In this document: positions 1-64,000 of the stretch, piece after piece
Numbering within the stretch: position 1 is the stretch's first letter
Layout of the letters: the number at the start of each line of letters is the position of its first letter
From: Planctomycetota bacterium
Lineage (GTDB): Bacteria; Planctomycetota; UBA1135; UBA2386
Assembly (NCBI GenBank): GCA_046290465.1
Contig: JBKAGP010000001.1
Coordinates: forward strand, 1,568,001-1,632,000
Direction of reading: 5' to 3'
Length of the DNA: 64,000 nt
Position numbers and translations under genes: made by a program
The notes under the pieces: model-generated
Database searches by the model: none
Told to the model about the DNA's origin: nothing
What the model saw: only the letters and a program-made list of their open reading frames with translations

Positions 1-404
1 TGGAAGTTGTTCGGATCGCTCGGCGGGGCGTTGGGCGTCACCACCACCTCGACGCCGAGCAGCCGCAGCGCGCGTCGCTTCTCGACGGCCATCTTCTCGG
101 GCATCACGCAGACCACCCGGTAGCCGCGCGCGGCCCCCACCAACGCGAGCCCGATGCCGGTGTTGCCGGCGGTCGCTTCGACGATGGTCGCGTCGCCGGG
201 GCGCAGCAGGCCGCGCGATTCAGCGTCGTCGACGATCGCCCGGGCGACGCGGTCCTTGACGCTGCCGCCGGGATTGAGGTGCTCGCACTTGACCAGCACG
301 TCGACGCGGCAGCCGTGCTCGCGCGGCAGCTTGCGCAGCGCGACGAGCGGCGTGCCACCGATCCGATCGAGGAGGTCGCGGGATCGGGTGGACGTGTCGT
401 TCAT
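1..404 (-). CDS. cysteine synthase / cystathionine beta-synthase family PLP enzyme (N-terminal part, runs off window)
   Basis: Manual translation from ATG at 404: MNDTSTRSRDLLDRIGGTPLV...KCEHLNPGGSVKDR...EATAGNTGIGLA; PLP-lysine SVKDR motif. Confidence 0.93.
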   Translation of the reverse strand, partial: MNDTSTRSRDLLDRIGGTPLVALRKLPREHGCRVDVLVKCEHLNPGGSVKDRVARAIVDDAESRGLLRPGDATIVEATAGNTGIGLALVGAARGYRVVCVMPEKMAVEKRRALRLLGVEVVVTPNAPPSDPNNF

Positions 405-549
405 GGTCGGCGGGTGGTCGGCGGGCGGTGTCGCACCGGGGCGACGGCGCGGAGCGAGATCCTCGGCGGTGCCGCTGCAGAAGTCCACGAACGCGCCGCG
501 AGCGGCCCGGCCGTGTCGGCGGTGCGCGGTTGCCGCTACGTTGGCACGG

Positions 550-1338
550 GTGCAGATCGCGCACATCGAGGACTGGGCCGCCGCCTACGTGGAGTCGACG
601 GCCCTCGCGTACAAGCTCGCGCCGCCGCCGCCACCGGCGACGTTCGGCAGCGGGCCGGGCGAGGCGCGCCGCATCGCGGCGCCGGGTCGGCCGGGCGAGC
701 TCGACCTGGTCTCTCGCGCCGGCCGCTCCGCGACGCGGGCGCAGCTGGCCAACCCGCGCCGGCGCGCGCAGCTGGTGCACGCGTTCTGGCACCACGAACT
801 GCAGGCCGCCGAGCTGATGTGCTGGGCAATGCTCGCGTTCCCCGACACGCCCGAGCCGTTCCGTCGCGGCCTGCTCGGCATCTGCCTGGACGAGATCCGC
901 CACATGGGCCTCTACCGCGACCACCTGCAGCGGCTCGGCTTCGCGCTCGGCGACTTCCCGGTGCGCGACTGGTTCTGGCAGCGGGTCCCCCACTGCGAGA
1001 CGCCGCTGCAGTTCGTGGCGCTGATGGGCATCGGCCTCGAGGGCGGCAACCTGGACCACACCCAGCGGTTCGAGCAGTGGTTCGACGAGGTCGGCGATCG
1101 GCACGGAGCCGAGCTGCAGCGCATCGTCGGCGACGAGGAGGTCGCGCACGTGCGGTTCGCGATGAAGTGGTTCGCAGCGTGGAGCGACGGCGTCGCGTTC
1201 GACGGTTGGCGCGAGCAGCTGATCGCGCCGCTGACGCCGACGATGATGAAGGGCGCGAGCCTCGACACCGCGCGTCGGCGGCAGGCGGGCTTCTCCGACG
1301 ACTTCCTGGCCGCGCTGCGCGAGTGGCACCGGCCGTGA
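550..1338 (+). CDS. ferritin-like di-iron protein, DUF455 family
   Basis: HAFWHHELQAAEL, DEIRH, LEGGNLD, DEEVAHVRF (paired ExxH helices); GTG start at 550 inferred. Confidence 0.8.
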   Translation: MQIAHIEDWAAAYVESTALAYKLAPPPPPATFGSGPGEARRIAAPGRPGELDLVSRAGRSATRAQLANPRRRAQLVHAFWHHELQAAELMCWAMLAFPDTPEPFRRGLLGICLDEIRHMGLYRDHLQRLGFALGDFPVRDWFWQRVPHCETPLQFVALMGIGLEGGNLDHTQRFEQWFDEVGDRHGAELQRIVGDEEVAHVRFAMKWFAAWSDGVAFDGWREQLIAPLTPTMMKGASLDTARRRQAGFSDDFLAALREWHRP

Positions 1339-2228
1339 CGACCGTCGGCTGGATCTGCAACCTCGACGCGGACCTGGAGCTGGCCGACCCCGACGGTTTC
1401 GCGCCGAGCGCGCGCCTGCGACAGCAGGTCGACGCGATGGCCGAACGGCTGCTGGCGACGGCGCGGGCGGCGTGCCCGCGCGTGCAGCACGTCCGGATCG
1501 ACGACGGCGGTGCGCCGACGGTCTGCCAGGCCTGGTGCGCGACGCCGCGCGCGCGCGCGCAGGCCACCCGGCACGGCGTGGCGCTGCCGGCCGCACCGGC
1601 CCTGGCCGTGCTGCAGCGCGTCAACCACCGGTCGTTCGCCGCGGGCTTCGGCCTCGGCCTGCCCCACGCCGCGTTCGTCACGTCGCTGCCGCAGCTCGAA
1701 GCCATGCTGACGGCCTCGCACCCCGCGCGCGTCTGGCTGTGCAAGCGACCGTTCGGGTTCAGCGGCCGCGGCCACAAGCGCGTGGGTGGCGTGCTCGCGG
1801 GCGGGGACCGGCGCTGGGCCGAGGCGTCGATGACCGCGTACGGGCGCGGCCTGATGGTCGAACCGCTGGTCGCGGTCGAGGCGGAGTTCGCGCTGCACGC
1901 GTGGCTCGACGCGGACGGCACGTGCCTGACCGGCCGGCCGACCACGCTCGTCACCGACGAGCGCGGCGCGTGGCTGCGCAGCGAAGCGGCCACCGATCTG
2001 GTCGAGCAAGAACGCCAGCAGCTGGACGCGGCGCACGCGCTCGCCGCGGCGGAGCTGAGCGCGGCCGGCTACTTCGGGCCGTTCTCGATCGATGCGTTCC
2101 GCTACCGCGACGAGCGCGGCGAGCTGCGGTTCCACGCGCTGAGCGAACTCAACGCGCGCTACTCGATGGGGTTCTTCGTCGGCCTGGCAGAGCGGCTGGA
2201 AGAATGGCTGCTGCGGGTGCGCCGCTGA
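1335..2228 (+). CDS. ATP-grasp-like protein
   Basis: GTGA overlap with upstream gene; WLCKRPFGFSGRG, LMVEP, GYFGPFSIDAF, SELNARYSMG. Confidence 0.65.
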   Translation: MTTVGWICNLDADLELADPDGFAPSARLRQQVDAMAERLLATARAACPRVQHVRIDDGGAPTVCQAWCATPRARAQATRHGVALPAAPALAVLQRVNHRSFAAGFGLGLPHAAFVTSLPQLEAMLTASHPARVWLCKRPFGFSGRGHKRVGGVLAGGDRRWAEASMTAYGRGLMVEPLVAVEAEFALHAWLDADGTCLTGRPTTLVTDERGAWLRSEAATDLVEQERQQLDAAHALAAAELSAAGYFGPFSIDAFRYRDERGELRFHALSELNARYSMGFFVGLAERLEEWLLRVRR

Positions 2229-2237
2229 GGCGAGCGC

Positions 2238-4301
2238 TCAGAACAGCTTCACGGCCGACGGCCCGCCGACGAACGTCTCGGCCAACGTGACGGGATCGAG
2301 CCCGACGACCGCGTGGTGGTAGAGACCCGGCGGCAGCCCGTAGGCGCCGGCCGGCAGCTGGAACGTCGCGGTCGCGCGGCCGCTGCCGTCGGTGAACCCC
2401 AGCGTGTTGCCGTAGGCGGTCGTGTTGAACAGCGTGATCGTCGCGCTGGTGTAGGCGTCGAAGTTGAGCGGGATCGTCAGCGGGCCGAAGGCGGGCAGCA
2501 CCGTGCCGGGATAGCTGCCGCTGGTCGACCCGAGCACCGCGTAGAGCATGTTGGCGTTGGCCGCGCCGGCGTCGATCCGGAACGTGTGGGTGCCGCCGGC
2601 GCCGATCGGGACGAACGACGGCGTCGCGATCAGCGAGCCGCTGTGGCCCTTGACGATCGCGGCACCGGCGCCGCCGTCGATCGCCTGGTAGAACACGAAG
2701 TCGCCGCCGTTGTTGAACCAGTTCGGGCTGCCCGCGGAGCTGCTCCAGTTGCCTGCCGCGGCGATGCCGGCGGTGGCCGTGCCGGTGCCGAGGCTGGTCG
2801 TGTAGGTCTCGGTCTGGTCGCGCGCGACCCGCAGGCCGAGGTCCAGATCGTGGACCAGGAAGAACGCGACCGTCGCGACGCCGTCGCTGGCGGCGACGAC
2901 GCACATCATCTGGCCGCGCGAGTTCAGGTCCGCCGTGACCGTCGCGGATTCGCAGACCCACGGGCCGTTGGCCGACGCCGGGATCGCCGGAATCACCTGC
3001 CCATCGCGCACGACCAGCTGCAGGTTGCCGGGCGTGCCGTGGAACAGCGCGCCGTCGCTCGTCGGGGGCAGCGCGCCGCCGGCCGCGTCGCGCAGGATCG
3101 TGCTGAAGCCGATCGACCCGTCCTCGCCGGTGCTGAGCGAACCGGCGACGATCTCGCCGTACGTCTCGCCGCCCGGCAGGCCGGTCGGGTCGCCTTCCTG
3201 CAGGATCGGAGCCACCGCGCCGATGCCGCCGAAGAACACCACCCGGTCATTGGCGGACGTGATGCCCGGCCCGCTGACCCGCGACGCAAACGCCAGGTTC
3301 GCCGTGTTGGTGAAGCCGTTGCCGCCGGCACCGGGACTGCCGGAGTAGACGACGCCGGCAGCCAGGCCCGGCGCCTGGTCGCCCTTGCGCGCCACCACCG
3401 ACAGGCCGGCACCGGGCTGCCAGATCGCGAGCGCGACATCGTTGCTGCTGGTCACCGTCGGCCCGGCGAGCCGGACCTGCAGCAGGATCTGGCCGCTGTC
3501 GTTGATCTGCGTCAGGAAGGCCAGGTGCGGACCGTAGTGCGGCACGAACACTTCGCCGTTGCCCAGCCCCGCATCGTCGCCCTCCCGGATCACGATCTGC
3601 AGGCCGGATGGCGAACCGGTCAGCACGATCGTGTCGTTCGCGCCGGTGACGTTGCCGGTCAGCGTGCACGGCAGCGTGACGACGCCGCTGCGGTTGATCT
3701 TGTGGTTGGTGCGGTCGATCGCGAGCGGGCCGAACCGCACGCCGCTGGCGAGGCCGGGCACGGGATCGCCCTCGCGGGCGAGCAGCGTGACCATGCCCGG
3801 CGCGCCCCAGAACAGCGCGCTGTCGGCATCGGGTGGCGTCATCGTCGGGTCGATCGGGTCGTAGAGGCGGCTGCCGAAGTAGACCAGCCCGCCGTCCGGT
3901 GAGAGCACCGGATCGTCCTCGAGGCCAGCACCCGGCGACGGACCGTCGTACTGCAGCAGGATGTTGCTCGGCAGGCCGACGATCGCGTGCGGCGAACCCG
4001 ACTGCGCGACCAGCTGCATGTCGTCGGCGAGGTGGCCGAGGAAGAGCGCGTGGTCGTCGGGGCCCGACGGCGTCAGCCGCGCGCGCAGCAACACGCGCCC
4101 GTTCTGGTCGACGACGGGTGTGGACAGCCACTGCCCGACGCCGCCGTAGATCGTCTTGCCCGGAATGCCCGGAGCGGGATCGCCGGCGGCGAGCACGACC
4201 TCTCCGTGCAGGCTGCTGAGGCTCTGGGCGAAGCCGGTGGCGGCAGTGGCGGCGAACGCGACCATCGGGAGGATCGCGGCAAGAGGGCGGGCTCGGAGCA
4301 T
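2238..4301 (-). CDS. secreted repeat protein (NxxGxxAF-like tandem repeats) with C-terminal beta-sandwich
   Basis: Signal peptide MLRARPLAAILPMVAFAATAATGFAQ; repeated L(V/L)AREGDxAPG and INxSGQ motifs. Confidence 0.75.
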   Translation of the reverse strand: MLRARPLAAILPMVAFAATAATGFAQSLSSLHGEVVLAAGDPAPGIPGKTIYGGVGQWLSTPVVDQNGRVLLRARLTPSGPDDHALFLGHLADDMQLVAQSGSPHAIVGLPSNILLQYDGPSPGAGLEDDPVLSPDGGLVYFGSRLYDPIDPTMTPPDADSALFWGAPGMVTLLAREGDPVPGLASGVRFGPLAIDRTNHKINRSGVVTLPCTLTGNVTGANDTIVLTGSPSGLQIVIREGDDAGLGNGEVFVPHYGPHLAFLTQINDSGQILLQVRLAGPTVTSSNDVALAIWQPGAGLSVVARKGDQAPGLAAGVVYSGSPGAGGNGFTNTANLAFASRVSGPGITSANDRVVFFGGIGAVAPILQEGDPTGLPGGETYGEIVAGSLSTGEDGSIGFSTILRDAAGGALPPTSDGALFHGTPGNLQLVVRDGQVIPAIPASANGPWVCESATVTADLNSRGQMMCVVAASDGVATVAFFLVHDLDLGLRVARDQTETYTTSLGTGTATAGIAAAGNWSSSAGSPNWFNNGGDFVFYQAIDGGAGAAIVKGHSGSLIATPSFVPIGAGGTHTFRIDAGAANANMLYAVLGSTSGSYPGTVLPAFGPLTIPLNFDAYTSATITLFNTTAYGNTLGFTDGSGRATATFQLPAGAYGLPPGLYHHAVVGLDPVTLAETFVGGPSAVKLF

Positions 4302-4483
4302 CGGGGTTCCCGTTTCGGGTGTGGCGCTGCCGGGCGACGGCCCGCGGGGTTGCACGCGGGGGCAGCGCAATGAGGGTCGGCAGGAGCTAGTCGCGCCACC
4401 CCGACGGGCAACCGGTTCTCGAGAAGCCGCCGCACGCCGACGATGGCGGCGGCCGTGCTGGCCCCCCGCCGGCCCGCCGCCTG

Positions 4484-5857
4484 CTAGTCTTTGGCAAACG
4501 TGGCGACGACGTCGTCGAACGAACACACCGGCCCGCCGCGCATCCCGAACGCCTGCAGCACCACGCCGTCGGCGGCCACCACGACGTAGCTCGGAAACCC
4601 GGTCACCCCGAACCGTTGCTGCCAGTCGACGGTGGCGTGCACGACCGGATAGGTGCCGCCGCGTTCGCGCACCGCAGCGAGCGTCGGCCCGCGGTCGGCC
4701 GCGGGCCCCGCGACGATCGCCAGCACCGCGACCTCGGGATGCTGCCGCTGGAACGCCTGCAGCTTCGGCACGGCGGCCTGGCACGGCCCGCAATGACGCT
4801 GCACGAAGTCCAGCAGCAGCGGCCGGCCCCGCAGCGTCGCGGCGTCGAGCGGGCGGCCGGTGGCGACGTCGACCAGCGTGGCGGGATCGAAGCGCAGCGC
4901 CGATGGCAGCAGCGGCGCGGGTCGGCGCGCGACGGCCAGCTCGAACCGGCGGGCGCCCGTGCGGCCGCCGCACGACGTGTAGAGCGGCCGCAGCGCGGCG
5001 GCGGGCAGGCTGCCCTCGGTCGTCGACAGCAGGCCGAGGTCGAGCACGGCCAGCGCCGCATCGGGACGCTCGGCGGCGGCGTGGGCGCGGGCCAGCCGCG
5101 CGACCAACGACGCGAAGCCGCTCGGCGGGTCCCCGGGGATCGCCAGCGACGACAGCTCGGCGTGGGCTCGATGCAGGCGTCCGTCGCGGATGCCGCGCTC
5201 GACGTCGACCAGCCGCGAGAACCGCCGCAGCAGCGCGACGATCGCCGGCACGCGACGCGACAGCGAACGGCCTTCGGCGTCGGCCTGCCGCTGCCACGCG
5301 GCGACGGCATCCGGCAGGCGACCGATCGCGGCCTGCAACCGTTGCAGCTGCTCCGCCGGGACCCGCTCGAGCAGTTCGCAGCGGGCGACGCCGTTGACGA
5401 AGGAGGGGTAGTGCAGCAGCGCCGACGCGCCCGCTTCGCGTCCTGCGACGGCGGCTTCGAGGTCGGCGAGCAGCGCCGGCAGCACCCGTTCGAGGTGCGT
5501 GTGTTCGGTCAGGGCAGCGCTCGGCTCCCCGTCGGCGACCAGCATCGGCGACCACGACCAGACGTAGGGCGAGAACGACGCGATGCGGCTGTCGGGCGGC
5601 ACCTCGGCGCCGACCTGCTCCGCATAGGCAGCCTCGGCTTCGACCAGCCAGCGGTAGCGGGCTTCGTCGGACGCCCCGGCGATCGGCCGCGCCTTGCGGT
5701 GTTCGAACAAGAACCGCTGCTGCTGGCCGGAGCGATCGGACAGCTGTTGGCGCGCGGCCTCTGCGGTTGGGGACGGATCCTGGGCGGCGGCGGGAGCGAG
5801 GCTGCAGGTGGCGGCGAACATGGCCGCGGCGAGGCAGGTGGATGAGGAGATGTGCAT
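4484..5857 (-). CDS. exported TlpA/thioredoxin-like protein
   Basis: Signal peptide; C-terminal LRGRPLLLDFVQRHCGPCQ (CxxC) and FGVTGFPSYVVV (cis-Pro loop). Confidence 0.8.
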   Translation of the reverse strand: MHISSSTCLAAAMFAATCSLAPAAAQDPSPTAEAARQQLSDRSGQQQRFLFEHRKARPIAGASDEARYRWLVEAEAAYAEQVGAEVPPDSRIASFSPYVWSWSPMLVADGEPSAALTEHTHLERVLPALLADLEAAVAGREAGASALLHYPSFVNGVARCELLERVPAEQLQRLQAAIGRLPDAVAAWQRQADAEGRSLSRRVPAIVALLRRFSRLVDVERGIRDGRLHRAHAELSSLAIPGDPPSGFASLVARLARAHAAAERPDAALAVLDLGLLSTTEGSLPAAALRPLYTSCGGRTGARRFELAVARRPAPLLPSALRFDPATLVDVATGRPLDAATLRGRPLLLDFVQRHCGPCQAAVPKLQAFQRQHPEVAVLAIVAGPAADRGPTLAAVRERGGTYPVVHATVDWQQRFGVTGFPSYVVVAADGVVLQAFGMRGGPVCSFDDVVATFAKD

Positions 5858-6206
5858 CATGTGGCGAGCAGCGGAGGGCCCGGGAGGTTCGAGGCGGACG
5901 GTTCGGGCGGTTCAGGCGGTTTGGTTCGGGCGAGTGCCGTTCGGGCCGTGCCGTTCCCGCCGTGCCGTTGGATCGGGTCCCCATGGAGTTCCCGCGGCCC
6001 ATCGGAACGCGAACGGGATCTGCCAGAACGGTCCCTGCCGCACGAGACGTCGCCGCCACCCCGATCCGTCGCGGATTCTCGCGCGCGCCGCCTTGCGAAC
6101 GTCCTCGCACGGACCGGGCGAGCCTCTAGGCTTGCTCGCGGTGCCGGGCCTGCGCCCGCCCCCACCCCTTTGCCGCGAGGCTCCACGCCAACCGACGTCC
6201 CAAGAG

Positions 6207-6572
6207 ATGGCCCTGCCCACCGACGACACGATCCTGCTGCTCCACAACCCCAGGTGCTCCAAGAGCCGCGCGACGCTGGCGCTGCTCGAGCAGCACGGCG
6301 CGACCTTCGCGGTGCGCCGCTACCTCGACGAGCCGCTCGACGAGCGCGAACTGCGGGATCTCGGCCGGCGCCTCGGCAGGTCGGCGGTCGCGTTCACCCG
6401 CACCGGGCAGGACGAGTTCGCCGCGGCCGGGCTGACCGCCGACGCGAGCGACGACGAGATCTTCGCCGCGATGGCCGAGCAGCCGATCCTGATGGAGCGA
6501 CCGGTGGTCGTGCGCGGCGCGCGCGCGCGCATCGGCCGGCCGCCCGAAGACGTGCTGGCGTTGCTCGACTGA
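6207..6572 (+). CDS. arsC: ArsC/Spx family arsenate reductase
   Basis: HNPRCSKSR and LMERPVV...ARIGRPPE motifs. Confidence 0.85.
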   Translation: MALPTDDTILLLHNPRCSKSRATLALLEQHGATFAVRRYLDEPLDERELRDLGRRLGRSAVAFTRTGQDEFAAAGLTADASDDEIFAAMAEQPILMERPVVVRGARARIGRPPEDVLALLD

Positions 6573-6716
6573 CGCGGTGTTTGCGGCTGAGCGGCCATCC
6601 GTGCCGATTCGTCGGACGTTCTCACCGGCCGGAACGGCCGTTCGAGCTGCGGCAACGTTCCCGCCCCGGCGGGGCTTTCGAGGTCGCACCGCGCGGACTA
6701 CCCTCCGCGCACCTAC

Positions 6717-7781
6717 ATGAATACGACCCCTTTCCTTCTTCTCGCTACCCTTCTGACCACGCCCCTGCTCGCGCAGGGCGAGACGGTCCTGCCCGTCAGC
6801 CTCGACAAGTTCTGGGGCCAGGGCAGCTCCAGCGTGCTCGGCCAGGACAGCTCGCGCACGCAGCTGATCAGCGCCATGCCGGTGGCGCCCGGCACCACCA
6901 TCACCGGCCTCGGCCTGCGCCCGACGGCGTCGACCAGCGACCGCGCCAGCTTCACGGCCGACATCGAGATCCGCCTGTCCAGCGGTCCGAACGCGCCGGG
7001 TTCGCTCGACGCGACGTTCGCCAACAACATCGGCAACGACGAGGTCGTCGTGCTGCCGCAGCAAACGATCACCGTGCCGGCGATGCCGGCCAACCGCAGC
7101 ACCGGCTTCTACGTCGACATCCCGTTCACGACGCCGTTCGTGTTCGGCACCAACGGCAACACCAACCTCGTCGTCGAGGTGCTGGTGTTCTCGCGTTCGG
7201 CCGGCGCCTCGTGGAGCACCGACCGCGTCTTCGCCGGAGCCTCGGGCCGCGCCGGCACGGCCGGTATCGGCTGCGGCTCGGCGACGATCGGCTCGAGCTC
7301 GACCAACGCCAGCGGTTCGACCTACGTCGCCGGTGAGACCGTCGACGTCACCATCAGCGGCGGCACGCCGAACAGCGCCGCGCTGCTGGTGCCCTCGCTC
7401 GACATGAAGGAGCTCGTGCCCGGCCTGCTGCTGCCGTTCGACCTGTCGATGGTCGGCGCCGGCCCCGGCTGCGACCTGCTCGTCGCCGGCGAGATCGGCG
7501 CCGTCACCTACCTGACCGATGCGCTCGGCGACGCGGCGATGTCGCTGCCGCTGACCTCGGCCTTCACCGGCCAGAGCATCGGCTTCCAGTGGGTCTACCT
7601 GGTGCCGCCGAGCAGCACCAACCCGCTCGGCCTGGCGACGACGCCGAGCCGCGTCGTGACGATCGGCCCGCGCATCGCGGTCCCCGAGGTCCAGTACGTC
7701 TGGAACCTGTTCGACGTCAACGCGACGAGCGGCACGGCCACGACCGACTCGTGCCCGGTGCACAAGCTGTTCACGCTCTGA
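6717..7781 (+). CDS. secreted hypothetical protein with beta-sandwich domain
   Basis: Signal peptide ...TTPLLAQ; strong GC3 bias; GxGC...LPFDL...GCDLLV...FQW motif shared with other secreted proteins here. Confidence 0.75.
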   Translation: MNTTPFLLLATLLTTPLLAQGETVLPVSLDKFWGQGSSSVLGQDSSRTQLISAMPVAPGTTITGLGLRPTASTSDRASFTADIEIRLSSGPNAPGSLDATFANNIGNDEVVVLPQQTITVPAMPANRSTGFYVDIPFTTPFVFGTNGNTNLVVEVLVFSRSAGASWSTDRVFAGASGRAGTAGIGCGSATIGSSSTNASGSTYVAGETVDVTISGGTPNSAALLVPSLDMKELVPGLLLPFDLSMVGAGPGCDLLVAGEIGAVTYLTDALGDAAMSLPLTSAFTGQSIGFQWVYLVPPSSTNPLGLATTPSRVVTIGPRIAVPEVQYVWNLFDVNATSGTATTDSCPVHKLFTL

Positions 7782-7899
7782 TCCGCCGCAGCGCCGCGGC
7801 CGGCGCGGGTTCGGGAGGCATGCCCGACCCGCGCTGCTGCCGCACGGCGCGATCCGCGCGCGCCGCTGGGCGCGCGCCGCATCGCGAGCGCCCCGGCGC

Positions 7900-8325
7900 T
7901 CAGCGAACGACGCCGCCGACCACCGGCGCCAGCTGCAGCGGAGCCGCTCCGTCCTCGAGCGCCTGCAGCCACAGCTGCTGGTTCTGCACGTTGGGCGGCA
8001 GCGTCCAGGTGCCGCCCGCATCGCCGTGCTGGTCGGCGAGCAGCAGCGCCAGCGGGAACGCCGACGCGCCGAGCAGCACCGGCTGCTCGATCACCGGAAC
8101 GGTCAGCCCCTGCAGCGAGAACGCCGCGAACACGACGATCGCGCGATTGGGCTCGCCCCGGAACGACAGCGAGAACGGTGCGTTCGCAACCAGCGGTGCG
8201 CTCCGGGTCGCGGCGAACACCGGACCGTTCGGCGGCGTCGGCAGCGCACAGCCGTTCGGCGTCAGCGTGCAGCGCCCAAGCCGGCCCGCGACGAGCCGGT
8301 CGCCTTCGATTCGGTCCGTGACCAA
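7900..8325 (-). CDS. stand-alone or truncated C-terminal beta-sandwich domain protein
   Basis: PNGC...APLVANAPFSLSF...LWLQAL; no signal peptide; start uncertain (TTG 8325), may be a remnant. Confidence 0.5.
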   Translation of the reverse strand: MVTDRIEGDRLVAGRLGRCTLTPNGCALPTPPNGPVFAATRSAPLVANAPFSLSFRGEPNRAIVVFAAFSLQGLTVPVIEQPVLLGASAFPLALLLADQHGDAGGTWTLPPNVQNQQLWLQALEDGAAPLQLAPVVGGVVR

Positions 8326-8409
8326 TCCGCGTCCACCGGGGCGGCTGCGGTGACCAGCGAACGCCCACGAATCGGCGCGCGATGCGCTGCTTGCCCGGGT
8401 GACGCGCCA

Positions 8410-8425
8410 AGGCATGAGCATTGCA
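8410..8425 (+). promoter_or_regulatory. sigma54 (-24/-12) promoter motif
   Basis: AGGCATGAGCATTGCA = GG-N10-GC, ending 16 nt before ATG 8442. Confidence 0.6.
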
Positions 8426-8441
8426 AGGGGCGGGCAACGCG

Positions 8442-11400
8442 ATGTGCCACCAACGCCGCTCCCTCCCCTTCCTGCTGCTCTCGCTGCTGGCAGCCGCCGC
8501 AACCGAACTGCGCGCCCAGTCTCCAGACGCTGCCGCGTCCCCGCCCGAGATCGTCGTCGTCGGTCGCGACGGCGCGGTCGGCTACATGAGCCGCTTCGCC
8601 GACGCGGCCGGCATCCGCCTGCGTTCGCTGTCCGTCGATGCGCCACCGAAGCCCGAGCAGACCGCGCGTGCTCCCGACGTCGTCGTGTTCCTGTGGGGCG
8701 ACCGGCGCGGCCGTGGCCGCAGCCAGCTCGACGACAGCGATGCCCTGCAGACGTCGTGGCGCCACCTGCTCGGGTCGATGCAGGAACGCAGACCGGACCT
8801 GACCATCGTGTGCGCACCGGGAGCGGCGCAAACGGTCGCGTCGTGGCTGCCGCAGGGCACGACCGCCACGACCGATGCCGTCCTCGACGACTACCTGCAG
8901 GTCGGCATCGACCGTTCCAACCTCCGCCGGCTGGTCTCCTACCTCGCCGTGACCCACGCCGGCCTCGCCGGCACGGTCGAACCTCCGGATCGCGACGTCG
9001 CCACCGTCGGCATCTACCACCCCGAGCACGATGGCCTGTTCGCCAGTGTGCAGGACTTCCTCGACTGGACGCGCGTGCGCGGCCGTGACCCGGACGATCC
9101 TCGCCGGATCGTCGTGCGCGCCACGTCGACGCACTTCGTGGTGCGCAACCGGGACCTGTGCGAGCAGCTGATCGCCGCCTGCGACCGCCTCGGCATGCTG
9201 GCGTTCGTCTACATCGAGCGGCGCCGCGGCAGCGAGTTCGGACCGATCGCCGAGGCCTTCCGTCCCAGGGTCCTGCTCGACACCCGGCACCGCGGCCAGG
9301 ACGTCGACACCCTGGCATCGATCGGCGCGCCGACCCTGCAGTGCAGCACGCTCGCCCGGAGCACGATCGAGGCGTGGCGCACGACCAAGATGTCCGCACG
9401 CCACCTGATGGGGCTGACGACCGGCGAGTCCAGCGGATGGATCGAGCCGCACGTCGTCGCCGGCCGTCGCGACACCGGACGGGACCTCGCCGCCGAGTTC
9501 GCCGCGATCCCCGAACGGGTCGAACGCGTGGTCGCCCGCGCTGCCCGCTGGATCGCGCTCGCGACCGAGCCGGTACGGGATCGCAGGGTCGCGATGTTCG
9601 TCGGCGGCATGGGCGGCGGAACGGCCGACAACCAGCAGCTCGCGATGCCCGCGAGCATCCACGCCGTGCTCACCGCGATGCGCGACCACGGCTACGCGAT
9701 CGAGAACCTGCCCGCCGACGCCGACCGACTGTATGCAGCGTGGTCGGCCCAGCTCGTCGACGCCGATGATCCTGCAGCGCTCGATCGGCTGGCGCGGACG
9801 GGCAACGCCGCGCTCGTGCCGGTGCGGGACTACCTGCGCTGGTACGAACACCTGGTGCCCGCGCATCGACGCGCGCAGCTCGAGCGGCGGCACGGTGCCG
9901 CGCCGGGGACCTGGCGGGTCTGGCGCGACGACGACGGCGCGTCGTATTTCGTCATGCCGCGGCTGCCGCTCGGCAACGTCGCGCTGGTCGGCTCCGGCGG
10001 CCTGCCACCGGACGAGGCGAAGGACTTCGTCGCGATCCGGCGGCGCATCGACGACGACCTGCCGCTGACCCCGTCGCACAACCAGCTGGCGCTGGCCTTC
10101 TGGCTCGAGCACGCCGACGGCTGCGACGCAGCGGTGCACTGGGGTTCGTTCCAGTTCGATCTGCTGCTGCCCGAGAAGCCGATCGGGCTCGATCGCGACG
10201 ACTGGCCCGACATCCTCACCGGCACCCTGCCGAACATCCGGCCGTTCAGCATGACCGCGACCACGTTCGCCGCGCCGGCGCGGCGCCGCACGTTCGCCGT
10301 GCTCGTCAACCACCTGACCGCCCCGGTCGATACGGCCGGCCTGCACGACGAACTGCTCGACCTGTCGAGCGACCTGCACAAGTGGGCTGAGCTGCCCGAC
10401 GGCAGCCTGCGCGAGCACTTCCGCGAGTCGATCCAGCAGCGCGCGATCGCTGCCGACCTGCACGTCGACCTGCGCACGCTCGCCGGCGACGACGAGGCCT
10501 TTGGCGAGGCACCGTGGCGCGACGGGGAGCTGGACGCGCTGGCGCGCCACCTGGCACGGATCGAAGCGGAGCAGATCACGACGACATCGCACACCTTCGG
10601 ACGCGAACCGCGCGTCGAACACCTGCTGACGCAGATGACGGCGACGGCCGGCCGGCCGACGTGGCAGGCGATCGACAAACTGTTCGACCGCGGCGAGGCG
10701 ACGTTGCCTGGCGACGCCGACCGACGCGCACGTGAGCGCACCCGCGCAGTGCTGACCGCGATCGAACGCCACCGGCTCACGCCCGAGCAGGCGCTGGTGG
10801 CCACGGGCGCCACGTTGCCAGGGGCAGGTCTCGACGACGACCTGAGCCGCGACTTCGGGATGCTCGCGCGCCTGCGCGACGGCTACCGACGGACCGGTGA
10901 CGAGATCGGCAATCTGCTGGCAGCTCTCGACGGGCGCTTCGTTCCGCCCGGCCCGGTCGGCCCTCCGGAACGCAACCCGCTGGCCGTCCCGTCGGGCCGC
11001 AACACCTGCTTTGCCAACCCCGAGGAGTTGCCGACGCGAGCGTCGTGGCAGCTGGCGACCCGGCTCTGCGACGACATGCTCGCCGAGCGCCGCGCACGAC
11101 ACGGCGGTCGCTGGCCGAGGAAGGTCGCGCTGGTGGTCACCCCGCGTCGGTCCCTCGCCGACTTCGGCGTCAGCGAAGCCCAGGCGTTCTGGCTGATCGG
11201 TGTGCGGCCGGTGTGGTCGCGCGGTCGCGTCGCGGACTTCGAGGTGATCCCAGCGGCCGAGCTCGGTCGCCCCCGCATCGACGTCCTGCTCGAGTCCAAG
11301 CATCACTACAACGACTACCTCGAGACCCGTGCCGAGTTGATCGACCGCGCGGTGCGCACGGTTTGTGAACTCGACGAGCCCGACAACTTCGTGCGCTCCA

Positions 11401-12527
11401 ACCGTCTCGCCGCCGAGCACTCGCTGCGCCGGGCCGGCGTCGCCGCCGAGCGCGCCGCGATCCTGTCGCGCGCCAGCATCCTCGCCGTCGAACCCGGACG
11501 CTTCGGCAGCGGCCGCCACGACCAGCTGTTCGAAGCGACCGGGGTTTGGGACACCCGGGAGCAGCTGACCGAGGTGTTCCTGCGCGAACACGACCACGTC
11601 TACACCAAGGGCGCCTGGGGTGTCGCCGCGCCGGAGGCCGTCGGCACCCACCTGGCACAAGCCGAGATCGTGCTGTCGGGCGTCGGCTCCAGAAGTGCGT
11701 TGACGGGGCGCGGCCACTACAGCGGCGGCAACCTCGCGCAGGCGATCGAACGGCTGTCCGGCAGCCGGCCCGACTACTACCTCGCCGACCTGCGCCACTA
11801 CGGCGATGAGCGCGTCGAACGCGCTGAGGTCGCGGTCCGGCGCGACTTCCGATCGCTGGTCTTCAACCGCAAGTGGCTTGAGGGCATGCAGCATCAGGGG
11901 CGCAACGGAGCCCACCGGATGGCGGCGATGACGTGGAAGGCGCTCGGCTGGAGCATCAACCGCCCCGACAGCATCACGCCGGACATCTGGCAATCGATCG
12001 TCGACGTCTACCTCCACGACGAGAAGGGACTCGGCCTGCCGAGCTTCTTCGAGCATCACGACCCGAAGGCGATGCAGGAGATCACCAAGAACCTGCTCGA
12101 GGCCGTGCGCAAGGGGTACTGGCATGCCGACCCGGCGACCGTGCTCGAGATCGCCGAGACCCATGCGCGTTCGCGTGCCCGGCACGGCCAGCTGCTGGAC
12201 GACAACGGCAAGCTCGACCGCTTCGTCGTCGGCACGCTGCACGCGGCGGCCGACGAGCAGCTCGATCGACTGGTACAGGCCCTCGGCACGGCACCGCAGC
12301 CCGTCGGCGAGGACGCGGCTCCAGCAGGGACGCCCGTCGACGCCGACGCCGCATCGCCGGCCGCGCGGGCGCAGGACGCGGCGATGCCGCTGCCGTCGCC
12401 CGCGACGGTCCCCGTGAGCGGACGCGAACTCGTCGACGACGGTGCGCCTCCATCGACCGGCTGGTGGTGGCTCGCAGCGCTGCTGCTGCTCGCGGGCGGT
12501 CTGCTGACACGTCGAGGTGCCGCGTGA
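8442..12527 (+). CDS. exported CobN/Mg-chelatase-H family protein (HmuS/BtuS-like) with C-terminal membrane anchor
   Basis: Signal peptide; GIYHP, ALDGRFVPPGPVGPPERNPLAVPSGRN, ELGRPRIDV, FNRKWLEGM, LLEAVRKGYW; C-terminal WWWLAALLLLAGGLLTRR. Confidence 0.85.
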   Translation: MCHQRRSLPFLLLSLLAAAATELRAQSPDAAASPPEIVVVGRDGAVGYMSRFADAAGIRLRSLSVDAPPKPEQTARAPDVVVFLWGDRRGRGRSQLDDSDALQTSWRHLLGSMQERRPDLTIVCAPGAAQTVASWLPQGTTATTDAVLDDYLQVGIDRSNLRRLVSYLAVTHAGLAGTVEPPDRDVATVGIYHPEHDGLFASVQDFLDWTRVRGRDPDDPRRIVVRATSTHFVVRNRDLCEQLIAACDRLGMLAFVYIERRRGSEFGPIAEAFRPRVLLDTRHRGQDVDTLASIGAPTLQCSTLARSTIEAWRTTKMSARHLMGLTTGESSGWIEPHVVAGRRDTGRDLAAEFAAIPERVERVVARAARWIALATEPVRDRRVAMFVGGMGGGTADNQQLAMPASIHAVLTAMRDHGYAIENLPADADRLYAAWSAQLVDADDPAALDRLARTGNAALVPVRDYLRWYEHLVPAHRRAQLERRHGAAPGTWRVWRDDDGASYFVMPRLPLGNVALVGSGGLPPDEAKDFVAIRRRIDDDLPLTPSHNQLALAFWLEHADGCDAAVHWGSFQFDLLLPEKPIGLDRDDWPDILTGTLPNIRPFSMTATTFAAPARRRTFAVLVNHLTAPVDTAGLHDELLDLSSDLHKWAELPDGSLREHFRESIQQRAIAADLHVDLRTLAGDDEAFGEAPWRDGELDALARHLARIEAEQITTTSHTFGREPRVEHLLTQMTATAGRPTWQAIDKLFDRGEATLPGDADRRARERTRAVLTAIERHRLTPEQALVATGATLPGAGLDDDLSRDFGMLARLRDGYRRTGDEIGNLLAALDGRFVPPGPVGPPERNPLAVPSGRNTCFANPEELPTRASWQLATRLCDDMLAERRARHGGRWPRKVALVVTPRRSLADFGVSEAQAFWLIGVRPVWSRGRVADFEVIPAAELGRPRIDVLLESKHHYNDYLETRAELIDRAVRTVCELDEPDNFVRSNRLAAEHSLRRAGVAAERAAILSRASILAVEPGRFGSGRHDQLFEATGVWDTREQLTEVFLREHDHVYTKGAWGVAAPEAVGTHLAQAEIVLSGVGSRSALTGRGHYSGGNLAQAIERLSGSRPDYYLADLRHYGDERVERAEVAVRRDFRSLVFNRKWLEGMQHQGRNGAHRMAAMTWKALGWSINRPDSITPDIWQSIVDVYLHDEKGLGLPSFFEHHDPKAMQEITKNLLEAVRKGYWHADPATVLEIAETHARSRARHGQLLDDNGKLDRFVVGTLHAAADEQLDRLVQALGTAPQPVGEDAAPAGTPVDADAASPAARAQDAAMPLPSPATVPVSGRELVDDGAPPSTGWWWLAALLLLAGGLLTRRGAA

Positions 12528-13117
12528 GCTGGCTGACCGACTGGATGAGCAGGCTGGCCGAGATCACGCTGCCGTCGATCCTGGTGCTGCTGACCATCAT
12601 GGCCGCCGCCACGGTCGTGCTGATCGGCGGCATCGTGCGGGAGTGGTGTGGGCGCCGCCGGGTCGACCGGTCCCTCGCCGACGCCCTCGCACAAGCGGCC
12701 CCGGACGGCACCGAGCGGCTACGGCTGCAGCTGCTGCGCGGTCATGGGCTGCCTACCCGGTTTGCGTCCGGCCTCGGTCAGCACGGCGACGTCGATGCCG
12801 CCCTGCTGGCCGCGCGCGCCCGTGCATCGGCGACCCTCGCACCGCTGACCTTCCTGACCCGCATCGGTCCGATGTGCGGCCTGATCGCGACGCTGCTGCC
12901 GCTCGGCCCCGCGCTGGAGGCTCTCGCCGGAGGCGAACTCGAAGACGCGGCGACCGAACTGACCGTGGCGTTCACCGCAACCGTCATCGGTCTGCTGGTC
13001 AGTGTCGCCGCCTACCTGATCGGCCTGGTGCGCCGGACCTGGTACGTGCGCGACTACGATCGCCTCGAGGACCTCGCGCATCGGCTACGCCCGCACCCGC
13101 CCGAGGCGACCGCATGA
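12524..13117 (+). CDS. MotA/TolQ/ExbB proton channel family protein (HmuU-like)
   Basis: GTGA overlap; RIGPMCGLIATLLPLGPAL...VAFTATVIGL. Confidence 0.85.
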   Translation: MSWLTDWMSRLAEITLPSILVLLTIMAAATVVLIGGIVREWCGRRRVDRSLADALAQAAPDGTERLRLQLLRGHGLPTRFASGLGQHGDVDAALLAARARASATLAPLTFLTRIGPMCGLIATLLPLGPALEALAGGELEDAATELTVAFTATVIGLLVSVAAYLIGLVRRTWYVRDYDRLEDLAHRLRPHPPEATA

Positions 13118-13452
13118 GCGCGCCTGCTTCGCCACGGCCACGACGTCCGCTGTTCGACGACCGCTTCGGCGACGACGACGACCCCGCCGCCGGGCTGGTC
13201 AACCTGTTCGACCTCTGGATGGTGTTCGCGTTCGCGCTGCTGCTGATGCTGGCGAACTCGGCACTCGACGCGAGCAGCACGAGCGCCGACGCCCCGGTCG
13301 ATCCCAGCCATCCGCAGCTCCCCGATCCGATGCGGGCGAGCGGCCGCGAACTCGACGGCCAAGGCACCCGCCTCGGCACGGCCTACCGGCTTGCCAGCGG
13401 CAGCATCGTCTACGTGCCCGACACGGCCGAACACGCCGCGGGACCGCGCTGA
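13114..13452 (+). CDS. DUF2149 family protein (HmuV-like)
   Basis: DDDPAAGLVNLFDLWMVFAFALL...GQGTRLGTAYRLASGSIVYVP. Confidence 0.85.
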   Translation: MSAPASPRPRRPLFDDRFGDDDDPAAGLVNLFDLWMVFAFALLLMLANSALDASSTSADAPVDPSHPQLPDPMRASGRELDGQGTRLGTAYRLASGSIVYVPDTAEHAAGPR

Positions 13453-13495
13453 CCACCGACTCCCTGATTCCTGCAACCCCATCGAACCGACGAAG

Positions 13496-15442
13496 ATGAC
13501 CGACAACCTCTCCCCGCTCGCCCGCTCCCCGATCGCCTGCTCACCGATCGCCAGCGCCCCGATCGCCAGCGCCCCGATCTCCTGCGCCTCTGGGGCCTGC
13601 TCCAGTCTGGCGCTCGCCCTCGTGCTTGCGGGTAGCGCGCTCGCCCAAGAACCCAGCTCCAACTGGAGCGTGATCCCTGCCGACGCGACCCAGTACACGA
13701 TCCGCAGCCGCGTCAACTCGTTCGCGCTGCAGTTCAGCGACCGAGTCCTGCTCTACAGCGGCTACCAGCGCAAGTGGGTCGTGCTGCCGGTTTCGGCCGC
13801 GGCCGTCGTGACACCGCAGAACGACCATGCGCTGATCGTCGACGGCACCACTCTGCACGGCTGGTCGCCGCGCTACGGCACCATCGACACGATCACCGTG
13901 TCGAACAACGCGGTCTTCCTGCCCAACCCGCCGTCCGCGACCTACGTGGTGACCGTCCAGGATGGTAACGACTTCCACGCCTACGGCTCGTATGCGGCGC
14001 GCTGGTCGACCCTGTCGCTGCCTACGCCCGCAGTGGCAGCAGAACAACACCGCCGCTGCGCCATCGTGCACGACGGCACGATGGCGTACGGCTACAGCTC
14101 GTATTCGGGCGACTGGGTGGCGACGCCGGCCCCCGAACCGGGCATCGCGCTGTTCGCGTCCGGCGACGTCTGCTTCGCCAACAGCCAACAGATCGTGCGC
14201 GGCTTCTCGGCGCCGACCAGCAGCTGGTCTTCGACGGTCGTCGCCGACAGCTCCAACCTGTCGCTGGAGGCAAGCCTCGGCTACATCGAGGACCAGGGCG
14301 AGGTGCTCGTGTTCAGCGGCAACCGGGGCGCCTTCTCGAGCTACACCCCGAATGGCTCGTACGTGCTCGACACCGGCTCCGAAACGCTCGCGATCGAGGA
14401 CCAGAACGGGGTCACCTGCTACAGCTCGATCCGCAACTCGTGGGCGACATTGCCGATCAGCGGGGCCACCAGCCTCGAGCTCGGGGACGACGTATGCGTC
14501 GTGACGACGACGAACCAGTGCGCCGCCTACTCCGGCGTGACCGGCCAGTGGAGCCCGGTCCTGACCGGCGCCTTCACCGCGTCGGTGGGCACCTGCATGG
14601 CGTTCGTCGACGACGGCATCGCCCAGCGCTACGCCTACACCGCGCTCGGCAACCGGTGGTTGCCGGTCCCGACCGTGCTGCCGTTCGTCGCAGCCGAGGT
14701 GCTCGGACACTCGGTGCTCGTCACCCACACGCAAGGCTTCAGCGGCATCGGCGCACGCTTCGACCAGTGGCAGACGCTCGTCACCCAACCGGGCGCGACG
14801 GTCTCGGTCCCCAACAACCGCGGCCGCACGGCGATGGTCACCGACACCAACCGCATCTCCGCCTGGAACGGAAGGCTCAACCGCTGGGCCTCGGTGCAGG
14901 TCGACCCCAACACGCTCACCACGGCGTCCGTGCGCTTCTCGTCGTCGCTGCTCGAGGACGGCGACCGTGCGTTCGCGTTCGGGGTGCCGGGCAAGGCCTA
15001 CGACGGCGTGACGCTCTCCGGCGACACGGTGCTCGCGGCGACTGCCGGCTCGGGCATCAGCTACGTGCAGACGGACGATCACATGCACGCCTATTCGCCC
15101 CTCGCGACGCTGACGCCGACGACCTCCTTTCCCGAGACCGACGGCTTCGCCCACATCGGCCGATCGACCGAGGTGCAACAGGTGGCCCTCCCCGGCAGCC
15201 TGGTGACCCTGCTGGTCGGGTTCGCGCCGACCAGCACCGTCACGCCGTTCGGAGAACTGTTGGTCGATACGCCGCTGTTCCTGCCGGCCCCGTTGATCCC
15301 GACAGCAGGCAACCTGTTGCTCGAGATCCCCGTGCCGAACGAACCCGGGCTGATCGGCTACCCCGTGCACCTGCAGAGCGCGATCACCCCTCCGGCAGGC
15401 CTGCCATACCTGACCGGCTCGACCAGCATGGTCCTGCTCTGA
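13496..15442 (+). CDS. secreted beta-repeat protein with C-terminal beta-sandwich
   Basis: Signal ...LVLAGSALAQ; repeated (A/G)YS..xG.W units; C-terminal LEIPVPNEPGLIGYPVHLQ. Confidence 0.75.
   Translation: MTDNLSPLARSPIACSPIASAPIASAPISCASGACSSLALALVLAGSALAQEPSSNWSVIPADATQYTIRSRVNSFALQFSDRVLLYSGYQRKWVVLPVSAAAVVTPQNDHALIVDGTTLHGWSPRYGTIDTITVSNNAVFLPNPPSATYVVTVQDGNDFHAYGSYAARWSTLSLPTPAVAAEQHRRCAIVHDGTMAYGYSSYSGDWVATPAPEPGIALFASGDVCFANSQQIVRGFSAPTSSWSSTVVADSSNLSLEASLGYIEDQGEVLVFSGNRGAFSSYTPNGSYVLDTGSETLAIEDQNGVTCYSSIRNSWATLPISGATSLELGDDVCVVTTTNQCAAYSGVTGQWSPVLTGAFTASVGTCMAFVDDGIAQRYAYTALGNRWLPVPTVLPFVAAEVLGHSVLVTHTQGFSGIGARFDQWQTLVTQPGATVSVPNNRGRTAMVTDTNRISAWNGRLNRWASVQVDPNTLTTASVRFSSSLLEDGDRAFAFGVPGKAYDGVTLSGDTVLAATAGSGISYVQTDDHMHAYSPLATLTPTTSFPETDGFAHIGRSTEVQQVALPGSLVTLLVGFAPTSTVTPFGELLVDTPLFLPAPLIPTAGNLLLEIPVPNEPGLIGYPVHLQSAITPPAGLPYLTGSTSMVLL
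13511..13586 (+). repeat. 15-bp degenerate tandem repeat (~5x, SPIA/APIA) in N-terminus
   Basis: ccccgatcgccagcg-like units. Confidence 0.6.
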
Positions 15443-15671
15443 GGGGCGCGGCGGCCATGACGCGCGCATGGCTGCGCGAGACGCTCGAACAGCCGCCGGC
15501 GCAGCGACCGTTCGCCGTGCGACGGCAGGCGTTCGGCCCGACGCGCGTAGGTGGTGCGGCCGGCGCCCCCTTCGCACGCAGCGGAGTGCGCCGCACACCG
15601 CAAAGTTGTAGGTCGAACCAGGTACCGTACGGCAACCTGTACGTCTCCCGACCGGCTCACGGATCCCGCGC

Positions 15672-16301
15672 ATGGACCTCTCCCCCTCCCACCCCATCCT
15701 CGCTCGGTTCTTGTCGCAGACGCCCTGGCAGGTGGCGGGCGGTGGCAGCCTGCAGAACGAGCTGACGTTTCGGTTCGGGCGCGCGATCACCGAGCCTGGC
15801 TTCCTCGGCGGCAGCTCGACGCGCGGCGAGTACGAGCTGGAGCTGGTGGCGCCGGAGTGGACGCTGACGCCTACGGGCGGCGGCGACACGATCCGCTGGG
15901 ACGACGAGGGCCAGCGTCGCCGGGCCGCGATCCGGGGGATCGGCGCCACCGGCGAGCTGCGCGACGTGGCGCTGGTGCGTCAGCCCGACCGCTTCCGCAT
16001 CGAACTGACGTTCGAGCAGTGGGTCGTCACAGCCTGCTCGCACTCGCAGGCGAGCTGGCTCGCCGAGCATGCCGACGACGACGAGGACGAGCTCGAAGAG
16101 GACGAGTGGCAGGATCTGCCCTCGAACACCTCCGTGCTGCAACTCAACACCCCGGACGGGATCTTCGAGATCTACCACGACGGCACGCACACGCCGACCG
16201 ACCGCCTGCTCGATCCGGACACACCGATCGGCGAGCTGCCGACCGACCGCGAGCGCATCTGGCCCGACTTCGACCCGTTCTCGTCGCCGCGTGGCGCGTG
16301 A
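15672..16301 (+). CDS. hypothetical protein
   Basis: 209-aa ORF with host-like codon bias and an acidic stretch. Confidence 0.65.
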   Translation: MDLSPSHPILARFLSQTPWQVAGGGSLQNELTFRFGRAITEPGFLGGSSTRGEYELELVAPEWTLTPTGGGDTIRWDDEGQRRRAAIRGIGATGELRDVALVRQPDRFRIELTFEQWVVTACSHSQASWLAEHADDDEDELEEDEWQDLPSNTSVLQLNTPDGIFEIYHDGTHTPTDRLLDPDTPIGELPTDRERIWPDFDPFSSPRGA

Positions 16302-16346
16302 CGGCTCCGCTGCAGGCAGCGCACGGCCGCCGCGGCTCGCGCTCCC

Positions 16347-18506
16347 CTACCGCACCTGGATGCGCAGCCCGTCGCTCGCCTGGTAGTCGAACGGCCGGAA
16401 CGCCTGCGCATACAGATCGCCGAGGAACGCCGGATCGTCCGGCAGCGGCACCGGGAACAAGAGGTCGCCGCCCGTCCCGATCGCAGCATACGTGATGACC
16501 GGTGTCACCAGCAGCGAGCACGGGAACCCGAACGGCTGCAGGCTAACGTTGGCCGGCGTCGTGCCGAGGGCCAGCAGCATCGGCGTATTCTGCGGCACGA
16601 ACGTGACCGTCACCGCGAAGTTGAGGTTGCCGGCAAACGGGTAGGGCGCCTCCAGGAACGCCGTCGCGCAGCTGGTGCCGTACGACACCGATTCGGCGTC
16701 GGCCGGATAGACGAACCGCGTGCCGCGGATCTGGCGCAGCGCCGAAGCGTTGTCGTAGGCGAGCAGGAAGTCCGGCTCCCCGGTCGGCTCGAAGCACATG
16801 CCGAGGCTGCCGTACGAACCGAGCACCTCCGAGTCGACGATCGCGCCGTGGCCGCCGAGGCGCGCCAGGTAGATCTCGGGCGTGAGGCCGGTCAGCACCG
16901 AGTAGGCCAGCAAGAAGTTGGATCCGGTCGCGTGGTCGGCAACGACCTCGCGCAGCTGCAGCTGCGGCCCCGCGGTCAGCGTGCGCACCTGGCTGCCGCT
17001 GCCGAAGTCGAACCCGCGCAGCACGTCGTTGAGCGGCGCCTCGCGCTGCCACACCAGCACCTGCCGCAACGCATGGTTGTCGTCGTAGGCGCCGGCGATC
17101 CGCGGCGCGCCGAGCTCGTCGGAGGTGTTGTCGTAGCCCACGTAGCCGGCGCTGGTGCCGGCCTGGGTGACGGTCGCGACCCGGATCTCATGGATCGCGC
17201 CGAGGTCCGTTCGCCACGCGACGCGCCACGGCTCGCCGTCGCGGCTCATCGGCATGACGTCTGGATCCCGCGACGCGTCGGTGACGGCGGAGCCATGCGG
17301 ATCGAAGAACTGCACGCCGGCGGTCGGGTTGGCGGCATCGATGACCGCGCACGTCACCTGCGGCCCGAGCCCGCTCGACCACGTCCAAGCCGTCAGCGCC
17401 TTGGTGCACGTTCCGAAGCCGCCGCCGACAACGCCACCACCCCACGAGACGCCGGACGAACCCGTCGCGAGCTGCACCTCGGTGCCGGCATTGTTCTGCA
17501 TCTGGTCGTCCCGCTGCACGTAGACGACCGGCAGCGAGAAGAACAGCACGTCCCGGTCGAAGGCGATCACGTAGGAGCGTGCCCCCTCGCAGTAGGCGAC
17601 ATCGACCTGCTTGATGAAGTAGCCCGACGCGTTGTCGATCCAGTGGTAGTTGAACCCGGTGAAGTCCTTCTTGCCGTAGAGCGAGAAGCCATCGGCATCC
17701 CCCAGCGCAAAGGTGCGCACGAACGTCACCACGACCTGGTCGAGCACGGTCGAACACGCCAGCTCGACCGAGGTCGCCGGCTCCCCGGCGAAGTTGGAGT
17801 TGATCAGCGCGTTGCCGATCAAGGGATCGATGGTCAGCGGAAACTGCGCGGCGTCGACGAACGACTGCGGCACGTGCAGGCGCACCAGCCCGCGCTCGGC
17901 GCTGGTCGCGATCTCGATGCGCTGGCCGACGGCGTCGTACGCAAAGGCCCGCCCGTAGCGCACCGTCGCCTCGCCATCGACCGAGAACACCAGGTCGCCG
18001 TGCTCCGCCGCGCGATCGGGCGTCGTCAGATCGCCCGCGATCCGGCCGGTCACGACCAGCTCGCCGCTGCCCGCCGGCCGCTGCGGGATCACGAACAGCT
18101 GCTCGACGCCTTCGGGGCGAATCTCGTAGACCTCGCGCGCATCGCGGTATCGGGTCTCGTAGCGATCCTCACTGGTCTCGGTGGCAACCGGCGCCAGCGA
18201 CAGCGGTTGCCCCCCGACCGTGATCGACGCCGTGCGCCAGCGCAGCGCCACCAGCTCGCGGTCGGCACCGCGGAAGGGATGGAACGTCAGACCATCGTGG
18301 AAGCTCGCCTTCCACGTCGGACCACCCGCCCACCAGCCGTATTCGGGCTGGCCCGCGGCGACGGTCCGGGTGTGCAGCGGCACGCAGCGTTCGGCCACGA
18401 CCTGCTGCACGCTCTGCAGCAGGCGGGAATCCGGTGCCTGCGCGGGCAGGCAGAACGCGAGAGCCAGGACGGCGAACAGGATGACGGGGATCTTGGGCAT
18501 GGGCAT
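16347..18506 (-). CDS. secreted protein with C-terminal beta-sandwich
   Basis: Signal MPKIPVILFAVLALAFCLPAQ; EVYEIRPEGVEQLF, FPLTIDPL; C-terminal SYGTSC...PDDPAFLGDLYAQ. Confidence 0.75.
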   Translation of the reverse strand: MPMPKIPVILFAVLALAFCLPAQAPDSRLLQSVQQVVAERCVPLHTRTVAAGQPEYGWWAGGPTWKASFHDGLTFHPFRGADRELVALRWRTASITVGGQPLSLAPVATETSEDRYETRYRDAREVYEIRPEGVEQLFVIPQRPAGSGELVVTGRIAGDLTTPDRAAEHGDLVFSVDGEATVRYGRAFAYDAVGQRIEIATSAERGLVRLHVPQSFVDAAQFPLTIDPLIGNALINSNFAGEPATSVELACSTVLDQVVVTFVRTFALGDADGFSLYGKKDFTGFNYHWIDNASGYFIKQVDVAYCEGARSYVIAFDRDVLFFSLPVVYVQRDDQMQNNAGTEVQLATGSSGVSWGGGVVGGGFGTCTKALTAWTWSSGLGPQVTCAVIDAANPTAGVQFFDPHGSAVTDASRDPDVMPMSRDGEPWRVAWRTDLGAIHEIRVATVTQAGTSAGYVGYDNTSDELGAPRIAGAYDDNHALRQVLVWQREAPLNDVLRGFDFGSGSQVRTLTAGPQLQLREVVADHATGSNFLLAYSVLTGLTPEIYLARLGGHGAIVDSEVLGSYGSLGMCFEPTGEPDFLLAYDNASALRQIRGTRFVYPADAESVSYGTSCATAFLEAPYPFAGNLNFAVTVTFVPQNTPMLLALGTTPANVSLQPFGFPCSLLVTPVITYAAIGTGGDLLFPVPLPDDPAFLGDLYAQAFRPFDYQASDGLRIQVR

Positions 18507-18899
18507 CTGCTCCGGTTGGGCGGGGTGACGAGGCGGGCGCCTCGCCGGAGATGCAGTGCCCGGTGCGTGGTCGGGCTGGACAGCCGATTCGCCGATCTCG
18601 CGGAGAATCTGCCGCAGCGATCGCGCTCGACGCATGCGCAAGGTCATGTGGCCCTCCCCCCAGTCGGCCGCCCGAGCGGCGCCTTGCTGCTCCGGCAACC
18701 GATCTCTCGACGACGCGCATGCCCTTCGTCGGCCGATCGACGCCCGGCAGGACATGGCGCCGATACGGTGACTCCGTCCATGGCGAGCTGCCGAGGTTCG
18801 GAATACAGAATCACACCGATCCCCCGCCAGACTCGATCCGCACGGAGCGCCTTACATCGAGCTGACCCGACGCCGCGAGCCCTGCAGTATGCATTCCTC

Positions 18900-19976
18900 A
18901 TGCCGTTCCACCACCTCGCACGCGCGCGCACACGAGCGCTCGCCGTCGCGCTGCTCGCACTCGCCTCCTGCACGTCGGACGCTCCGACCCGCCCAACGAC
19001 GACCGAGGTCGATCCGCGCATCTGGGCCATGCACCAGGCGCACAACGGCGACTACTGGTTTGGCAGCAACGGCGCCGGCGTCTACCGCTTCGACGGCGAG
19101 CAGGTCGCGCACTACGACACCCGAGACGGTCTCGCCGGCAGCCAGGTGCGCGGGATCTACGAGGACGTGCGGGGTCACCTGCTCGTTTCGACGACGCGCG
19201 GGGTCAGCAGGTTCGAGGACGGGAGGTTCGTAGCAGTGGAGTTCGTCGACGAGCCGACCCCGCTGGAGGACTGGGAGCTGCACGATGACGACCTCTGGCT
19301 GGTGTTCGGGCCGGGCGAACGCGGCCCCGCGCGCTACGACGGCGTCAAGCTGCACCACATGCAGCTGACCGAGAGCCCGGCGGCCGCGACGCGCCCTTCG
19401 CGCACCGAGCCGTTTCGGCTGGATCTGGCCAGTGTCTACAGCGTGCACGAGGATCGCCGCGGCCATCTGTGGTTTGGCACTGCCGGCCATGGTCTGTGCC
19501 GCTACGACGGCGAGTCGCTGGCGTGGATGTACGAGGAACATCTGACGACGACGCCGAGCGGTGGCGCGTTCGGCATCCGGTCGATCTTCGAAGATCGCCA
19601 CGGCGACTTCTGGATCTGCAATACGCGGCATCGCTTCGCCGTCGCGCCGGAGGTCGCGAACAAGGACGGGTTCACGGTGTTGCAGTACCAGACCAAGCCT
19701 GGCATGCCGAAGGCTGCCACGGACACGGACGAGAACTTCTTGTACTTCGCGTCCGTCGCGGAGGACGAGTCGGGCGCCCTGTGGTTTGCGAGTTCAGGGG
19801 ATGGCTTGCTGCGTCTCGCCGATGGCGAGGTCACGCGCTTCGCGCTGCCGGACGGAGCCTATGCGTGCTGCGTCATGATCGGCCAGGACGGCAGGGTGTG
19901 GGTCAGCACGATCGAACACGGTGTGTATGTGTTGGACGGGGATCGGCTCGAGCGGTTTCGGGGGCGTGTTGGATGA
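18900..19976 (+). CDS. lipoprotein with two-component-regulator propeller repeats
   Basis: Lipobox LLALASC; repeats EDxRGHLWFGT / GLxRYDG. Confidence 0.8.
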   Translation: MPFHHLARARTRALAVALLALASCTSDAPTRPTTTEVDPRIWAMHQAHNGDYWFGSNGAGVYRFDGEQVAHYDTRDGLAGSQVRGIYEDVRGHLLVSTTRGVSRFEDGRFVAVEFVDEPTPLEDWELHDDDLWLVFGPGERGPARYDGVKLHHMQLTESPAAATRPSRTEPFRLDLASVYSVHEDRRGHLWFGTAGHGLCRYDGESLAWMYEEHLTTTPSGGAFGIRSIFEDRHGDFWICNTRHRFAVAPEVANKDGFTVLQYQTKPGMPKAATDTDENFLYFASVAEDESGALWFASSGDGLLRLADGEVTRFALPDGAYACCVMIGQDGRVWVSTIEHGVYVLDGDRLERFRGRVG

Positions 19977-20406
19977 ACGTGACCGGGGTGGATGCGATCT
20001 CCTGTCCTCCCAGCCGGCGTGGACACCGACTGCGTTCGGCCCTCCGCGCGTCACGAGGCGCGATCGCTGCCGTCTACCAGTTCTTCTTCACCGCAGACGG
20101 CTTGATGGCGTCGACCATCGCTGGCCATCCCGCAAGCAGCAACATCTCGACCAGAGGAGCATCGTCGCCCGCCCGACCCGTCTCGCTGCCAGGAGCAACG
20201 TAACTGCTGCCACAGGTCCGTCTCCTTGGGGTGATCGGACGTCAACCGCGCAGCGCGACCACGAGTTCGAACTACACACCCGTACTTCTGGAGCCCGGTC
20301 TTGCTCTGGATCACCTAACCCGCGCCCGCCCGCGAGCCAGCCGTTCTCGACCACGGCCACCGCATCCAACCCCCTACCACCACCTTACGTGCGGCCCGTA
20401 CAAGCC

Positions 20407-20437
20407 AACGCCCCGAGGCCATCGGCCCCAGGGCGTT
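20407..20437 (-). terminator. GC-rich hairpin, possible terminator
   Basis: Minus strand aacgccctggggcc-gat-ggcctcggggcgtt; weak U tail; 14 nt after a CTACCA. Confidence 0.4.
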
Positions 20438-20876
20438 CGCCATCTTACGATTGGTAGAGCGGTCTGGACGCAGATCGAACGCTCTGGGGTTCGAGGAGAG
20501 TCTTGCCCAGTCATGGTTGGGGCGATCCTGGCTAGATCTAGTGTCGACCGAGTAGTCGGACACGACGCACCTGTGCCATTGCCGATGCCTGCAGGAACCG
20601 CGGCTGGCCTCGAACCGGCGAGGCGACCCTGACGCACCACACCGATGCAGGATGATCACATCCCACTAGCGTGATGCCGACCTCCCACCAGGACGTCGAA
20701 ACCCCTGTCGCGGCTCGACGGCCACGAACTCTTGAAGATCAATCTCTCGGCACCGAACTGTGACGGTGTAGCCGAGGCAAGTCCCTTCGCAGCTCACAGT
20801 TGAACACGACCACGACGTAGAGCTCAGCGGCCGGCTCGACCAAAAACCCGCAGCCAACCGCGAAGGCAAACGACGC

Positions 20877-20891
20877 TGGCATCCCAATTGC
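20877..20891 (+). promoter_or_regulatory. sigma54 promoter of the CIS operon
   Basis: TGGCATCCCAATTGC, near-consensus -24/-12, 15 nt before ATG 20907; a bEBP is encoded at the cluster end. Confidence 0.75.
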
Positions 20892-20906
20892 CTGAGCGCG
20901 CACGGA

Positions 20907-21926
20907 ATGATCACCATCGTGGATGCGCTGAATGTCGCTGCCAACTGGCAGACGCGACAGCCGGATGGCACTCCGGGATCGACGGAACTCACCGCCGCCA
21001 ACGCAACCGGAACATCCTACCTGGGCACCGACCAGACCAGCATGCTGCTGACGGGTTCGACCTCGGCGTTGGACCACAGCATCCGCCGAACCCTGCCCGC
21101 CGTCGATGCTACAGTGTGGCCGGACCTCGCGATCGCAGTCCGCGCCGACCGCGAAGCAACCGGGTCCGATGCATCGCCGTTCTACCTGCGCCTGCGCGTC
21201 GGCAGCGCCGCCGTCGACCTCGACGACCCCGCGAACACCTGGCATCGCTACCTGCCGATCAAGGCCGTTGACACGTGGAACCCACTCCGCCTGTCACTGC
21301 ATGACCTACCGGCGAACATCCGTGACGCCATCACACAGGTCGAGATCACGTGCACGGACGCCAGCCGGGAGTTCGCGTGCCACCTCGACGACCTCAACCT
21401 GGTTCGCGACGAGCTGATCTCCGACGTCGACGCGGCGCTGCACGCCCTGCTGCACAACCAGTTGACCCTCACCGGCCTGGTGCCCGCGCTGGAGCTGGTG
21501 ACCGGCGCCGCGCTGCCCGCGAACCCGCGCCCCGCCTTCGCGATCGCCAACTACAAGTTGGAGTGGAACGAAGAGCGGACCAACCGGCAGCCGTCCTCGA
21601 GCGACTACGTCGACGACGGGTTCCGCCTCCGCCCCGACCGCATCGCCTACGTCGCCCACTATGCGATCCTGGCGCTGGCCGCAACCCGGGCCGAGCAGGC
21701 CGAGATGCTCGACTTCGCGTGCCAGGCCGTTCCGCCGCGCGCCACGCTCGTGGTGAACGACTACCGCGCGGATGCGTGGCACGTGCCAACGCCTTCGTTC
21801 CACGAGACTCCGTGGCCGGCGTTCTATCCGCAGCTCCACGTTGCGGCCATGAACTGGACGGAGATCGGAACCGCAACACCGGTACGTCCTACCCGCAACG
21901 TCCGCATCGAGGCGGAGGCGTTCTAG
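20907..21926 (+). CDS. Pvc16/Afp16 (DUF4255)-like tail terminator/cap with extra N-terminal beta domain
   Basis: LISDVDAALHALL...YVAHYAILALAATRAEQAEMLD; first gene, upstream of sheath. Confidence 0.6.
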   Translation: MITIVDALNVAANWQTRQPDGTPGSTELTAANATGTSYLGTDQTSMLLTGSTSALDHSIRRTLPAVDATVWPDLAIAVRADREATGSDASPFYLRLRVGSAAVDLDDPANTWHRYLPIKAVDTWNPLRLSLHDLPANIRDAITQVEITCTDASREFACHLDDLNLVRDELISDVDAALHALLHNQLTLTGLVPALELVTGAALPANPRPAFAIANYKLEWNEERTNRQPSSSDYVDDGFRLRPDRIAYVAHYAILALAATRAEQAEMLDFACQAVPPRATLVVNDYRADAWHVPTPSFHETPWPAFYPQLHVAAMNWTEIGTATPVRPTRNVRIEAEAF

Positions 21927-21946
21927 CGCGCTCCTGCATCCCACAC

Positions 21947-22327
21947 ATGAGCAAGGACCAACTCGTTCGTTTCCGCAACATGCGCAGGCAACCCGTCGAG
22001 CTCCACTGCCACGATCGCGTACTGGTCGTGCCGCCACTCGGCGAGGTCGAACTGACCGACGAACAGGCCGCGGTCCCGCAGATCGCCTTCCTCATCCGGG
22101 CACGTCACCTGTCCAGCATGGTCGCGAGCTCCACGCCGCCGAAGAAGCCCCCGACCTCCGCCCAGTCGACGCCAGGGCGTGCCGCCACGAAGAAGCCCCG
22201 GAACCGCCGCAAGGCGGAAGCCTCGAAGCCCGCCAAGCCCAACGCGAAAGGCTCTGGGCGCAAGAAGACCACCAAGCCCGAGAAGCCCAAGAAGGGCGCA
22301 GGCCCCAACGCAAGAGCGACTAGCTGA
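21947..22327 (+). CDS. small protein with Lys/Pro/Ala-rich basic tail
   Basis: MSKDQLVRFRN...KKPRNRRKAEASKPAKPNAKGSGRKK. Confidence 0.65.
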   Translation: MSKDQLVRFRNMRRQPVELHCHDRVLVVPPLGEVELTDEQAAVPQIAFLIRARHLSSMVASSTPPKKPPTSAQSTPGRAATKKPRNRRKAEASKPAKPNAKGSGRKKTTKPEKPKKGAGPNARATS

Positions 22328-22387
22328 CTGAGTTCGCGTTCCCGAACGCCCTCGCCCCCACCATTCGAACGCCCAGGAAGCAGAGAC

Positions 22388-24496
22388 ATGACATTCATCG
22401 GTATCAACATCCGCGAGGTCGACGGCTCGGGCTCGCCGACCATCGTTGGTGCAGCAACGTCCATCGCCGGCTTCAACATCCTGACGCAACGGGGCGTGGC
22501 CAACACACCCATCCGCGTGAACAGCTACGAGGAGTTCGCGGAGCGTTTCGGCGGCTACATCGACGGTGCGTTCGGTGCCTATCTACTCCGCGGCTTCTTC
22601 CTGAACGGTGGCGCAACCGCGTATGTCAACCGGGTCGTTTCCAACGACGCCGTAACCGGACACGCCCCCGCCAGCATCACCCTCCAGGACGCGGCCCCGG
22701 CCGATACCCTCGTACTCGAAGCTGGCTACCTGGGACAACCGGACCCCGGCTCGTGGGGCGACCGCCTGCGCGTCGCCGTCACCCACACCGCCACCGCGAC
22801 GACGCGGCTACGCGAAACCGCCGCCGCCACGGTAACGGGAACGGTGGCGCTCGCCGCCGCCACCGACATGAGCGCCTTCGGACCGCTCACCCTTCGGATC
22901 GACGGCGAGACGACCGACACGGTCATCACATTCGAGGCCTCGGACTTTCCGAGCGCCGGCGCCGCCGCGGCAACGCGCGAGGAGATCCGGGATGCGATCA
23001 ACGCGCGTGGCAACCGGGTCGTCGCATCGCTCAACGGCGCCAACAACATCGTGCTGACCTCGACGGGCGAGGTCGCGAGCCTGAGCGGTGGCTGGACTAG
23101 CATCGAAGTGCGGGCGGTAAACGCCGTCCTCGGTTTCGCGGTCGCGCCGGCCGTCTTCGGCACCGCCGCGGTCCCTGCCGGAACGGGCGTTGCCCTGCAC
23201 AGCGTCGAGGGCTTCCAGATCGGAGACGCGATCCGCATTCGCGACACGACCACGCCCGCGAACACGGCCCTGGCGAAGCTGCTGACGGCCAACGAGACCA
23301 CCGGGGCCGTCACCTGGACGACGAACATCGCGGCAATCGCGGGATGGGATCTGCGTGCCATCGTCGTCGAGAACGTGCGCTTCGATCTGGCGATCGGCCT
23401 CGGCGAGCCTGATGGCGTCGTCGAAACGCTCACCGGACTGTCGATGGAGTCGGACATCGCCGACTACGCCGTCGCCCGAATCAACGATCGGATCACCGGG
23501 TCCCGCTACGTGATGGCAACGGACGCGGCCAGCGCCAGCCCGGCCGGTGCGGACCTCCCGGCGGAAACGGCCGGCGAGGTGACGTTCGATCCGGGGCGGG
23601 ACGGAGTGCCGACGGCCCAGGAGTTCATCGGCGACCCGGCGGCGCACACCGGTTTCTCCGCGTTCGACACCTTCGACGTGCAGCTGCTCACCTGCGAACG
23701 CACGGACAGTGGTATCGCACGCGCTGGCATGGACTACTGCGCCAATCGCGGCGACTGCACCTACGTGGGCGCCGTCCCCGAAGGCTATGTCGAGGTCGGC
23801 CAGGCGGGCGCCTACGGCCAGGGTCTGCAGGGCAGCAAGGTCTACGGCGCGCTCTATGGCCCTTGGGTGCGCGTCGTCGATCCGATCGGAGTAGGCGACA
23901 ACCCCGAACGCATCATCCCGCCCGTCGGCCACATCCTCGGCACCTTCGCACGCATCGACACCAACCGCGGCATCTGGAAGGCACCTGCGGGCGACGAGGC
24001 GAATCTGCGCGGCGTGCTCGATGTCACCTACCGGCTCAGCGACGCGGAACACACCGATCTGGTGGAGAACGGCAGCGTCAACGGCATCCGCTGGGTTCCG
24101 CGCTCGGGCATCGTCGTCGATGCGTCGCGAACCCTGAGCACCGATACCCGCTGGCTCTACGTGAACGTGCGACTGCTGTTCAACTTCGTCAAGAGCAGCC
24201 TGCGCGACGGGCTTCGCTGGGTCCGACAGGAACCCAACCGCGACACGCTGTGGAAGACCATCAAGTTCAACAGCGTGACGCCCTTCCTGACCCAGCTGTG
24301 GCGGCAAGGCGCCTTCGGCACCGGATCTCCCGAGGAGGTCTTCACGGTCACCATCGACGCGTCCAACAACCCGCCGTCAGAAGTCGACATCGGCAACCTC
24401 AACGTCGAGGTGCTGTTCTACCCGTCGCGTCCGGCAGAAAAGATCATCATCACCGTGGGGCAGCAGCAGAGCGGTGCGACCGCGACGGAGAGCTGA
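22388..24496 (+). CDS. contractile tail sheath protein
   Basis: GFFLNGGATAYVNRV, ALYGPWV, RGIWKAPAG, YVNVRLL, EPN...LW, YPSRPAEKI. Confidence 0.95.
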   Translation: MTFIGINIREVDGSGSPTIVGAATSIAGFNILTQRGVANTPIRVNSYEEFAERFGGYIDGAFGAYLLRGFFLNGGATAYVNRVVSNDAVTGHAPASITLQDAAPADTLVLEAGYLGQPDPGSWGDRLRVAVTHTATATTRLRETAAATVTGTVALAAATDMSAFGPLTLRIDGETTDTVITFEASDFPSAGAAAATREEIRDAINARGNRVVASLNGANNIVLTSTGEVASLSGGWTSIEVRAVNAVLGFAVAPAVFGTAAVPAGTGVALHSVEGFQIGDAIRIRDTTTPANTALAKLLTANETTGAVTWTTNIAAIAGWDLRAIVVENVRFDLAIGLGEPDGVVETLTGLSMESDIADYAVARINDRITGSRYVMATDAASASPAGADLPAETAGEVTFDPGRDGVPTAQEFIGDPAAHTGFSAFDTFDVQLLTCERTDSGIARAGMDYCANRGDCTYVGAVPEGYVEVGQAGAYGQGLQGSKVYGALYGPWVRVVDPIGVGDNPERIIPPVGHILGTFARIDTNRGIWKAPAGDEANLRGVLDVTYRLSDAEHTDLVENGSVNGIRWVPRSGIVVDASRTLSTDTRWLYVNVRLLFNFVKSSLRDGLRWVRQEPNRDTLWKTIKFNSVTPFLTQLWRQGAFGTGSPEEVFTVTIDASNNPPSEVDIGNLNVEVLFYPSRPAEKIIITVGQQQSGATATES

Positions 24497-24544
24497 CATG
24501 CCCAATCCGTATTCCGTTTCCTAGTCAGCCAAAGGACCAGCGAC

Positions 24545-25015
24545 ATGCCACAAGAAGGCGACATCTGGGCAGGTTATCAAACCAGCGAATTCGTGTTCGT
24601 CATCGACGGGATGGAGAGCCCGGGAGTCACCAAGATTTCGGGGCTGACGGAGTTCAACATCGAGGTCATCGAACAGCCCGACGGCGGCAGCATGACCGTG
24701 CACAAGCTCGCCGGAAACAAGGTGACCTACGACACGTTGACCGTCGAGCGCCGCATGGATGGCAGCCCGGAGGATCAGCGCTTCAAGGACTGGCTCGAAG
24801 AGACCTGGAAGCTCAACCGTGCAACGCAGGGCGGCTCGAACGTTCGCAAGGACGGAATGATCATCAAGCGTCACCGCGGCGAAGACGTACTGACGTTCGC
24901 CTTCTACGGCGCATGGATCAAGTCGTCGAAGTTTTCGGACTTCGAAGCCGGCACCACGAACCTCCTGACCCAAACGCTCGAACTCGAGCACGCCGGCCTC
25001 GAGCGCGTCGCCTGA
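24545..25015 (+). CDS. tail tube protein (gp19/Afp1-like)
   Basis: FVFVIDG...KISGL...KLAGNKVTYDTLTVER...RKDGMI...GAW...LELEHAGLER. Confidence 0.9.
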   Translation: MPQEGDIWAGYQTSEFVFVIDGMESPGVTKISGLTEFNIEVIEQPDGGSMTVHKLAGNKVTYDTLTVERRMDGSPEDQRFKDWLEETWKLNRATQGGSNVRKDGMIIKRHRGEDVLTFAFYGAWIKSSKFSDFEAGTTNLLTQTLELEHAGLERVA

Positions 25016-25064
25016 TCGCGTTCCCTGACCGCCCCCACCGCATTGACCTCGGAGTGAGTTCACC

Positions 25065-25856
25065 ATGACCGCAACTACCCCAAGCATCACGACCAACGCC
25101 CGCGAATACGCGTTCACCCTGCCCATCGGGGTGCAGACCGAAGACGGACAACTGCACCGCGACGGCGCACTTCGCAAGATGAACGGGCACGACGAGGCGA
25201 TCCTCGCCGACCCCCGCTACCAGCGAAACGGCGGCCAGCTCGTGACCGAACTGCTCCATAGCTGCGTGACCGGCATCAGCGGCATCGAGCAACTGACGAA
25301 GTCGACGTTCGCGTCGATGTACTCGGCGGATCGCAACTTCCTGCTGCTCAAGATCCGTAGCTTCACGTTCGGAGCCGAGCTGCAGGCCAACTACACGTGC
25401 CCCTCCTGCGGAAACACGATGCAGGTGTACGAGAACCTCGAAGAGCTGCCCGTTCGCGAGCTCGCGGGTGGCGAACTGCCGGATCGCATCGAGGTCGAAC
25501 TGGTCGATGGCTACGTCGATCGCGACAACAAGACGCACACGCAGCTGGAGCTGCGGCTGCCGACCGGTGCAGACGAACAGGCTGTCGCCGCGCAGATGCG
25601 GAAGAACGCGTCGCTCGGCAAGAACGCGCTGCTCGCGCGCTGCATCGTGCGGTTCAGCGACCTCGAGCAGAAGCGCGTCAAGGCGCTGGGCCCGCGAATC
25701 ATGTCGGACCTGACCATGAGCGACCGGCGCTTGATCGATCGCTCACTCAACGCCGGCGCACCGGGGATCGACCTGATCCGTGATCACGAGTGCGTGCACT
25801 GCGGCCACGAGTTCAAAGCAAGCATGGACATGACCCATTTTTTGGAACTGGAGTAG
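25065..25856 (+). CDS. tail assembly chaperone-like protein (internal duplication, two CxxC)
   Basis: FTLPIG...ADRNFLLLKIR...CPSCG; second half ELVDGY...SDRRLI...CVHCG; follows tube gene. Confidence 0.75.
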   Translation: MTATTPSITTNAREYAFTLPIGVQTEDGQLHRDGALRKMNGHDEAILADPRYQRNGGQLVTELLHSCVTGISGIEQLTKSTFASMYSADRNFLLLKIRSFTFGAELQANYTCPSCGNTMQVYENLEELPVRELAGGELPDRIEVELVDGYVDRDNKTHTQLELRLPTGADEQAVAAQMRKNASLGKNALLARCIVRFSDLEQKRVKALGPRIMSDLTMSDRRLIDRSLNAGAPGIDLIRDHECVHCGHEFKASMDMTHFLELE

Positions 25857-25897
25857 GTGAGGAAGGCCTCCAGGAGGAGGTCTTCTTCCTCGCTTAT
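25838..25897 (+). promoter_or_regulatory. programmed -1 frameshift signal (T TTT TTG + hairpin)
   Basis: In-frame heptamer 25838-25844; stem-loop 25853-25897. Confidence 0.75.
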
Positions 25898-26023
25898 CAC
25901 CTCCACTGGTCGTGGTCCGAAGTCATGGCGTTGACCAGCGGCGATCGCCGTCGCTACGTCGACCTGCTCGTCAAGCAGATCGAGCGGGAGAACGCCCAGA
26001 TCGAGGCCGCCGGAAAACGTTGA
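25838..26023 (+). CDS. DUF6760-like chaperone extension, probably expressed by -1 frameshift
   Basis: EEVFFLAYHLHWSWSEVMAL..DRRRYV in the -1 frame, no good start of its own. Confidence 0.7.
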   Translation, partial: FFGTGVGEEGLQEEVFFLAYHLHWSWSEVMALTSGDRRRYVDLLVKQIERENAQIEAAGKR

Positions 26024-26026
26024 TCG

Positions 26027-27853
26027 ATGCCCTTTGCTCTCCTTCTGCAGAAAGCGCTCGAACCGCTCGTCAAGGGCAGTCGTGCGCTTACGCCGTGGGT
26101 TGAGCTCGTCTGGACCGAGGCGCTGCTGATCCGGCGAGCACGCAGCGCGTTCCTGGTGCACTGGTTCGGGGAACGCCTGCCGCTAGCCGGCTCCTCGATC
26201 CGCATCACCATCGCCAACCTGCCCGCGTTGGCGACTCGCTATCGCGAGGTGCTTGCCGGCTCGCGCTTCCGTGCCGAGAGCCCGAGCCTCGCCGAACCTC
26301 TTGCCGGGCTAGCCGGCAACCTGGCCGGCACGATCCTGTCTCCCGGCGGTGCAATCGCCTTCGCGTTTGCTGCCGTCCGCTTCCTGTGGCGAGGCGGTGG
26401 CGCGCTGGTCACCATCCTGCAGGTGCTCGCCGGCCTGATCGCAGGGCCGGTCCTCACGACCGTGGGCCTCGTCGGCGGCGCGCTCGCTCCTCTGGGCGGC
26501 TTGATCGGTATCTCAGTCAGCGCCTCCCGGAATCCGGTCCTCATGGAGCTGTCCCGGCTGCTCGAGTCCTCGGCGAGGATGATCCCGGCGCTCAACGGGC
26601 TCATCGACCAGTTGCTCGGACCGCGTTCCGGTGTTCGCAATCCGCTCCTGCGGCGGCTGCTCAAGGTCTTCGACAGCGTGGCTGGCCTGCTCGCGCAGGC
26701 CATGGGCGCCGTCGCGATCATCGTGACGCGACTCGGGCCACTGATCATCCCCTGGACGGCCCAGGTCCTGGCGTTCAGGCGCCTGTTCCAGGCTGTCGCC
26801 GACCTGATCGGCGAGATGATCACCTCGGCGGTAGCTCGCGTGCAATCGCTCCTGCAGGGCAAGTCGCCGCTCTACGTCCTCCGCTTCTACTTCGACATCC
26901 TGGCCGCGATCGAACGCGCCCTGCCGCGCATGTTCGTGCACGTAGCGCGGCTCCTGATCCGCGCGACGGCGCTACTGCTGATCGACGTCCTGCGCTATCT
27001 GGCGAATTTCTCGACGTGGATCAACGGGATGCGCAAGCACGTGCTCGGCCATTTCCTCAACCACTACGTACTGCGGCAGATCCTGGCAGCGGTTGAGCAG
27101 ATTCAGAACATCATCAGCGTCTTCGGGCCACTGGTGAGTTCCAGCCCCAGCCCTCCGAGCAGCGGCAGCTCGTTGCCGAGCGTGCCGCTGGCGCCACCGC
27201 CACCGCGGGCGCCTCAGCTGCCGACGGTCAAGCAGGTGCGCAGCCAAGCCGGCGGCGCCCCACCGTTCGAACTGACGGCCGAGGCCATCGACAAGGTGGC
27301 CAATTTGATCCCGCCGGGCATCATCATGTCGCTGTTCAGATTCGACGCCGACACCGAGAAGCGCATTGAGCAGATGCGGCTCGCACCGCCGAGCATCTTC
27401 GGTCGCGAGCGTGCGCGGATCCGCCGCGAACTGGCGGCCCGCGGACGCGGCCCGACGACCGGCGACGCGTTCAAGCAGATCCGTCGCGAGGAGATCCGCC
27501 TCCGGCAGCTGCTGTTCCACGTTGTCGGAACGATCCTCCCGCCGCGCCTCCGGGCCCAGCACTTCCCGCCGCTGCTCGAGGCCTTCCGCGACATCGAGCA
27601 CTACGTCTACGAAGGCCGGCGCGGCCCGCGCCCCGCGACCCCGAAGCCCGACCGCTTTCCGGTTCGCGAACTGCCCAACAACGGCCTGCTGTTCCCGGCC
27701 GTGGACACGTTGACCATCGAAGCGGTCGGGTGGGAACGCGACGAGGTCGAGACGTTCCGCGACCAGCTTGTCCGGTCCCTGGGCCGGGCCCCCTATTCGC
27801 CCGATGGCGACCGCTCCTCATCGTCCTCCCCCAGCCCCTTGTCCCTCGCCTGA
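26027..27853 (+). CDS. long helical hydrophobic protein 1 (tape-measure position)
   Basis: 608 aa, Leu/Ala/Arg-rich, Gly-rich hydrophobic segment, C-terminal VDTLTIEA. Confidence 0.7.
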   Translation: MPFALLLQKALEPLVKGSRALTPWVELVWTEALLIRRARSAFLVHWFGERLPLAGSSIRITIANLPALATRYREVLAGSRFRAESPSLAEPLAGLAGNLAGTILSPGGAIAFAFAAVRFLWRGGGALVTILQVLAGLIAGPVLTTVGLVGGALAPLGGLIGISVSASRNPVLMELSRLLESSARMIPALNGLIDQLLGPRSGVRNPLLRRLLKVFDSVAGLLAQAMGAVAIIVTRLGPLIIPWTAQVLAFRRLFQAVADLIGEMITSAVARVQSLLQGKSPLYVLRFYFDILAAIERALPRMFVHVARLLIRATALLLIDVLRYLANFSTWINGMRKHVLGHFLNHYVLRQILAAVEQIQNIISVFGPLVSSSPSPPSSGSSLPSVPLAPPPPRAPQLPTVKQVRSQAGGAPPFELTAEAIDKVANLIPPGIIMSLFRFDADTEKRIEQMRLAPPSIFGRERARIRRELAARGRGPTTGDAFKQIRREEIRLRQLLFHVVGTILPPRLRAQHFPPLLEAFRDIEHYVYEGRRGPRPATPKPDRFPVRELPNNGLLFPAVDTLTIEAVGWERDEVETFRDQLVRSLGRAPYSPDGDRSSSSSPSPLSLA

Positions 27854-27859
27854 TTCGTC

Positions 27860-29878
27860 ATGCCGCTCGATCTCACGGCAGCCGTAGCAGCCTTCGCCGA
27901 CCGCTTCGCCCTGCAGCGACGCGGGATCGCGGATGCGTTCAAGGTGATCGAGAAGTGGCTGAAGGCGCGCAAGAAGCAGGCGGAGGCCCTCGAACTGGCC
28001 AGCCGCCGGTACCCGGCGATCGACTTTCACTTCGGCGGTCAGGTCATGCTGCGCCTCGACCGCAGCCAGCACCGGACCCTGGCCCGAGGAGAGCCGAGCG
28101 ACTTCGTGCGATCCCTGGAACGCGGCGGACGGGAGTTTGTCGACGGCATCGCCTACGTCGGACGCGCGGCGAGCCAGGAGTGGCTGCTACCCAACCTCGC
28201 GACGCGGCTACGAAGGATCTCCGACCTGGTGGTTGCCTCGATGGCCCGCTTCGCCACCAGCCGACTGGCCAGCGACACCTTCGACCCCGATCGCCGCACG
28301 GCATCGGACAGCATCGGGCTCGCCGCCCGCGGCTGGCGCGCGCTCGCGGAGAGCAATCGCCAGCTGCAGCTGTTCGTCGTTCGCCTGCACCTAGCCAAGT
28401 TCCTCGTCCAGCTCGACGAGACGCCGCAGGAAGAGCTGGAGCGCAAGAAGCGCGCGGCGTCCTCTCCCCCCAAACCATCCGTGAGCTTCGCCGACCGGCT
28501 CGGCGAAGCAGCGCGCTACCTGACGGCGGGCGTGTTGCTGCTGCCGATCCTGCCGCAGTACCTGCAGCGGCTGTTCGAGGCAGTCTGGCTGCGTGGCCGG
28601 CTGACCTTGCTCGACGAGTTCGCGGGATACGAACGGCGGGTCTTCCGCTTCCGTACCCGGATCGTCGACACGCTCTTCCGGGAACTGCCCAAACTGGCCA
28701 CCAAGGCCTTCCGCTTCGTGCTCGCCGCGAAGTTCGTTATCAGCTCGAACCTCGACTACTTCGTTTCGTTCGCGCGCATTTACGGCTCGGTCGTGCTGCG
28801 AGAGGTCCGCCGGTTCTCGCACGAGCTGCAGCAGTACCTCGAGTTCTTCCGCTCCCTGGTCGAAACCACGCGCCGGATCCTCGAGCGGGTGATGAACTTC
28901 GACCTGATGCCGTTCCTGATCGCGCCGCTCGGTCTGCCGGGCGCCATCCTGCACGCACTCGGCCACATACCCAGACTCACCATTGGGGATCTGGTCGACA
29001 CCGCCGGCCACATCGTGCGAATCCGAGCCCGCGACAGCCTGACGAACTTCATCATGGCGGTGCGCATCGCCATGCTCGCCGGCGGCCTCGCAACCCAGCA
29101 GCTGTATTGGCGGCACGTCAAGGCCAAGCTCGACCTGCTGCAGGCCATCGTCAGCATCCTGTTCCAGGCGCCGGCGCCGTACCCGGCGGAAACGCGCCGG
29201 CCCAGGCTTCCGAATCGATTCCCCAACCTGTTCAACGCTTTCTTCGGGCCGGCCGGCCGTTCGTTCGTGCGCCACATGGAGGCGATGGGACGCGGTCTCG
29301 CGGCGTCGGTCGGGACCACGCTACGCGCCGGGGAACGGGTGCTGCGCGACCTCGCGCTGCTGTTCGACCACCAGGCCGTAGTCGCCTCGCTGCTCGTCGA
29401 CCCGGCTGTACTGCGTGCGTTGGATTCACGCAGCGCCGCCACGAGCGATCGGCTGTTCGGGGACCAGATCCGGGAGCTGCGCCAACGTGTCGCCACCGCC
29501 AGAGGCGACACGGTCGCCGGCAGCTTCGAACGTTGGCTCGTGAGCAGCGGGTTCGAGATGGTCGCCGCCGCCATCCCGGTCTACCTGAGTGAGATGCAGC
29601 GGTTCTGGCGCCGCGAGGCCGCCGTCGGTGCGGAACCGACCGTCGAACTGTCGGAGCTCGAACGCATGCAGCCGGTGGCCCGGCAACGGCTCGCCCGCCG
29701 CCTCGGTCTCGGCCGCGTGCGACTGGATGCCGTGACCATCGACGCCCAGGACCGCGAGCTCAGCAGTGACCTGGTCGCGCGCATTACGGACCGATTCCAA
29801 ACCGTCATCCGCACTGCATACCGAGTAGGCCGCGCGCGCCTGCTCTCCGTGCAGGGCAACCAGGCAGGAGCGACCTAG
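27860..29878 (+). CDS. long helical protein 2 (tape-measure position)
   Basis: 672 aa; FERWLVSSG motif; C-terminal LDAVTIDA. Confidence 0.7.
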   Translation: MPLDLTAAVAAFADRFALQRRGIADAFKVIEKWLKARKKQAEALELASRRYPAIDFHFGGQVMLRLDRSQHRTLARGEPSDFVRSLERGGREFVDGIAYVGRAASQEWLLPNLATRLRRISDLVVASMARFATSRLASDTFDPDRRTASDSIGLAARGWRALAESNRQLQLFVVRLHLAKFLVQLDETPQEELERKKRAASSPPKPSVSFADRLGEAARYLTAGVLLLPILPQYLQRLFEAVWLRGRLTLLDEFAGYERRVFRFRTRIVDTLFRELPKLATKAFRFVLAAKFVISSNLDYFVSFARIYGSVVLREVRRFSHELQQYLEFFRSLVETTRRILERVMNFDLMPFLIAPLGLPGAILHALGHIPRLTIGDLVDTAGHIVRIRARDSLTNFIMAVRIAMLAGGLATQQLYWRHVKAKLDLLQAIVSILFQAPAPYPAETRRPRLPNRFPNLFNAFFGPAGRSFVRHMEAMGRGLAASVGTTLRAGERVLRDLALLFDHQAVVASLLVDPAVLRALDSRSAATSDRLFGDQIRELRQRVATARGDTVAGSFERWLVSSGFEMVAAAIPVYLSEMQRFWRREAAVGAEPTVELSELERMQPVARQRLARRLGLGRVRLDAVTIDAQDRELSSDLVARITDRFQTVIRTAYRVGRARLLSVQGNQAGAT

Positions 29879-29879
29879 C

Positions 29880-31736
29880 ATGGACGAAGACGAAGACGAC
29901 ATGCTCTTCGGCCAGCTCGGCCTGCTGCTGCACCAGCTCCGCTTCTCGCGGCGAGCCCTTGAGGACATCGAGCGCAGCACGGCCACGTACGGCAGCTTCG
30001 CGTTCACCAGCGCGCTCTCGTCCGGGGCGAGCTTCGGTGCACCGCCGCTCAGCGCGACCGGCGCGCTGCGCGTGCACGTATCGAACCTCACCGACCTGGT
30101 ACCGGGTGGCGGCCTGTTCGGCTTCATCGGCAGCCTGCTCGGCGGCATCGGCCGCTTCTTCGGCGGTCTGATCGGCGGCATCGTCGGAGGCACGGTGAGC
30201 GGTATCACGCTGCCGTACCTGATCTACGAGGTCGGGCGCATCAGCGACAACATCCGAAACGCGCTGCGGTTCCTCGGCCTGAACCTCTCCGACAGCGACG
30301 ATCCGCAGTCGCGGCGATCGTCTTCGAACACGCAGCCCGCCGCGAACGAGACGCTGGTCGGACAACTTCGCGGCATCCGATCGATCGTCGATGCGCTGAC
30401 CGCGCTGTTCACCGCGGCATCGAGCGGTGGCGACGCAGCCGCCAGCAACGCCACCAGTGCCAGCACGGCCCGTGGCCAGCAGTGGATGGCCGTGCTCAAC
30501 AGCACGCGCGCGCTGATGGACGGAATCGACCGGGTCATCCGGGGGATGATCCTGTTGGTCCCAATCCTGATCGGCAGCCTGGCCGTTCTGATCCAGCGAC
30601 TCGACAGCATGAAGCTCGCGCTCGTCGAGATCATGCAGTTTGCGGTTCGCAACACGTTCCTGTTGCGCGGGGTAATCCTGACGACAATCTTCGATCTGAT
30701 CGCGTCTGGAGCCCGACTAGCGGCCAGCCTGCTCGGCATCATCGCCAAAGCGGTGGAGACGATCCTCGGCTCGGTGTTCCGGATGATCGGCCACGTGCTC
30801 GACGGCGCGATCGCCGCGTTCCGGTTCCTGGCCACCGGCATCCAGGGAACGATCGACGGGTTGCTGCGATGGCTGGTCGACACCCTCGGCGCAGCACTGG
30901 TCTTCCTCGGCGACCTGCGCATCTTCCGGGTCCTGGTGCACATCGTCCGCATCATCCCGGCCGTGCTGCCACCGCTCTACGAGCTCATCCGCGGCTCCTC
31001 CCCTCCGCTGACCCCTGCGCAGCTCAATGACCTGCGCATCGCGGCCAACCTCACGCTCCCCGGCCCCACCACGACAGGTTCGGCTTCGATCCCGTTCCCT
31101 CCGATGCCGAACCCGGCAACGCTGCTGGCGAGCCCCGCATCTGTGGCGACCCTACGTCGTGAGCTCGACCAGGCCACGCGCGGACTCACCGGCGAAGTCG
31201 GCGGTGTCTTCCGCACCGGTGCCGGATCGCTGAACGCACTCGGCCAGCGCATCGATGTCGCCGCGCGAAGCGAGAGCCTGTTCAGCGGCGAGCGCATCCG
31301 TGACCTGCTCGACAACGTCAGCACCCGCAGCGACCAGCTCGCGGGCGCGCTCAACTCGGCCCGCGATGCGGCGGCCAACCGACCGGCGACGGGGCTCGAA
31401 CGGATCGCGGAGGCCTATGAGCGCTGGCTCAGCGGCAGCGGCCTGGACAGCCTACTCGACAACCTCGAGCGTCACTTCGCCGCGCGGCCGCCCGATCACA
31501 GCGATGTCACGGCCCAGGCCCTGGCCACCGGCGCCACACGGCCACTCGCCACGGTCGACATCGAAGACGTCACGATCGTGATCAAGGCGCCCGAGCAGAC
31601 GCCGGCACCACGTGACCCCGACGAACCCATGGTGGTCCGTGCCGACATTGGCGAGTCCACCCTGCAACCCTCCGTCCACGATCTCGACCGCACGCTCCAC
31701 CGCTGGCAGGAACGCGGTGGCTCTTTCCTGACCTAG
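29880..31736 (+). CDS. long helical hydrophobic protein 3 (tape-measure position)
   Basis: 618 aa; glycine zipper GLFGFIGSLLGGIGRFFGGLIGGIVGG; YERWLSGSG; IEDVTIVI. Confidence 0.7.
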   Translation: MDEDEDDMLFGQLGLLLHQLRFSRRALEDIERSTATYGSFAFTSALSSGASFGAPPLSATGALRVHVSNLTDLVPGGGLFGFIGSLLGGIGRFFGGLIGGIVGGTVSGITLPYLIYEVGRISDNIRNALRFLGLNLSDSDDPQSRRSSSNTQPAANETLVGQLRGIRSIVDALTALFTAASSGGDAAASNATSASTARGQQWMAVLNSTRALMDGIDRVIRGMILLVPILIGSLAVLIQRLDSMKLALVEIMQFAVRNTFLLRGVILTTIFDLIASGARLAASLLGIIAKAVETILGSVFRMIGHVLDGAIAAFRFLATGIQGTIDGLLRWLVDTLGAALVFLGDLRIFRVLVHIVRIIPAVLPPLYELIRGSSPPLTPAQLNDLRIAANLTLPGPTTTGSASIPFPPMPNPATLLASPASVATLRRELDQATRGLTGEVGGVFRTGAGSLNALGQRIDVAARSESLFSGERIRDLLDNVSTRSDQLAGALNSARDAAANRPATGLERIAEAYERWLSGSGLDSLLDNLERHFAARPPDHSDVTAQALATGATRPLATVDIEDVTIVIKAPEQTPAPRDPDEPMVVRADIGESTLQPSVHDLDRTLHRWQERGGSFLT

Positions 31737-31750
31737 CACGACGACTCCCC

Positions 31751-32488
31751 ATGGCTCGAGGATACTTAGCAAACTGGCTGGCGACGCCGCCCCTCGTCTT
31801 CCGGTTCCAGTTCAACCCAGATCTGCTCCAGGACAAGAAGGCCTGGAAGTATGAAGAGCAACCGCCCGTGCAGTGGGGCTTCGACCAAATCGACGAGGCT
31901 TCCGGTTTCGGCATCGTTCCGGCCCTCTTCCGTGACGTCAAGGACTGGGGCAGTCTGTTACTGAAGACGCGCTGGCTCAAGGCCAAGGAGGGGCAGCAGC
32001 GCACCATCGCACTCGACTTCCCGCTCGACGCGCGGGTTGCCGGCGTAGTCGAGGGTGAAGCGATCACCGATGAGACCGCCAACCCGTATGGCGGCACGAT
32101 CGCCCCGGACCTCGCATTGCTGCGCAGCTTCGTCAACCCGACGCCGGACCTGTTCACATGGCTCGACATCCTCAGCGGATCCCCCATTGCCAACCTTCTC
32201 GAGAAGCCGAGTGAATGCACGCTGATCTACGGCGGCATGAACGTCGACTGCGTCATGGAGAGCCTCAACATCAAGATCGTCGCGTTCGACGAGGAACACG
32301 AGCCTCTGCGCGCCGAAGTCAGCATCACGCTCAAAGAGCAGACGCGGGCGTTCGGGCCGATCATCGAAACAGCGACGCGACTGGGTGGGATCATCCGATC
32401 CTACGGCCGCCCTGGGTGGGGCGACGACTACGTCAACGTCATCCCCGGCGTAGGCGCCATCACGAGCCTGGTCAGCATCTTCGAATGA
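31751..32488 (+). CDS. CIS tube-initiator (Afp7/gp48-like) protein
   Basis: FRFQFNP...CVMESLNIKIVAFD...PLRAEVSITLKE. Confidence 0.8.
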   Translation: MARGYLANWLATPPLVFRFQFNPDLLQDKKAWKYEEQPPVQWGFDQIDEASGFGIVPALFRDVKDWGSLLLKTRWLKAKEGQQRTIALDFPLDARVAGVVEGEAITDETANPYGGTIAPDLALLRSFVNPTPDLFTWLDILSGSPIANLLEKPSECTLIYGGMNVDCVMESLNIKIVAFDEEHEPLRAEVSITLKEQTRAFGPIIETATRLGGIIRSYGRPGWGDDYVNVIPGVGAITSLVSIFE

Positions 32489-32504
32489 ACAGGAGGGTTC
32501 CCTA

Positions 32505-32819
32505 GTGCCACTCGATCCCCGATCCCGATACCAAGGCCTGGACACCTACGAAGTCTCGATGGCGGATGAATCCGTCCGTCCGAGCGTGCCGATTCGGCGC
32601 TCGCCCGCTGCATCGCCCGAACGTGCGCTCGAGCACGTGGTGATCGGCGGCGAAGACCTCGAGTACTTGGCCTGGCGCTACTACGGCGACAGCCGCCAGT
32701 GGTGGCGGATCGCCGACGCCAATGGCCTGCAGTTCCCCACCGACGTCCGGTCCGGCACCACGGTCCGGATTCCGGGGCGCAGCGGCATCGGCGGGATCGT
32801 TCGCACGAGGAAGTTCTGA
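32505..32819 (+). CDS. LysM/tail X (gp53-like) baseplate protein
   Basis: SRY...LEYLAWRYYGDSRQWWRIADAN. Confidence 0.85.
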   Translation: MPLDPRSRYQGLDTYEVSMADESVRPSVPIRRSPAASPERALEHVVIGGEDLEYLAWRYYGDSRQWWRIADANGLQFPTDVRSGTTVRIPGRSGIGGIVRTRKF

Positions 32820-33940
32820 TGGTCGACGAGTACGAACCGTTCACGCAGGTATCGATCGAAGGCGTCGACGTCTCGAGCAACGTCGTCGAGGTCGATATCG
32901 AAGATCACGACGGGCTGATCGACAAGGTCGAGATCGTGCTGCTCGATCCCGGCGAGTTCACCAGTGAACTGCCGCGAGAAGGGCAGCGGGTGGTCGTGGA
33001 TCTGGGCTGGCAGGAGGAGCACGCAGTGCTCTTCGAAGGTGTCGTCTCGGAGGCATGCGTGCGCGCCCGCGGTGCCGGCCAGCAACAGGTTCAGTTGACG
33101 GCCTACGATCTCAGCTACCTGCTCAAGCGCCGCACTCCCACCCCCACCAACCACGTCGGCCCGCTGAGCACGATTCTGCGCGAGATCGTCGAACGGGACC
33201 CGAGCACCGGCATCGTGGTCGGCCAGATCGAGCCCGATCCGGATCCCGAGTTCGATGATCGACAACCGCTGCGGCAGACAGGGCAGAGCGATTGGGACCT
33301 GATCGCCGAGATGGCCGCTCGTTACCGCAGCCGCGCCTTCGTCGAGTACAACGAAGGCGCCAGCCGGTTCTACTTCCTGCCGGTCGCACGGCTCGTCGGG
33401 GTCGATCCTGTCGGCCGGCTGTCTTACTGCGGCAACAGTGGTCGTTTGATCGAGTTCGAATACGAACGCGTCGCATCGACGGCCGACCCGCAGCGCACCG
33501 CCGTCATCAGCGATCCCACGACTGGATCGACGCTGACCGAAGCCGCCGGCGAGCGCGCCGACGAACAGCCCGCCGAACTGTCGAGCCAGGCCATCGACGA
33601 GGGCGGCGACATGCTCAGCCAGGCGCTCGACACGACGTCACAGGCCGTGAACACCCCGACCCAGCAACGGCCGGCCGGCCTCGTCCAGGGGCTGCCGTCG
33701 GATCCCGGCCTCGCGACAAGTCTGGCGGTCGACGACGCCAGCCGCCTGCACGGCCTCCGTGGTCGCGGCAGAGCGGTCGGCTCGGTGTTGCTGCGCGCCA
33801 AGAGCATCGTCGAGATCGAAGGCGTGGCGAGCTGGGCCAGCGGCCCGTGGTACGTCCGGCAGGTCAACCACGTCGTGGCCAGGCCCGGTTCGAGACGCGA
33901 CCACACTACGTACCGCTGCATGTTCGAGGTAACGCGATGA
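32819..33940 (+). CDS. baseplate hub (late control D / VgrG gp27-like)
   Basis: VDLGW...LFEG...QTGQSDWDLI..MA.R...SGPWYVRQVNH. Confidence 0.85.
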   Translation: MVDEYEPFTQVSIEGVDVSSNVVEVDIEDHDGLIDKVEIVLLDPGEFTSELPREGQRVVVDLGWQEEHAVLFEGVVSEACVRARGAGQQQVQLTAYDLSYLLKRRTPTPTNHVGPLSTILREIVERDPSTGIVVGQIEPDPDPEFDDRQPLRQTGQSDWDLIAEMAARYRSRAFVEYNEGASRFYFLPVARLVGVDPVGRLSYCGNSGRLIEFEYERVASTADPQRTAVISDPTTGSTLTEAAGERADEQPAELSSQAIDEGGDMLSQALDTTSQAVNTPTQQRPAGLVQGLPSDPGLATSLAVDDASRLHGLRGRGRAVGSVLLRAKSIVEIEGVASWASGPWYVRQVNHVVARPGSRRDHTTYRCMFEVTR

Positions 33941-34740
33941 TCCCGAGCGAACTCAGACGACACGTCGGCAAGTACTACGGCAAGTACAGCGGCGAGGTTA
34001 CGGACAACGAAGACGAAGGCCAGCGCGGCCTCATCCGCGTGAAGGTGCCGGCCGTCTTCGGCGACGAACTCGTCGCAACGGCCCGGCCTTGCCTGCCGAC
34101 CGCGCACTTCTTCGTGCCGGACGTGGGAGCACGCGTCTGGGTCGAGTTCGAAGCCGGCGATCCACGCCATCCGATCTGGGTCGGCACCTGGTACGCAGAG
34201 GACGAGCCTCCGGAGGAAAGCCGGCTGACGCCACCGAGCAACCGCGTGATCCACACGAACGCCGGCCACACGATCGAGATCTCCGACGAAGCCGGCGAGG
34301 AAAAGATCACCATCAAGCACAAGGAGAACGCCTTCTTGTCGATCGACCCGAACGGCAGCGTGACGATCTCCGACAGCGGCGGCTCGCACATCTACCTCAA
34401 CGCTGATGCGGCGGAGGCAACGATGATGAGCCAGCACGGCCACCTGGTCACGATGACCGACGGCGGGCTTGCGCTCGTCAACAAGGACGGCTCCGCCTTC
34501 GACCTGCAGGGTGACGTAGCCAGGATCACCGCGTCGAACATCGTGCTCGACGGCCAGAACGTCGCCATCGGCAACGGCGCCGGCCCGACCGACCAGGTCG
34601 TCAAGGCAACTCCGTTCAGCCAACTCTGGCAGATGTTCCTGACGCACACCCACGCGACCGCCATGGGACCGAGCGGCCCACCGCTGCCGCCGGTGCCCAT
34701 GGTCCCCGCCCAGCATTACTCCTCGGTGATGGTCAAGTGA
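33937..34740 (+). CDS. spike protein (gpV/gp5 OB-fold) with C-terminal HxH
   Basis: YYGKYSG.V.DNED...RVKVP, FFVPDVGARVWVEFEAGDPRHPIWVG, THTH. Confidence 0.9.
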   Translation: MIPSELRRHVGKYYGKYSGEVTDNEDEGQRGLIRVKVPAVFGDELVATARPCLPTAHFFVPDVGARVWVEFEAGDPRHPIWVGTWYAEDEPPEESRLTPPSNRVIHTNAGHTIEISDEAGEEKITIKHKENAFLSIDPNGSVTISDSGGSHIYLNADAAEATMMSQHGHLVTMTDGGLALVNKDGSAFDLQGDVARITASNIVLDGQNVAIGNGAGPTDQVVKATPFSQLWQMFLTHTHATAMGPSGPPLPPVPMVPAQHYSSVMVK

Positions 34741-34800
34741 TCGCGATGCATCTCCATCCTTCGTCAACGAGCAGATCCGCGTTCTCGGATCTTCCAACGC

Positions 34801-35154
34801 ATGAGCAAGTGCAGCTTCCCGCCACTCCCGTCGCTAGCGATCCCGCTGCCGCCGATCCCCGGGCTTCCCTCGCTGCCAGCGCTGCCGTCACCGCCAGCCC
34901 TGCCGGCCCTGCCCGAACTGCCGTCACCGCCGCCGCTGCCAACCCTCGCGATTCCCGTGCCGCCGATCCCGGGGCTGCCTTCGCTGCCGGCCTTGCCGTC
35001 CCCGCCGGCACTTCCCGCCCTACCCGACCTGCCATCGCTCCCCCCTCTGCCGACGCCCGCGATCCCGCTGCCGCCGATCCCCGGCCTGCCATCGCTGCCT
35101 TCGCTACCGGCGCTACCTGCCCTGCCAGCGCTGCCGGCGTGTCCGCTCGACTGA
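34801..35154 (+). CDS. polyproline repeat protein, 3x37 aa, Cys near both ends
   Basis: MSKCSF-(PPLPxxAIPxPPIPGLPSLP...)x3 ending CPLD; nucleotide copies diverge mostly at synonymous sites in this frame. Confidence 0.7.
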   Translation: MSKCSFPPLPSLAIPLPPIPGLPSLPALPSPPALPALPELPSPPPLPTLAIPVPPIPGLPSLPALPSPPALPALPDLPSLPPLPTPAIPLPPIPGLPSLPSLPALPALPALPACPLD

Positions 35155-35197
35155 GACGCGTACGCGCCGCCGCGCCGCGACTCCACGGAGGTCGATC

Positions 35198-35446
35198 ATG
35201 GCACTAGATATCGCCGCGATGCAGTCCACCCTGGAGGCGGCTCTCAAGACCAACTTCGAGAAGGCCGTCGAGGAGGAGTGGGACCGGGACCGGTCGGCGC
35301 AGGAACTCGCTGCGGCCATCGCAACCGCCGTCGATGCCTATGTGCGCGCGGCCGTTGTGAGCGGCGTTCGCACCGAGGTCCTGGACGTTCCCGGAACCAC
35401 CGTGATCGGCAGCGGAACCCAGGCGGGCTCCGTGTCCCTGAGTTGA
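35198..35446 (+). CDS. small hypothetical CIS protein
   Basis: 82 aa, GGAGG RBS upstream, helical N-terminus. Confidence 0.7.
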   Translation: MALDIAAMQSTLEAALKTNFEKAVEEEWDRDRSAQELAAAIATAVDAYVRAAVVSGVRTEVLDVPGTTVIGSGTQAGSVSLS

Positions 35447-35458
35447 GGAGCCATCGAG

Positions 35459-35827
35459 ATGACCGACCCAATCAAAGGCCTGTCGCTGCCGTTTCGCATC
35501 GATCCGGCATCTGGCGGTGTGCAGTCCGCGACCGGGGACCAGAAGATCAAGATGAACCTGCGCTCGCTCCTCGGCACCCGACACGGTGAACGTCCGATGC
35601 TGCGCGACTTCGGGTCGCGCATCCACTCCCTCGTGCACGAGCTCAACGACCCGGCCCTGGCTCGTTCGATCACCAAGCACCTGCAGGAGTCCCTGCTCGG
35701 TTGGGAACGCCGTGTCTTCGTCACCGACACGGCCACGCAGTCCATTGAAGGGCAGCTGCACGTCGTCCTGCGCTACCGCTACGTCGACACCCAGGAAGAA
35801 CAGGAGGTGGCCATTCCGGTGGCCTGA
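35459..35827 (+). CDS. gp25/GPW baseplate wedge protein
   Basis: GLSLPFRID...LLGTRHGERPMLRDFGS...WERRV. Confidence 0.92.
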   Translation: MTDPIKGLSLPFRIDPASGGVQSATGDQKIKMNLRSLLGTRHGERPMLRDFGSRIHSLVHELNDPALARSITKHLQESLLGWERRVFVTDTATQSIEGQLHVVLRYRYVDTQEEQEVAIPVA

Positions 35828-35832
35828 GAGCG

Positions 35833-37437
35833 ATGAGCGACCATTTGGCGATCGACTACACAAACAAGGACTACAGCTCGCTGCGCGCCGCGCTGCTGCG
35901 TCTGGCTCGCTATCGACTGCCGGAATGGACAGACCACAGCCCAGCCGACCTCGGTGTCGTGCTGGTCGACCTGTTCGCCTACATGGGCGACGTGATCCTC
36001 TACTACCAAGACCGGATCGCGAACGAGAGTTTCCTGGCGACCGCACAGGAACGCGCCAGCGTGATGCACCTGCTGCGCCAGATCGGCTACGAGATGAAAC
36101 GCCCGGTCCCGGCGACCACCGAGCTCGAGTTGACGTTCACTCCGCCAGGCGGGCCGGCGGTCGTGGCCATCCCGCACGGCACGGCGTTCCGGGCGACGCA
36201 ACCGAGCGACGCCCGCCCCTACTTCGAATACATGGGACCGGACCTCACGGTCGACCTCAACAGCGACCAGGTCCGCCCTCAGGACGGTAGCGCGAACGTC
36301 ACCTACGCACTCCCCGTACACCAGAGTCGCACCGTCCCGACCGAGGTCCTCGGGAGCTCGACCGGCGAAGCGAACCAGCGCTTCCGCCTCACCCAGGCCC
36401 CCGCGATCCTCGAAAGCATCGCCGTCGAAGTCGATGAAGGTGCTGGCTGGGTGCGATGGGATCGTCGCGAGAGCCTGCTCTATCAGGTCGATCGCGACGG
36501 TCGCGTGGCCGTCTCCGCTGCCGATGCTCGCGACTGCTACTGCCAGTACGACGAAGACGGCAACGCGTGGGTGCACTTCGGCGATGGCGAGTACGGTCGC
36601 CGCCCACCGCTTGGCACGAACAACATCCGGGTCACTTATCGCGTCGGTGGCGGGTCCGTAGGCAACGTCCCCCCCGGCAGCATCACCGAGTCCGTGGCCG
36701 CGATCGCCAACCTGACCGCCGTGAGCAACCCGCTTTCGGCCGCGGGCGGCGAGGACGAGCAGAGCACCGCGGATGCGGCGCGGCTGGGGCCGCAGGTGTT
36801 CCGATCCACGGAGCGGGCGGTGACCGTGCAGGACTACGTCGCCCTGGCCTACCAGGCTGGCGGCGTCGAGAAGGCCCGCGCCCGCGCCCTCGGTTGGAAC
36901 CGCATCCAGCTCTACGTTGCGGCCACGGGCTCGAGCTGCGGCCCCGTTCCGGAGGGTCTGCGGCGCCAGTTGCTGGCCTGGTTCGAAGATCGTCGCATGG
37001 CGGGCACGTTCGTCGAGATCATGGATCCGACGTGCGTAGCCATCGACGTGACCATCGCAGTGACGATCGACCCGCACTTCCAACCCGAGTCGGTCCGGCA
37101 GCAGGTCGCGGATGCCGCGCACGCGATCCTCGCCTACGCCAACACGAGCTTCGGCCAGGTCCTCAGCCAGGCCGAACCACTGGCCGCCGCCAGAGCCGTC
37201 GCCGGGGTAGTGGCCGCGGACATCCTCCACTTCCGCCGCAACGACGAAGCCATCGACCAGCGGCAGTGGGACGATCGGCTCAGCGACGCATCTCTGCCCG
37301 AGTTCTCGGGGCTTCCGGACTTCTTGCAGGAGGCCTTGTTGAGCCAGCGGCGAACGAACGAGCGCATCGAACTCGGTGAGTTCGAGATCCCGGTTAGCGG
37401 AACCATCGAGGTCGAGGTCGAAGTGAAGCAGCCGTGA
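35833..37437 (+). CDS. baseplate J/gp6-like protein
   Basis: IDYTNKDYSS...PEWTDHSPADLG...YYQDRIANESFLATA; FGDG.YGRRPP; RAVTVQDY. Confidence 0.92.
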   Translation: MSDHLAIDYTNKDYSSLRAALLRLARYRLPEWTDHSPADLGVVLVDLFAYMGDVILYYQDRIANESFLATAQERASVMHLLRQIGYEMKRPVPATTELELTFTPPGGPAVVAIPHGTAFRATQPSDARPYFEYMGPDLTVDLNSDQVRPQDGSANVTYALPVHQSRTVPTEVLGSSTGEANQRFRLTQAPAILESIAVEVDEGAGWVRWDRRESLLYQVDRDGRVAVSAADARDCYCQYDEDGNAWVHFGDGEYGRRPPLGTNNIRVTYRVGGGSVGNVPPGSITESVAAIANLTAVSNPLSAAGGEDEQSTADAARLGPQVFRSTERAVTVQDYVALAYQAGGVEKARARALGWNRIQLYVAATGSSCGPVPEGLRRQLLAWFEDRRMAGTFVEIMDPTCVAIDVTIAVTIDPHFQPESVRQQVADAAHAILAYANTSFGQVLSQAEPLAAARAVAGVVAADILHFRRNDEAIDQRQWDDRLSDASLPEFSGLPDFLQEALLSQRRTNERIELGEFEIPVSGTIEVEVEVKQP

Positions 37438-40400
37438 GGATCATCGACTTCCAAGCCGAGCCCGACATCGTGGGCCGCCGCGTGCGCATCAGCTGGACGT
37501 TCGTCCCCGAGGCGGGAGAGTCCATAGCAGATGCGCCGCAGGTACGGCTGCGGCGCAAACTCCACGACTTCGACTTCCCGACCATGCCGCCACCCGATCC
37601 GTGGCTGGTGTTCGACAGCGCCGCATTCCCGCCGGCTCCGGTGCCGGGCGCCATCCGCGTCACCTCCCTGCCGCGGTTGGAGGACCGGGATGGCGCGGAG
37701 CGCGAGGTCGCGGTTCCCGTATCCGTCGCGGTCCCCGTGGCGGGAACCGATCGCTGGCTCGAGGTCGCCCGGCGCACGATCGTCACCCGCTACGGCGCCG
37801 ACGGGTTGCCTGTCTGGCGGCGCATCGAAGTGCTCGACAACGGCCCCGAGCCGTTCAGCCTGCAACCGGGCACCACGTACTACTACCAGCTCACCGGCAA
37901 CCTCGGGAGCACACCTGCCAAAGACGTTCGAGACACCGCCGCAGTCGGCGAAGGGCATGCACTGGGCCGCATGCTCTACGACCGGCTGCCGCAGGTCCTG
38001 AAGCACGGCGACACGGCGCAACGACCCGATGCCTCCGGCACCGACACGGTCCCCGAGATGTCGCGCGGCCAAGGCCAGCTCCGTCGCTTTCTGGACAATT
38101 TCGGCGCGGGTCTCGACTCGATGCGATCGAGCGCCGACCACCTCGGCAGTCTCAAGCAGATCGACGACGTCGACGCGCGCTTCCTCGGTGCGATGGGTCG
38201 CTCGATCGGCTGGACGTTCGACCGCCGCGACGACATCCCGCTGCATCGCAATGAGCTCAAGAACGCCGTGCGGCTGTATCGCCGTGTCGGCTCGATCCCG
38301 GGCATGCGCGCGATCATCGAGCGCTATGCCGGCTGGAGCAGCCGGGCCAGCGAGTTCGCCCAGCAGGTCTGGCGCGCGAACAACGGCGCGAGCTACCACG
38401 TCCTGGCGTCCTGGCAGGTCGGCGGCGAATGGCAGGCGATCGACGCCGTCGCCACCCAGCTGGGTTTCGGCCCTGGCAACCGGACCGCGCTCGGCGCACC
38501 TGGCGCCGCCGCGACGCTCACCGGAACCGTGCTCGAACCGTTCGCACTGCCGCCGTCCGCAACGCTCGCGCTGGCGACGGACGGGCGCCCGACGCGCGCG
38601 GTCCGATTCACCGACAGCGACTTCGTGAATCCCGGTGCCACGACCGCTGCCGAACTTGCCGCCGTGCTCGATCGGCGGCTGCCAGACGTCATCGTGCGAG
38701 CCAACGCAGGAGCTCTCGAGATCGCCACCCGCCGGATCGGCATCGAGGCGCGGCTCGACGTCCGAGTCGAAGCTGCGGCACCGGTCAGCATCGCGGACGG
38801 CCCCGCGGAACGCCCTGCCACCTTCGTCGACCGCAACGGGCGCCTGCGAATCTTCGCGACGGCGGCCGTGGCGGACGAAACGGAGGGCATCGGGCAACAT
38901 GCGATCGCGGCCAGCCAGCGGCAAAGGGTGCGGATACTCTGCCACGCACATCGCGACTGGTGGGACGAGCAGGTGGTGGCCGGCGTGCCCGGACGGGGAC
39001 AGGCCTGCCCAGCCGCGGTGGAACTGCCCGACGGCAGGCTTTGGCTGGTGTGGGTCGACGCCGACGCGGACGACTCGCGGCTACGCGGCCAGCTCGGCGT
39101 CGACGCCCCGCAGCTGCCACCCAGGATCTCAGGCCAGCTGCAGGAACCGTTCGAACTCGCGGTCGGGAGCAGTCTGCGCATCGAGGGATCACTGCCGGTG
39201 GAGACCTATACGGTGCTGGCCGCCGACTTCGTCGACCCGACGCAGGCGACCGCTGTCGAGGTCGTCGCGGCGATGAACGCCCAGCTCGCCACGGTCACCG
39301 CCAGCGTGCAACCAGACGGCTCGATCGCGCTCCTCGGAACTGACGCCGGCCCGGATGCATGGCGAGGGATCGACCTTTCGCAGTCGACCTGTGCACGCGT
39401 GCTGGGACTCGCCGAGCCGGACCGCGCGGCGCAGGGGAGCTGGAGCCACGAGCCTCTGTGGTCCACGCCTTTCTTCGTCGCGGGATCGAACGCCCGGAGC
39501 CAGGCGGACTGCCACGCAGTGGTCGACCCGGCCGGCGGGGTACGCCTGTTCCGCAGCCGTCACCGGGATCGCCGCTGGCACGTCTGTGCCACCCACTGGG
39601 ACGATCGCCGCCTGTTGGTGACCGACAGCGGACTGGGCACCAACGCGGCGGGAGCCGGCTGGACCGCCGAGACGATCGCCGACGGCATGCCGAGCGACGA
39701 CTGCCGCGCCGTGGCGGTCGACTGCGACGGCGACGTCTGGGTCGCAACCGCAGCCGGTGTCGGTCGCCGCCGCCCCGATGGCACCTGGACCACGATCGAC
39801 CTCGGCTCGGGACTCGCGAGCGATGATCTGAGAGACTGCGCGTTCGACGCGAGCGGCGCCATCTGGCTCGCCGGCGCGATGGGCGCCGACCGGATCGACA
39901 CGGCCGGAGCGATCACCAACTTCGCATTGCCGGACGGCCTGCCGAGCCTCGACTGTCGCGCGATCGCCGTCGACTCCGAAGACCGAGTCTGGATCGCGAC
40001 GGCAGCGGGCCTGGCCACACGCTCGACCGACGGGGCCTGGAGCGTCATCGCGACTCCGGAACTGCCCGGCCTCGACGTCGTGCAGCTGGCGTTCGACGAG
40101 AGCGGCAGCGTCTGGGTCGCAACGACGAACGGCCTGGCCACCCGCGACGTGCGCGGCACTTGGACGCAACCCGAAACCGGCTGGACCGGCGCCGTGCTGC
40201 GCGACGTCGCGGTCGGACCCGATGGTGTGATCTGGGTTACCAGCGACCTGGGCCTGGCACAGCGCGAGACCGACGGTTCGTGGACGCGCTGGGACACCGC
40301 CAGCGGCCTGCCGAGCAACGACTGCCGACGCCTGTCCTTCACCGACGACGGCCAGCTCGAGGTCGCGACTCCCGCCGGACTGGCGGTCCGGACGGCGAAC

Positions 40401-41507
40401 GGCTGGCAGGTCATCAGCTCCGCCAGCGGCTTGCCGAGCGACGACGTTCGCGGCGCGCACGGCGCCTGGTCCGCACACCGCGAACTCGCGGGCGACGGCA
40501 CGTCCGCGCGGGAGCCGTTCGCCGTGGTCGACGACACCAATCAGGTCTGGCTGCTGTACTCCGAGGCCGAGGCCTTCGGCGACGCAGACGACCGCTGGTC
40601 CCTACGACAACGACGGTTCGACCCGGGGACCCGCGTCTGGAGCGCCGACCAGGCCGTCACGACGCTCCCGGCGGGCACGGTCGCCGACCGCGAACCGACT
40701 GCGTTGGCGCGCCCGGCCAACGGCCCGCTGGTGACGTTCGTCTCGACACGCCAAGGTGGCTCGCACCTGTGGCAGGTCGCGCTCTCCGCGACGGGCACTC
40801 CTGGCGCGCCCGGCCGCATCTTCGCCACATCCGCGCGTTCGCGGCATCCGGCGGCCGTCGCCCTTGCCGACGGAACCAGCTGGATTCTGCAGCGCAGCGA
40901 CACCAGCTTGCCACTCGCGCAGCTCGGTCGACGCAGCACGGCCGACTCCGTCTACTCGGATCTGCCGCGCAGTGAACTGCTTCCCGAAGGGTCAACGCTA
41001 CGGCACTTCGCGGGCACGGCGACGCCGGTACTCGCAGACGTCGACCGCAACGCAATGCATCGCGCCTGGGGCGACCTCGGCGCCTACACCTCCGTCAAAC
41101 CGGACGGCGGCCTCACCGCCCCCTACGAGGCCGACGACTACCACACCCGACACACCGTCGGACTGTACCTGCTCGCGCCGCCCGGCTCCGCCGGCCTGAC
41201 GAAGTCCAACATCGACCGCATGCGGGCACTCCTCGCCGAGGTGATCCCCGTCAACATGCGGGTCGTGTTGATCTTCGTCCCGGGGCTGCACGTCGAGCGG
41301 GTCTACGGCAACGGCATCGAGCCCACCGATGGCTACGCCGACGACTATCCCTTTGTCGACGTCTACGACGGCCCCACGGACACCGATGCCGTGGCCTTCG
41401 TCGACTGGTTCCTGCTGTTTTCCAACACCGCAGGCCACGTATCCGCGGATGCCGTCGATCCGGCGTCCCTGCGTGGTCGCACCTTCCGCCCAGGTCTCGG
41501 TCCATGA
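37434..41507 (+). CDS. tail protein I/gp7-like baseplate protein with inserted domains and beta-propellers
   Basis: LYDRLP...LRRFL...AVRLYRRVGSIPG; GLPSDD/AVDxxGxVWVAT repeats. Confidence 0.75.
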   Translation: MRIIDFQAEPDIVGRRVRISWTFVPEAGESIADAPQVRLRRKLHDFDFPTMPPPDPWLVFDSAAFPPAPVPGAIRVTSLPRLEDRDGAEREVAVPVSVAVPVAGTDRWLEVARRTIVTRYGADGLPVWRRIEVLDNGPEPFSLQPGTTYYYQLTGNLGSTPAKDVRDTAAVGEGHALGRMLYDRLPQVLKHGDTAQRPDASGTDTVPEMSRGQGQLRRFLDNFGAGLDSMRSSADHLGSLKQIDDVDARFLGAMGRSIGWTFDRRDDIPLHRNELKNAVRLYRRVGSIPGMRAIIERYAGWSSRASEFAQQVWRANNGASYHVLASWQVGGEWQAIDAVATQLGFGPGNRTALGAPGAAATLTGTVLEPFALPPSATLALATDGRPTRAVRFTDSDFVNPGATTAAELAAVLDRRLPDVIVRANAGALEIATRRIGIEARLDVRVEAAAPVSIADGPAERPATFVDRNGRLRIFATAAVADETEGIGQHAIAASQRQRVRILCHAHRDWWDEQVVAGVPGRGQACPAAVELPDGRLWLVWVDADADDSRLRGQLGVDAPQLPPRISGQLQEPFELAVGSSLRIEGSLPVETYTVLAADFVDPTQATAVEVVAAMNAQLATVTASVQPDGSIALLGTDAGPDAWRGIDLSQSTCARVLGLAEPDRAAQGSWSHEPLWSTPFFVAGSNARSQADCHAVVDPAGGVRLFRSRHRDRRWHVCATHWDDRRLLVTDSGLGTNAAGAGWTAETIADGMPSDDCRAVAVDCDGDVWVATAAGVGRRRPDGTWTTIDLGSGLASDDLRDCAFDASGAIWLAGAMGADRIDTAGAITNFALPDGLPSLDCRAIAVDSEDRVWIATAAGLATRSTDGAWSVIATPELPGLDVVQLAFDESGSVWVATTNGLATRDVRGTWTQPETGWTGAVLRDVAVGPDGVIWVTSDLGLAQRETDGSWTRWDTASGLPSNDCRRLSFTDDGQLEVATPAGLAVRTANGWQVISSASGLPSDDVRGAHGAWSAHRELAGDGTSAREPFAVVDDTNQVWLLYSEAEAFGDADDRWSLRQRRFDPGTRVWSADQAVTTLPAGTVADREPTALARPANGPLVTFVSTRQGGSHLWQVALSATGTPGAPGRIFATSARSRHPAAVALADGTSWILQRSDTSLPLAQLGRRSTADSVYSDLPRSELLPEGSTLRHFAGTATPVLADVDRNAMHRAWGDLGAYTSVKPDGGLTAPYEADDYHTRHTVGLYLLAPPGSAGLTKSNIDRMRALLAEVIPVNMRVVLIFVPGLHVERVYGNGIEPTDGYADDYPFVDVYDGPTDTDAVAFVDWFLLFSNTAGHVSADAVDPASLRGRTFRPGLGP

Positions 41508-42052
41508 TCCATCCCAGCGAGCAGCCGACATCCGGACTGCGTGGCAGCTACCGCGACATCCTCCGTGCCCCAGACGGACGCCCCATCTACGAAAGACCGT
41601 GGCGCCCCAACGCGATCGTGGCGGACTGTCGCCGCGTGCTGTCCGCCTTCGTCAACGGCACCGGCCCGGCTGCCCAAGGCATCCAAGGCCTGTGGATCGG
41701 GGCTGGCCTCGATGCCTGGGACAGCGTGCCCCCACCTCCGCCCACGGGCACCGAGACCGTGCTCGTCGACCCGAACCCGTTCCTAGTTCCGGTGGCCGCG
41801 ATGACCCTCGAGTTCCTGTCGCCGACCAACACGGTGTCGGCAACGCCAACGAACCGTCTGCAGATCTCGATCCCGATCGGACCGGGCCAGCCACCCTGGC
41901 CCGACGGCAACCACGCGACCGGCAATCTACGCGAGTTCGGCCTCGCAGCGCAGCTCGGCGGCAACCTCGTGCTCCTCAACTACGTCATCCACCCCGTCAT
42001 CGCCAAGGACCCCGCGAGCACGCTCGATCGGACGATCTGGCTGGAGTTCTGA
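41504..42052 (+). CDS. tail-collar/fibre-base-like protein
   Basis: GNLREFGL...NYVIHPVIAKD...RTIWLEF. Confidence 0.55.
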   Translation: MIHPSEQPTSGLRGSYRDILRAPDGRPIYERPWRPNAIVADCRRVLSAFVNGTGPAAQGIQGLWIGAGLDAWDSVPPPPPTGTETVLVDPNPFLVPVAAMTLEFLSPTNTVSATPTNRLQISIPIGPGQPPWPDGNHATGNLREFGLAAQLGGNLVLLNYVIHPVIAKDPASTLDRTIWLEF

Positions 42053-42072
42053 ACCACCTCGCCCCCTTCGTC

Positions 42073-44037
42073 ATGGCCATCATCTCCACGAACACGTTTG
42101 ACCCGCTGCAGCGCTACATCGGCGTGCGGTTGCAGCAGGGCGTCCCGATCGTCGATGCGGACTGGAACGAGTTCGACGACATCCACAAATTCGAACTGCG
42201 CGCCTACCTCAGATGGTTCGTCGGCGACGGCGTCCCCGAAGGCAACGACGCGTTCCGGCTGGTCGCGACCGACACCGCGGATGACTTCACGATCTCCGCG
42301 GGCGTTGCCGCCGGACCACCGGGCGACAACATCGTCACGGGCCTGCGGCACGTCGGACGCTGCATCGTCGATGGCAGGGACGTGCTGATCGAAACCGATA
42401 TCGCCTTCCGTGCCCAAAGTCTGCATGCGAGCCAGCCCAGCGCTGCCGCAGTGGCCGCGGCCTGGGGCGTGCCGACGGTTGCCGAGCTGCCGGCCGTCGA
42501 CGGGACGGTGCTCCTGTACGTCGACGTGTGGGAACGACTCGTCACCCCGAGCGAAGACCCCGGCCTCGTGTTTGCGGGTCTCGGAACGGAGAGCTGCGCA
42601 CGCCTGCGTCGGGAGTGGGTGCTGCGGTGGCGCGCAGCCACCGACGTGCCGCAGTCCGGAGACCCCGACCACCTGCAGGGCCACAGCTACTACGCCATCG
42701 CCCGCATCACCCGCCGCGCGGCCGACCCGGTCGTGCGCGAGGGCGACTGCGATGACCTCCGCGAACGCCGCCTGCTGACGCCGCCGGCAACCCTGATCGA
42801 AGACCTGCTGGATACGGACCCGATTCGCTACCGCCAGGGCCTCGACCGTCCAGCCATCTCCCTGCGAACGGCGATCAACGCGCTGCTTCGCGGCGAGCTT
42901 CCGGCGACCGACGAGTACGCTCTCGCTCCGGTGACCACGGCCCGCGACGACACTTCGTACTCGTGGTTCTTCAACGCTATCGGCGACCCGGTGGTGTTCT
43001 GGCACTCCGAGCGCTCCGGCGGACCGCGCCAGGTGTTCGCCGCAACCTGGCCGCAGGACGACCTCGCCGCCGTGACCGCGGCAGCTCCGGTGCAGGTGAC
43101 GACCGGCGCAACGGCGCACCGGTTGCCGCACGCGGTGCAGTTGCCGAACAACGACTACCTGGTCGTATACGAAACGGGATCGACCGACATCCATTATCGC
43201 CGCGCCGACCAGCTGAGCGGGCTGCCGGCAGCGACGGAGGAAGCGGTGCAGGCCACGGCAGACACGGACCGCCACCCGTTCGTCGTGCTCGCCGGCAACC
43301 AGGTCGTGTTCTTCTGGAACCGGAACGGCGCCCCGGACGAGTGGCTGTACCGCCGTCGCCAGTACGTGCCCTCGTGGAACGAGGCCGACGGCGCCTGGCT
43401 CGACGCCGCGCCTACCAGCCTGTCGGGCCTGCCGGCGGACAATGCCACCAGCACGGTCGGCGAGTTCCATGCGGTCGTCGACTCTTGGGACGCGATCTGG
43501 ACGGCCTTCCGAACGTCGACCGACACCATCGGCATCGTACGCCTCGACCCGGCGACGAACACACTCGAGAACTGGGGCAACCTCGAACTGGAAGGCAGCG
43601 TCGGTTCGACGAACGAAGAACCGTTCCTGATCCTGGACGGCGACCTCGGAGTCTGGATCGTCTGGCGCGACCAGAACGGCGTGCACCACGCGCGCTGGGA
43701 TCGTGCCACCGACACCTGGAGTGCGCCGTCGTTGGCGCCGGGATCGGGGCCAGGCGACAGCTCGCCGGTCGGGCTGCTCGATCACGAGAACGCGCTCTGG
43801 CTCGTATGGGTACAGGACGTCGCCGGTCATGAAAGCATCCTCACGATGCGACGCAATCCGACTACGGGGATCTGGGGGAGCGCACGTCAGGTCGTCACTG
43901 CAGAGGGCAGCGACGACACCCCGTACGCACTCCGCGGCCAGGCCGGCACCATCTGGTTGTTCTGGCGCAGCAACCGCGCCGGCTCCCTGCTGAACCACTA
44001 CGACCTCTACGCCAAACAATTCACGACCGCGATCTAA
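42073..44037 (+). CDS. DUF6519-like fibre/receptor-binding protein with C-terminal propeller
   Basis: TFDPLQRYIGVRLQQGVPIVDADWNE; LYVDVWER.VT..EDP. Confidence 0.8.
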   Translation: MAIISTNTFDPLQRYIGVRLQQGVPIVDADWNEFDDIHKFELRAYLRWFVGDGVPEGNDAFRLVATDTADDFTISAGVAAGPPGDNIVTGLRHVGRCIVDGRDVLIETDIAFRAQSLHASQPSAAAVAAAWGVPTVAELPAVDGTVLLYVDVWERLVTPSEDPGLVFAGLGTESCARLRREWVLRWRAATDVPQSGDPDHLQGHSYYAIARITRRAADPVVREGDCDDLRERRLLTPPATLIEDLLDTDPIRYRQGLDRPAISLRTAINALLRGELPATDEYALAPVTTARDDTSYSWFFNAIGDPVVFWHSERSGGPRQVFAATWPQDDLAAVTAAAPVQVTTGATAHRLPHAVQLPNNDYLVVYETGSTDIHYRRADQLSGLPAATEEAVQATADTDRHPFVVLAGNQVVFFWNRNGAPDEWLYRRRQYVPSWNEADGAWLDAAPTSLSGLPADNATSTVGEFHAVVDSWDAIWTAFRTSTDTIGIVRLDPATNTLENWGNLELEGSVGSTNEEPFLILDGDLGVWIVWRDQNGVHHARWDRATDTWSAPSLAPGSGPGDSSPVGLLDHENALWLVWVQDVAGHESILTMRRNPTTGIWGSARQVVTAEGSDDTPYALRGQAGTIWLFWRSNRAGSLLNHYDLYAKQFTTAI

Positions 44038-44072
44038 CGGGACGCGCTTCCCTTACCCAGCGAGACCATCTC

Positions 44073-46745
44073 ATGCCGAACCCAATGATTGCCCCGGTTG
44101 CCGACGGCCACGCCGTCGGGGATTCGAACACCGTATTCATCGACCTGATGCTGGTGGATGTCGACGACGAAGCATCGTTCACGATCGACTGTCCGACGAC
44201 GGCCTCGGTCTCGATCGAACGCGCGCCGACCAGCTGGGCGAGCACCGGCACGTCGCTGTTGTCCGCCGGAACGTGGAGCGGCTCGGCGGTGACGTTCGAA
44301 GGTTGGCAGGCGAGCATCAGCGTCGCCGGCACCGAGGCCACGATCACGGTCAGCCAGGTCACGACTTCGCCCACCTCGGACATGGTCCGCGTGCGGGTCT
44401 CGGAACTCGACGCCGCCGCGTGCACGGCAACGGAGGGCGGCAACGCGACGATCGAACGGGTGCTGGCCGACCCCAGTCTCACCGGCCTGGGTTCGAGCGG
44501 CCCCCCGCGCGAGAAGTCGACCGTCACGCTGCTCGGCACCGTCGACTACACCCAGTTCACGACGGGTAGCGCCTCGCTCTCCGCGCTGCCCCCCATCGGC
44601 GCGAACTGGTTGCGGGATCCATCGGATCCGCTGGCTTTCTCGCTGGGAGCGACCACGTTTGCCGGAGTCGGCGGCGCGCCGGCCCAGGCCGACTTTGTAG
44701 TCCCCGGGCTCTACGCGGACGTCGACACGGCCTTCGAACTGCGCGGCTACTGTGACCTCGACGCCTCGGGGACGTACGATCTCGGGGAACCGGAGAACAG
44801 CGAGCCATTCTCGCTCGAAGTCAGCCCGACCGACTTCCACATCCTACTCGTCATCGACCGATCCGGGAGCATGTCGGGCAGCCTCCCCGGGGTCACCCCC
44901 GGCGGCTCGACCAAATGGGAAGAGGCGAAGGCTGCCGCGCACCTGTGGACGGACTTCATGTTGGCGTTCCGAAGCGGCGACGGTCACCGCATGGGGATCG
45001 TGACGTTCGAACACGGAACCTGTGGCTGGGGCACCCAGTCCGCTTCGGGTGAAGTCGATCTGCGGATCCCGCCTCCGGGCGCCCTCGCCCCGCTATCCAC
45101 CTTCGACCTCGATGCGCTGGACCTCGGCGAGCCGGCATCGTGCACGCCGATCGGGGAATCGCTGGTCTTCGCAATGGACAAGCTGCTGGCCGAGTCGCCG
45201 AATCAGGACGAACGCCGCGTCATCGTTCTGCTGACCGACGGCTACCAAAACTCCGGGACGGTCACCATCAAGTCCACTCCACCGGCAAGCGGCGTCACCA
45301 CCTGGGCCAGCGAGCGCACCCAGGGTGCCCGGCAGATCATCAGCAACAACCTCGATCTCTACACCATCGCGGTCGGCCAGGAGACCGAAGAGGACCTACT
45401 CAATGACCTGCCCAACGACCCGGTCGGAGGTGCGGGCTTCTACCACCTGACCAACGACTCCTCCGACCTCCTCGAGACGTATGCGGCCATGCTCGGCAAC
45501 TCTCTGGATGCCGAGTCTCTGAGCCCGACCAACACGCCGGCCGAAACCGATCCGGGCTCGGCCACCGAGACCGCAGATGCGAAATACGTGCAGGTCAACC
45601 AGGGCGAGACGCGGCTGGCCGTCGCCATGGTTCGCAGCGATTCATCGTTCAAGGCACGGCTCGCCTATCGTGACCAGGGCAGCTCGGGGCCGTTCACGCC
45701 GATCGGATCGGGTCCGGACGTGGTGATCCACGAGCGACTCCGACACACGATGGCCATCATCAACCTGTCGGGCCTGTTCGCCGACCCAGCCGAGCCGGCC
45801 AAGGAATGGCGCCTGCAGCTACGCACCGATAGCGGCACGTCGCAGATCCTGGACGGCAAGGTCGTCGCGATGGTCGACCTGCACGTCAAGGCCCAGGTCT
45901 CGTTCGATCGCTCCTCGTACCGAACCGGCGAGCCGATCCAGCTGCAGTGCTCGCTGTCCGCAGGAGCGCGACCGCTCCCCGACGCGGAGGTCACGGTCGA
46001 GGTAGCCGCCCCGGGAGAAGGCCTGGGCACGTTCCTGGCCACCAACTCCGGGCGATACAAACCCGTGGACCAGGACGGGGATGTCAAGCCGCCCAAGCAG
46101 CTGATGTTCTCCACGCTGCTCAAGAGCCTGCAGCTGCCGGGACTGGCGGTGGTCAACCCGGTGTTCGCCGACGGCACCAACCGCCTGCACGACGACGGCG
46201 CGCACGGCGACGGCGCGGCCGACGACGGCGTGTATGCCAACAGCATCGCCGCGACCGACAAGGAGGGCACCTACCGGTTCCGCATCCGCGTCCGCGGTGA
46301 GGTCTCACCGAACAATCGTTTCGATCGACTCTTCGTGCGATCGACCTGGGTCGGAGTGCGAACCGACGTCGCAGCATCTCCTGTGACGATGGTCACGCTG
46401 CCGGCACCCGGACCCGGGCTCGTTGCCATCCAGGTCTTGGTGACACCGAAGAGCGCGACCGGCGAACTGGTCGGACCGTTCCGCGCCGACGAAGTCACCT
46501 TCCAGAGCAGCGCCGGCAGCTGGCAGGGACAGGTCGAGAGCCGCCTCGACGGCTCCTACTCCTACGTTTTGCACTACCCGGAAGGTCAACAACCGGTCGT
46601 GCAAGTCACGGTAGGCGACCAGCCACTCGGCCCACTCGTCGTCGGCGGCGAGGACAGCGGCGATCTGTGTGACCGCCACGGCTGCATCGGGCTCTTTTTC
46701 GTAGCAATACGCTGCCTCTTCCGCAAGCTCCTCAGAGGCAAGTAG
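44073..46745 (+). CDS. vWA domain protein with choice-of-anchor X-like and Ig-like domains
   Basis: MIDAS DRSGSM, TPIG, LLTDG; LHDDGAHGDGAADDGVY; hydrophobic/basic C-terminus. Confidence 0.85.
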   Translation: MPNPMIAPVADGHAVGDSNTVFIDLMLVDVDDEASFTIDCPTTASVSIERAPTSWASTGTSLLSAGTWSGSAVTFEGWQASISVAGTEATITVSQVTTSPTSDMVRVRVSELDAAACTATEGGNATIERVLADPSLTGLGSSGPPREKSTVTLLGTVDYTQFTTGSASLSALPPIGANWLRDPSDPLAFSLGATTFAGVGGAPAQADFVVPGLYADVDTAFELRGYCDLDASGTYDLGEPENSEPFSLEVSPTDFHILLVIDRSGSMSGSLPGVTPGGSTKWEEAKAAAHLWTDFMLAFRSGDGHRMGIVTFEHGTCGWGTQSASGEVDLRIPPPGALAPLSTFDLDALDLGEPASCTPIGESLVFAMDKLLAESPNQDERRVIVLLTDGYQNSGTVTIKSTPPASGVTTWASERTQGARQIISNNLDLYTIAVGQETEEDLLNDLPNDPVGGAGFYHLTNDSSDLLETYAAMLGNSLDAESLSPTNTPAETDPGSATETADAKYVQVNQGETRLAVAMVRSDSSFKARLAYRDQGSSGPFTPIGSGPDVVIHERLRHTMAIINLSGLFADPAEPAKEWRLQLRTDSGTSQILDGKVVAMVDLHVKAQVSFDRSSYRTGEPIQLQCSLSAGARPLPDAEVTVEVAAPGEGLGTFLATNSGRYKPVDQDGDVKPPKQLMFSTLLKSLQLPGLAVVNPVFADGTNRLHDDGAHGDGAADDGVYANSIAATDKEGTYRFRIRVRGEVSPNNRFDRLFVRSTWVGVRTDVAASPVTMVTLPAPGPGLVAIQVLVTPKSATGELVGPFRADEVTFQSSAGSWQGQVESRLDGSYSYVLHYPEGQQPVVQVTVGDQPLGPLVVGGEDSGDLCDRHGCIGLFFVAIRCLFRKLLRGK

Positions 46746-46950
46746 AGAAACCCGTTCCGAGCCTCGGTTCCTTCGGTCAGTTCTTCACGCTCCTGCCGCT
46801 CCTTCCAGCGTTGCATCCCTATTGCTCCCATCTACGATGCAAGTAAGTGCGTCACGCATCGCGTGTAGGGAATCAGGAGTACCAGTGCGACCGCCGAAGC
46901 TTAGCGAAGGAGCGAGATCTCGGATCGGACACCGGGACTACCGTGTGTGG

Positions 46951-47931
46951 ATGGATCGTTTCATCACGAGCGATCCGGCCACCCTCGACCTGCTCGACGT
47001 CCTCGATCGCGTCGCCGATACCGACGCCTCCGTGTTGATCACCGGAGAGTCCGGCACCGGCAAGGAGTTGCTGGCCCGCGGCATCCACGAGGCCAGTTCG
47101 CGTTCCAAACACGCCTGGGTCGCGATGAACTGCGGCGCGGTTCCAGTGGGGCTGCACGAGTCGGAGCTGTTCGGACACGTGGCCGGCGCGTTCACCGGCG
47201 CTTCCCAGAGCAAGCCCGGCCGGTTCGCCACCGCGGACGGCGGCACGATCTTCCTCGACGAGGTCGGCGAGATGCCGAAGCCGATGCAGACCGGACTCCT
47301 GCGAGTGCTGCAGTCCGGCGAGTTCTCCCCCATCGGAGAGGCGAAGACGACGAACTGCGACGTCCGGGTCGTATCGGCGACGAACCGCGACCTGCCGGTG
47401 CTGGTATCCGACGGTAGATTCCGCCTCGACCTCTACCACCGACTCAACCTGATCGAGATCAAGGTCCCAGCGCTGCGCCATCGCCGCGCCGACATCCCCT
47501 TGCTTGCCAACCACTTCCTCGAAAAGTACGCGACCCGCTATCAGCGACGGGTCTCGATTGGCGAGAGCTTCTTCGATGCCCTGCTGGAGCGAACGCTTCC
47601 GGGAAATGCCCGCGAGCTGGAGAACATCGTCCGTCGCGCCGTGCTCGTGTGCCGCACGAGTTGCCTGGGGCGCAACGATCTCCCACCGGAGAAGCCCAGC
47701 CAGGCGGCGGAACCTGCCGACCCGCCCCCGACAGAGCGAACGTTCCACGAGGAGAAGGCAAAGGTCATCGCCGAGTTCGAACGCCAGTTCCTGACGTCCA
47801 TCCTGCGCAAGAACGCCGGCATCGTCAGGCATGCGGCAACGGCCTGTGGCCTCAGCGAGCGCAACTTCCACGCGAAGCTGGCGCAGTACAGGATCACGAG
47901 CAAGGACTTCCGCGGCGCCGGCACGCACTAA
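46951..47931 (+). CDS. sigma54-dependent activator (bEBP) without N-terminal sensor
   Basis: GESGTGKE, ESELFGH..GAFTGA, FLDEVGE, FR.DLYHRLN, PGNAREL, C-terminal HTH. Confidence 0.93.
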   Translation: MDRFITSDPATLDLLDVLDRVADTDASVLITGESGTGKELLARGIHEASSRSKHAWVAMNCGAVPVGLHESELFGHVAGAFTGASQSKPGRFATADGGTIFLDEVGEMPKPMQTGLLRVLQSGEFSPIGEAKTTNCDVRVVSATNRDLPVLVSDGRFRLDLYHRLNLIEIKVPALRHRRADIPLLANHFLEKYATRYQRRVSIGESFFDALLERTLPGNARELENIVRRAVLVCRTSCLGRNDLPPEKPSQAAEPADPPPTERTFHEEKAKVIAEFERQFLTSILRKNAGIVRHAATACGLSERNFHAKLAQYRITSKDFRGAGTH

Positions 47932-48635
47932 GCGCGCACGCTCGCTTCGATGGCAGCTGCCCGATTCGCACGGCGACCGCACCGATTGCAGGATCTCGGC
48001 GTGAGCGTACCACAAGGCAGCGTACTATCCGGTCTCTTGGCGATCTCTACGTGGCTTCGTTCGACCGAGCGATGCAGGACCGCTCCTTCGAGATCTACCA
48101 TCGAGTTCGTCGCCGGCATTCAACCGCTTGCCTCGTCGACTCCGTAGCGACGCGGGAGTAGCAGGCAGGCTGCGCCCGGACAAGCCACATCAGCGATGTC
48201 CGAAGAGCGTCAGGATCAGTGCGAATGGGACCATTCAGTCCGCACACGTGCTGGCCGCGTCACGAAACACCCAAACCGCGAGAAGCGGAGGAGAAGAAGC
48301 CCATGGGAGAGTGCTGTCGCGAGCATTGGCAACGGCCTTGGCACTTCCGCGTGACCGCCCATCAGGCGACCACCGTAGGTGACCCTGCGCGCGACCGATG
48401 GACCTGAACTCGCTCGCTGTCACAGACCGCCCTATGAGAGCCACTCCGGTTCGCCCAAGCGGAGCCACCGCCAGTTCGGCCAAACGGAGCCAGGCCAGTT
48501 CGGCAGAACGGAGCCACCCTGGTTCGGCCAAGCGGAGCCACCTGTGACGGGTTGAGCCGGAAGCGAGTCTGGAACTGGGTGAGCCCCCTGCCACCCGGGA
48601 TCTTCGAGGAATCACTTACCCCCTCGAGGAACCAG

Positions 48636-49150
48636 ATGGGCAGGAGGCTCAGCATGCATCGTCTACAAGATCTCGTCCGACTCCACCGCGAAGGCGTCCC
48701 CGGCCGCACGGCGGCCCGCCTTCTGAAGATGGGGCGCAACACGATCGCCCGCTACACGAAGGCGCTGTCGGCGGCCGGCCTGCTGAGCGGCGACCCGAGA
48801 GACCTACCAGCCATCGAGGAGCTTCGCGCCGCGGTCGACGAACACGCGCCGCCGAGCACGCCGCCGCAGCAGAAGTCATCGATCGAACGATGGCTGCCGA
48901 TCGTCGATGCAAAGTCCGACGAAGGCGTGCCGCCGACGGCGATCTTCGACTTCCTTCGGCTCGAGCACTCGGACTTCGCGGGCAGCCTGTCGGCGATCAA
49001 GCGCCGCTGCGCGGCCCTGCGCCGCGAACGCGGCGTGCAGCCAGGCGAGGTGACGATGCCCGTCGAGACGGCGGTCGGCGACGTCGCGCAAGTCGACTTC
49101 GGCTACGTCGGCAAGCTCTACGACCCCGAGTCGGGCAAGGAAAAGAAGGC
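48636..49150 (+). pseudogene. istA: IS21 transposase IstA, 5' fragment
   Basis: HTH start ...ETAVGDVAQVDFG, then similarity ends. Confidence 0.85.
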
Positions 49151-49521
49151 ACCGCGCGTGTCGCGCTGGCTACTCGGTGCTCTACGTCGCCGCGCACGAG
49201 ATGCTGACCAAGCTGCGCGCGTCGCGAGCCGACGGCAGCTACGACCGATGCCTCGCCAAGTTTGCGAGCCCCGACCTGCTGATCATCGACGATCTCGGGC
49301 TGCGACCGTTGGAGAACGACGAGCCCATCGACCTCTACGAGGTCATCCGGCAACGCTACGAGCGCGGCGCGATGATCGTCACGAGCAACCGTGCGCTCGA
49401 GGAATGGCCGCCGCTCTTCGTCGATGAGCTGCTCGCCAGCGCGGCGATGGACCGCGTGCAGCACCATGCCCACGTCGTCGTCATCGATGGGCGGTCTTTC
49501 CGCCAGCCGCGGAGCGCGTAG
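49150..49521 (+). pseudogene. istB: IS21 ATPase IstB, 3' fragment
   Basis: HRACRAGYSVLY...DLLIIDDLG...IVTSN...AMDRVQHHA; Walker A missing. Confidence 0.85.
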
Positions 49522-49676
49522 TGGCTCCGTTTGGCCGAACTGGGCGTGATTCCTGCCGAACGCGATCAGGCTTCTGTGCCAATCCCGAAACGTCGCCTGT
49601 GCCAGTCCGAATCCGGCTTCGAGAGGTGGCTCCGAATGGCCGAACTGGGGTGGCTCCGATCAGGCGGTCCTTGACA

Positions 49677-50155
49677 CCGGTCTTCTCCGCGGCGATCAGC
49701 TGCGAGCCGCTGCCGCTGAAGGGCTCGTAGACGATGTCGCCCGGCGACGTGTGCTTGCGAATCGGGCGCTCGAACAGCTCCGTGGGCTTCGCGGTTGGGT
49801 GCTCGGCCCCGGTGCTGCGTGCCTTGCCGTCGAAGTCGACCTCCAAAACGGAGTCGTGGTCGTGAACACCGTCGTGCTCCGGCTGGTCGCCCTTGCGCCA
49901 TCCCATCACGCAGGGCTCATGGCGGAAATGCCAGTAGACGAGACCGAACACCGACGCCGGCTTCACCCAGATGATCTGCTGGTGGTCGAGGATGCCGAGC
50001 TCACGCCAGATGCGCTGAAGGTCGCCGCTGCGCTTGTGTGCGTGCCAGCAGTAGATGGCGGCCTTCGGGCCGAGCACGTCGAGCACGTTGGCGAACACCG
50101 CATGGAAGAACGCCTCCGGGTCCTTGATCGACACCCCGTCGTAGCGGTCCCATCG
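49677..50155 (-). pseudogene. N6/N4 DNA methyltransferase fragment (phage/ParB-MTase type)
   Basis: IIWVK, HPTAKP, EPFSGSGS; no DPPY N-terminus; cut by the IS21 right end. Confidence 0.85.
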
Positions 50156-50360
50156 TAGCAGAAGCTGCCGCACGCAGAACAGTGGGCCCAACGTTTGCCA
50201 ACCCGCTGTGAACGAGAGCCCACGTCTCTAAACTCGGCGCAAGCCGTAGCTCCACCTGTTGACAGTGCTCCGAACGACCGAGATCGCAAGCTGGGCCGCG
50301 TACGCGTCAGCTCTCACCGCAGGCACGATTTTGTGCAAACCGCCCCCCGAGGCTGAAACC

Positions 50361-50876
50361 ATGGAGATGATGATCAAGGTCATCGGGCTCGTTGCTGGCA
50401 TCGCAACGGCCGGAGGCACCATCGCGGCCGCCTACTTCGTCCTCTTTCTTGGTAGGCGACAACGCGAAGACACGTGGCAACGTCACCTGTCCGAGATTCA
50501 CCAGCTCTTCTGGGATAAGGACCCCGACAACGCCAAAGTACGAATGTGGATCGCGGCGCCGACGCTCGGCTCACCACTCGGGGCCGAGCTCTACAACGCT
50601 CTTCACGTGAGGAGGCACACGCCGAAGAAGATCAGCGCCGAGGACTACGCTCGAATCGACAAGCTGGATCGGTTCTTGAATGCGTTCGTCAGGGTATTCG
50701 TTTTCATCGAGGAGACTCCTGGGCTCAAGCTGACGTCAGCCCACCTGATGCTGGAGTACTGGGCGGGACGCCTGATGGGGCTCGACGAAGAGGGCAAGTG
50801 CGTCCAAGAAGATCTCAACTGGTACATGCGCGAGTACTTCCCCTCGATCGCAAGAGGGCACAAGTTGCTGACCTAG
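50361..50876 (+). CDS. hypothetical protein with N-terminal TM helix
   Basis: VIGLVAGIATAGGTIAAAYFVLFL followed by a helical domain. Confidence 0.6.
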   Translation: MEMMIKVIGLVAGIATAGGTIAAAYFVLFLGRRQREDTWQRHLSEIHQLFWDKDPDNAKVRMWIAAPTLGSPLGAELYNALHVRRHTPKKISAEDYARIDKLDRFLNAFVRVFVFIEETPGLKLTSAHLMLEYWAGRLMGLDEEGKCVQEDLNWYMREYFPSIARGHKLLT

Positions 50877-50967
50877 CCAACGCCCCCTGCGTGCGGCTGT
50901 CGCATTCGTGGCCAAATGCGACGCGGATCAACTTGATGATCTCGCCAGAACGAGCGTGCATGTGGTC

Positions 50968-51264
50968 ATGCACCTCCAAGACGCCCTCGGGCAGTTCCAA
51001 GTCCAACTCCGCGCCGATGGGCGCTCGGAGCACACCCGCAAGCAGTACCAGCGCCACGTCAGGGCGCTGATCGCCTGGCTCGCCACAACAGCCCACAGCT
51101 CGGAGATCGAGGCTCTTGTCCCGGCCGTCATCGCCGAGTTCCTCGCCAGCGACGCGGCAACCGGCAGCGCGCGCGGAGGAGCCAAAAAGGCGTCGAGCGC
51201 CAACGCGATGCGCACGAGCATCCGCTGCCTCAGCCGCTGGGCGACCGCGACTGGCCGGTTTTGA
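50968..51264 (+). pseudogene. tyrosine recombinase N-terminal (SAM-like) fragment
   Basis: QLRADGRSEHTRKQYQRHV...SSANAMRTSIRC; no catalytic domain. Confidence 0.7.
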
Positions 51265-51300
51265 ACCGTTCCCCGAGGAAGTTGTTGGCGAACCAACGAC

Positions 51301-51333
51301 TGGTAGCGGGGATGGGTGGTGATTTGAGTCGGG
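51301..51333. other. att junction (core + element arm)
   Basis: TGGTAGCGGGGA-TGGGTGGTGATTTGAGTCGGG. Confidence 0.8.
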
Positions 51334-51396
51334 TGGTAAGGTGGGATCATTTGCGCTGGACAGCCTGAGCTGTGAGACCGGCGCCACCGCACAGCA

Positions 51397-51927
51397 TCAA
51401 GTTGGTGGACGAACGGAATCAGAGACCGCACGTACCGTCATGTACCACCCGTTTAGCAGAAGCCCTCGCACCCAATGGACTAGAGCCATTCGCTTGCGAG
51501 CCTTCACTGCATGAGCAGCCACCTCAGGATCGCTATCCTGCGTTGCAACCGACTTCTGAGGGCACGCTTGGGTGTCACCAGCATCCGCTGGACCTTCGGT
51601 TTCACGGGCTCCCTCGGAACGCGAGGTAGATTCAACACCTTCACTGGCCGAGTCGGATTCACTCGACTCTGCCTGCTCATCGAGCGCTTCGTCCACAGCC
51701 TCGTGAACATCCGTCTCTAACTGCTCGTCAGGCGATAACGATTCTTCGGCATCAGCCCGCGTATGGACATGCTTCTGGACGATGTAGATGTGCGAAGCAT
51801 CGTCGAACGAATCTGCAACTTGCTCCAGAAGGCGACTGTTGTCACCAGGATCTCTAGACGTCAGAACCAGAGTGATTCGACGATTTTTCCTCGTTCGGCG
51901 ACGAGGCCTTTGCGGCTGCTCACTCAT
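51397..51927 (-). CDS. hypothetical protein (acidic middle)
   Basis: 176 aa; ATGA overlap with upstream ORF. Confidence 0.5.
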   Translation of the reverse strand: MSEQPQRPRRRTRKNRRITLVLTSRDPGDNSRLLEQVADSFDDASHIYIVQKHVHTRADAEESLSPDEQLETDVHEAVDEALDEQAESSESDSASEGVESTSRSEGARETEGPADAGDTQACPQKSVATQDSDPEVAAHAVKARKRMALVHWVRGLLLNGWYMTVRAVSDSVRPPT

Positions 51928-52715
51928 CGTTTGACTCCCCGGGGAGAGCCCGCCTGGCTTTCTGAGTCGATTCGCCTCACACGAAGACCACTTCCTCCTG
52001 CAGCACGATGATAGGCGTCTGCGCGCCTTGTCATCTCAACGATAGCCTGACGCACTTCGTCGTCGGACAAGCCGTCCGGGACCTGCATCTCAAGCACTAG
52101 CTCATCGCCAAACTCCTCCGACTCCTCTAGGACAAGATCTAGCTCAGACTCCGGCCAGCCCTCCGGTCGAACCAACGGCCACAGATCGCCTAGGGCTTTC
52201 ACGGGTGCAGTGTCCACACCCCAACCACACGCACCATGAATCTGTCGGGCTGCGGCGATGTCGGCTTGCATCGTCTGGCGAATCGCCGCAGCAGCATCAC
52301 GCGAAGCGGCCCATGCGAAAGCAGCCTCCTCGGCGGCCACACCAACCGCCCTGAGCTGTGCCTCGATCTCGGACCGATTCCTGCCATAGCTGTCCCCGGC
52401 GCACAACTTGATAGCGCGGGCAGCTGCTTCAGCGGCCCTTCCGATAGAGGCGTCACGAATAACGCCAGTCCAATGGCCTGCATCAACCGGGGCGCGGAGC
52501 TTCTTGCGCAGTTGATAAGCACGGCTAATCGCCTGCTCAGCGGCCTCTGGGCCCGGATCGGCGCAGTAGCGCAAGCAAGACTCAAGCACGCCCGATGCAA
52601 GACTACGTACGCCTTGCGAATCAGCGAGTGACAACAGACGCATCACGCATCTCGTCGCAACGGCGACGACGCCCATTGCGGGAACCGACCCTAGGTCTTT
52701 GTACATGAACCCCAT
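51924..52715 (-). CDS. hypothetical Ala-rich helical protein
   Basis: 263 aa; atypical codon usage; start uncertain. Confidence 0.55.
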   Translation of the reverse strand: MGFMYKDLGSVPAMGVVAVATRCVMRLLSLADSQGVRSLASGVLESCLRYCADPGPEAAEQAISRAYQLRKKLRAPVDAGHWTGVIRDASIGRAAEAAARAIKLCAGDSYGRNRSEIEAQLRAVGVAAEEAAFAWAASRDAAAAIRQTMQADIAAARQIHGACGWGVDTAPVKALGDLWPLVRPEGWPESELDLVLEESEEFGDELVLEMQVPDGLSDDEVRQAIVEMTRRADAYHRAAGGSGLRVRRIDSESQAGSPRGVKR

Positions 52716-52899
52716 CCTTGCTGTTGGCAGCGAGCCCGAAAAGCGGGCAGTCCGGTCATCCTAGCCCAAGAGCGCGAGCTTCACAGGCAGCCCAACCTGT
52801 ACGCGACGATCTCCTGCATGAGAGTCGCGGACCCAACAGTCGGTCCTTGGGAGGCGCCCGGTCCACGTACCTCGACAGCTTTGGCGGACCCAGCTTCGC

Positions 52900-52929
52900 T
52901 AGCGGGGATGGATGGCGACTTGAGTCGGG
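52900..52929. other. second att-like junction
   Basis: 27/30 identical to 51304-51333. Confidence 0.7.
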
Positions 52930-53155
52930 CTCGCTATCGGCGGATAGCATGGACGCCATAACCCATCTCCTGCAAGAGTCTTCCACACACGCGAGACGAT
53001 CCAGCCCAGTTGCGACACAGGACGAAGCGCGGCGAGCCGCCATTCTGGCAGCATATCGGGGACCCGACTGCCAACGCGACACGCTCGGACAGCATCCGCC
53101 GCAGAGCAAGGAGCGGCACACCCGTTGCTTGGACGGCGCCGAAGGAACGGCAGCA

Positions 53156-54175
53156 ATGGAGACAGCAAACGACTACATCGCGGAGATCCTCCGCCAGATC
53201 GAACCCGATTCTGAAGTCCTCGCCGAGGCTCGGACGCGACGGGATCTCGTCGCAGCGAAGGCAATGTCACTTCGCGGGACCCTGCGACAGTACTCCTCCG
53301 GAAGCGTCGCCCACGGAAATGTAACAGCACCCATCAATGATGCAGATGGCGGCATCGTGCTAGACCGGCGCATTCACACCAAACTGGGACCGGAGGGCGA
53401 CAATGAAGGCCCAGAGAAGGTCATCGAGGAGCTGAAGGAACTCGTAGGACCCAAGATTCGGGCCAAGTACTCCAAAGCTCGCATTTCGACATCTCGACGA
53501 GGCCTCCTGGTCACATTTGGCAGCCCCCTTAGCGACCAAGACCCTTCGGTCGATATGATTGTCACGCTCACCCGCAAGAAGGGCGATGGTCTTTGGATTC
53601 CCAATCTAAAATCCAACACGTGGGACGCCTCCCATCCGGAGCAACACACAGATCTATTTACGTCCGGAACCACGACACTTCGCCAACAACGCTCGACGAT
53701 CACCCGACTCGCCAAGGTCTGGAATAAGCAGTTCACCAACCCAGCGCTCTCGTCGTTCAATGTTTCATCCCTGGCCTGGGAACTGATCACAAAGACAAAC
53801 TCCGACACAGCCGAGGCGCTCCAGGAGTTTTTTGCACTGTCCGCCCAGGCAATTGGCCAAAACAACACCAAGGATCCTGCGGGCGTATCCAGTTCCATCC
53901 GCCTGCTGCAAAGCCGGTCCATTGCGGTCAGAAGACTCCAATCAGCTGCACGTTCCCTTGAGAAGGCAATTTCCTCCAAGGATCCCAACGGAATACAAGA
54001 GTCGATGGCAGCCGTCTTCCACCATTACGTTGACCCGCCGGCTTCGAGCAAGGCTGCATGGGCGGCGGCCTTCAGAAACAAAGATAGCTCCGTTGGCGTT
54101 ACGGCTTCAGGCCTCGCAATTGGTACAGGCGAAACGCTGAAGTCCACCAGGTCTTTCGGAGGACCTGCAGAGTGA
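53156..54175 (+). CDS. CD-NTase (cGAS/DncV-like nucleotidyltransferase)
   Basis: YSSGSVAHG...INDADGG (GS + DxD), SVDMIV, SHPEQH, RLAKVWN, DPAG; C-terminal RSFGG-PAE. Confidence 0.85.
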   Translation: METANDYIAEILRQIEPDSEVLAEARTRRDLVAAKAMSLRGTLRQYSSGSVAHGNVTAPINDADGGIVLDRRIHTKLGPEGDNEGPEKVIEELKELVGPKIRAKYSKARISTSRRGLLVTFGSPLSDQDPSVDMIVTLTRKKGDGLWIPNLKSNTWDASHPEQHTDLFTSGTTTLRQQRSTITRLAKVWNKQFTNPALSSFNVSSLAWELITKTNSDTAEALQEFFALSAQAIGQNNTKDPAGVSSSIRLLQSRSIAVRRLQSAARSLEKAISSKDPNGIQESMAAVFHHYVDPPASSKAAWAAAFRNKDSSVGVTASGLAIGTGETLKSTRSFGGPAE

Positions 54176-54615
54176 AGTTTCGCCGGGTCTCGGGACCATG
54201 GTATGGACGCGACAGAGAGCGCATCTCTTTCGAAAGAGGCACTCGCAATTATGATCACATCAGCGCAAGGACCATTGCAAAGGTAGGCAGAGAATACAAG
54301 GTCACAATCTCTGTACCGCACTACCAATCACGCGGCGTCACGATCATGTTCCGCAAGAACTCCCCCGAGACGCCACGCGTGTTCGTTGACGGCAAGAAGG
54401 AAGAATCCCCTCACCGCTACGAGGACGCCACGCTATGCATGTGGCACCCAAAAGATCCTCCCGAGAAGCGCTGGACGCGCTCGGACGGCCTCCTCCACCT
54501 CCTCGGACACATTGAGGCCCACCTATTCAAAGAAGAATGGTGGCGCGAGTCGGGCGAATGGCTCGGCGCGGAAGCACACCACAACGGCGCCGAACGGAAG
54601 GAGATGCACAGTTGA
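54172..54615 (+). CDS. stand-alone E2-like protein of short type II CBASS
   Basis: PRVFV...SPHRY..ATLCMWHP...W...EEWWRESGEWLGAEAHH. Confidence 0.8.
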   Translation: MKFRRVSGPWYGRDRERISFERGTRNYDHISARTIAKVGREYKVTISVPHYQSRGVTIMFRKNSPETPRVFVDGKKEESPHRYEDATLCMWHPKDPPEKRWTRSDGLLHLLGHIEAHLFKEEWWRESGEWLGAEAHHNGAERKEMHS

Positions 54616-55115
54616 CAGACATCCTAGAGTCAAGCATAACTCCGGCGATAATAGCCGGATCCGTTTCACTGATCGTGGCAATCGCAGCCAACCGGAAGTC
54701 ACTACAAGATCGCCAGCGCGCCCTAGTTGCTGAAGCATTCTCGGCGATTACCGAATACCGTGAATACCCCTATATTGTCTATCGGCGCGACAAGCTCAAG
54801 AAGGAAGAAGAACGCACTCGCATTTCGAGCGCTCTAAGCACTCTCCAATCCCGCATCAATAGCCTGCAAGCGCAACTATTCGTCGAGACGCCCTTCATAG
54901 CAGATTCCTACAAGAGCTTAGTCGCCGCCACGCGCAAGATCGCTGGCCCCGCCATCAAAATGGCGTGGGATTCCGAGCCTGCTGGATGTGACGCCGAAGT
55001 GAGCACATCAGCCTACGACACCACACAACTAGAGAAGCCGGCACAGCGGTTCCTAAAACAAGCGCGTCGAAACTTCGGGTGGGTTCCAAACTGGGTCTAC
55101 TTCTTGTGTGATTGA
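54612..55115 (+). CDS. putative CBASS effector, single N-terminal TM
   Basis: TTG start overlapping the E2 stop, GGAAGGAG RBS; IIAGSVSLIVAIAA then amphipathic helices. Confidence 0.6.
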   Translation: MTDILESSITPAIIAGSVSLIVAIAANRKSLQDRQRALVAEAFSAITEYREYPYIVYRRDKLKKEEERTRISSALSTLQSRINSLQAQLFVETPFIADSYKSLVAATRKIAGPAIKMAWDSEPAGCDAEVSTSAYDTTQLEKPAQRFLKQARRNFGWVPNWVYFLCD

Positions 55116-55135
55116 TCCTCGAACGTGCGGGGAGC

Positions 55136-55224
55136 ACCCCGCAGCTCCGTCGCCGTCAGCGTCGGTCACACCCGAAGGGAGCGGAGCGGATTGACCGATG
55201 CTGACGGCGATGGAGCTGTGGGGT
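55136..55224 (+). other. 33-bp inverted repeat / putative RNA hairpin
   Basis: Arms 55136-55168 and 55192-55224; the three non-WC pairs are all G-U on the + strand. Confidence 0.7.
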
Positions 55225-55292
55225 CCCCCGTAGCTCTTGAGCCGGAGGCCGAGGGAGCTTGACAGCTCGCCTACCACCACGATCCTCGACGC

Positions 55293-56054
55293 GTGCAGGA
55301 CGAATCGCGCGTAGCCGCCTGGGGCCGGGGTCGAGACGAGGAGCTTGTCCAACTGGCACTCGCTGTCTTCAGCAGCGCCGACGAGACGATCGCCATCTTC
55401 GGCGGGGAACCGGCCCCATCGACGCCACCTGACGGGTCGCACCTCTCGTTCTACCGCGACCACCGGCGCCTCATGCGCCTCATGAGTCAGATGGCAGAAC
55501 CTCCGCACAAGCCGCAGGACAAGACGGACGCCGTCCGCTTCCTGATCGAGATCTGGATGCGCTGCGTCTACGCCTACCTGATCACCCCCGGAATGCTCCT
55601 CCGTGCCGCGCGCCAGGGCGAACCAAAGGCGCTGGATGATCTGCTTCGCCTCGACAAGGCGGCCATCTGCGAGCCACGAGTTGCCAAGCAACTCGTCGCC
55701 ATCTTCGACCGCGGGCGACCAGCTCTCAAGAAGCGCATCGCCGCAGCTCTGAAGGGCAGACCGACGCTCCCGCCACGCAGGACGCTGAAAGCTCGGATGG
55801 CAGGCCTGGTCATCGCGATCATCAACGAGGACGAGAGGTTCGTTTCTCGCGGTGTCGAGGCACCGACGCCGAGCGAGTTGCGCGACCTCTTCGACGCCAT
55901 CGCCCAGGACGCGGACCAGCAGCAGCCATGCGATAGCGACCTCCCTGAAGGTGACGACGCGTGGCGAAAGGCAGTTCAGCGAGCTCGCTCCGAACTGCGC
56001 CCGTTCGTGCGCCTCGCGATCGACCACCCGCTCCGGACAAGAGTCGCACCGTAG
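55293..56054 (+). CDS. hypothetical protein of the element
   Basis: 253-aa ORF with GC3 bias, upstream of the rep gene. Confidence 0.6.
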   Translation: MQDESRVAAWGRGRDEELVQLALAVFSSADETIAIFGGEPAPSTPPDGSHLSFYRDHRRLMRLMSQMAEPPHKPQDKTDAVRFLIEIWMRCVYAYLITPGMLLRAARQGEPKALDDLLRLDKAAICEPRVAKQLVAIFDRGRPALKKRIAAALKGRPTLPPRRTLKARMAGLVIAIINEDERFVSRGVEAPTPSELRDLFDAIAQDADQQQPCDSDLPEGDDAWRKAVQRARSELRPFVRLAIDHPLRTRVAP

Positions 56055-56352
56055 TTGTCCGGACGCATGTGGCGGCCATGGGGAACGTCGCCCCCATGAC
56101 GCACAACATGCGAAGGCGGCAGCGCGCAGGCGCCGCAACCCGTCCGGGCGACTCAGCCCGGGCGGTTGCGGCTCCTACCGCTGCCGGTTCCACGACCTGG
56201 GCCATCCTGGCCACGACCCTCGACGGGCCAACGGTCTGCATCCACAGCATCCGCCGGATCCTGACGTCGATGCTCTCCCGCCGCCTCGGGCGCCTGGCGA
56301 GCCTGCGACCGTTCGCACGCCCGCGACGCGGCGCACCGACCGCTGCAGCCAC

Positions 56353-56376
56353 ACCCCCCTCTGCTAACAGGGGGGT
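56353..56376 (+). promoter_or_regulatory. oriT/dso nic hairpin (MOBT type)
   Basis: ACCCCCCT-CTGCTAAC-AGGGGGGT, 6 nt before the Rep_trans ATG. Confidence 0.75.
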
Positions 56377-56382
56377 TGAAAC

Positions 56383-57437
56383 ATGATCGCCACAGAACGG
56401 GGCGACGGCGGATTCGAGGATCTCGGGCTCACCCAGATCCGCATCTCGCTCGACGCGCTCACGGTTTCGCTCACCGAGTCCGAGGTCAGCGAGATGTTCG
56501 GCAAGATGATCGAGGCCGTCAGACGAACGGGATGCAACACCCTGCCAACGATGGGGCGGCCCTGGCGCGACTTCCGCAAGACGCAGCGCTACGGGCTCTC
56601 GACGCTCAACGAAGGCGCGCAGTGGTACCGCAAGTACGATCCGCAGCAGCTCGCGCCCACCCTCGGCAGCGACTACGAGTCCTGGGAGGTCATGGGCCCC
56701 GCAGCGCGCATCCTCGCCGACGTGCTGAAGTCGGCGCCCGTGCATGTCGGGCGCGCTTCACGCCTCGACGTCGCATTCGACTTCGCGTGCGAACCTGACC
56801 TGTGGCCCGCCGCAATCGAGGACGCGATCTCCTTCCACTGCGAGCACCACGGCTTCCACATCCACTACCAGGGCGAACGGGAGAAGCGCACCGTCTACGT
56901 CGGCTCGCCCAAGTCGGAGCGGCGCGTTCGCATCTACCGGCACGACCTCGCGCACGGTGGCGGCCTCCCGATCCTGCGCGTGGAGGTAGAACTCCGGCGC
57001 AAACACGCGGCCGAAGCCTGGAGACGTTGGTGGCCGGGCGGCGGACCAGCCATCGGCCTCTGCGCGGGTCACATCGAGCAGATGACCGGACGCGCCGTCT
57101 TCGTGGACGAACTCACCTACCCCGCGCCCGCCCCTGGCCGCGACGTCGATCTGATCGAGACCTCGGCACACGGCACCACCCAGTACGGAGGCGCCTTCGA
57201 GGCCCTTCTCCGCGCGGGCGTCGATCTGACCGCCCTCGTCCGCGACGTGCGCGAGCTGCAGCTCTCGGCGAGCGGAAAGCGGGTCCGTGAGCACAAGATG
57301 CGGCGCCTGCTCGCATCCGTTCGCGGCCTCACGCCCGAGCAGATCGCCTCAGCGATCCTGGGCTCGATCCGCGCGCGCATCCGCCAGCGCTTGCCATCCA
57401 ATCCGACCGGACCTAGCGTCCGGCCCGGAGACCCTGC

Positions 57438-57441
<4 letters not shown>
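56383..57441 (+). CDS. Rep_trans (replication initiation factor) / MOBT relaxase
   Basis: SRLDVAFD, TVYVGSPKSERRVRIY, RVEVEL motifs. Confidence 0.85.
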
Positions 57442-59216
<1,775 letters not shown>

Positions 59217-59269
59217 ATGGGTGAGCGAAGAACGATAGCGACCAGCCCCGAAGAAGCAAGGCTTCGAAG

Positions 59270-62170
59270 TCAGTTCTGCGAACGCAATTGCTCAAACTCG
59301 ACGCGCTGCTTGGCCGGGCAGTCGACCGCCGCGAACAGCGCCGCATGCTTCTCCGCCTCCGCCAGGACCGCCGGGCGCGTCGTCGGGTCGCGCAGGCTGC
59401 AGCGCATCCAGTCCAGCAGGCGCGCGCGGAAGTGCGGGTCCTCGGTCGAGGTCGCGCGCATCGTGCGTTCGAACACGGCGGCGGCGCGCTTGGGTTCGTT
59501 GGCGACCAGCGTCGCCGCGATGCGGGACGACAGGTCGAGGGCGTCGGGTTCGGCCGCCGCCTCCGAAGAACGCGCCTCCAGCAGGCCCAGCGCCTCCTTC
59601 GGCTTGTTCAGCGCCAGCTGCGCCTCGGCGGCGAGCAGGCGCAGGCGGTCCCGGTAGACCACGTCGGCGGGCGCCGGTTCGTTGAGCCATGCGGTGGCGC
59701 GGCGCACGACCTCCTGGTTCTTGCCGGCGGCGAGGTCGACGGCGAGGCGAAGCATCCGGTGCTGCGGGCCGTCGAGGCGCTGCGCGATGTCGACCGTGTC
59801 GAGCGCGCCGAAGGCGGTGCGAACGTGACGCGCCTCCTCCTTGTGCTCCTCGGCCTTCCAGTCGGTGCGCATCGGCAGCAGCGACGCGGCGCCGATCACG
59901 CAGCGCATCGCGCGGCGGGCGCGCTCGGCGGTCGCGGCGTCGGTGCTGGAGACGTCCTTGGCCAGTTCGTGGGCGCGGTGCGTCTGCAGCACCAGGCGCA
60001 GACCCTTGCGCTTGCCGTTGTGCAGCAGCGGCTCGCAGGCGGCCAGCCACTCGCCGCTGCCGGCGCGCTGGTCGGCGGCGATCGTCGCCAGCGCCCGCAG
60101 CAGCGGGTCGATGCGGAACTCGTGCTCCTTCTTGATCGGGTCGCCGAGCTGGCCGAGCACGAACTTGATCGCGCCGATCGCGCGCTCGGGCATGCCCTGC
60201 TCGCGGCCGAGCTCGGTCATGCAGTCCACTACCGCGTCGAGCGTGCCGGCGTCCTGCTCGAGCAGCAGGCGGGAGCGCAGCCGGGTGATCGTCTCCGGCA
60301 GCCACGTGTGGCGGCGGGTGTCGTTGGAGTCGCGCAGGCGGACCAGCGACTTCGCCGCCTGCTTGCGCAGGCCGGCCTCGGTGTCGTCGAGCGACTCCTG
60401 CAGCGCGTTCAGCCAGTCGTCCGCGAGCTCCCCGTCCGAACGCCACGCGTCCAGGTAGATCAGGCAGGTCGAACGGAACTTGGTGTCGAGCTTGTCGTCG
60501 GCCGCCAGCTTGCGCAGCACGGAGAACGCCTCGGGCACGTACTGCTTGCGGCCGTCGAGCGTCTGCGCCAGCAGCAGGCCGCGGCCGCGCAGGTCGCGGT
60601 CGGGCGCGCTGCGGCAGCTCTGGTCGATCAGCGCGACCCAGTCGCTCTTGTCGGCGGCGTCGGGACCCGGCGCCAGCCAGCGCGGCTCAGTGCGCGACGC
60701 CAGCGTGTCGAGGATCACCTGCAGCTGCAGCTGGTTGGCGGTCGCGTCGGCGAACAGCGCGCGCGCCCGTTCGACCAGCGCCTGGCGGGCCTGGTCCGAC
60801 GGGAACCGCCGCAGGCCGCGCAGCGCCGCCACCTGGCCCTCGCGCGACTGGCCGGCGAGCTGCGCGAGCAGCAGCTGGCGGATCTCGCCGGCGAGCTCGG
60901 CCTCCTCGGGCCGGATCAGGTAGGCCGCGACCTCGAGCAGCAGCGCGCGGCGGCGCTGCACGTCGGGCTGCTGCGACTCGGGCACCAGCTTGAGGCGGTC
61001 GAGCAGCGCGCGGAAGAACGCGTGGCGCGGCGTCGCCGCCCCCTCCACCACCGGCGAACGGGCCAGCGACTCCTGCAGCGCCTCGAGGCAGGCGTCGAGC
61101 ACCGCGGGGCCGTCCGAGGTCGTGCGTTCCTGGACCGCCGCCCAGTCGATGCCGGCGCGCCGGCCGACGTGCACGCTGACGAACTCGCGCGCCGCGTCGA
61201 CACGCATGCTCTCCATCTTGTCGATCAGCTGCTGGTAGGCGCGCGGGCCGAGCCGGGCCGAGCGCTGCGCCAGGTCGACGTAGCTGCGGGTGCCGAACTC
61301 GGCCTGCCAGGTGTCGAACTCGGCCTTGGTGCGGATCGTCGCATCGGGGTAGACCAGCAGGTCGAGCGCCTTCTGCGCGGCGGCGCGCACGACCGCTTCG
61401 GGCGCCTCGAGCTGGCCGGCGATGGTCGGCGCCAGCAGCGTGTTCTGCATGTCGGCGAGGCAGCGCAGCACGTGCGAACGGTCGACCGGCTCGAGCGCGT
61501 GCATCAGCGTCGAGGCCGCCGAGCCGAGTTCGCGCACCGGCACGCGCTGCAGCGCACGCCGCGCGGCCGCCCGGACCGGCGCGGCCTCGTCGTCGTCGAC
61601 GACCGGCGCGTTGGCCCACAGCGGCGCGCAGGCACCGAGGTAGCCGGTCAGCAGTTCGCGGCGCAGGTCCTTGTCGGCGCCGCCGAACTGCGTCGTGACG
61701 CTGCCGAGCAGGTGGCCCTGCAGGGCCGTCAGGATGCTGATGCGCACCCTGTCGGGATCGTCGGCGAGGCGCAGCCGGTCGTGCAGCAGCCGGTGGGCCT
61801 CGGCGCGCGGCATCGCCAGCAGCTGGGCGATCGCGCTCTCGCGCTCGGTCCGGCCGTCGGGGCCGGAGCGGTCGAGCATCGCGCGCAGCTTCTCGAGTTC
61901 GGTATCCCGGGCCTTGCCGTCCTGCTGGTCGGCGGCGGTGTCCGAAGAGGCTTCGGATGCGGCGGCGTCGGACGGGGTCGCGGTAGACGTCGTGGCGGTG
62001 GGCGTCGTGGCGGTAGACGTCGTGGCGGTTGACGTCGTGGCGGCGGCGGACGCGACACCATCCGAACGGGCCGGCTCCGAGGCGGCAACCGGTCGCAGCA
62101 GGCCGGCAAGGATCACGCACCAAAGGCACGCGTCCACCAGTCTCCGGATGCCCAAGCTGCTGCCCTTCAT
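59270..62170 (-). CDS. large exported alpha-helical (HEAT/TPR-like) protein
   Basis: 966 aa, hydrophobic N-terminus, TTSTA repeats, strong GC3 bias. Confidence 0.75.
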   Translation of the reverse strand: MKGSSLGIRRLVDACLWCVILAGLLRPVAASEPARSDGVASAAATTSTATTSTATTPTATTSTATPSDAAASEASSDTAADQQDGKARDTELEKLRAMLDRSGPDGRTERESAIAQLLAMPRAEAHRLLHDRLRLADDPDRVRISILTALQGHLLGSVTTQFGGADKDLRRELLTGYLGACAPLWANAPVVDDDEAAPVRAAARRALQRVPVRELGSAASTLMHALEPVDRSHVLRCLADMQNTLLAPTIAGQLEAPEAVVRAAAQKALDLLVYPDATIRTKAEFDTWQAEFGTRSYVDLAQRSARLGPRAYQQLIDKMESMRVDAAREFVSVHVGRRAGIDWAAVQERTTSDGPAVLDACLEALQESLARSPVVEGAATPRHAFFRALLDRLKLVPESQQPDVQRRRALLLEVAAYLIRPEEAELAGEIRQLLLAQLAGQSREGQVAALRGLRRFPSDQARQALVERARALFADATANQLQLQVILDTLASRTEPRWLAPGPDAADKSDWVALIDQSCRSAPDRDLRGRGLLLAQTLDGRKQYVPEAFSVLRKLAADDKLDTKFRSTCLIYLDAWRSDGELADDWLNALQESLDDTEAGLRKQAAKSLVRLRDSNDTRRHTWLPETITRLRSRLLLEQDAGTLDAVVDCMTELGREQGMPERAIGAIKFVLGQLGDPIKKEHEFRIDPLLRALATIAADQRAGSGEWLAACEPLLHNGKRKGLRLVLQTHRAHELAKDVSSTDAATAERARRAMRCVIGAASLLPMRTDWKAEEHKEEARHVRTAFGALDTVDIAQRLDGPQHRMLRLAVDLAAGKNQEVVRRATAWLNEPAPADVVYRDRLRLLAAEAQLALNKPKEALGLLEARSSEAAAEPDALDLSSRIAATLVANEPKRAAAVFERTMRATSTEDPHFRARLLDWMRCSLRDPTTRPAVLAEAEKHAALFAAVDCPAKQRVEFEQLRSQN
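61977..62045 (-). repeat. 15-bp tandem repeat (~4x ATTST)
   Basis: gtcgtggcggtagac-like units. Confidence 0.7.
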
Positions 62171-62362
62171 CTACGCCGTTCCGCCTACCTTGTCGCCGCG
62201 CGAGGTTCGACGGCCACTCCCGCGCGAGTCGCCGCCCGACCGCATCCTACCAGAGGTCGCGGGGGGAAGAAGCATCGGCATTCCGGTGCCCGCCACCGAA
62301 GCGGCTCGCGCAAGCGCCGACGGCCGCACCACGTTGCGCGACCTACGGCGATCCCTGCGGGG

Positions 62363-63574
62363 TCACGAGATCTTCCAGCGCGCCGCCCGGGATTTTCCGA
62401 CCTGGACCACGTACTCGCCGGGGCCGACCTCGGCCTTCACGTCGGCGACCACCTCGCCGTCGACGCGCACGCCGCGGCCCTGGATCAGCCGGCGGGCCTC
62501 GCTGCTCGAGCCGCACAGCTTGGAGGCGGCGAGGCCGGTCGGCAGCTGGATGCCGCCGGCGTCGGTGCGGCGGGTGTCCGCGCCGGGGCTCCACTCGGGC
62601 AGGTCGTCGGGCACGCCCCCCTCCTGGTGCACGCGGTCGTACTCGGCGCGTGCGGCGGTGGCGGCGTCGGCGCCGTGGTAGCCCTCGACGATCGCCGCGG
62701 CGAGCGCGAACTTCGCGTCGAGCGGCTTCTGCAGCAGCTCTTGCATGCGCGCGGCCGGCACGTCGGTCAGCAGCGTGAAGTACTTCTCGAGCAGGTCGTT
62801 CGGCACCTTCATCAGCTTCGAGAACTGCTTCGACGCCGACTCGGCGACGCCGACGTAGTTGTCGAGCGACTTCGACATCTTCTGGCTGCCGTCGAGGCCC
62901 TCGATCAGCGGCATCGTCAGGCAGACCTGCGCCGGCTGCCCTTCCTGGCCCTGCAGGTCGCGGCCGACCAGCAGGTTGAACAGCTGGTCGGTGCCACCGA
63001 TCTCGACGTCGGCCTTCAGCTCGACCGAGTCCCAGCCCTGCAGCAGCGGGTAGAGGAACTCGTGCACGCTGATCGGCAGGCCGCCCTTGTAGCGCTTGGT
63101 GAAGTCGTCGCGTTCGAGCATGCGCGCGACGGTGTAGCGGCTGGCGAGGCCGACGCAGTCCATGAACGTCTGGCCGAGGAACCACTCGCCGTTCTCGCGC
63201 TCCTCGATGCCGTCGACGTCGAGCACCGCGCCGATCTGCTGGCGGTAGGTCTGCTTGTTGGCCTCGACCTGCTCGCGGGTCAGCGCCGGCCGCGTCTTGT
63301 TGCGGCCGGTCGGGTCGCCGACCATCGCGGTCGCAGTCCCCCACAGCACGATCACCGTGTGGCCGAGGCGCTGGAAGTCGCGCAGCTTGCGCAGCGGCAC
63401 GGTGTGGCCGAGGTGGATGTCCGGCGAGCTCGGGTCGATGCCGAACTTCACGCGCAGCGGCGTGCCGGTCTCGCGGCTCTGCTCGAGGCGCTGCTTCAGG
63501 TCGTCCTCGTCGACCAGGTCGACGGCGCCGCGGCGGATGACGGCCAACTGTTCTTCGACGGGAGGGAACTGCAC
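62363..63574 (-). CDS. tyrS: tyrosyl-tRNA synthetase
   Basis: GIDPSSPDIHLGH, YPLLQGWD, GGTDQLFN, KMSKS, C-terminal S4 domain; GTG start inferred. Confidence 0.96.
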   Translation of the reverse strand: MQFPPVEEQLAVIRRGAVDLVDEDDLKQRLEQSRETGTPLRVKFGIDPSSPDIHLGHTVPLRKLRDFQRLGHTVIVLWGTATAMVGDPTGRNKTRPALTREQVEANKQTYRQQIGAVLDVDGIEERENGEWFLGQTFMDCVGLASRYTVARMLERDDFTKRYKGGLPISVHEFLYPLLQGWDSVELKADVEIGGTDQLFNLLVGRDLQGQEGQPAQVCLTMPLIEGLDGSQKMSKSLDNYVGVAESASKQFSKLMKVPNDLLEKYFTLLTDVPAARMQELLQKPLDAKFALAAAIVEGYHGADAATAARAEYDRVHQEGGVPDDLPEWSPGADTRRTDAGGIQLPTGLAASKLCGSSSEARRLIQGRGVRVDGEVVADVKAEVGPGEYVVQVGKSRAARWKIS

Positions 63575-63874
63575 CGCGGCAGGTCTACCCCCCGCAACTT
63601 CTGCAAGCAAGCGCAGCCGAGCCGGCGGCGAGAAGGTGTGCCGGCGACCCGATCAGGTGCCCTCTCTGGTTGCTCCCAGAAACCTGACGCAGGGTCGCCG
63701 GCTCACGGACCGCCGGGTGCGATCGGCGGCCGTGCCTCCCTACGTGCGCGGACGGCGGATCGTTCACGGAGGGACGTCGAAAGCGCGCGGTCGGGGCGCA
63801 ATGGACAGCCAGCGTCCATGGCCGAACCGCGTCCGGACGCGCAGCGTCCATCGGCAGGCCGCGTCGCTCCGGGA

Positions 63875-64000
63875 CTACGGGTCCCGGTGGCGGGGATCGC
63901 CTGCCTTATCGCCTGCCTTATCGCCTGCCGAATCGTCGGCCGGATCGTCGGCCGGATCGTCGGCAGGGTCTTCGGCCGGATCATCGGCCGGGTCGTCGCC
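63875..64000 (-). CDS. C-terminal end of a gene with acidic 12-bp repeats
   Basis: GDDPADDPAEDPADDPADDPADDSAGDKAGDKAGDPRHRDP*. Confidence 0.55.
   Translation of the reverse strand, partial: GDDPADDPAEDPADDPADDPADDSAGDKAGDKAGDPRHRDP

Follow-up and report, generated by a model that had tools for sequence, protein, structure and literature searches.

The 64,000-nucleotide stretch of DNA analysed here, which we call the window, contains a contractile injection system (CIS) locus in which eCIS-type genes stand beside features of phage tails. The original prediction described it as a distinct CIS subtype between R-tailocins and eCIS, which raises the questions of whether the locus is a hybrid and whether a device of this kind could work without the Afp15-type ATPase. 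We conclude that it adds a member to a subtype already catalogued but not yet characterised, and that it is no one-off hybrid. In our judgement, 20877–47931 is probably a complete, operon-like CIS module of eCIS lineage II, most likely dbeCIS subtype IIb, for which we propose a tailocin-like, ATPase-free working. Genes were called by GC3 frame analysis and assigned to families with Pfam, NCBIfam and PHROGs profiles, giving the following features.

20877–47931, + strand: CIS locus, cap through sigma-54 activator
20877–20891, + strand: sigma-54-type −24/−12 promoter-like element TGGCATCCCAATTGC, 16 nt ahead of g01 (putative function)
20907–21926, + strand: g01, 339 aa, Afp16/Pvc16-like cap/terminator carrying a CBM-like beta-sandwich at its N-terminus
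21947–22327, + strand: g02, small protein with a Lys/Pro-rich tail, 126 aa, called from a GC3 frame switch
22388–24496, + strand: sheath, 702 aa (PF17482, 2.9e-9; PF04984, 1.7e-6)
24545–25015, + strand: inner tube protein, gp19/Afp1-like (PF06841, 2e-16)
25065–25856, + strand: g05, tail assembly chaperone of T4 gp26/P2 gpE type, short form, 263 aa
25838–26023, + strand: slippery heptamer T_TTT_TTG (25838–25844) and −1 frame extension of 59 codons carrying DUF6760
26027–27853, + strand: g06, 608 aa, tape-measure-like and helical, containing Gly-rich hydrophobic segments
27860–29878, + strand: g07, tape-measure-like paralogue, 672 aa
29880–31736, + strand: g08, tape-measure-like paralogue with an N-terminal glycine-zipper motif, 618 aa
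31751–32488, + strand: g09, tube initiator, Afp7/CIS_tube-like, 245 aa (PF19266, 2.4e-8)
32505–32819, + strand: g10, LysM baseplate protein, 104 aa
32819–33940, + strand: g11, gp27-like baseplate hub, 373 aa, equivalent to the N-terminal half of VgrG but encoded separately
33937–34740, + strand: g12, spike with gp5/gpV OB fold, beta-helix and C-terminal HxH, 267 aa (Phage_base_V, PF04717, 9.3e-15)
34801–35154, + strand: g13, Pro/Leu-rich repeat protein (MSKCSFP...ACPLD), 117 aa
35198–35446, + strand: g14, small conserved protein, 82 aa
35459–35827, + strand: gp25-like sheath initiator/wedge protein (PF04965, 4.2e-14)
35833–37437, + strand: baseplate J/Afp11-like wedge protein, single copy (PF04865; TIGR02243)
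37434–41507, + strand: g17, giant baseplate protein with a P2 gpI/Afp12-like domain and beta-propeller, 1357 aa
41504–42052, + strand: g18, conserved protein ahead of the fibre, 182 aa
42073–44037, + strand: g19, tail fibre with an N-terminal DUF6519 (eBAP5) baseplate-anchor domain, 654 aa (PF20129, 1.2e-7)
44073–46745, + strand: g20, 890 aa, with VWA and choice-of-anchor X domains; the module's last conserved gene
46822–47931, + strand: g21, PspF-like sigma-54 enhancer-binding activator lacking a sensor domain, 369 aa (Sigma54_activat, PF00158, 4.2e-64)

The genes originally listed for 20877–47931 (cap, one tube, chaperone with a predicted frameshift, initiator, hub, spike, DUF6760 and DUF6519) are all present. 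Of the eight eCIS core genes of Chen et al. (2019), the tube (PF06841, 2e-16) and sheath (PF04984 and PF17482) were found, Afp7, Afp8, Afp9 and Afp11 were recognised through CIS_tube, the LysM protein, the hub profile, Phage_base_V, gp25 and TIGR02243, and the Afp16/Pvc16 (DUF4255) cap is there in divergent form; an Afp15-type AAA+ ATPase was not found within the locus. As foreseen, there is only one tube gene, the other two of the three PF06841 tubes in the genome (six-frame search) lying elsewhere, and the hub and HxH spike are separate genes, with the motif, here HTH, near the spike C-terminus. A planctomycete host, also part of that prediction, is plausible (13 PSD1 genes, compared with 0 of 14 control genomes).

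Alone, g01 matched no family and fell below the Pfam Pvc16_N threshold, and a single one of 23 cap family members reached 0.0011 with that model. A profile of the 23 members matched, at profile positions 171–311, the Pvc16 N-terminal domain protein of the S. coelicolor CIS (9gts_0A, 5e-9). Foldseek with an AF2 model of g01 (pLDDT 92.2, pTM 0.85) returned CBM11/CBM4 modules at 4e-6 and four solved CIS caps (9gts_0A, 9qgn_A, 6j0f_A and 7b5i_AA) at 1.5e-5 to 3.5e-5.

The sheath was most similar to PDB entries 8bky (1e-51) and 8bl4 (4e-50), related entries of which (9gtp and 9gts) belong to the S. coelicolor CIS paper, followed by 9ezm (8e-49), cited by a haloarchaeal CIS paper. The 16 PDB matches with E ≤ 0.01 comprise Streptomyces, haloarchaeal, PVC, Afp, AlgoCIS, Salmonella and tCIS entries and one cyanophage sheath; no entry with pyocin, P2 or T4 in its name is among them. 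When 50,697 phage records were searched, none covered at least 80% of the sheath, and the best phage sheath was 33.6% identical over 58% of the length. The top-scoring structures for cap, J and hub likewise come from Streptomyces and other eCIS and not from R-pyocin or P2, and the gene order sheath, tube, small gene, DUF6760, long gene recurs in a Streptomyces-type locus on a Kitasatospora plasmid. According to the available text of Chen et al. (2019, PMC6899500), the hub and spike are also split in dbeCIS subtypes IIa–c. With CIS-type sheath matches, no phage sheath of sufficient coverage, the Kitasatospora gene order and the split hub and spike of IIa–c, the placement between R-tailocins and eCIS is not supported. 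Nor is an R-type tailocin or P2-like tail, given the lack of a P2 or R-pyocin PDB match at E ≤ 0.01 and of lysis families in the scanned ORFs of locus and flanks, or a type VI secretion system (T6SS), given the lack of TssJLM, TssK and ClpV families among the scanned locus ORFs.

Comparison with 75 related loci, retrieved with the sheath, revealed a sheath match in 74 and g08 in 45, across many phyla; carriers include Streptomyces, myxobacteria, Lysobacter, Sphingomonas, Acidobacteriota, Chloroflexota and Planctomycetota. The ten genes from g01 to the spike are kept, in colinear positions, in 44 of the 45 g08-bearing loci. In loci extended further downstream, g17, g18, DUF6519 and the VWA gene were found in all five, and gp25 and J in all four that cover them. 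Homologues in the 75 loci were detected by tblastn for g01 (66), g06 (47), g07 (36) and g02 (10), the last of which matched no Pfam or PHROG family at E ≤ 0.001. Sheath homologues from many phyla share 56–67% identity over 99–100% of the length, and the sheath tree, with nine phylum labels and 15 label changes, groups the window sheath with those of Lysobacter, Rubrivivax and Sphingomonas. The evidence supports a CIS lineage that is distinct, conserved and self-contained and that has no Afp15-type ATPase, PAAR or DUF4157 effector linked to it, and the window holds an otherwise ordinary, intact member of this lineage.

This lineage is probably not new. The available text of PMC6899500 sets subtype IIb apart by its split afp8, its one afp11, the absence of PAAR and its divergent afp12/13. 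Here, g11 and g12 are separate, there is one Baseplate_J/TIGR02243 gene, afp10 (PAAR) is absent, and g17 with its TIGR02242 domain, g19 and g06–g08 correspond to the divergent afp12/afp13 and two to three unknown genes. The IIb taxa in Table S3 of that paper, which in the part available include Corallococcus coralloides, Lysobacter antibioticus, Sphingomonas, Sorangium and Streptomyces, overlap those of our related loci. We conclude that the locus is most likely dbeCIS IIb, an assignment based on the feature key in the paper's text and the overlapping taxa and not on a dbeCIS reference tree. The distinctness claimed for the locus stands at the level of the lineage, but the IIb features, the shared taxa and the eBAP5 fibres indicate that the subtype has probably been described already. 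Either g14 or g05 might be the gene called afp6 in IIb. The available text lists Afp15 and Afp16 among the eight core genes, and Afp15 for 'lineages I and II' with no exception made there for IIb, whereas no ATPase was found in the window locus; IIb loci might have been annotated with an ATPase that was not found here. Nor does that text mention, for IIb, a frameshifted chaperone, the tape-measure-like nature of the three 'unknown' genes or the extra domain of the cap, and our literature search found no published description of the conserved frameshift, the three tape-measure-like genes, a CBM-capped terminator or ATPase independence.

The chaperone g05 matches PF12322 (1e-12), Phage_TAC_7 (1.6e-5; 25.3 bits against a cut-off of 25) and the 'tail assembly chaperone' families phrog_150 and phrog_508, and lies directly upstream of the tape-measure-like genes. 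Five codons ahead of its stop is T_TTT_TTG, where a −1 slip into DUF6760 (PF20546 in the −1 frame; 4.6e-8, 33.5 bits against a cut-off of 27) is predicted to produce a long form of 319 aa. Of 72 related chaperone genes, 59 have an in-frame slippery heptamer near the stop, and the peptide encoded in the −1 frame is conserved. Codon −5 is TTT in 57 of 73 genes, compared with 39 of the 385 Phe codons at their other positions. The DUF6760 ORF could also start independently, from a GTG at 25790, and DUF6760 is annotated as a gene of its own in the Kitasatospora locus. On sequence evidence, the locus shares with R-tailocins and P2-like tails a chaperone that is encoded ahead of the tape measure and is predicted to undergo a programmed −1 frameshift. 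In P2 likewise, the chaperone is made in two forms by a −1 slip on TTTTTTG, the hub (gpD-like) and spike (gpV-like) are separate, the apex is HxH and no ATPase is known.

None of g06–g08 matched a Pfam family. The g06 profile matched FtbJ (9j1k_J, three chains; 3e-6) and the tape measure protein CD1366 (8v3w_B, 0.0067), and its hydrophobic 19-mers fall at 99–166, 214–243 and 303–322. With hhalign, the g08 family aligned with the g07 family over 508 columns (probability 99.2%, E = 1.3e-19), and g08 with g06 over 47 columns (96.8%). The AF2 model of g08 is nearly all helix, with one helix of 148 residues, at a pLDDT of only 57. Viral clusters are the ESM Atlas neighbours of g08, and one that is 100% PF25671 T4_Tape_measure (0.93, 140 shared features) serves as a lead only.

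In the baseplate region, g10 matches Pfam LysM weakly (0.0015; 18.9 bits, below the 20.9 cut-off) and phrog_7145, 'baseplate wedge subunit', at 3.8e-10. The hub profile aligned with N-terminal VgrG halves from CIS (7aef_q and 9rce_F, 7e-8), then 9gtr_q (1.2e-5) and phi92 gp137 (2.9e-5), while J matches TIGR02243 at 2.5e-66 (224.6 bits against a cut-off of 155.8) and, best in the PDB, 9gtp_1K (4.7e-22). Among 38 spikes read to their end, HxH is present in 22, all in loci of the three-gene group, and absent from 16, all in loci without a g08 match. Giant g17 matches TIGR02242 below its cut-off (7e-9) and contains Reg_prop repeats, with propeller matches in the PDB to 3v9f and 4a2l; it shares 35–38% identity with homologues in all five extension loci, near full length in four, the Streptomyces stretch beginning inside the gene. 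Its neighbour g18 is 52–63% identical in all five and matches phrog_5417, of unknown function (8.4e-7), its profile returning no PDB match below E = 0.1. DUF6519 lies about 19.5 kb downstream of the sheath start in all five genomes (18.3 kb in the Streptomyces genome). The available text of PMC12923769 (Nat Commun 2026) defines this domain as eBAP5, and g19, with DUF6519 at its N-terminus and downstream of the baseplate genes, is placed as described there; eBAP5 is 'correlated with Actinobacteriota' in the same text, whereas the window member is in a probable planctomycete. A g20 homologue follows the fibre gene in all five loci, VWA being detected in three of the four homologues scanned (g20 itself: PF00092, 2.9e-8; PF13519; NF041940, 1.4e-11).

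At the two ends of the module are putative regulatory features. The sole exact match to TGGCAY-N5-TTGC in the 64-kb window is TGGCATCCCAATTGC (0.14 expected; at least one match in 11 of 100 shuffles). A sigma-54-type motif upstream of g01 was clear in only a few of the 35 related loci examined, the best agreeing with the consensus at 10, 9 and 8 of its 11 positions. There are two rpoN genes in the genome, and the g21 translation contains Walker A, GAFTGA and a C-terminal HTH. Upstream of g01 in 49 loci, dedicated activators form a BTAD cluster in 22 and a bEBP cluster in nine.

The predicted lack of an Afp15 ATPase, PAAR and DUF4157 in the locus was borne out by six-frame and profile searches. 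No PF00004 AAA match was found at E ≤ 0.001 inside the locus in six frames, the sole AAA+ protein being the GAFTGA-bearing activator; there was no ATPase-like cluster among the conserved upstream ORFs of the 49 loci; and beyond the VWA gene in five loci lie unrelated housekeeping genes. Capsid, lysis (holin/endolysin) and T6SS membrane-complex families, also predicted to be missing, were absent from the scanned ORFs of the locus and flanks. Neither TssJLM, TssK nor ClpV was found among the locus ORFs (Pfam, NCBIfam), and matches to TssE and VgrG models were weak and sub-threshold.

From this gene content we propose the following working. The PspF-like g21 would switch on the putative sigma-54 promoter before g01. 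By homology, the hub, HxH spike, LysM protein, gp25, J and g17 would form a baseplate bearing DUF6519 fibres and perhaps the VWA protein. The chaperone, in a short and a putative DUF6760-bearing long form, would hold g06–g08. The g09 initiator would polymerise with the one tube protein and the sheath, and the cap g01, with its CBM-like domain, would close the particle. Assembly and arming would proceed without an Afp15-type AAA+ ATPase and without PAAR or DUF4157 cargo, and since neither would be needed or carried, its most likely mode of action is that of a tailocin, in which fibres would guide binding, the device would contract and puncture with a metal-tipped spike, and the hydrophobic tape-measure-like proteins would be ejected. 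It is a tentative and rather doubtful extension that the three paralogues, which are alike in length and would be served by the frameshifted gp26/gpE-type chaperone, form a heterotrimeric ruler ejected on firing as a membrane-active payload. On this view, an ATPase-free, cargo-free 'tailocin' would have originated within eCIS lineage II and since reached many phyla, coming in each case under a dedicated activator suited to the host, either a sigma-54 bEBP or SARP/BTAD.

The closest solved relative is CIS-Sc of S. coelicolor (subtype IId; sheath 1e-51, J 4.7e-22, cap 5e-9), which the available text of Casu et al. (2023, PMC10066040) describes as cytoplasmic, and this argues against simply assuming an extracellular mode. 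The window device could instead stay unreleased in the producer, cytoplasmic or cell-bound, firing inside the cell or at its membrane in stress-induced cell death or contact-dependent attack. Beyond the best scores of sheath, J and cap, this is favoured by the second-ranked sheath match, to a haloarchaeal CIS described as contact-dependent, and by the lack of holin/endolysin genes among the scanned ORFs of locus and flanks. However, the window lineage encodes DUF6519 fibres, a VWA protein and a baseplate protein with a beta-propeller, whereas CIS-Sc, in the available text of the same paper, has two tube genes to the window's one and no conventional fibre. The window locus also differs from CIS-Sc in its HxH apex, three tape-measure-like genes and 702-aa sheath (chains of 534 and 539 residues in CIS-Sc). 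The Kitasatospora plasmid locus resembles that of the window in having cap, sheath, tube, small gene, DUF6760 and long gene, then baseplate genes, but has a fused VgrG and a canonical DUF4255 cap in place of a split hub and spike and a divergent cap. A GH25 muramidase-like gene upstream in seven Streptomyces loci also hints at lysis-based release there. We regard retention in the producer as unlikely and prefer the tailocin-like working.

Searching the rest of the genome, as the original prediction suggested, did reveal an ATPase, PAAR and DUF4157, but they belong to a separate, complete canonical eCIS at 974–1002.5 kb, 590 kb away, which contains an AAA ATPase (PF00004, 1.3e-23), PAAR and an eCIS_core-endonuclease protein. 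Pvc16_N, PAAR (sole match at 979.6 kb) and DUF4157/eCIS_core occur in the genome only there, so the window locus might borrow ATPase, PAAR and DUF4157 effector in trans. We consider such dependence very improbable. The second locus is complete in itself, the proteins common to both are only 21–29% identical, and a tblastn search (E ≤ 1e-4) of the window and 85 loci found no homologue of the second locus's ATPase, cap, PAAR region, TMP or DUF4157 protein. Of 40 other carrier genomes, 19 showed no canonical Pvc16_N cap anywhere; many of the 40 are incomplete, so 19 is an upper bound on the number truly lacking it. With its own HxH apex, chaperone and tape-measure set, nothing structural appears to be missing from the window locus, consistent with the self-sufficient module that we favour.

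A prophage tail module in decay, or an R-type tailocin descended from P2 and domesticated only recently, is suggested by the order sheath, tube, chaperone, tape measure, the TTTTTTG slip site, the separate hub, the HxH spike and a mobile-element patch just downstream (48.5–59 kb), but is hardly credible given intact genes throughout, no capsid, terminase or lysis genes among the scanned window ORFs, 44 colinear loci in many phyla with sheaths 56–67% identical, a best phage sheath of 33.6% over 58%, no PDB match named pyocin, P2 or T4, and the same gene order in a Streptomyces-type CIS locus. Compared with P2 and R-type pyocins, sheath kinship is undetectable in the PDB search, the lysis cassette is absent, the cap is of eCIS type, and the CIS_tube initiator and TIGR02243 J belong to eCIS-type families.

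With Afp and PVC (subtype Ia), the window locus shares the sheath (6j0b and 6rao, 1e-22 to 1e-26), tube, Afp7-like initiator, LysM protein, gp25, J and Afp16-type cap (fold matches 6j0f and 9qgn) of a headless tail-like particle. The Afp15/Pvc15 ATPase loads signal-tagged cargo according to the available text of PMC11495950. Afp and PVC loci further include PAAR, toxin genes and several paralogues of sheath and tube. The window locus contains neither the ATPase nor any of these additions. eCIS are protein-delivery devices under engineering in which this ATPase is treated as a core gene, and a metagenome survey discards ATPase-less loci as phage or tailocin (PMC12210884). As the lineage appears to build a full eCIS-type particle without it, such filters may undercount CIS. 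The lineage would be a natural test case for what the ATPase is needed for, and since several cultured carriers exist, the question is directly testable.

Two small proteins between the spike and gp25 matched no Pfam or PHROG family. The tblastn search found g14 at 38–51% identity in three of the four extension loci that cover its position, with a look-alike ORF in the fourth. The position, conserved ends and internal repeats of g13 are alike in all five examined (the window, Sorangium, Nitrospirillum, Lysobacter and a Planctomycetota MAG; GC3 0.76–0.93), and it falls in one ESM Atlas cluster of 55 unnamed bacterial proteins (0.91).

Raw ORF lists for the locus are crowded with shadow frames because its G+C content is approximately 65–70%; genes were called using third-position G+C and frame switches. 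The + strand between 20907 and 47931 contains 22 reading frames that either overlap or lie close together. They comprise 21 genes and a −1 frame stretch that extends the chaperone gene. Protein families were assigned using Pfam, NCBIfam and PHROGs, and every item of the gene content listed in the original prediction was borne out.

Products of the contractile injection system (CIS) locus assigned to protein families
+ strand, sheath, 702 aa (Pfam/NCBIfam/PHROGs)
+ strand, tube protein of the gp19 type, one copy (Pfam/NCBIfam/PHROGs)
+ strand, chaperone, 263 aa, matching both PF12322 (T4_baseplate) and Phage_TAC_7
+ strand, tube initiator, matching the CIS_tube (Afp7-like) family
+ strand, LysM protein, family match
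+ strand, spike, matching Phage_base_V
+ strand, gp25, family match
+ strand, Baseplate_J protein, which passes the eCIS-typical TIGR02243 with 224.6 bits
+ strand, giant baseplate protein g17, 1357 aa, with a TIGR02242 tail domain and beta-propeller repeats
+ strand, DUF6519 protein, family match
+ strand, VWA protein, also with a choice-of-anchor X domain
+ strand, sigma-54 activator g21, family match

The family profile of g18 (182 aa) had no PDB match below E = 0.1. Hundreds of sheath homologues are 56–67% identical to it over 99–100% of its length, and those named are from Acidobacteria, myxobacteria, Nitrospirillum, Chloroflexi and actinomycetes. Searching the genomes of species representatives yielded 75 related loci, 74 of which include a sheath match and 45 a match to g08, one of three genes between the chaperone and initiator genes. 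In 44 of these 45, the cap gene g01 and the sheath, tube, chaperone, g06, g08, initiator, LysM, hub and spike genes are all present and colinear. When five diverse carriers (Sorangium, Nitrospirillum, Lysobacter, Streptomyces and a Planctomycetota MAG) were extended, g17, g18, the DUF6519 gene and a VWA-like gene were found in all five, and gp25 and J in all four whose stretch covers them. Unrelated housekeeping genes lie past the VWA gene. Cultured carriers of the lineage include a Lysobacter soil isolate, Nitrospirillum iridis DSM 22198, Corallococcus coralloides and Streptomyces xylophagus. ORFs upstream at 13.4–20.5 kb and two ORFs downstream were considered as parts of the system and rejected, as they have no counterpart beside related loci. 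Between the cap and sheath genes, g02 (21947–22327; 126 aa) encodes a protein with a histone-H1-like tail rich in Lys, Pro and Ala, and was detectable in only 10 of the 75 related loci.

When all six frames were searched with PF00004 (AAA, E ≤ 0.001), there was no match inside the locus. The only AAA+ protein is g21, which contains Walker A, GAFTGA and a C-terminal HTH and is therefore a sigma-54 enhancer-binding protein lacking a sensor domain. An AAA match just past the right end of the window was considered as a candidate Afp15 and rejected, as it is an NtrC-type sigma-54 activator (C1:1631878–1634178, minus strand) with a receiver domain, GAFTGA, HTH and a C-terminal acidic ADDP/AGDK repeat. 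The ATPase, PAAR and DUF4157 genes that the original prediction had found missing do occur elsewhere in the genome, and they belong to another, complete system. PAAR, Pvc16_N and DUF4157/eCIS_core each occur once, all at 974–1002.5 kb, where there is a complete canonical eCIS. This second locus includes a Pvc16_N cap, a 952 aa sheath, two gp19 tubes, CIS_tube, a fused VgrG, gp25, J, a 1659 aa CIS_TMP protein, a PAAR match, an eCIS_core (DUF4157) protein with a weak, sub-threshold match to a non-specific endonuclease, and a divergently transcribed AAA ATPase. Proteins common to both loci are only 21–29% identical. When the window and 85 related loci were searched by tblastn (E ≤ 1e-4), none contained a homologue of the second locus's ATPase, cap, PAAR region, TMP or DUF4157 protein. 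Among 40 carrier genomes, 19 had no Pvc16_N match anywhere, an upper estimate of true absence because several of the genomes are incomplete; those without it include a complete Corallococcus chromosome and three Lysobacter genomes. We conclude that the locus is a distinct, self-sufficient CIS lineage that lacks an ATPase and whose mode of action, release and target we infer. The interpretation in the original prediction was thus half right, as a distinct CIS lineage without a linked ATPase stands and a placement between R-tailocins and eCIS does not.

Comparison of the sheath with the PDB (E ≤ 0.01) returned 16 matches, led by 8bky (1e-51) and 8bl4 (4e-50). Further entries of the top matches, 9gtp and 9gts, come from the paper on the S. 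coelicolor CIS, and the next match, 9ezm, is cited by the haloarchaeal CIS paper. The remainder are from PVC, Afp, AlgoCIS, tCIS, the Salmonella eCIS and one cyanophage sheath, and none of the 16 is a pyocin, P2 or T4 by name. Among 50,697 phage records, none covered 80% of the sheath, and the best match, Bacillus phage BCD7, was 33.6% identical over 58% of the length. A phage-like gene order is also found in a Streptomyces-type locus on a Kitasatospora plasmid, which includes a DUF4255 cap, sheath, tube, 129 aa gene, DUF6760 gene and 1243 aa DUF4157 protein, followed by more tube-like genes, a fused VgrG, gp25 and J. Thus, this order is not peculiar to the window locus. The two differ in that the VgrG is fused in the Kitasatospora locus, whereas the window locus has a separate hub (g11) and spike (g12). 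The place of the lineage is within eCIS lineage II, beside the Streptomyces type.

According to Chen et al. 2019 (PMC6899500), afp8 is split in subtypes IIa–c and afp11 occurs as a single copy in Ia, Ib, IIb and IId; together with the lack of PAAR (afp10) and the divergent afp12 and afp13, this feature key singles out IIb for the window locus. The IIb loci in their Table S3 include some from Corallococcus coralloides (DSM 2259, CP003389), Lysobacter antibioticus (76, CP011129), Sphingomonas, Sorangium and Streptomyces, and the hosts of the related loci are organisms of these kinds. Another study describes DUF6519 as eBAP5, a domain that anchors eCIS tail fibres to the baseplate (PMC12923769). 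A match to an already described subtype, sought as evidence against the original prediction, was probably found, as the feature key and taxon overlap indicate that the lineage is very probably the catalogued subtype IIb/eBAP5 group. PMC6899500 places Afp15 among eight core genes, given for lineages I and II, but no linked Afp15 was found here. One metagenome survey discards clusters with a fibre and tape measure and without an ATPase as phage or R-tailocin (PMC12210884).

The 339 aa cap protein, g01, matched no Pfam family when searched alone. A profile of its family (23 members from related loci) matches the chain with the Pvc16 N-terminal domain in 9gts, the cap structure of the S. coelicolor CIS (5e-9). 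Pfam Pvc16_N is reached by only one of the 23 members (0.0011). In the AlphaFold model of g01 (pLDDT 92.2, pTM 0.85), Foldseek found that the C-terminal domain resembles cap proteins from the S. coelicolor CIS, from two PVCs and from the Anabaena tCIS, and that the N-terminal part is a beta-sandwich resembling the carbohydrate-binding modules CBM11/CBM4 (E ~4e-6). The family profile and these structural matches confirm the assignment of a Pvc16-like cap, and the cap bears an additional CBM-like domain. The family profile of g11 (373 aa) matches the N-terminal halves of VgrG-like chains from AlgoCIS, the Salmonella eCIS, the S. coelicolor CIS and phi92 gp137, and g11 is a stand-alone hub.

In spikes of the P2 gpV type, an HxH motif at the apex binds iron. 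The C-terminal end of the spike here reads ...LTHTHATAMGPSGPP, and HxH is present in this context in 22 of the 38 spikes that are readable to their end and absent from 16. The 22 with the motif all belong to the three-gene group of loci (those with g06–g08), and the 16 that lack it all belong to loci lacking a g08 match. Directly after the spike gene, all five Gram-negative-type representatives (the window, L088–L090 and L092) encode a small Pro/Leu-rich repeat protein (g13; 34801–35154 in the window) in which the ends MSKCSFP... and ...ACPLD, each with one Cys, are kept. There is no room for such a gene at the equivalent position in Streptomyces loci.

The genes g06, g07 and g08, between the chaperone and initiator genes, encode proteins of 608, 672 and 618 aa that matched no Pfam or PHROG family. 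The g07 and g08 families are paralogous (hhalign 99.2%, E = 1.3e-19, 508 columns), and g06 has a segment of 47 columns in common with g08 (96.8%). The g06 profile matches three chains of FtbJ (9j1k_J; 3e-6) and the tape measure protein CD1366 (0.0067), and the g07/g08 profile returned only apolipoprotein-like and designed helical-bundle matches in the PDB. Nearly all of the AF2 model of g08 consists of long helices, at low confidence (pLDDT 57), and g06 and g08 both contain several hydrophobic Gly-rich segments. In the language model, g08 has viral clusters as its neighbours; one is 100% T4_Tape_measure (score 0.93), and with only 140 shared features it is no more than a lead. In most loci with a sheath match and without a g08 match, a single long ORF of approximately 520–830 codons fills the chaperone–initiator interval. 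From these features, we read g06, g07 and g08 as putative tape-measure-like proteins. Their lengths are only moderately correlated (r 0.40–0.60 in 21 loci, uncorrected for kinship), which is insufficient to support a joint ruler.

The chaperone gene ends ...CAT TTT TTG GAA CTG GAG TAG, with a slippery heptamer, T_TTT_TTG, at 25838–25844, five codons ahead of the stop. After this site the −1 frame is open for 59 further codons, and this stretch matches DUF6760 (PF20546; 4.6e-8, 33.5 bits, cut-off 27). An in-frame slippery heptamer is found near the stop in 59 of 72 related chaperone genes, and 57 of these 59 consist of a T6 run followed by A, G, T or C. Downstream, the related genes share a conserved −1 frame peptide, ...EVFFLAYHLHWSW...ERR.YV.LL.EQIERENA.... 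Codon −5 is TTT in 57 of 73 chaperone genes, while only 39 of the 385 Phe codons elsewhere in those genes are TTT; T6 runs occur in related loci at 0.10 per kb. This bias in 70% G+C genomes reflects selection on the nucleotides. A programmed −1 frameshift very likely yields a 263 aa short form and a 319 aa long form of the chaperone, and a GTG at 25790 is a possible independent start for a small DUF6760 ORF. In the Kitasatospora plasmid (L097 16010–16548), RefSeq has DUF6760 as a separate 50 aa gene; its start reads CTG and overlaps the stop of the preceding 129 aa gene.

No paper in the literature searched mentions DUF6760, and no title or abstract on CIS chaperone frameshifts or carrier-genus tailocins describes this lineage; the searched passages of the PhageTAILor preprint held nothing relevant to it. 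Within the same literature, we came across no description of the conserved frameshift into DUF6760, the CBM-bearing cap, the triplicated 'unknown' genes and their resemblance to tape measures, an activator swap by host type (sigma-54 bEBP versus SARP/BTAD), or a system with no Afp15 linked or, in about half of carriers by the count of Pvc16_N caps, even present.

The 5′ end given in the original prediction, 20877, coincides exactly with a TGGCAT-N5-TTGC element 16 nt ahead of the first ATG. This is the sole exact match in the window (0.14 expected; at least one in 11 of 100 shuffles), and the genome has two rpoN genes. No inverted repeat suited as an activator site was found upstream of this promoter-like motif. 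A crude sigma-54 motif scan upstream of g01 in 35 related loci gave good matches in just a few, and we do not claim that the promoter is conserved across them. Regulators are the sole recurrent genes upstream of g01 in 49 loci: 22 have a member of a BTAD (SARP-type) cluster and 9 have one of a cluster of sigma-54 activators. A second sequence, TTGCATCCCTATTGC (46811–46825), overlaps the annotated TTG start of g21 and is identical to the element at 20877 at 13 of 15 positions; it is without the GG of the sigma-54 −24 box, and could be a regulator site common to both or a chance match. In seven Streptomyces loci (including L031, L032 and L033), the cap gene is preceded at approximately 1.7 kb by a gene resembling a GH25 muramidase, a candidate release factor there. 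The window contains nothing comparable.

In a quick maximum-likelihood sheath tree (63 rows), the window groups with Lysobacter, Rubrivivax and Sphingomonas (SH-aLRT 98), and 15 changes of phylum label are needed against a minimum of 8. Of 301 genomes sampled from the phylum of the window, 27 contain DUF6760; none of three from the same family and none of 12 others from the order do. Adjoining the CIS module is a patch of mobile or defence-like genes with a G+C content of 0.60, lower than that of the locus. The label changes, the patchiness of DUF6760, the spread of the lineage and this downstream patch together suggest that the locus was acquired horizontally.

Features of the patch downstream of the CIS locus
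within 48500–59200, IS21 IstB and HTH fragments
within 48500–59200, DNA methylase
within 48500–59200, truncated integrase N-terminus
52718–54175, SMODS nucleotidyltransferase-like ORF
within 48500–59200, weak, sub-threshold Rep_trans match
57438–59183, large serine recombinase

Follow-up and report, generated by a model that had tools for sequence, protein, structure and literature searches.

The question raised by positions 53156-55115 of the 64,000 nt stretch of Planctomycetota DNA analysed here (the window) is what kind of CBASS system its genes encode, and what the last of them does. This interval is exactly filled by three open reading frames on the same strand: a CD-NTase, or CBASS cyclase (53156..54175, plus strand, 339 amino acids), an E2-like regulator (54172..54615, plus strand, 147 amino acids, GTG start) and a third gene (54612..55115, plus strand, 167 amino acids, TTG start). 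The first-pass annotation had read these as coupled, AT-richer genes of an E2-only (type II short) CBASS with a possibly new effector, and the coupling and composition are borne out. The cyclase and E2 genes overlap by 4 nt (GTGA, 54172-54175), as do the E2 and third genes (TTGA, 54612-54615), the start of the latter overlapping the E2 stop. A purine-rich Shine-Dalgarno-like run lies 8-9 nt before each of the three starts: GAAGGA (53141-53146) for the cyclase, GGAGGA (54158-54163) for the E2, and GGAAGGAG (54596-54603) for the third gene, with AAGGAG 8 nt before the TTG. GC content over 53250-55250 is 0.55-0.58, compared with 0.64-0.70 in the flanks on either side. Neither a sigma-70-like promoter nor a plus-strand terminator was found by a scan that is uninformative in a high-GC genome.

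The first gene product matched the PADLOC Cyclase model PDLC00777 over residues 1-337 (E = 2.2e-115) and Pfam SMODS above the Pfam cut-off (5.4e-07), and was the sole SMODS match in the whole genome. Its active site is intact, and the residues concerned (G49-S50, D62-x-D64 and D133) are invariant in 11/11 aligned homologues. The core of the AF2 model has a pLDDT of 80-95, and its CD-NTase fold gave Foldseek matches at probability 1.00. The C-terminal part was modelled as a helix (299-307) and strands (313-316 and 319-322), with pLDDT below 50 at 297-306 and 309-339 and an alignment of 11 sequences; in E2-CBASS, an extra C-terminal helix and three-stranded sheet of the cyclase is described as recruiting the E2 (PMC12948482).

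The top Foldseek match was Pseudomonas aeruginosa CdnD (PaCdnD, 6p82, E = 5.9e-13), with further matches to DwCdnB (2.1e-11) and EcCdnC (3.5e-10). CdnG enzymes matched more weakly (BdCdnG 7ljn, 8.4e-09; SmCdnG 8hsb, 1.4e-08, at rank 32), and phmmer at E ≤ 0.01 returned PaCdnD entries alone. By these rankings the cyclase resembles clade D, B and C enzymes (CdnD, CdnB, CdnC) more closely than CdnG. Clade G is reported to supply 73.65% of E2-CBASS cyclases (PMC12948482), and membership of it is typical of E2-CBASS rather than a defining feature. The closer likeness to CdnD, CdnB and CdnC means that the Serratia marcescens model, which is built on a CdnG, may fail to transfer in detail.

The second gene product matched the PADLOC E2 model PDLC00867 (E = 6.7e-42), and the E1-E2 model at 1.5e-4 over residues 31-109 alone. 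It carries the motif SPH81RYEDATLC89MW, in which C89 is of the catalytic type. H81, R82, C89 and H137 are invariant in 24/24 aligned homologues, in agreement with the earlier remark that the E2 keeps its His and Cys. The C-terminal tail holds H137 and K143, and a tail lysine was counted by eye in 10 of the 12 sequences inspected. In the flanking reading frames no ThiF, JAB or other PADLOC family was matched at E ≤ 0.01, save a stray PD-T4-6 at 0.005. Prok-JAB/ThiF matches in the 6.59-Mb genome lie at 0.075, 6.44, 0.84 and 0.27 Mb, all far from the operon at 1.621-1.623 Mb. The locus thus has a stand-alone E2 beside the cyclase and neither E1 nor JAB, which is the E2-only, type II short organization first proposed for it.

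This arrangement is that of the S. marcescens E2-CBASS (SmCdnG, SmE2 and a 2TM-SAVED effector), in which a cyclase is likewise followed by a stand-alone E2 without E1 or JAB. The two systems also share a conserved C-terminal Gly in the cyclase, a His and a Cys in the E2 with a His and a Lys in its tail, and a membrane-bound effector, here a predicted one. They differ in the length of the cyclase (339 amino acids here, 407 in S. marcescens), in the exonuclease gene, which is absent here, and in the effector, which has one transmembrane (TM) helix and a helical bundle here and two TM helices and SAVED there. SmE2 is reported to need C101, H87, H152 and K159, and SmCdnG to need G406 (bioRxiv 10.1101/2022.05.25.493364; PMC12948482), and the conserved cyclase and E2 residues found here appear to fit these requirements. 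A phmmer search of solved structures with the E2 gave nothing related, and its profile retrieved from the PDB just the eukaryotic Ubc 2h2y at E = 1, with the His/Cys motif aligned. Since the E2 has no sequence link to SmE2, the proposed equivalence of H81/C89 to H87/C101 is one of motif position only.

The cyclase ends in KSTRSFGGPAE, which had been taken for a cleavable GG tail. T331, R332 and G335 are invariant in 11/11 aligned cyclases, and the pattern K-x-T-R-[SAT]-[FYW]-G recurred in 44 of the 74 loci scanned, which gave 35 distinct tails. In these it is the first Gly, G335, that is invariant, and in 11 of the 35 a second Gly follows at the next position. The variable tail after a conserved C-terminal Gly was therefore confirmed, whereas the GG pair is not conserved. 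Beyond the invariant Gly the tails continue for 1-11 residues, mostly 3-7, without conservation, which is how a removed propeptide should look. The conserved motif K329-S-T-R-S-F-G335 (54140..54160, plus strand) is the predicted site of E2 recognition and conjugation, and the variable tail G336-P-A-E339 (54161..54172, plus strand) is predicted to be removed by the E2, after the example of S. marcescens SmCdnG G406/E407, where the tail after the conserved Gly is described as dispensable (bioRxiv 10.1101/2022.05.25.493364). Because the invariant Gly is G335, the cut would remove GPAE and not PAE.

The third protein matched the PADLOC CBASS Effector 1TM models PDLC00666 (8.8e-22) and PDLC00665 (8.1e-15), and both models were also matched by 68/68 aligned relatives. 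At E ≤ 1 PADLOC gave nothing else apart from a stray Cas11e at 0.014, and there was no match to its Cap15, Cap14, patatin, TIR, NucC or SAVED effector models. 1TM is a named effector type in DefenseFinder and in papers described as using the Millman 2020 scheme. The suggestion that this gene represents a new effector class accordingly fails: the PADLOC check, set beforehand as its refutation test, returned a type already catalogued. By its profile matches the third gene is a member of the 1TM CBASS effector class; it shares with that class a single TM helix and a CD-NTase neighbour, and nothing excludes membership. The family of 68 came from an exhaustive homologue search, and its members align from residues 2-8; a word-indexed search returned the window's own protein only. 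KilB was considered and rejected as an identity; it came from one protein-atlas cluster (55% KilB members, score 0.91, the others unnamed), and a Pfam scan gave no confirmation.

Membrane proteins are reported to be the most abundant class of CBASS effector, at over 40% of effectors (PMC12480259). The mechanistic work on them found in the literature searched concerns 2TM types only, and no experimental study of a 1TM effector was found there, most subscription journals lying outside the coverage. The 1TM class thus appears to be known from catalogues alone, as sequence clusters with a TM count, no published structure, ligand or phenotype having been found.

To place the 1TM effector in the membrane, we used hydropathy and charge bias. 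The predicted TM helix spans residues ~8-27 (54633..54692, plus strand), with the N-terminus outside. Its top Kyte-Doolittle 19-mer scores 2.03 and starts at residue 8, and there is no second hydrophobic segment. By a hydropathy rule (19-mer ≥ 1.6) rather than a dedicated TM predictor, one segment was called in 65/68 family members and a second in 0/68. Across the family, K+R residues average 0.26 for the N-terminal flank of the helix and 4.78 for the C-terminal flank, the latter being the higher in 68/68. The predicted topology is N-out/C-in, and the agreement of 68/68 members with the positive-inside rule would place the rest of the protein on the cytoplasmic side, where the signal arises.

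That remaining part is modelled as a four-helix bundle (residues ~28-155; 54693..55076, plus strand), which from the AF2 model and its conservation we propose as the nucleotide-sensing domain. The model has a pLDDT of 94.7 and a pTM of 0.85, with helices at 2-50, 61-92, 94-120 and 138-155; in it the TM helix runs unbroken into the cytoplasmic bundle. Positions 34, 36, 57, 58, 59, 68 and 108 are basic (K/R) in at least 80% of the family, all seven being conserved as Arg, and positions 39, 49, 52, 54, 100, 119 and 147 are aromatic in at least 80%; G112 is invariant. At position 57, which is Arg in 90% of the family, the window's effector has Tyr. Arg and aromatic residues of this sort serve to hold phosphates and bases, and their conservation suggests binding as a prediction. 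No recognised nucleotide-sensor domain (SAVED, STING, CARF, Cap15 barrel or NucC) was detected. A four-copy complex prediction, run without controls, scored 0.03 (mark 0.42), which speaks neither for nor against oligomerisation.

The folds nearest to the bundle were those of HK9 (3va9; Z 10.2) and the ligand-binding domain of Vc1313 (8bsa; 9.9), followed by TorS (3i9w), PcaY (6s18), Tar (1lih), Tsr (2d4u) and NarX (3ezh). Over 108-146 residues these 4HB sensors gave Z 7.1-10.2 (8.4-10.2 for the best neighbours), rmsd 3.2-5.2 Å and 6-14% identity, so that even the best Z stays short of the ~13 below which helical bundles call for caution. They share with the effector a TM helix that continues directly as the first helix of an up-down-up-down bundle of ~130 residues. 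In the sensors, however, the bundle is periplasmic and is followed by a second TM helix, whereas the effector bundle is predicted to be cytoplasmic and the protein ends after it. Foldseek with the effector gave no match in the PDB or BFVD at E ≤ 0.001, the family profile drew only chance-level rows from PDB sequences (Spo0A at 0.007, keratin), and Pfam 4HB did not match the family.

The CBASS membrane effectors described in the literature pair TM helices with other sensors: Cap15 is 2TM with a beta-barrel, Cap14 is 2TM-SAVED, Cap13 is TM-STING and Cap16 is TM-NUDIX (PMC10419184, PMC12421889). The logic proposed for them, in which the nucleotide gates a membrane protein that oligomerises and so breaks the inner membrane, is one that the 1TM effector may share. 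It differs in having one TM helix and not two, and an all-helical sensor in place of a barrel, SAVED, STING or NUDIX domain. Gating of a TM effector by a cyclic nucleotide has precedents in Cap15 and Cap14 (PMC10419184) and in Csx23 (PMC11014256). Csx23, of type III CRISPR, is described as a helical TM domain at the N-terminus joined to a small domain on the cytoplasmic side, which is of otherwise unknown fold, binds a cyclic oligonucleotide and perturbs the TM part (PMC11014256). Compared by description only, it is the best functional analogy of the 1TM effector, although it serves another immune system, with a Cas10 signal and cA4. It was absent among the best 50 VIA rows for the effector, which excludes nothing. 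The CBASS of Mycobacterium abscessus was set aside as a comparison, being described as an E1E2/patatin system (PMC12359967).

It is very probable that the locus is an E2-CBASS with a 1TM-class effector. In the mechanism that we propose for it, the E2, through C89 and H81, would recognise the cyclase C-terminus and trim the variable tail after G335. By analogy with SmCdnG and SmE2 of S. marcescens, for which such control has been shown, it would then link the cyclase covalently to itself, by way of its Cys and next of a Lys in its own tail, and this link would control cyclase activity. On infection the cyclase, with its intact GS/DxD/D site, would make a cyclic oligonucleotide. The 1TM effector, anchored by its N-terminal helix with the N-terminus outside, would bind this nucleotide through the cytoplasmic bundle, and the binding signal would pass along the continuous TM-stalk helix and cause effectors to cluster or rearrange, so breaching the inner membrane. 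Death or arrest of the cell would precede phage maturation.

Taken as a whole, an intact E2-only CBASS antiphage cassette, carried on an integrative element and working as proposed, is the best explanation of the locus, and we consider it likely. Its parts are not equally firm. That the helical bundle is itself the nucleotide receptor stands at about even odds. Somewhat short of even, and put forward tentatively, is the fuller reading in which the bundle is a previously undescribed receptor for cyclic oligonucleotides, resembling a chemoreceptor turned inside out, with Arg and aromatic residues holding the ligand and a single helix opening or breaking the membrane. If the bundle is the receptor, no smaller CBASS effector would be known, and this one would keep almost exclusively to a non-clade-G cyclase and its E2, with a tail (TR-x-aromatic-G) unlike that of the studied model. 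The cassette also indicates that the regulatory logic of E2-only systems extends to non-clade-G cyclases, with a tail motif of their own. New here are the near-fixed trio, the topology, fold and conserved residues of the effector, the tail motif with invariant G335, and the closer likeness of the cyclase to clade D, B and C enzymes than to CdnG. The window and its relatives offer a compact entry to the 1TM type, with a fixed cassette, a confident fold, a clear topology and a short list of mutations.

The association of the three genes was examined in the loci of the 1TM family. The same order, cyclase-E2-1TM, was also found in one further genome (G005). Among genome loci the E2 lay upstream in 16/16 and the cyclase in 15/16, the one miss being cut by a contig end. 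Among metagenome loci the E2 was present in 51/53 of those extending 300 nt or more upstream, and the cyclase in 43/46 of those extending 700 nt or more. The loci were retrieved with a 15-row alignment and are biased to members with YRE[FY][PIA][YF][IV]V[RL]R. The trio was also complete in 3/3 plasmid loci inspected, of 8 plasmid records matched, in cultured, non-pathogenic actinomycetes (Streptomyces longwoodensis, Rhodococcus sp. WAY2 and Sinomonas atrocyanea). None of the window's other flanking genes recurred in the relatives' loci, and no relatives were found in viral contigs. Cyclase, E2 and 1TM gene thus form a near-fixed three-gene cassette, a functional unit.

So strict a pairing with a particular E2 and cyclase would suit a physical partner as well as an effector. 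The 1TM protein might then be an anchor, a scaffold or an infection sensor for the cyclase and E2, with killing left to another factor or one of the host. The lack of a recognised nucleotide-binding domain agrees with such a role, as does the fact that four-helix bundles placed after a TM helix are typically sensors. Against it, just three genes travel together and CBASS needs an effector; catalogues drawn from thousands of operons put the 1TM family in the effector slot; and the bundle, predicted to be cytoplasmic, carries the conserved Arg/aromatic set. We therefore regard a scaffold or sensor as unlikely, and an effector that receives the nucleotide as the better reading.

The constant position of the 1TM gene after the E2 gene could also mean that the E2 uses the effector as its substrate and conjugates the cyclase to it, so that the cyclase is held at the membrane. 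E2-CBASS enzymes are described as making isopeptide links to Lys. In the alignment of 68 members, however, no column of the 1TM effector has more than 15% Lys, the conserved basic positions all being Arg, and the acceptor Lys in the studied system is reported to belong to the E2 itself and to the cyclase. This alternative is very improbable, and self-linkage of the E2 to the cyclase remains the mechanism that we favour.

The operon is best explained as the cargo of a small integrative element of ~6.3 kb that adjoins a tRNA-Met. The probable left border is a relic resembling a tRNA 3′ end (...TCCCCGCTA...; 52881..52929, minus strand), a 49-nt direct repeat of 51285-51333 with 78% identity, and the core CCCCGCTA is common to this relic and the 3′ end of the tRNA-Met. 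The tRNA-Met itself (CAT; 59140..59216, minus strand; called by ARAGORN) is the probable integration site. The element encodes a Rep_trans-like replication initiator (56383..57441, plus strand), for which the Pfam PF02486 match (E = 9.1e-06, 25.9 bits) is below the 29.6-bit cut-off, and a large serine recombinase (57438..59183, plus strand; Pfam Resolvase 3e-23, Recombinase 9.1e-20, Zn_ribbon_recom 2.6e-16). Such a setting raises the alternative that the cassette came in by horizontal transfer and lies silent as cargo, without function in this host. It is AT-richer than its surroundings, the element bears IS and recombinase debris, and the cassette is rare in the lineage (2/339 genomes of the class and 1/401 sampled in the phylum). 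The three frames are open, though, with the conserved catalytic residues all intact and coupled starts preceded by good ribosome-binding sites, and there is little chance that the cassette is inert. An effector class new to defence catalogues, to which the absence of any Pfam family above cut-off for the third protein (and of anything consistent across the 68 members), the absence of an NCBIfam or PHROG family and the RefSeq label 'hypothetical protein' on its plasmid homologues would be congenial, is extremely improbable given the two 1TM matches, their recurrence in every relative and the DefenseFinder name.

In the public gene call the 1TM effector begins 21 codons too late, and its TM helix is thereby lost.

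The interval 53156-55115 is filled exactly by three same-strand genes, as determined from the ORF listing and translation. These are a cyclase (CD-NTase) gene at 53156-54175 (+; 339 aa, ATG start), an E2-like gene at 54172-54615 (+; 147 aa, GTG start) and an effector gene at 54612-55115 (+; 167 aa, TTG start). The second and third starts overlap the preceding stop codons as GTGA and TTGA, and a Shine-Dalgarno-like run lies 8-9 nt 5′ of each of the three starts. The GC content of the operon is 0.55-0.58, compared with 0.64-0.70 on either side. Both the 4-nt overlaps and the drop in GC agree with the first-pass annotation, made from the sequence alone, which had described three coupled, AT-richer genes. 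Translation also gave the expected cyclase C-terminal end, KSTRSFGGPAE, and the His/Cys motif of the E2, SPHRYEDATLCMW; the earlier sequence observation is correct in each detail that could be checked.

The cyclase matched the PADLOC CBASS cyclase model PDLC00777 over its full length (E 2.2e-115), the second protein matched the CBASS E2 model PDLC00867 (E 6.7e-42), and the third matched two models of the CBASS effector type '1TM', PDLC00666 (8.8e-22) and PDLC00665 (8.1e-15). Pfam detected SMODS in the cyclase and nothing above cut-offs in the E2 or effector; NCBIfam matched the cyclase only below its cut-off, and PHROGs gave no match for the E2 or effector. No ThiF/E1, JAB or other defence models were found in plausible flanking ORFs. 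In a search of the whole genome (6.59 Mb), all Prok-JAB and ThiF matches lay hundreds of kilobases from the operon, and SMODS was matched by no protein other than the window's cyclase. The presence of cyclase, E2 and 1TM models, with no E1 or JAB nearby, therefore identifies the system as an E2-only (type II short) CBASS, as the first-pass annotation had proposed.

Cyclase residues G49-S50, D62-A-D64 and D133 are invariant in 11/11 aligned homologues, and the CD-NTase core is well defined in an AF2 model (pLDDT 80.9). Among solved structures it lies closest to CdnD of P. aeruginosa (E 5.9e-13, 20% identity), then to CdnB of Deinococcus and CdnC of E. coli, whereas the two clade-G E2-CBASS structures score lower (BdCdnG 7ljn, 8.4e-09; Serratia marcescens SmCdnG 8hsb, 1.4e-08, rank 32). 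Clade G accounts for 73.65% of E2-CBASS cyclases (PMC12948482). On the basis of structure matches and a sequence search, the window cyclase probably belongs to the non-clade-G minority, a placement that does not predict its product. Residues 70-88 (53363-53419), between a strand at 63-69 and a helix at 87-104, have no regular secondary structure, and include the invariant residues L77-G78-P79 and P86. A 2026 preprint describes the activation of cyclases of clades A, D and G by phage prohead proteases, which cut loops on their surface (PMC12991175); the 70-88 stretch might lie at a corresponding place.

Cyclase 3′ ends with a recognisable motif were obtained from 44/74 loci, yielding 35 distinct tail sequences. 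All 35 have the form K/R-x-[TP]-R-[SAGT]-[FYHW]-G, after which come 1-11 residues without conservation (3-7 in 32/35). The residue after the invariant Gly is Asp in 8/35 tails and Ser in 4/35. Since it is Gly in just 11/35, the conserved element is a single Gly (G335 in the window) in a TR-x-aromatic-G context, with a second Gly optional, and not GG. A conserved Gly followed by an unconserved tail of variable length is expected if the tail is removed and the Gly used for conjugation, as shown for SmCdnG at G406/E407 (bioRxiv 10.1101/2022.05.25.493364). By the same logic, a cut after G335 would remove GPAE from the window cyclase, not PAE. The cleavable GG tail proposed earlier is thus supported in its conserved Gly and variable tail, but not in its second Gly. 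SmE2, the Serratia E2, is recruited by an extra C-terminal helix and sheet on its cyclase (PMC12948482); the AF2 model has a low-confidence helix and two short strands in the counterpart region of the window cyclase.

The invariant residues of the E2 among 24 homologues include H81, R82, L88, C89, W91, H117 and H137, bearing out the retention of His and Cys noted in the first reading. Its C-terminal tail contains Lys in 10/12 sequences, counted by eye (K143 in the window). The H81/C89/H137/K143 pattern parallels the residues that SmE2 needs for defence, namely H87, C101, H152 and the K151-R162 tail including K159 (PMC12948482; bioRxiv 10.1101/2022.05.25.493364). Sequence and profile searches gave no alignment between the window E2 and SmE2, and the E2 profile matched a eukaryotic Ubc among solved structures at E = 1, through the His/Cys motif only.

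The third gene had been taken for a possibly new effector class. It matches the 1TM models and therefore belongs to a known, catalogued effector family, so that this reading does not hold. The 1TM type is credited to the Millman et al. 2020 scheme (bioRxiv 10.1101/2022.04.27.489752), is listed among CBASS membrane effectors (PMC12480259) and is accepted as a CBASS effector by DefenseFinder (PMC9090908). It differs from the named membrane effectors Cap13 (TM-STING), Cap14 (2TM-SAVED), Cap15 (2TM-barrel) and Cap16 (TM-NUDIX) (PMC10419184, PMC12421889). The window's E2-only CBASS is real and intact, and its effector is of the catalogued 1TM type, for which we found no study, and no structure, ligand or phenotype, in a literature search that had most subscription journals outside its scope. 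The analysis sharpens the description of the cassette and opens a tractable way of learning how the smallest membrane effectors of CBASS work.

A word-indexed search with the effector returned only the window's own protein. With exhaustive phmmer, 389 of 1.84 billion representatives matched at E <= 0.001, 130 of them at E <= 1e-10. The query was aligned with 67 of the 150 listed phmmer matches, chosen as near-full-length (159-231 aa). This choice excluded fragments as well as proteins of greater length, among them P0013 (382 aa), P0014 (319 aa), P0040 (377 aa) and P0144 (1125 aa). Both PADLOC 1TM models were matched by 68/68 members of this alignment, and no Pfam family by more than one. The family members P0013, P0014, P0040, P0047, P0057 and P0129 (303-382 aa) carry the 1TM-type region within their first ~180 residues, and may be C-terminal fusions or over-long gene calls.

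The public call of the effector gene (P0004, 146 aa) starts at a GTG, V22 (stretch concerned, 54612-54677), and loses most of the transmembrane (TM) helix. Alignments with homologues begin at residues 2-8, and the TTG at 54612 has a strong AAGGAG 5′ of it. Hydropathy analysis gave one TM segment, at residues ~8-27; one segment of at least 1.6 was found in 65/68 members and a second in 0/68. Mean K+R is 0.26 in the 15 residues before the segment and 4.78 in the 15 after it, the C side being higher in 68/68. Because of this bias, the positive-inside rule predicts that the N-terminus is outside and the remainder cytoplasmic. This topology supports the TTG start: from the ATG further upstream, at 54537, the protein would gain an N-terminus rich in Arg, and from the database GTG it would lose the helix.

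A confident AF2 model of the effector from the 68-row alignment (pLDDT 94.7, pTM 0.85) has one long helix at 2-50, in which the TM segment continues as the first helix of a bundle, and further helices at 61-92, 94-120 and 138-155. Foldseek found no significant match to this model in the PDB or among viral models. With an exhaustive structural aligner, four-helix-bundle sensors from histidine kinases and chemoreceptors ranked first (HK9, Z 10.2; Vc1313-LBD, 9.9; TorS, 9.4; then PcaY, Tar, Tsr and NarX), at Z scores below the trust level for helical bundles. R58, G112 and W119 are invariant, and R34, R36, A42, Y49, E51, R59, R68, Q79, Y100 and L103 are conserved at >=90%. Positions 34, 36, 57, 58, 59, 68 and 108 are basic in >=80% of members, as Arg and not Lys, and seven positions are conserved aromatics (39, 49, 52, 54, 100, 119 and 147). 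Residue 57 of the window protein (54780-54782) is Tyr, where 90% of the 68 members have Arg (VRRR to VYRR). The helix boundaries would put Y49, E51, Y54, R57-59, G112 and W119 at the tip furthest from the membrane, with R34, R36, Q79, E92 and Y100 close to it.

The effector family is rare in the lineage of the window, being found in 2/339 genomes of the class (the window's included) and 1/401 sampled in the phylum; the other positive genome has the same three genes in identical order. Among species-representative genomes, a scan seeded with a peptide pattern returned 16 loci, mostly in Actinomycetota MAGs (Gaiellaceae, Acidimicrobiia, Thermoleophilia, Solirubrobacteraceae, Aeromicrobium), with one labelled Chloroflexia. 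The E2 is directly upstream of the effector in 16/16 and the cyclase is present in 15/16, the miss being at a contig end. Among 56 metagenome loci, the E2 is present in 51/53 with >=300 nt upstream and the cyclase in 43/46 with >=700 nt upstream. Some loci depart from this pattern: in L040 the effector is truncated and has a transposase upstream, in L055 a recombinase gene stands where the cyclase and one half of the E2 would be, and in L068 the effector is intact but nothing was recognised in the 790 nt upstream. Since one and the same peptide pattern seeded every scan for loci, 1TM proteins that are more distant may have different surroundings. An in-frame stop, or a break between reading frames, occurs in the cyclase or E2 match of several MAG and metagenome loci (L005, L006, L010 in its E2, L015, L017, L025, L048, L049, L064 and L072), where it may reflect either decay or errors of assembly. 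The window's other flanking genes do not recur in the relatives' loci, apart from a single weak recombinase match, and no effector relative was found in viral contigs.

Relatives also occur on 8 plasmid records of cultured actinomycetes. The trio is present in 3/3 plasmids inspected (Streptomyces longwoodensis, Rhodococcus sp. WAY2 and Sinomonas atrocyanea), annotated as hypothetical proteins. An ImmA/IrrE-family metallopeptidase gene precedes the cassette in S. longwoodensis (L075 1139-2179) and S. atrocyanea (L077 406-2197), with an HTH regulator also before it in the Sinomonas record. In their arrangement these genes resemble the CapP/CapH regulators; genes of this kind are absent from the window. 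In Sinomonas pSA01 (stretch concerned, L077 3195-3851) the E2 gene is absent from the PLSDB gene table, which is incomplete by design and lists a minus-strand hypothetical ORF (3477-3755) over it; the E2 profile matches the plus strand there at 4.4e-29.

We propose that the E2 trims and captures the cyclase tail, controlling the cyclase, and that infection would release or boost cyclic-oligonucleotide synthesis. The nucleotide would bind the Arg/aromatic surface of the cytoplasmic bundle, and the continuous helix would relay the change on binding to the membrane. There, assembly or rearrangement of effector molecules would destroy the permeability barrier. We infer the last three steps from elimination (only three genes travel together), topology, conservation and precedent. 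Cap15 and Cap14 provide precedent for CBASS membrane effectors (PMC10419184). Csx23 is especially apt: it has its TM domain at the N-terminus, followed by a small cytoplasmic domain with a novel fold, which binds cA4 and perturbs the TM part (PMC11014256). Prediction of a four-copy effector complex gave no verdict and carries no weight either way. The main rival to a nucleotide receptor is a 1TM protein acting as scaffold or sensor for the cyclase-E2 pair. The 1TM protein is unlikely to be a conjugation target because its family has no conserved Lys, this residue occurring in <=15% of the 68 members at every alignment column.

A tRNA-3′-end-like relic at 52881-52929 is a 49-nt direct repeat of 51285-51333 (78% identity). 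In reverse complement, the end of the repeat resembles the acceptor arm of a tRNA (...CCCATCCCCGCTACCA / ...GCTAGCG), and the repeat shares CCCCGCTA with the 3′ end of a tRNA-Met gene at 59140-59216. The two copies look like stacked integration relics, with two minus-strand ORFs lacking any family between them. The operon lies between the relic at 52881-52929 and tRNA-Met, in a stretch that also holds a large serine recombinase and a gene with a weak likeness to Rep_trans. Low GC and rarity in related genomes fit an operon carried as cargo on a small integrative element. The effector and the Rep_trans-like gene are separated by a 253-aa ORF (55293-56054) that neither Pfam nor PADLOC matched and that has no equivalent beside the cassette in other loci. 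Upstream of the operon, 48552-51264 contains mobile-element debris: an IstB_IS21 C-terminal fragment (49177-49521, 3.8e-33), an ORF with an HTH domain alone, part of a minus-strand N6_N4 DNA methylase (49481-50191) and, of a tyrosine recombinase, just the N-terminal SAM-like domain (50908-51264).
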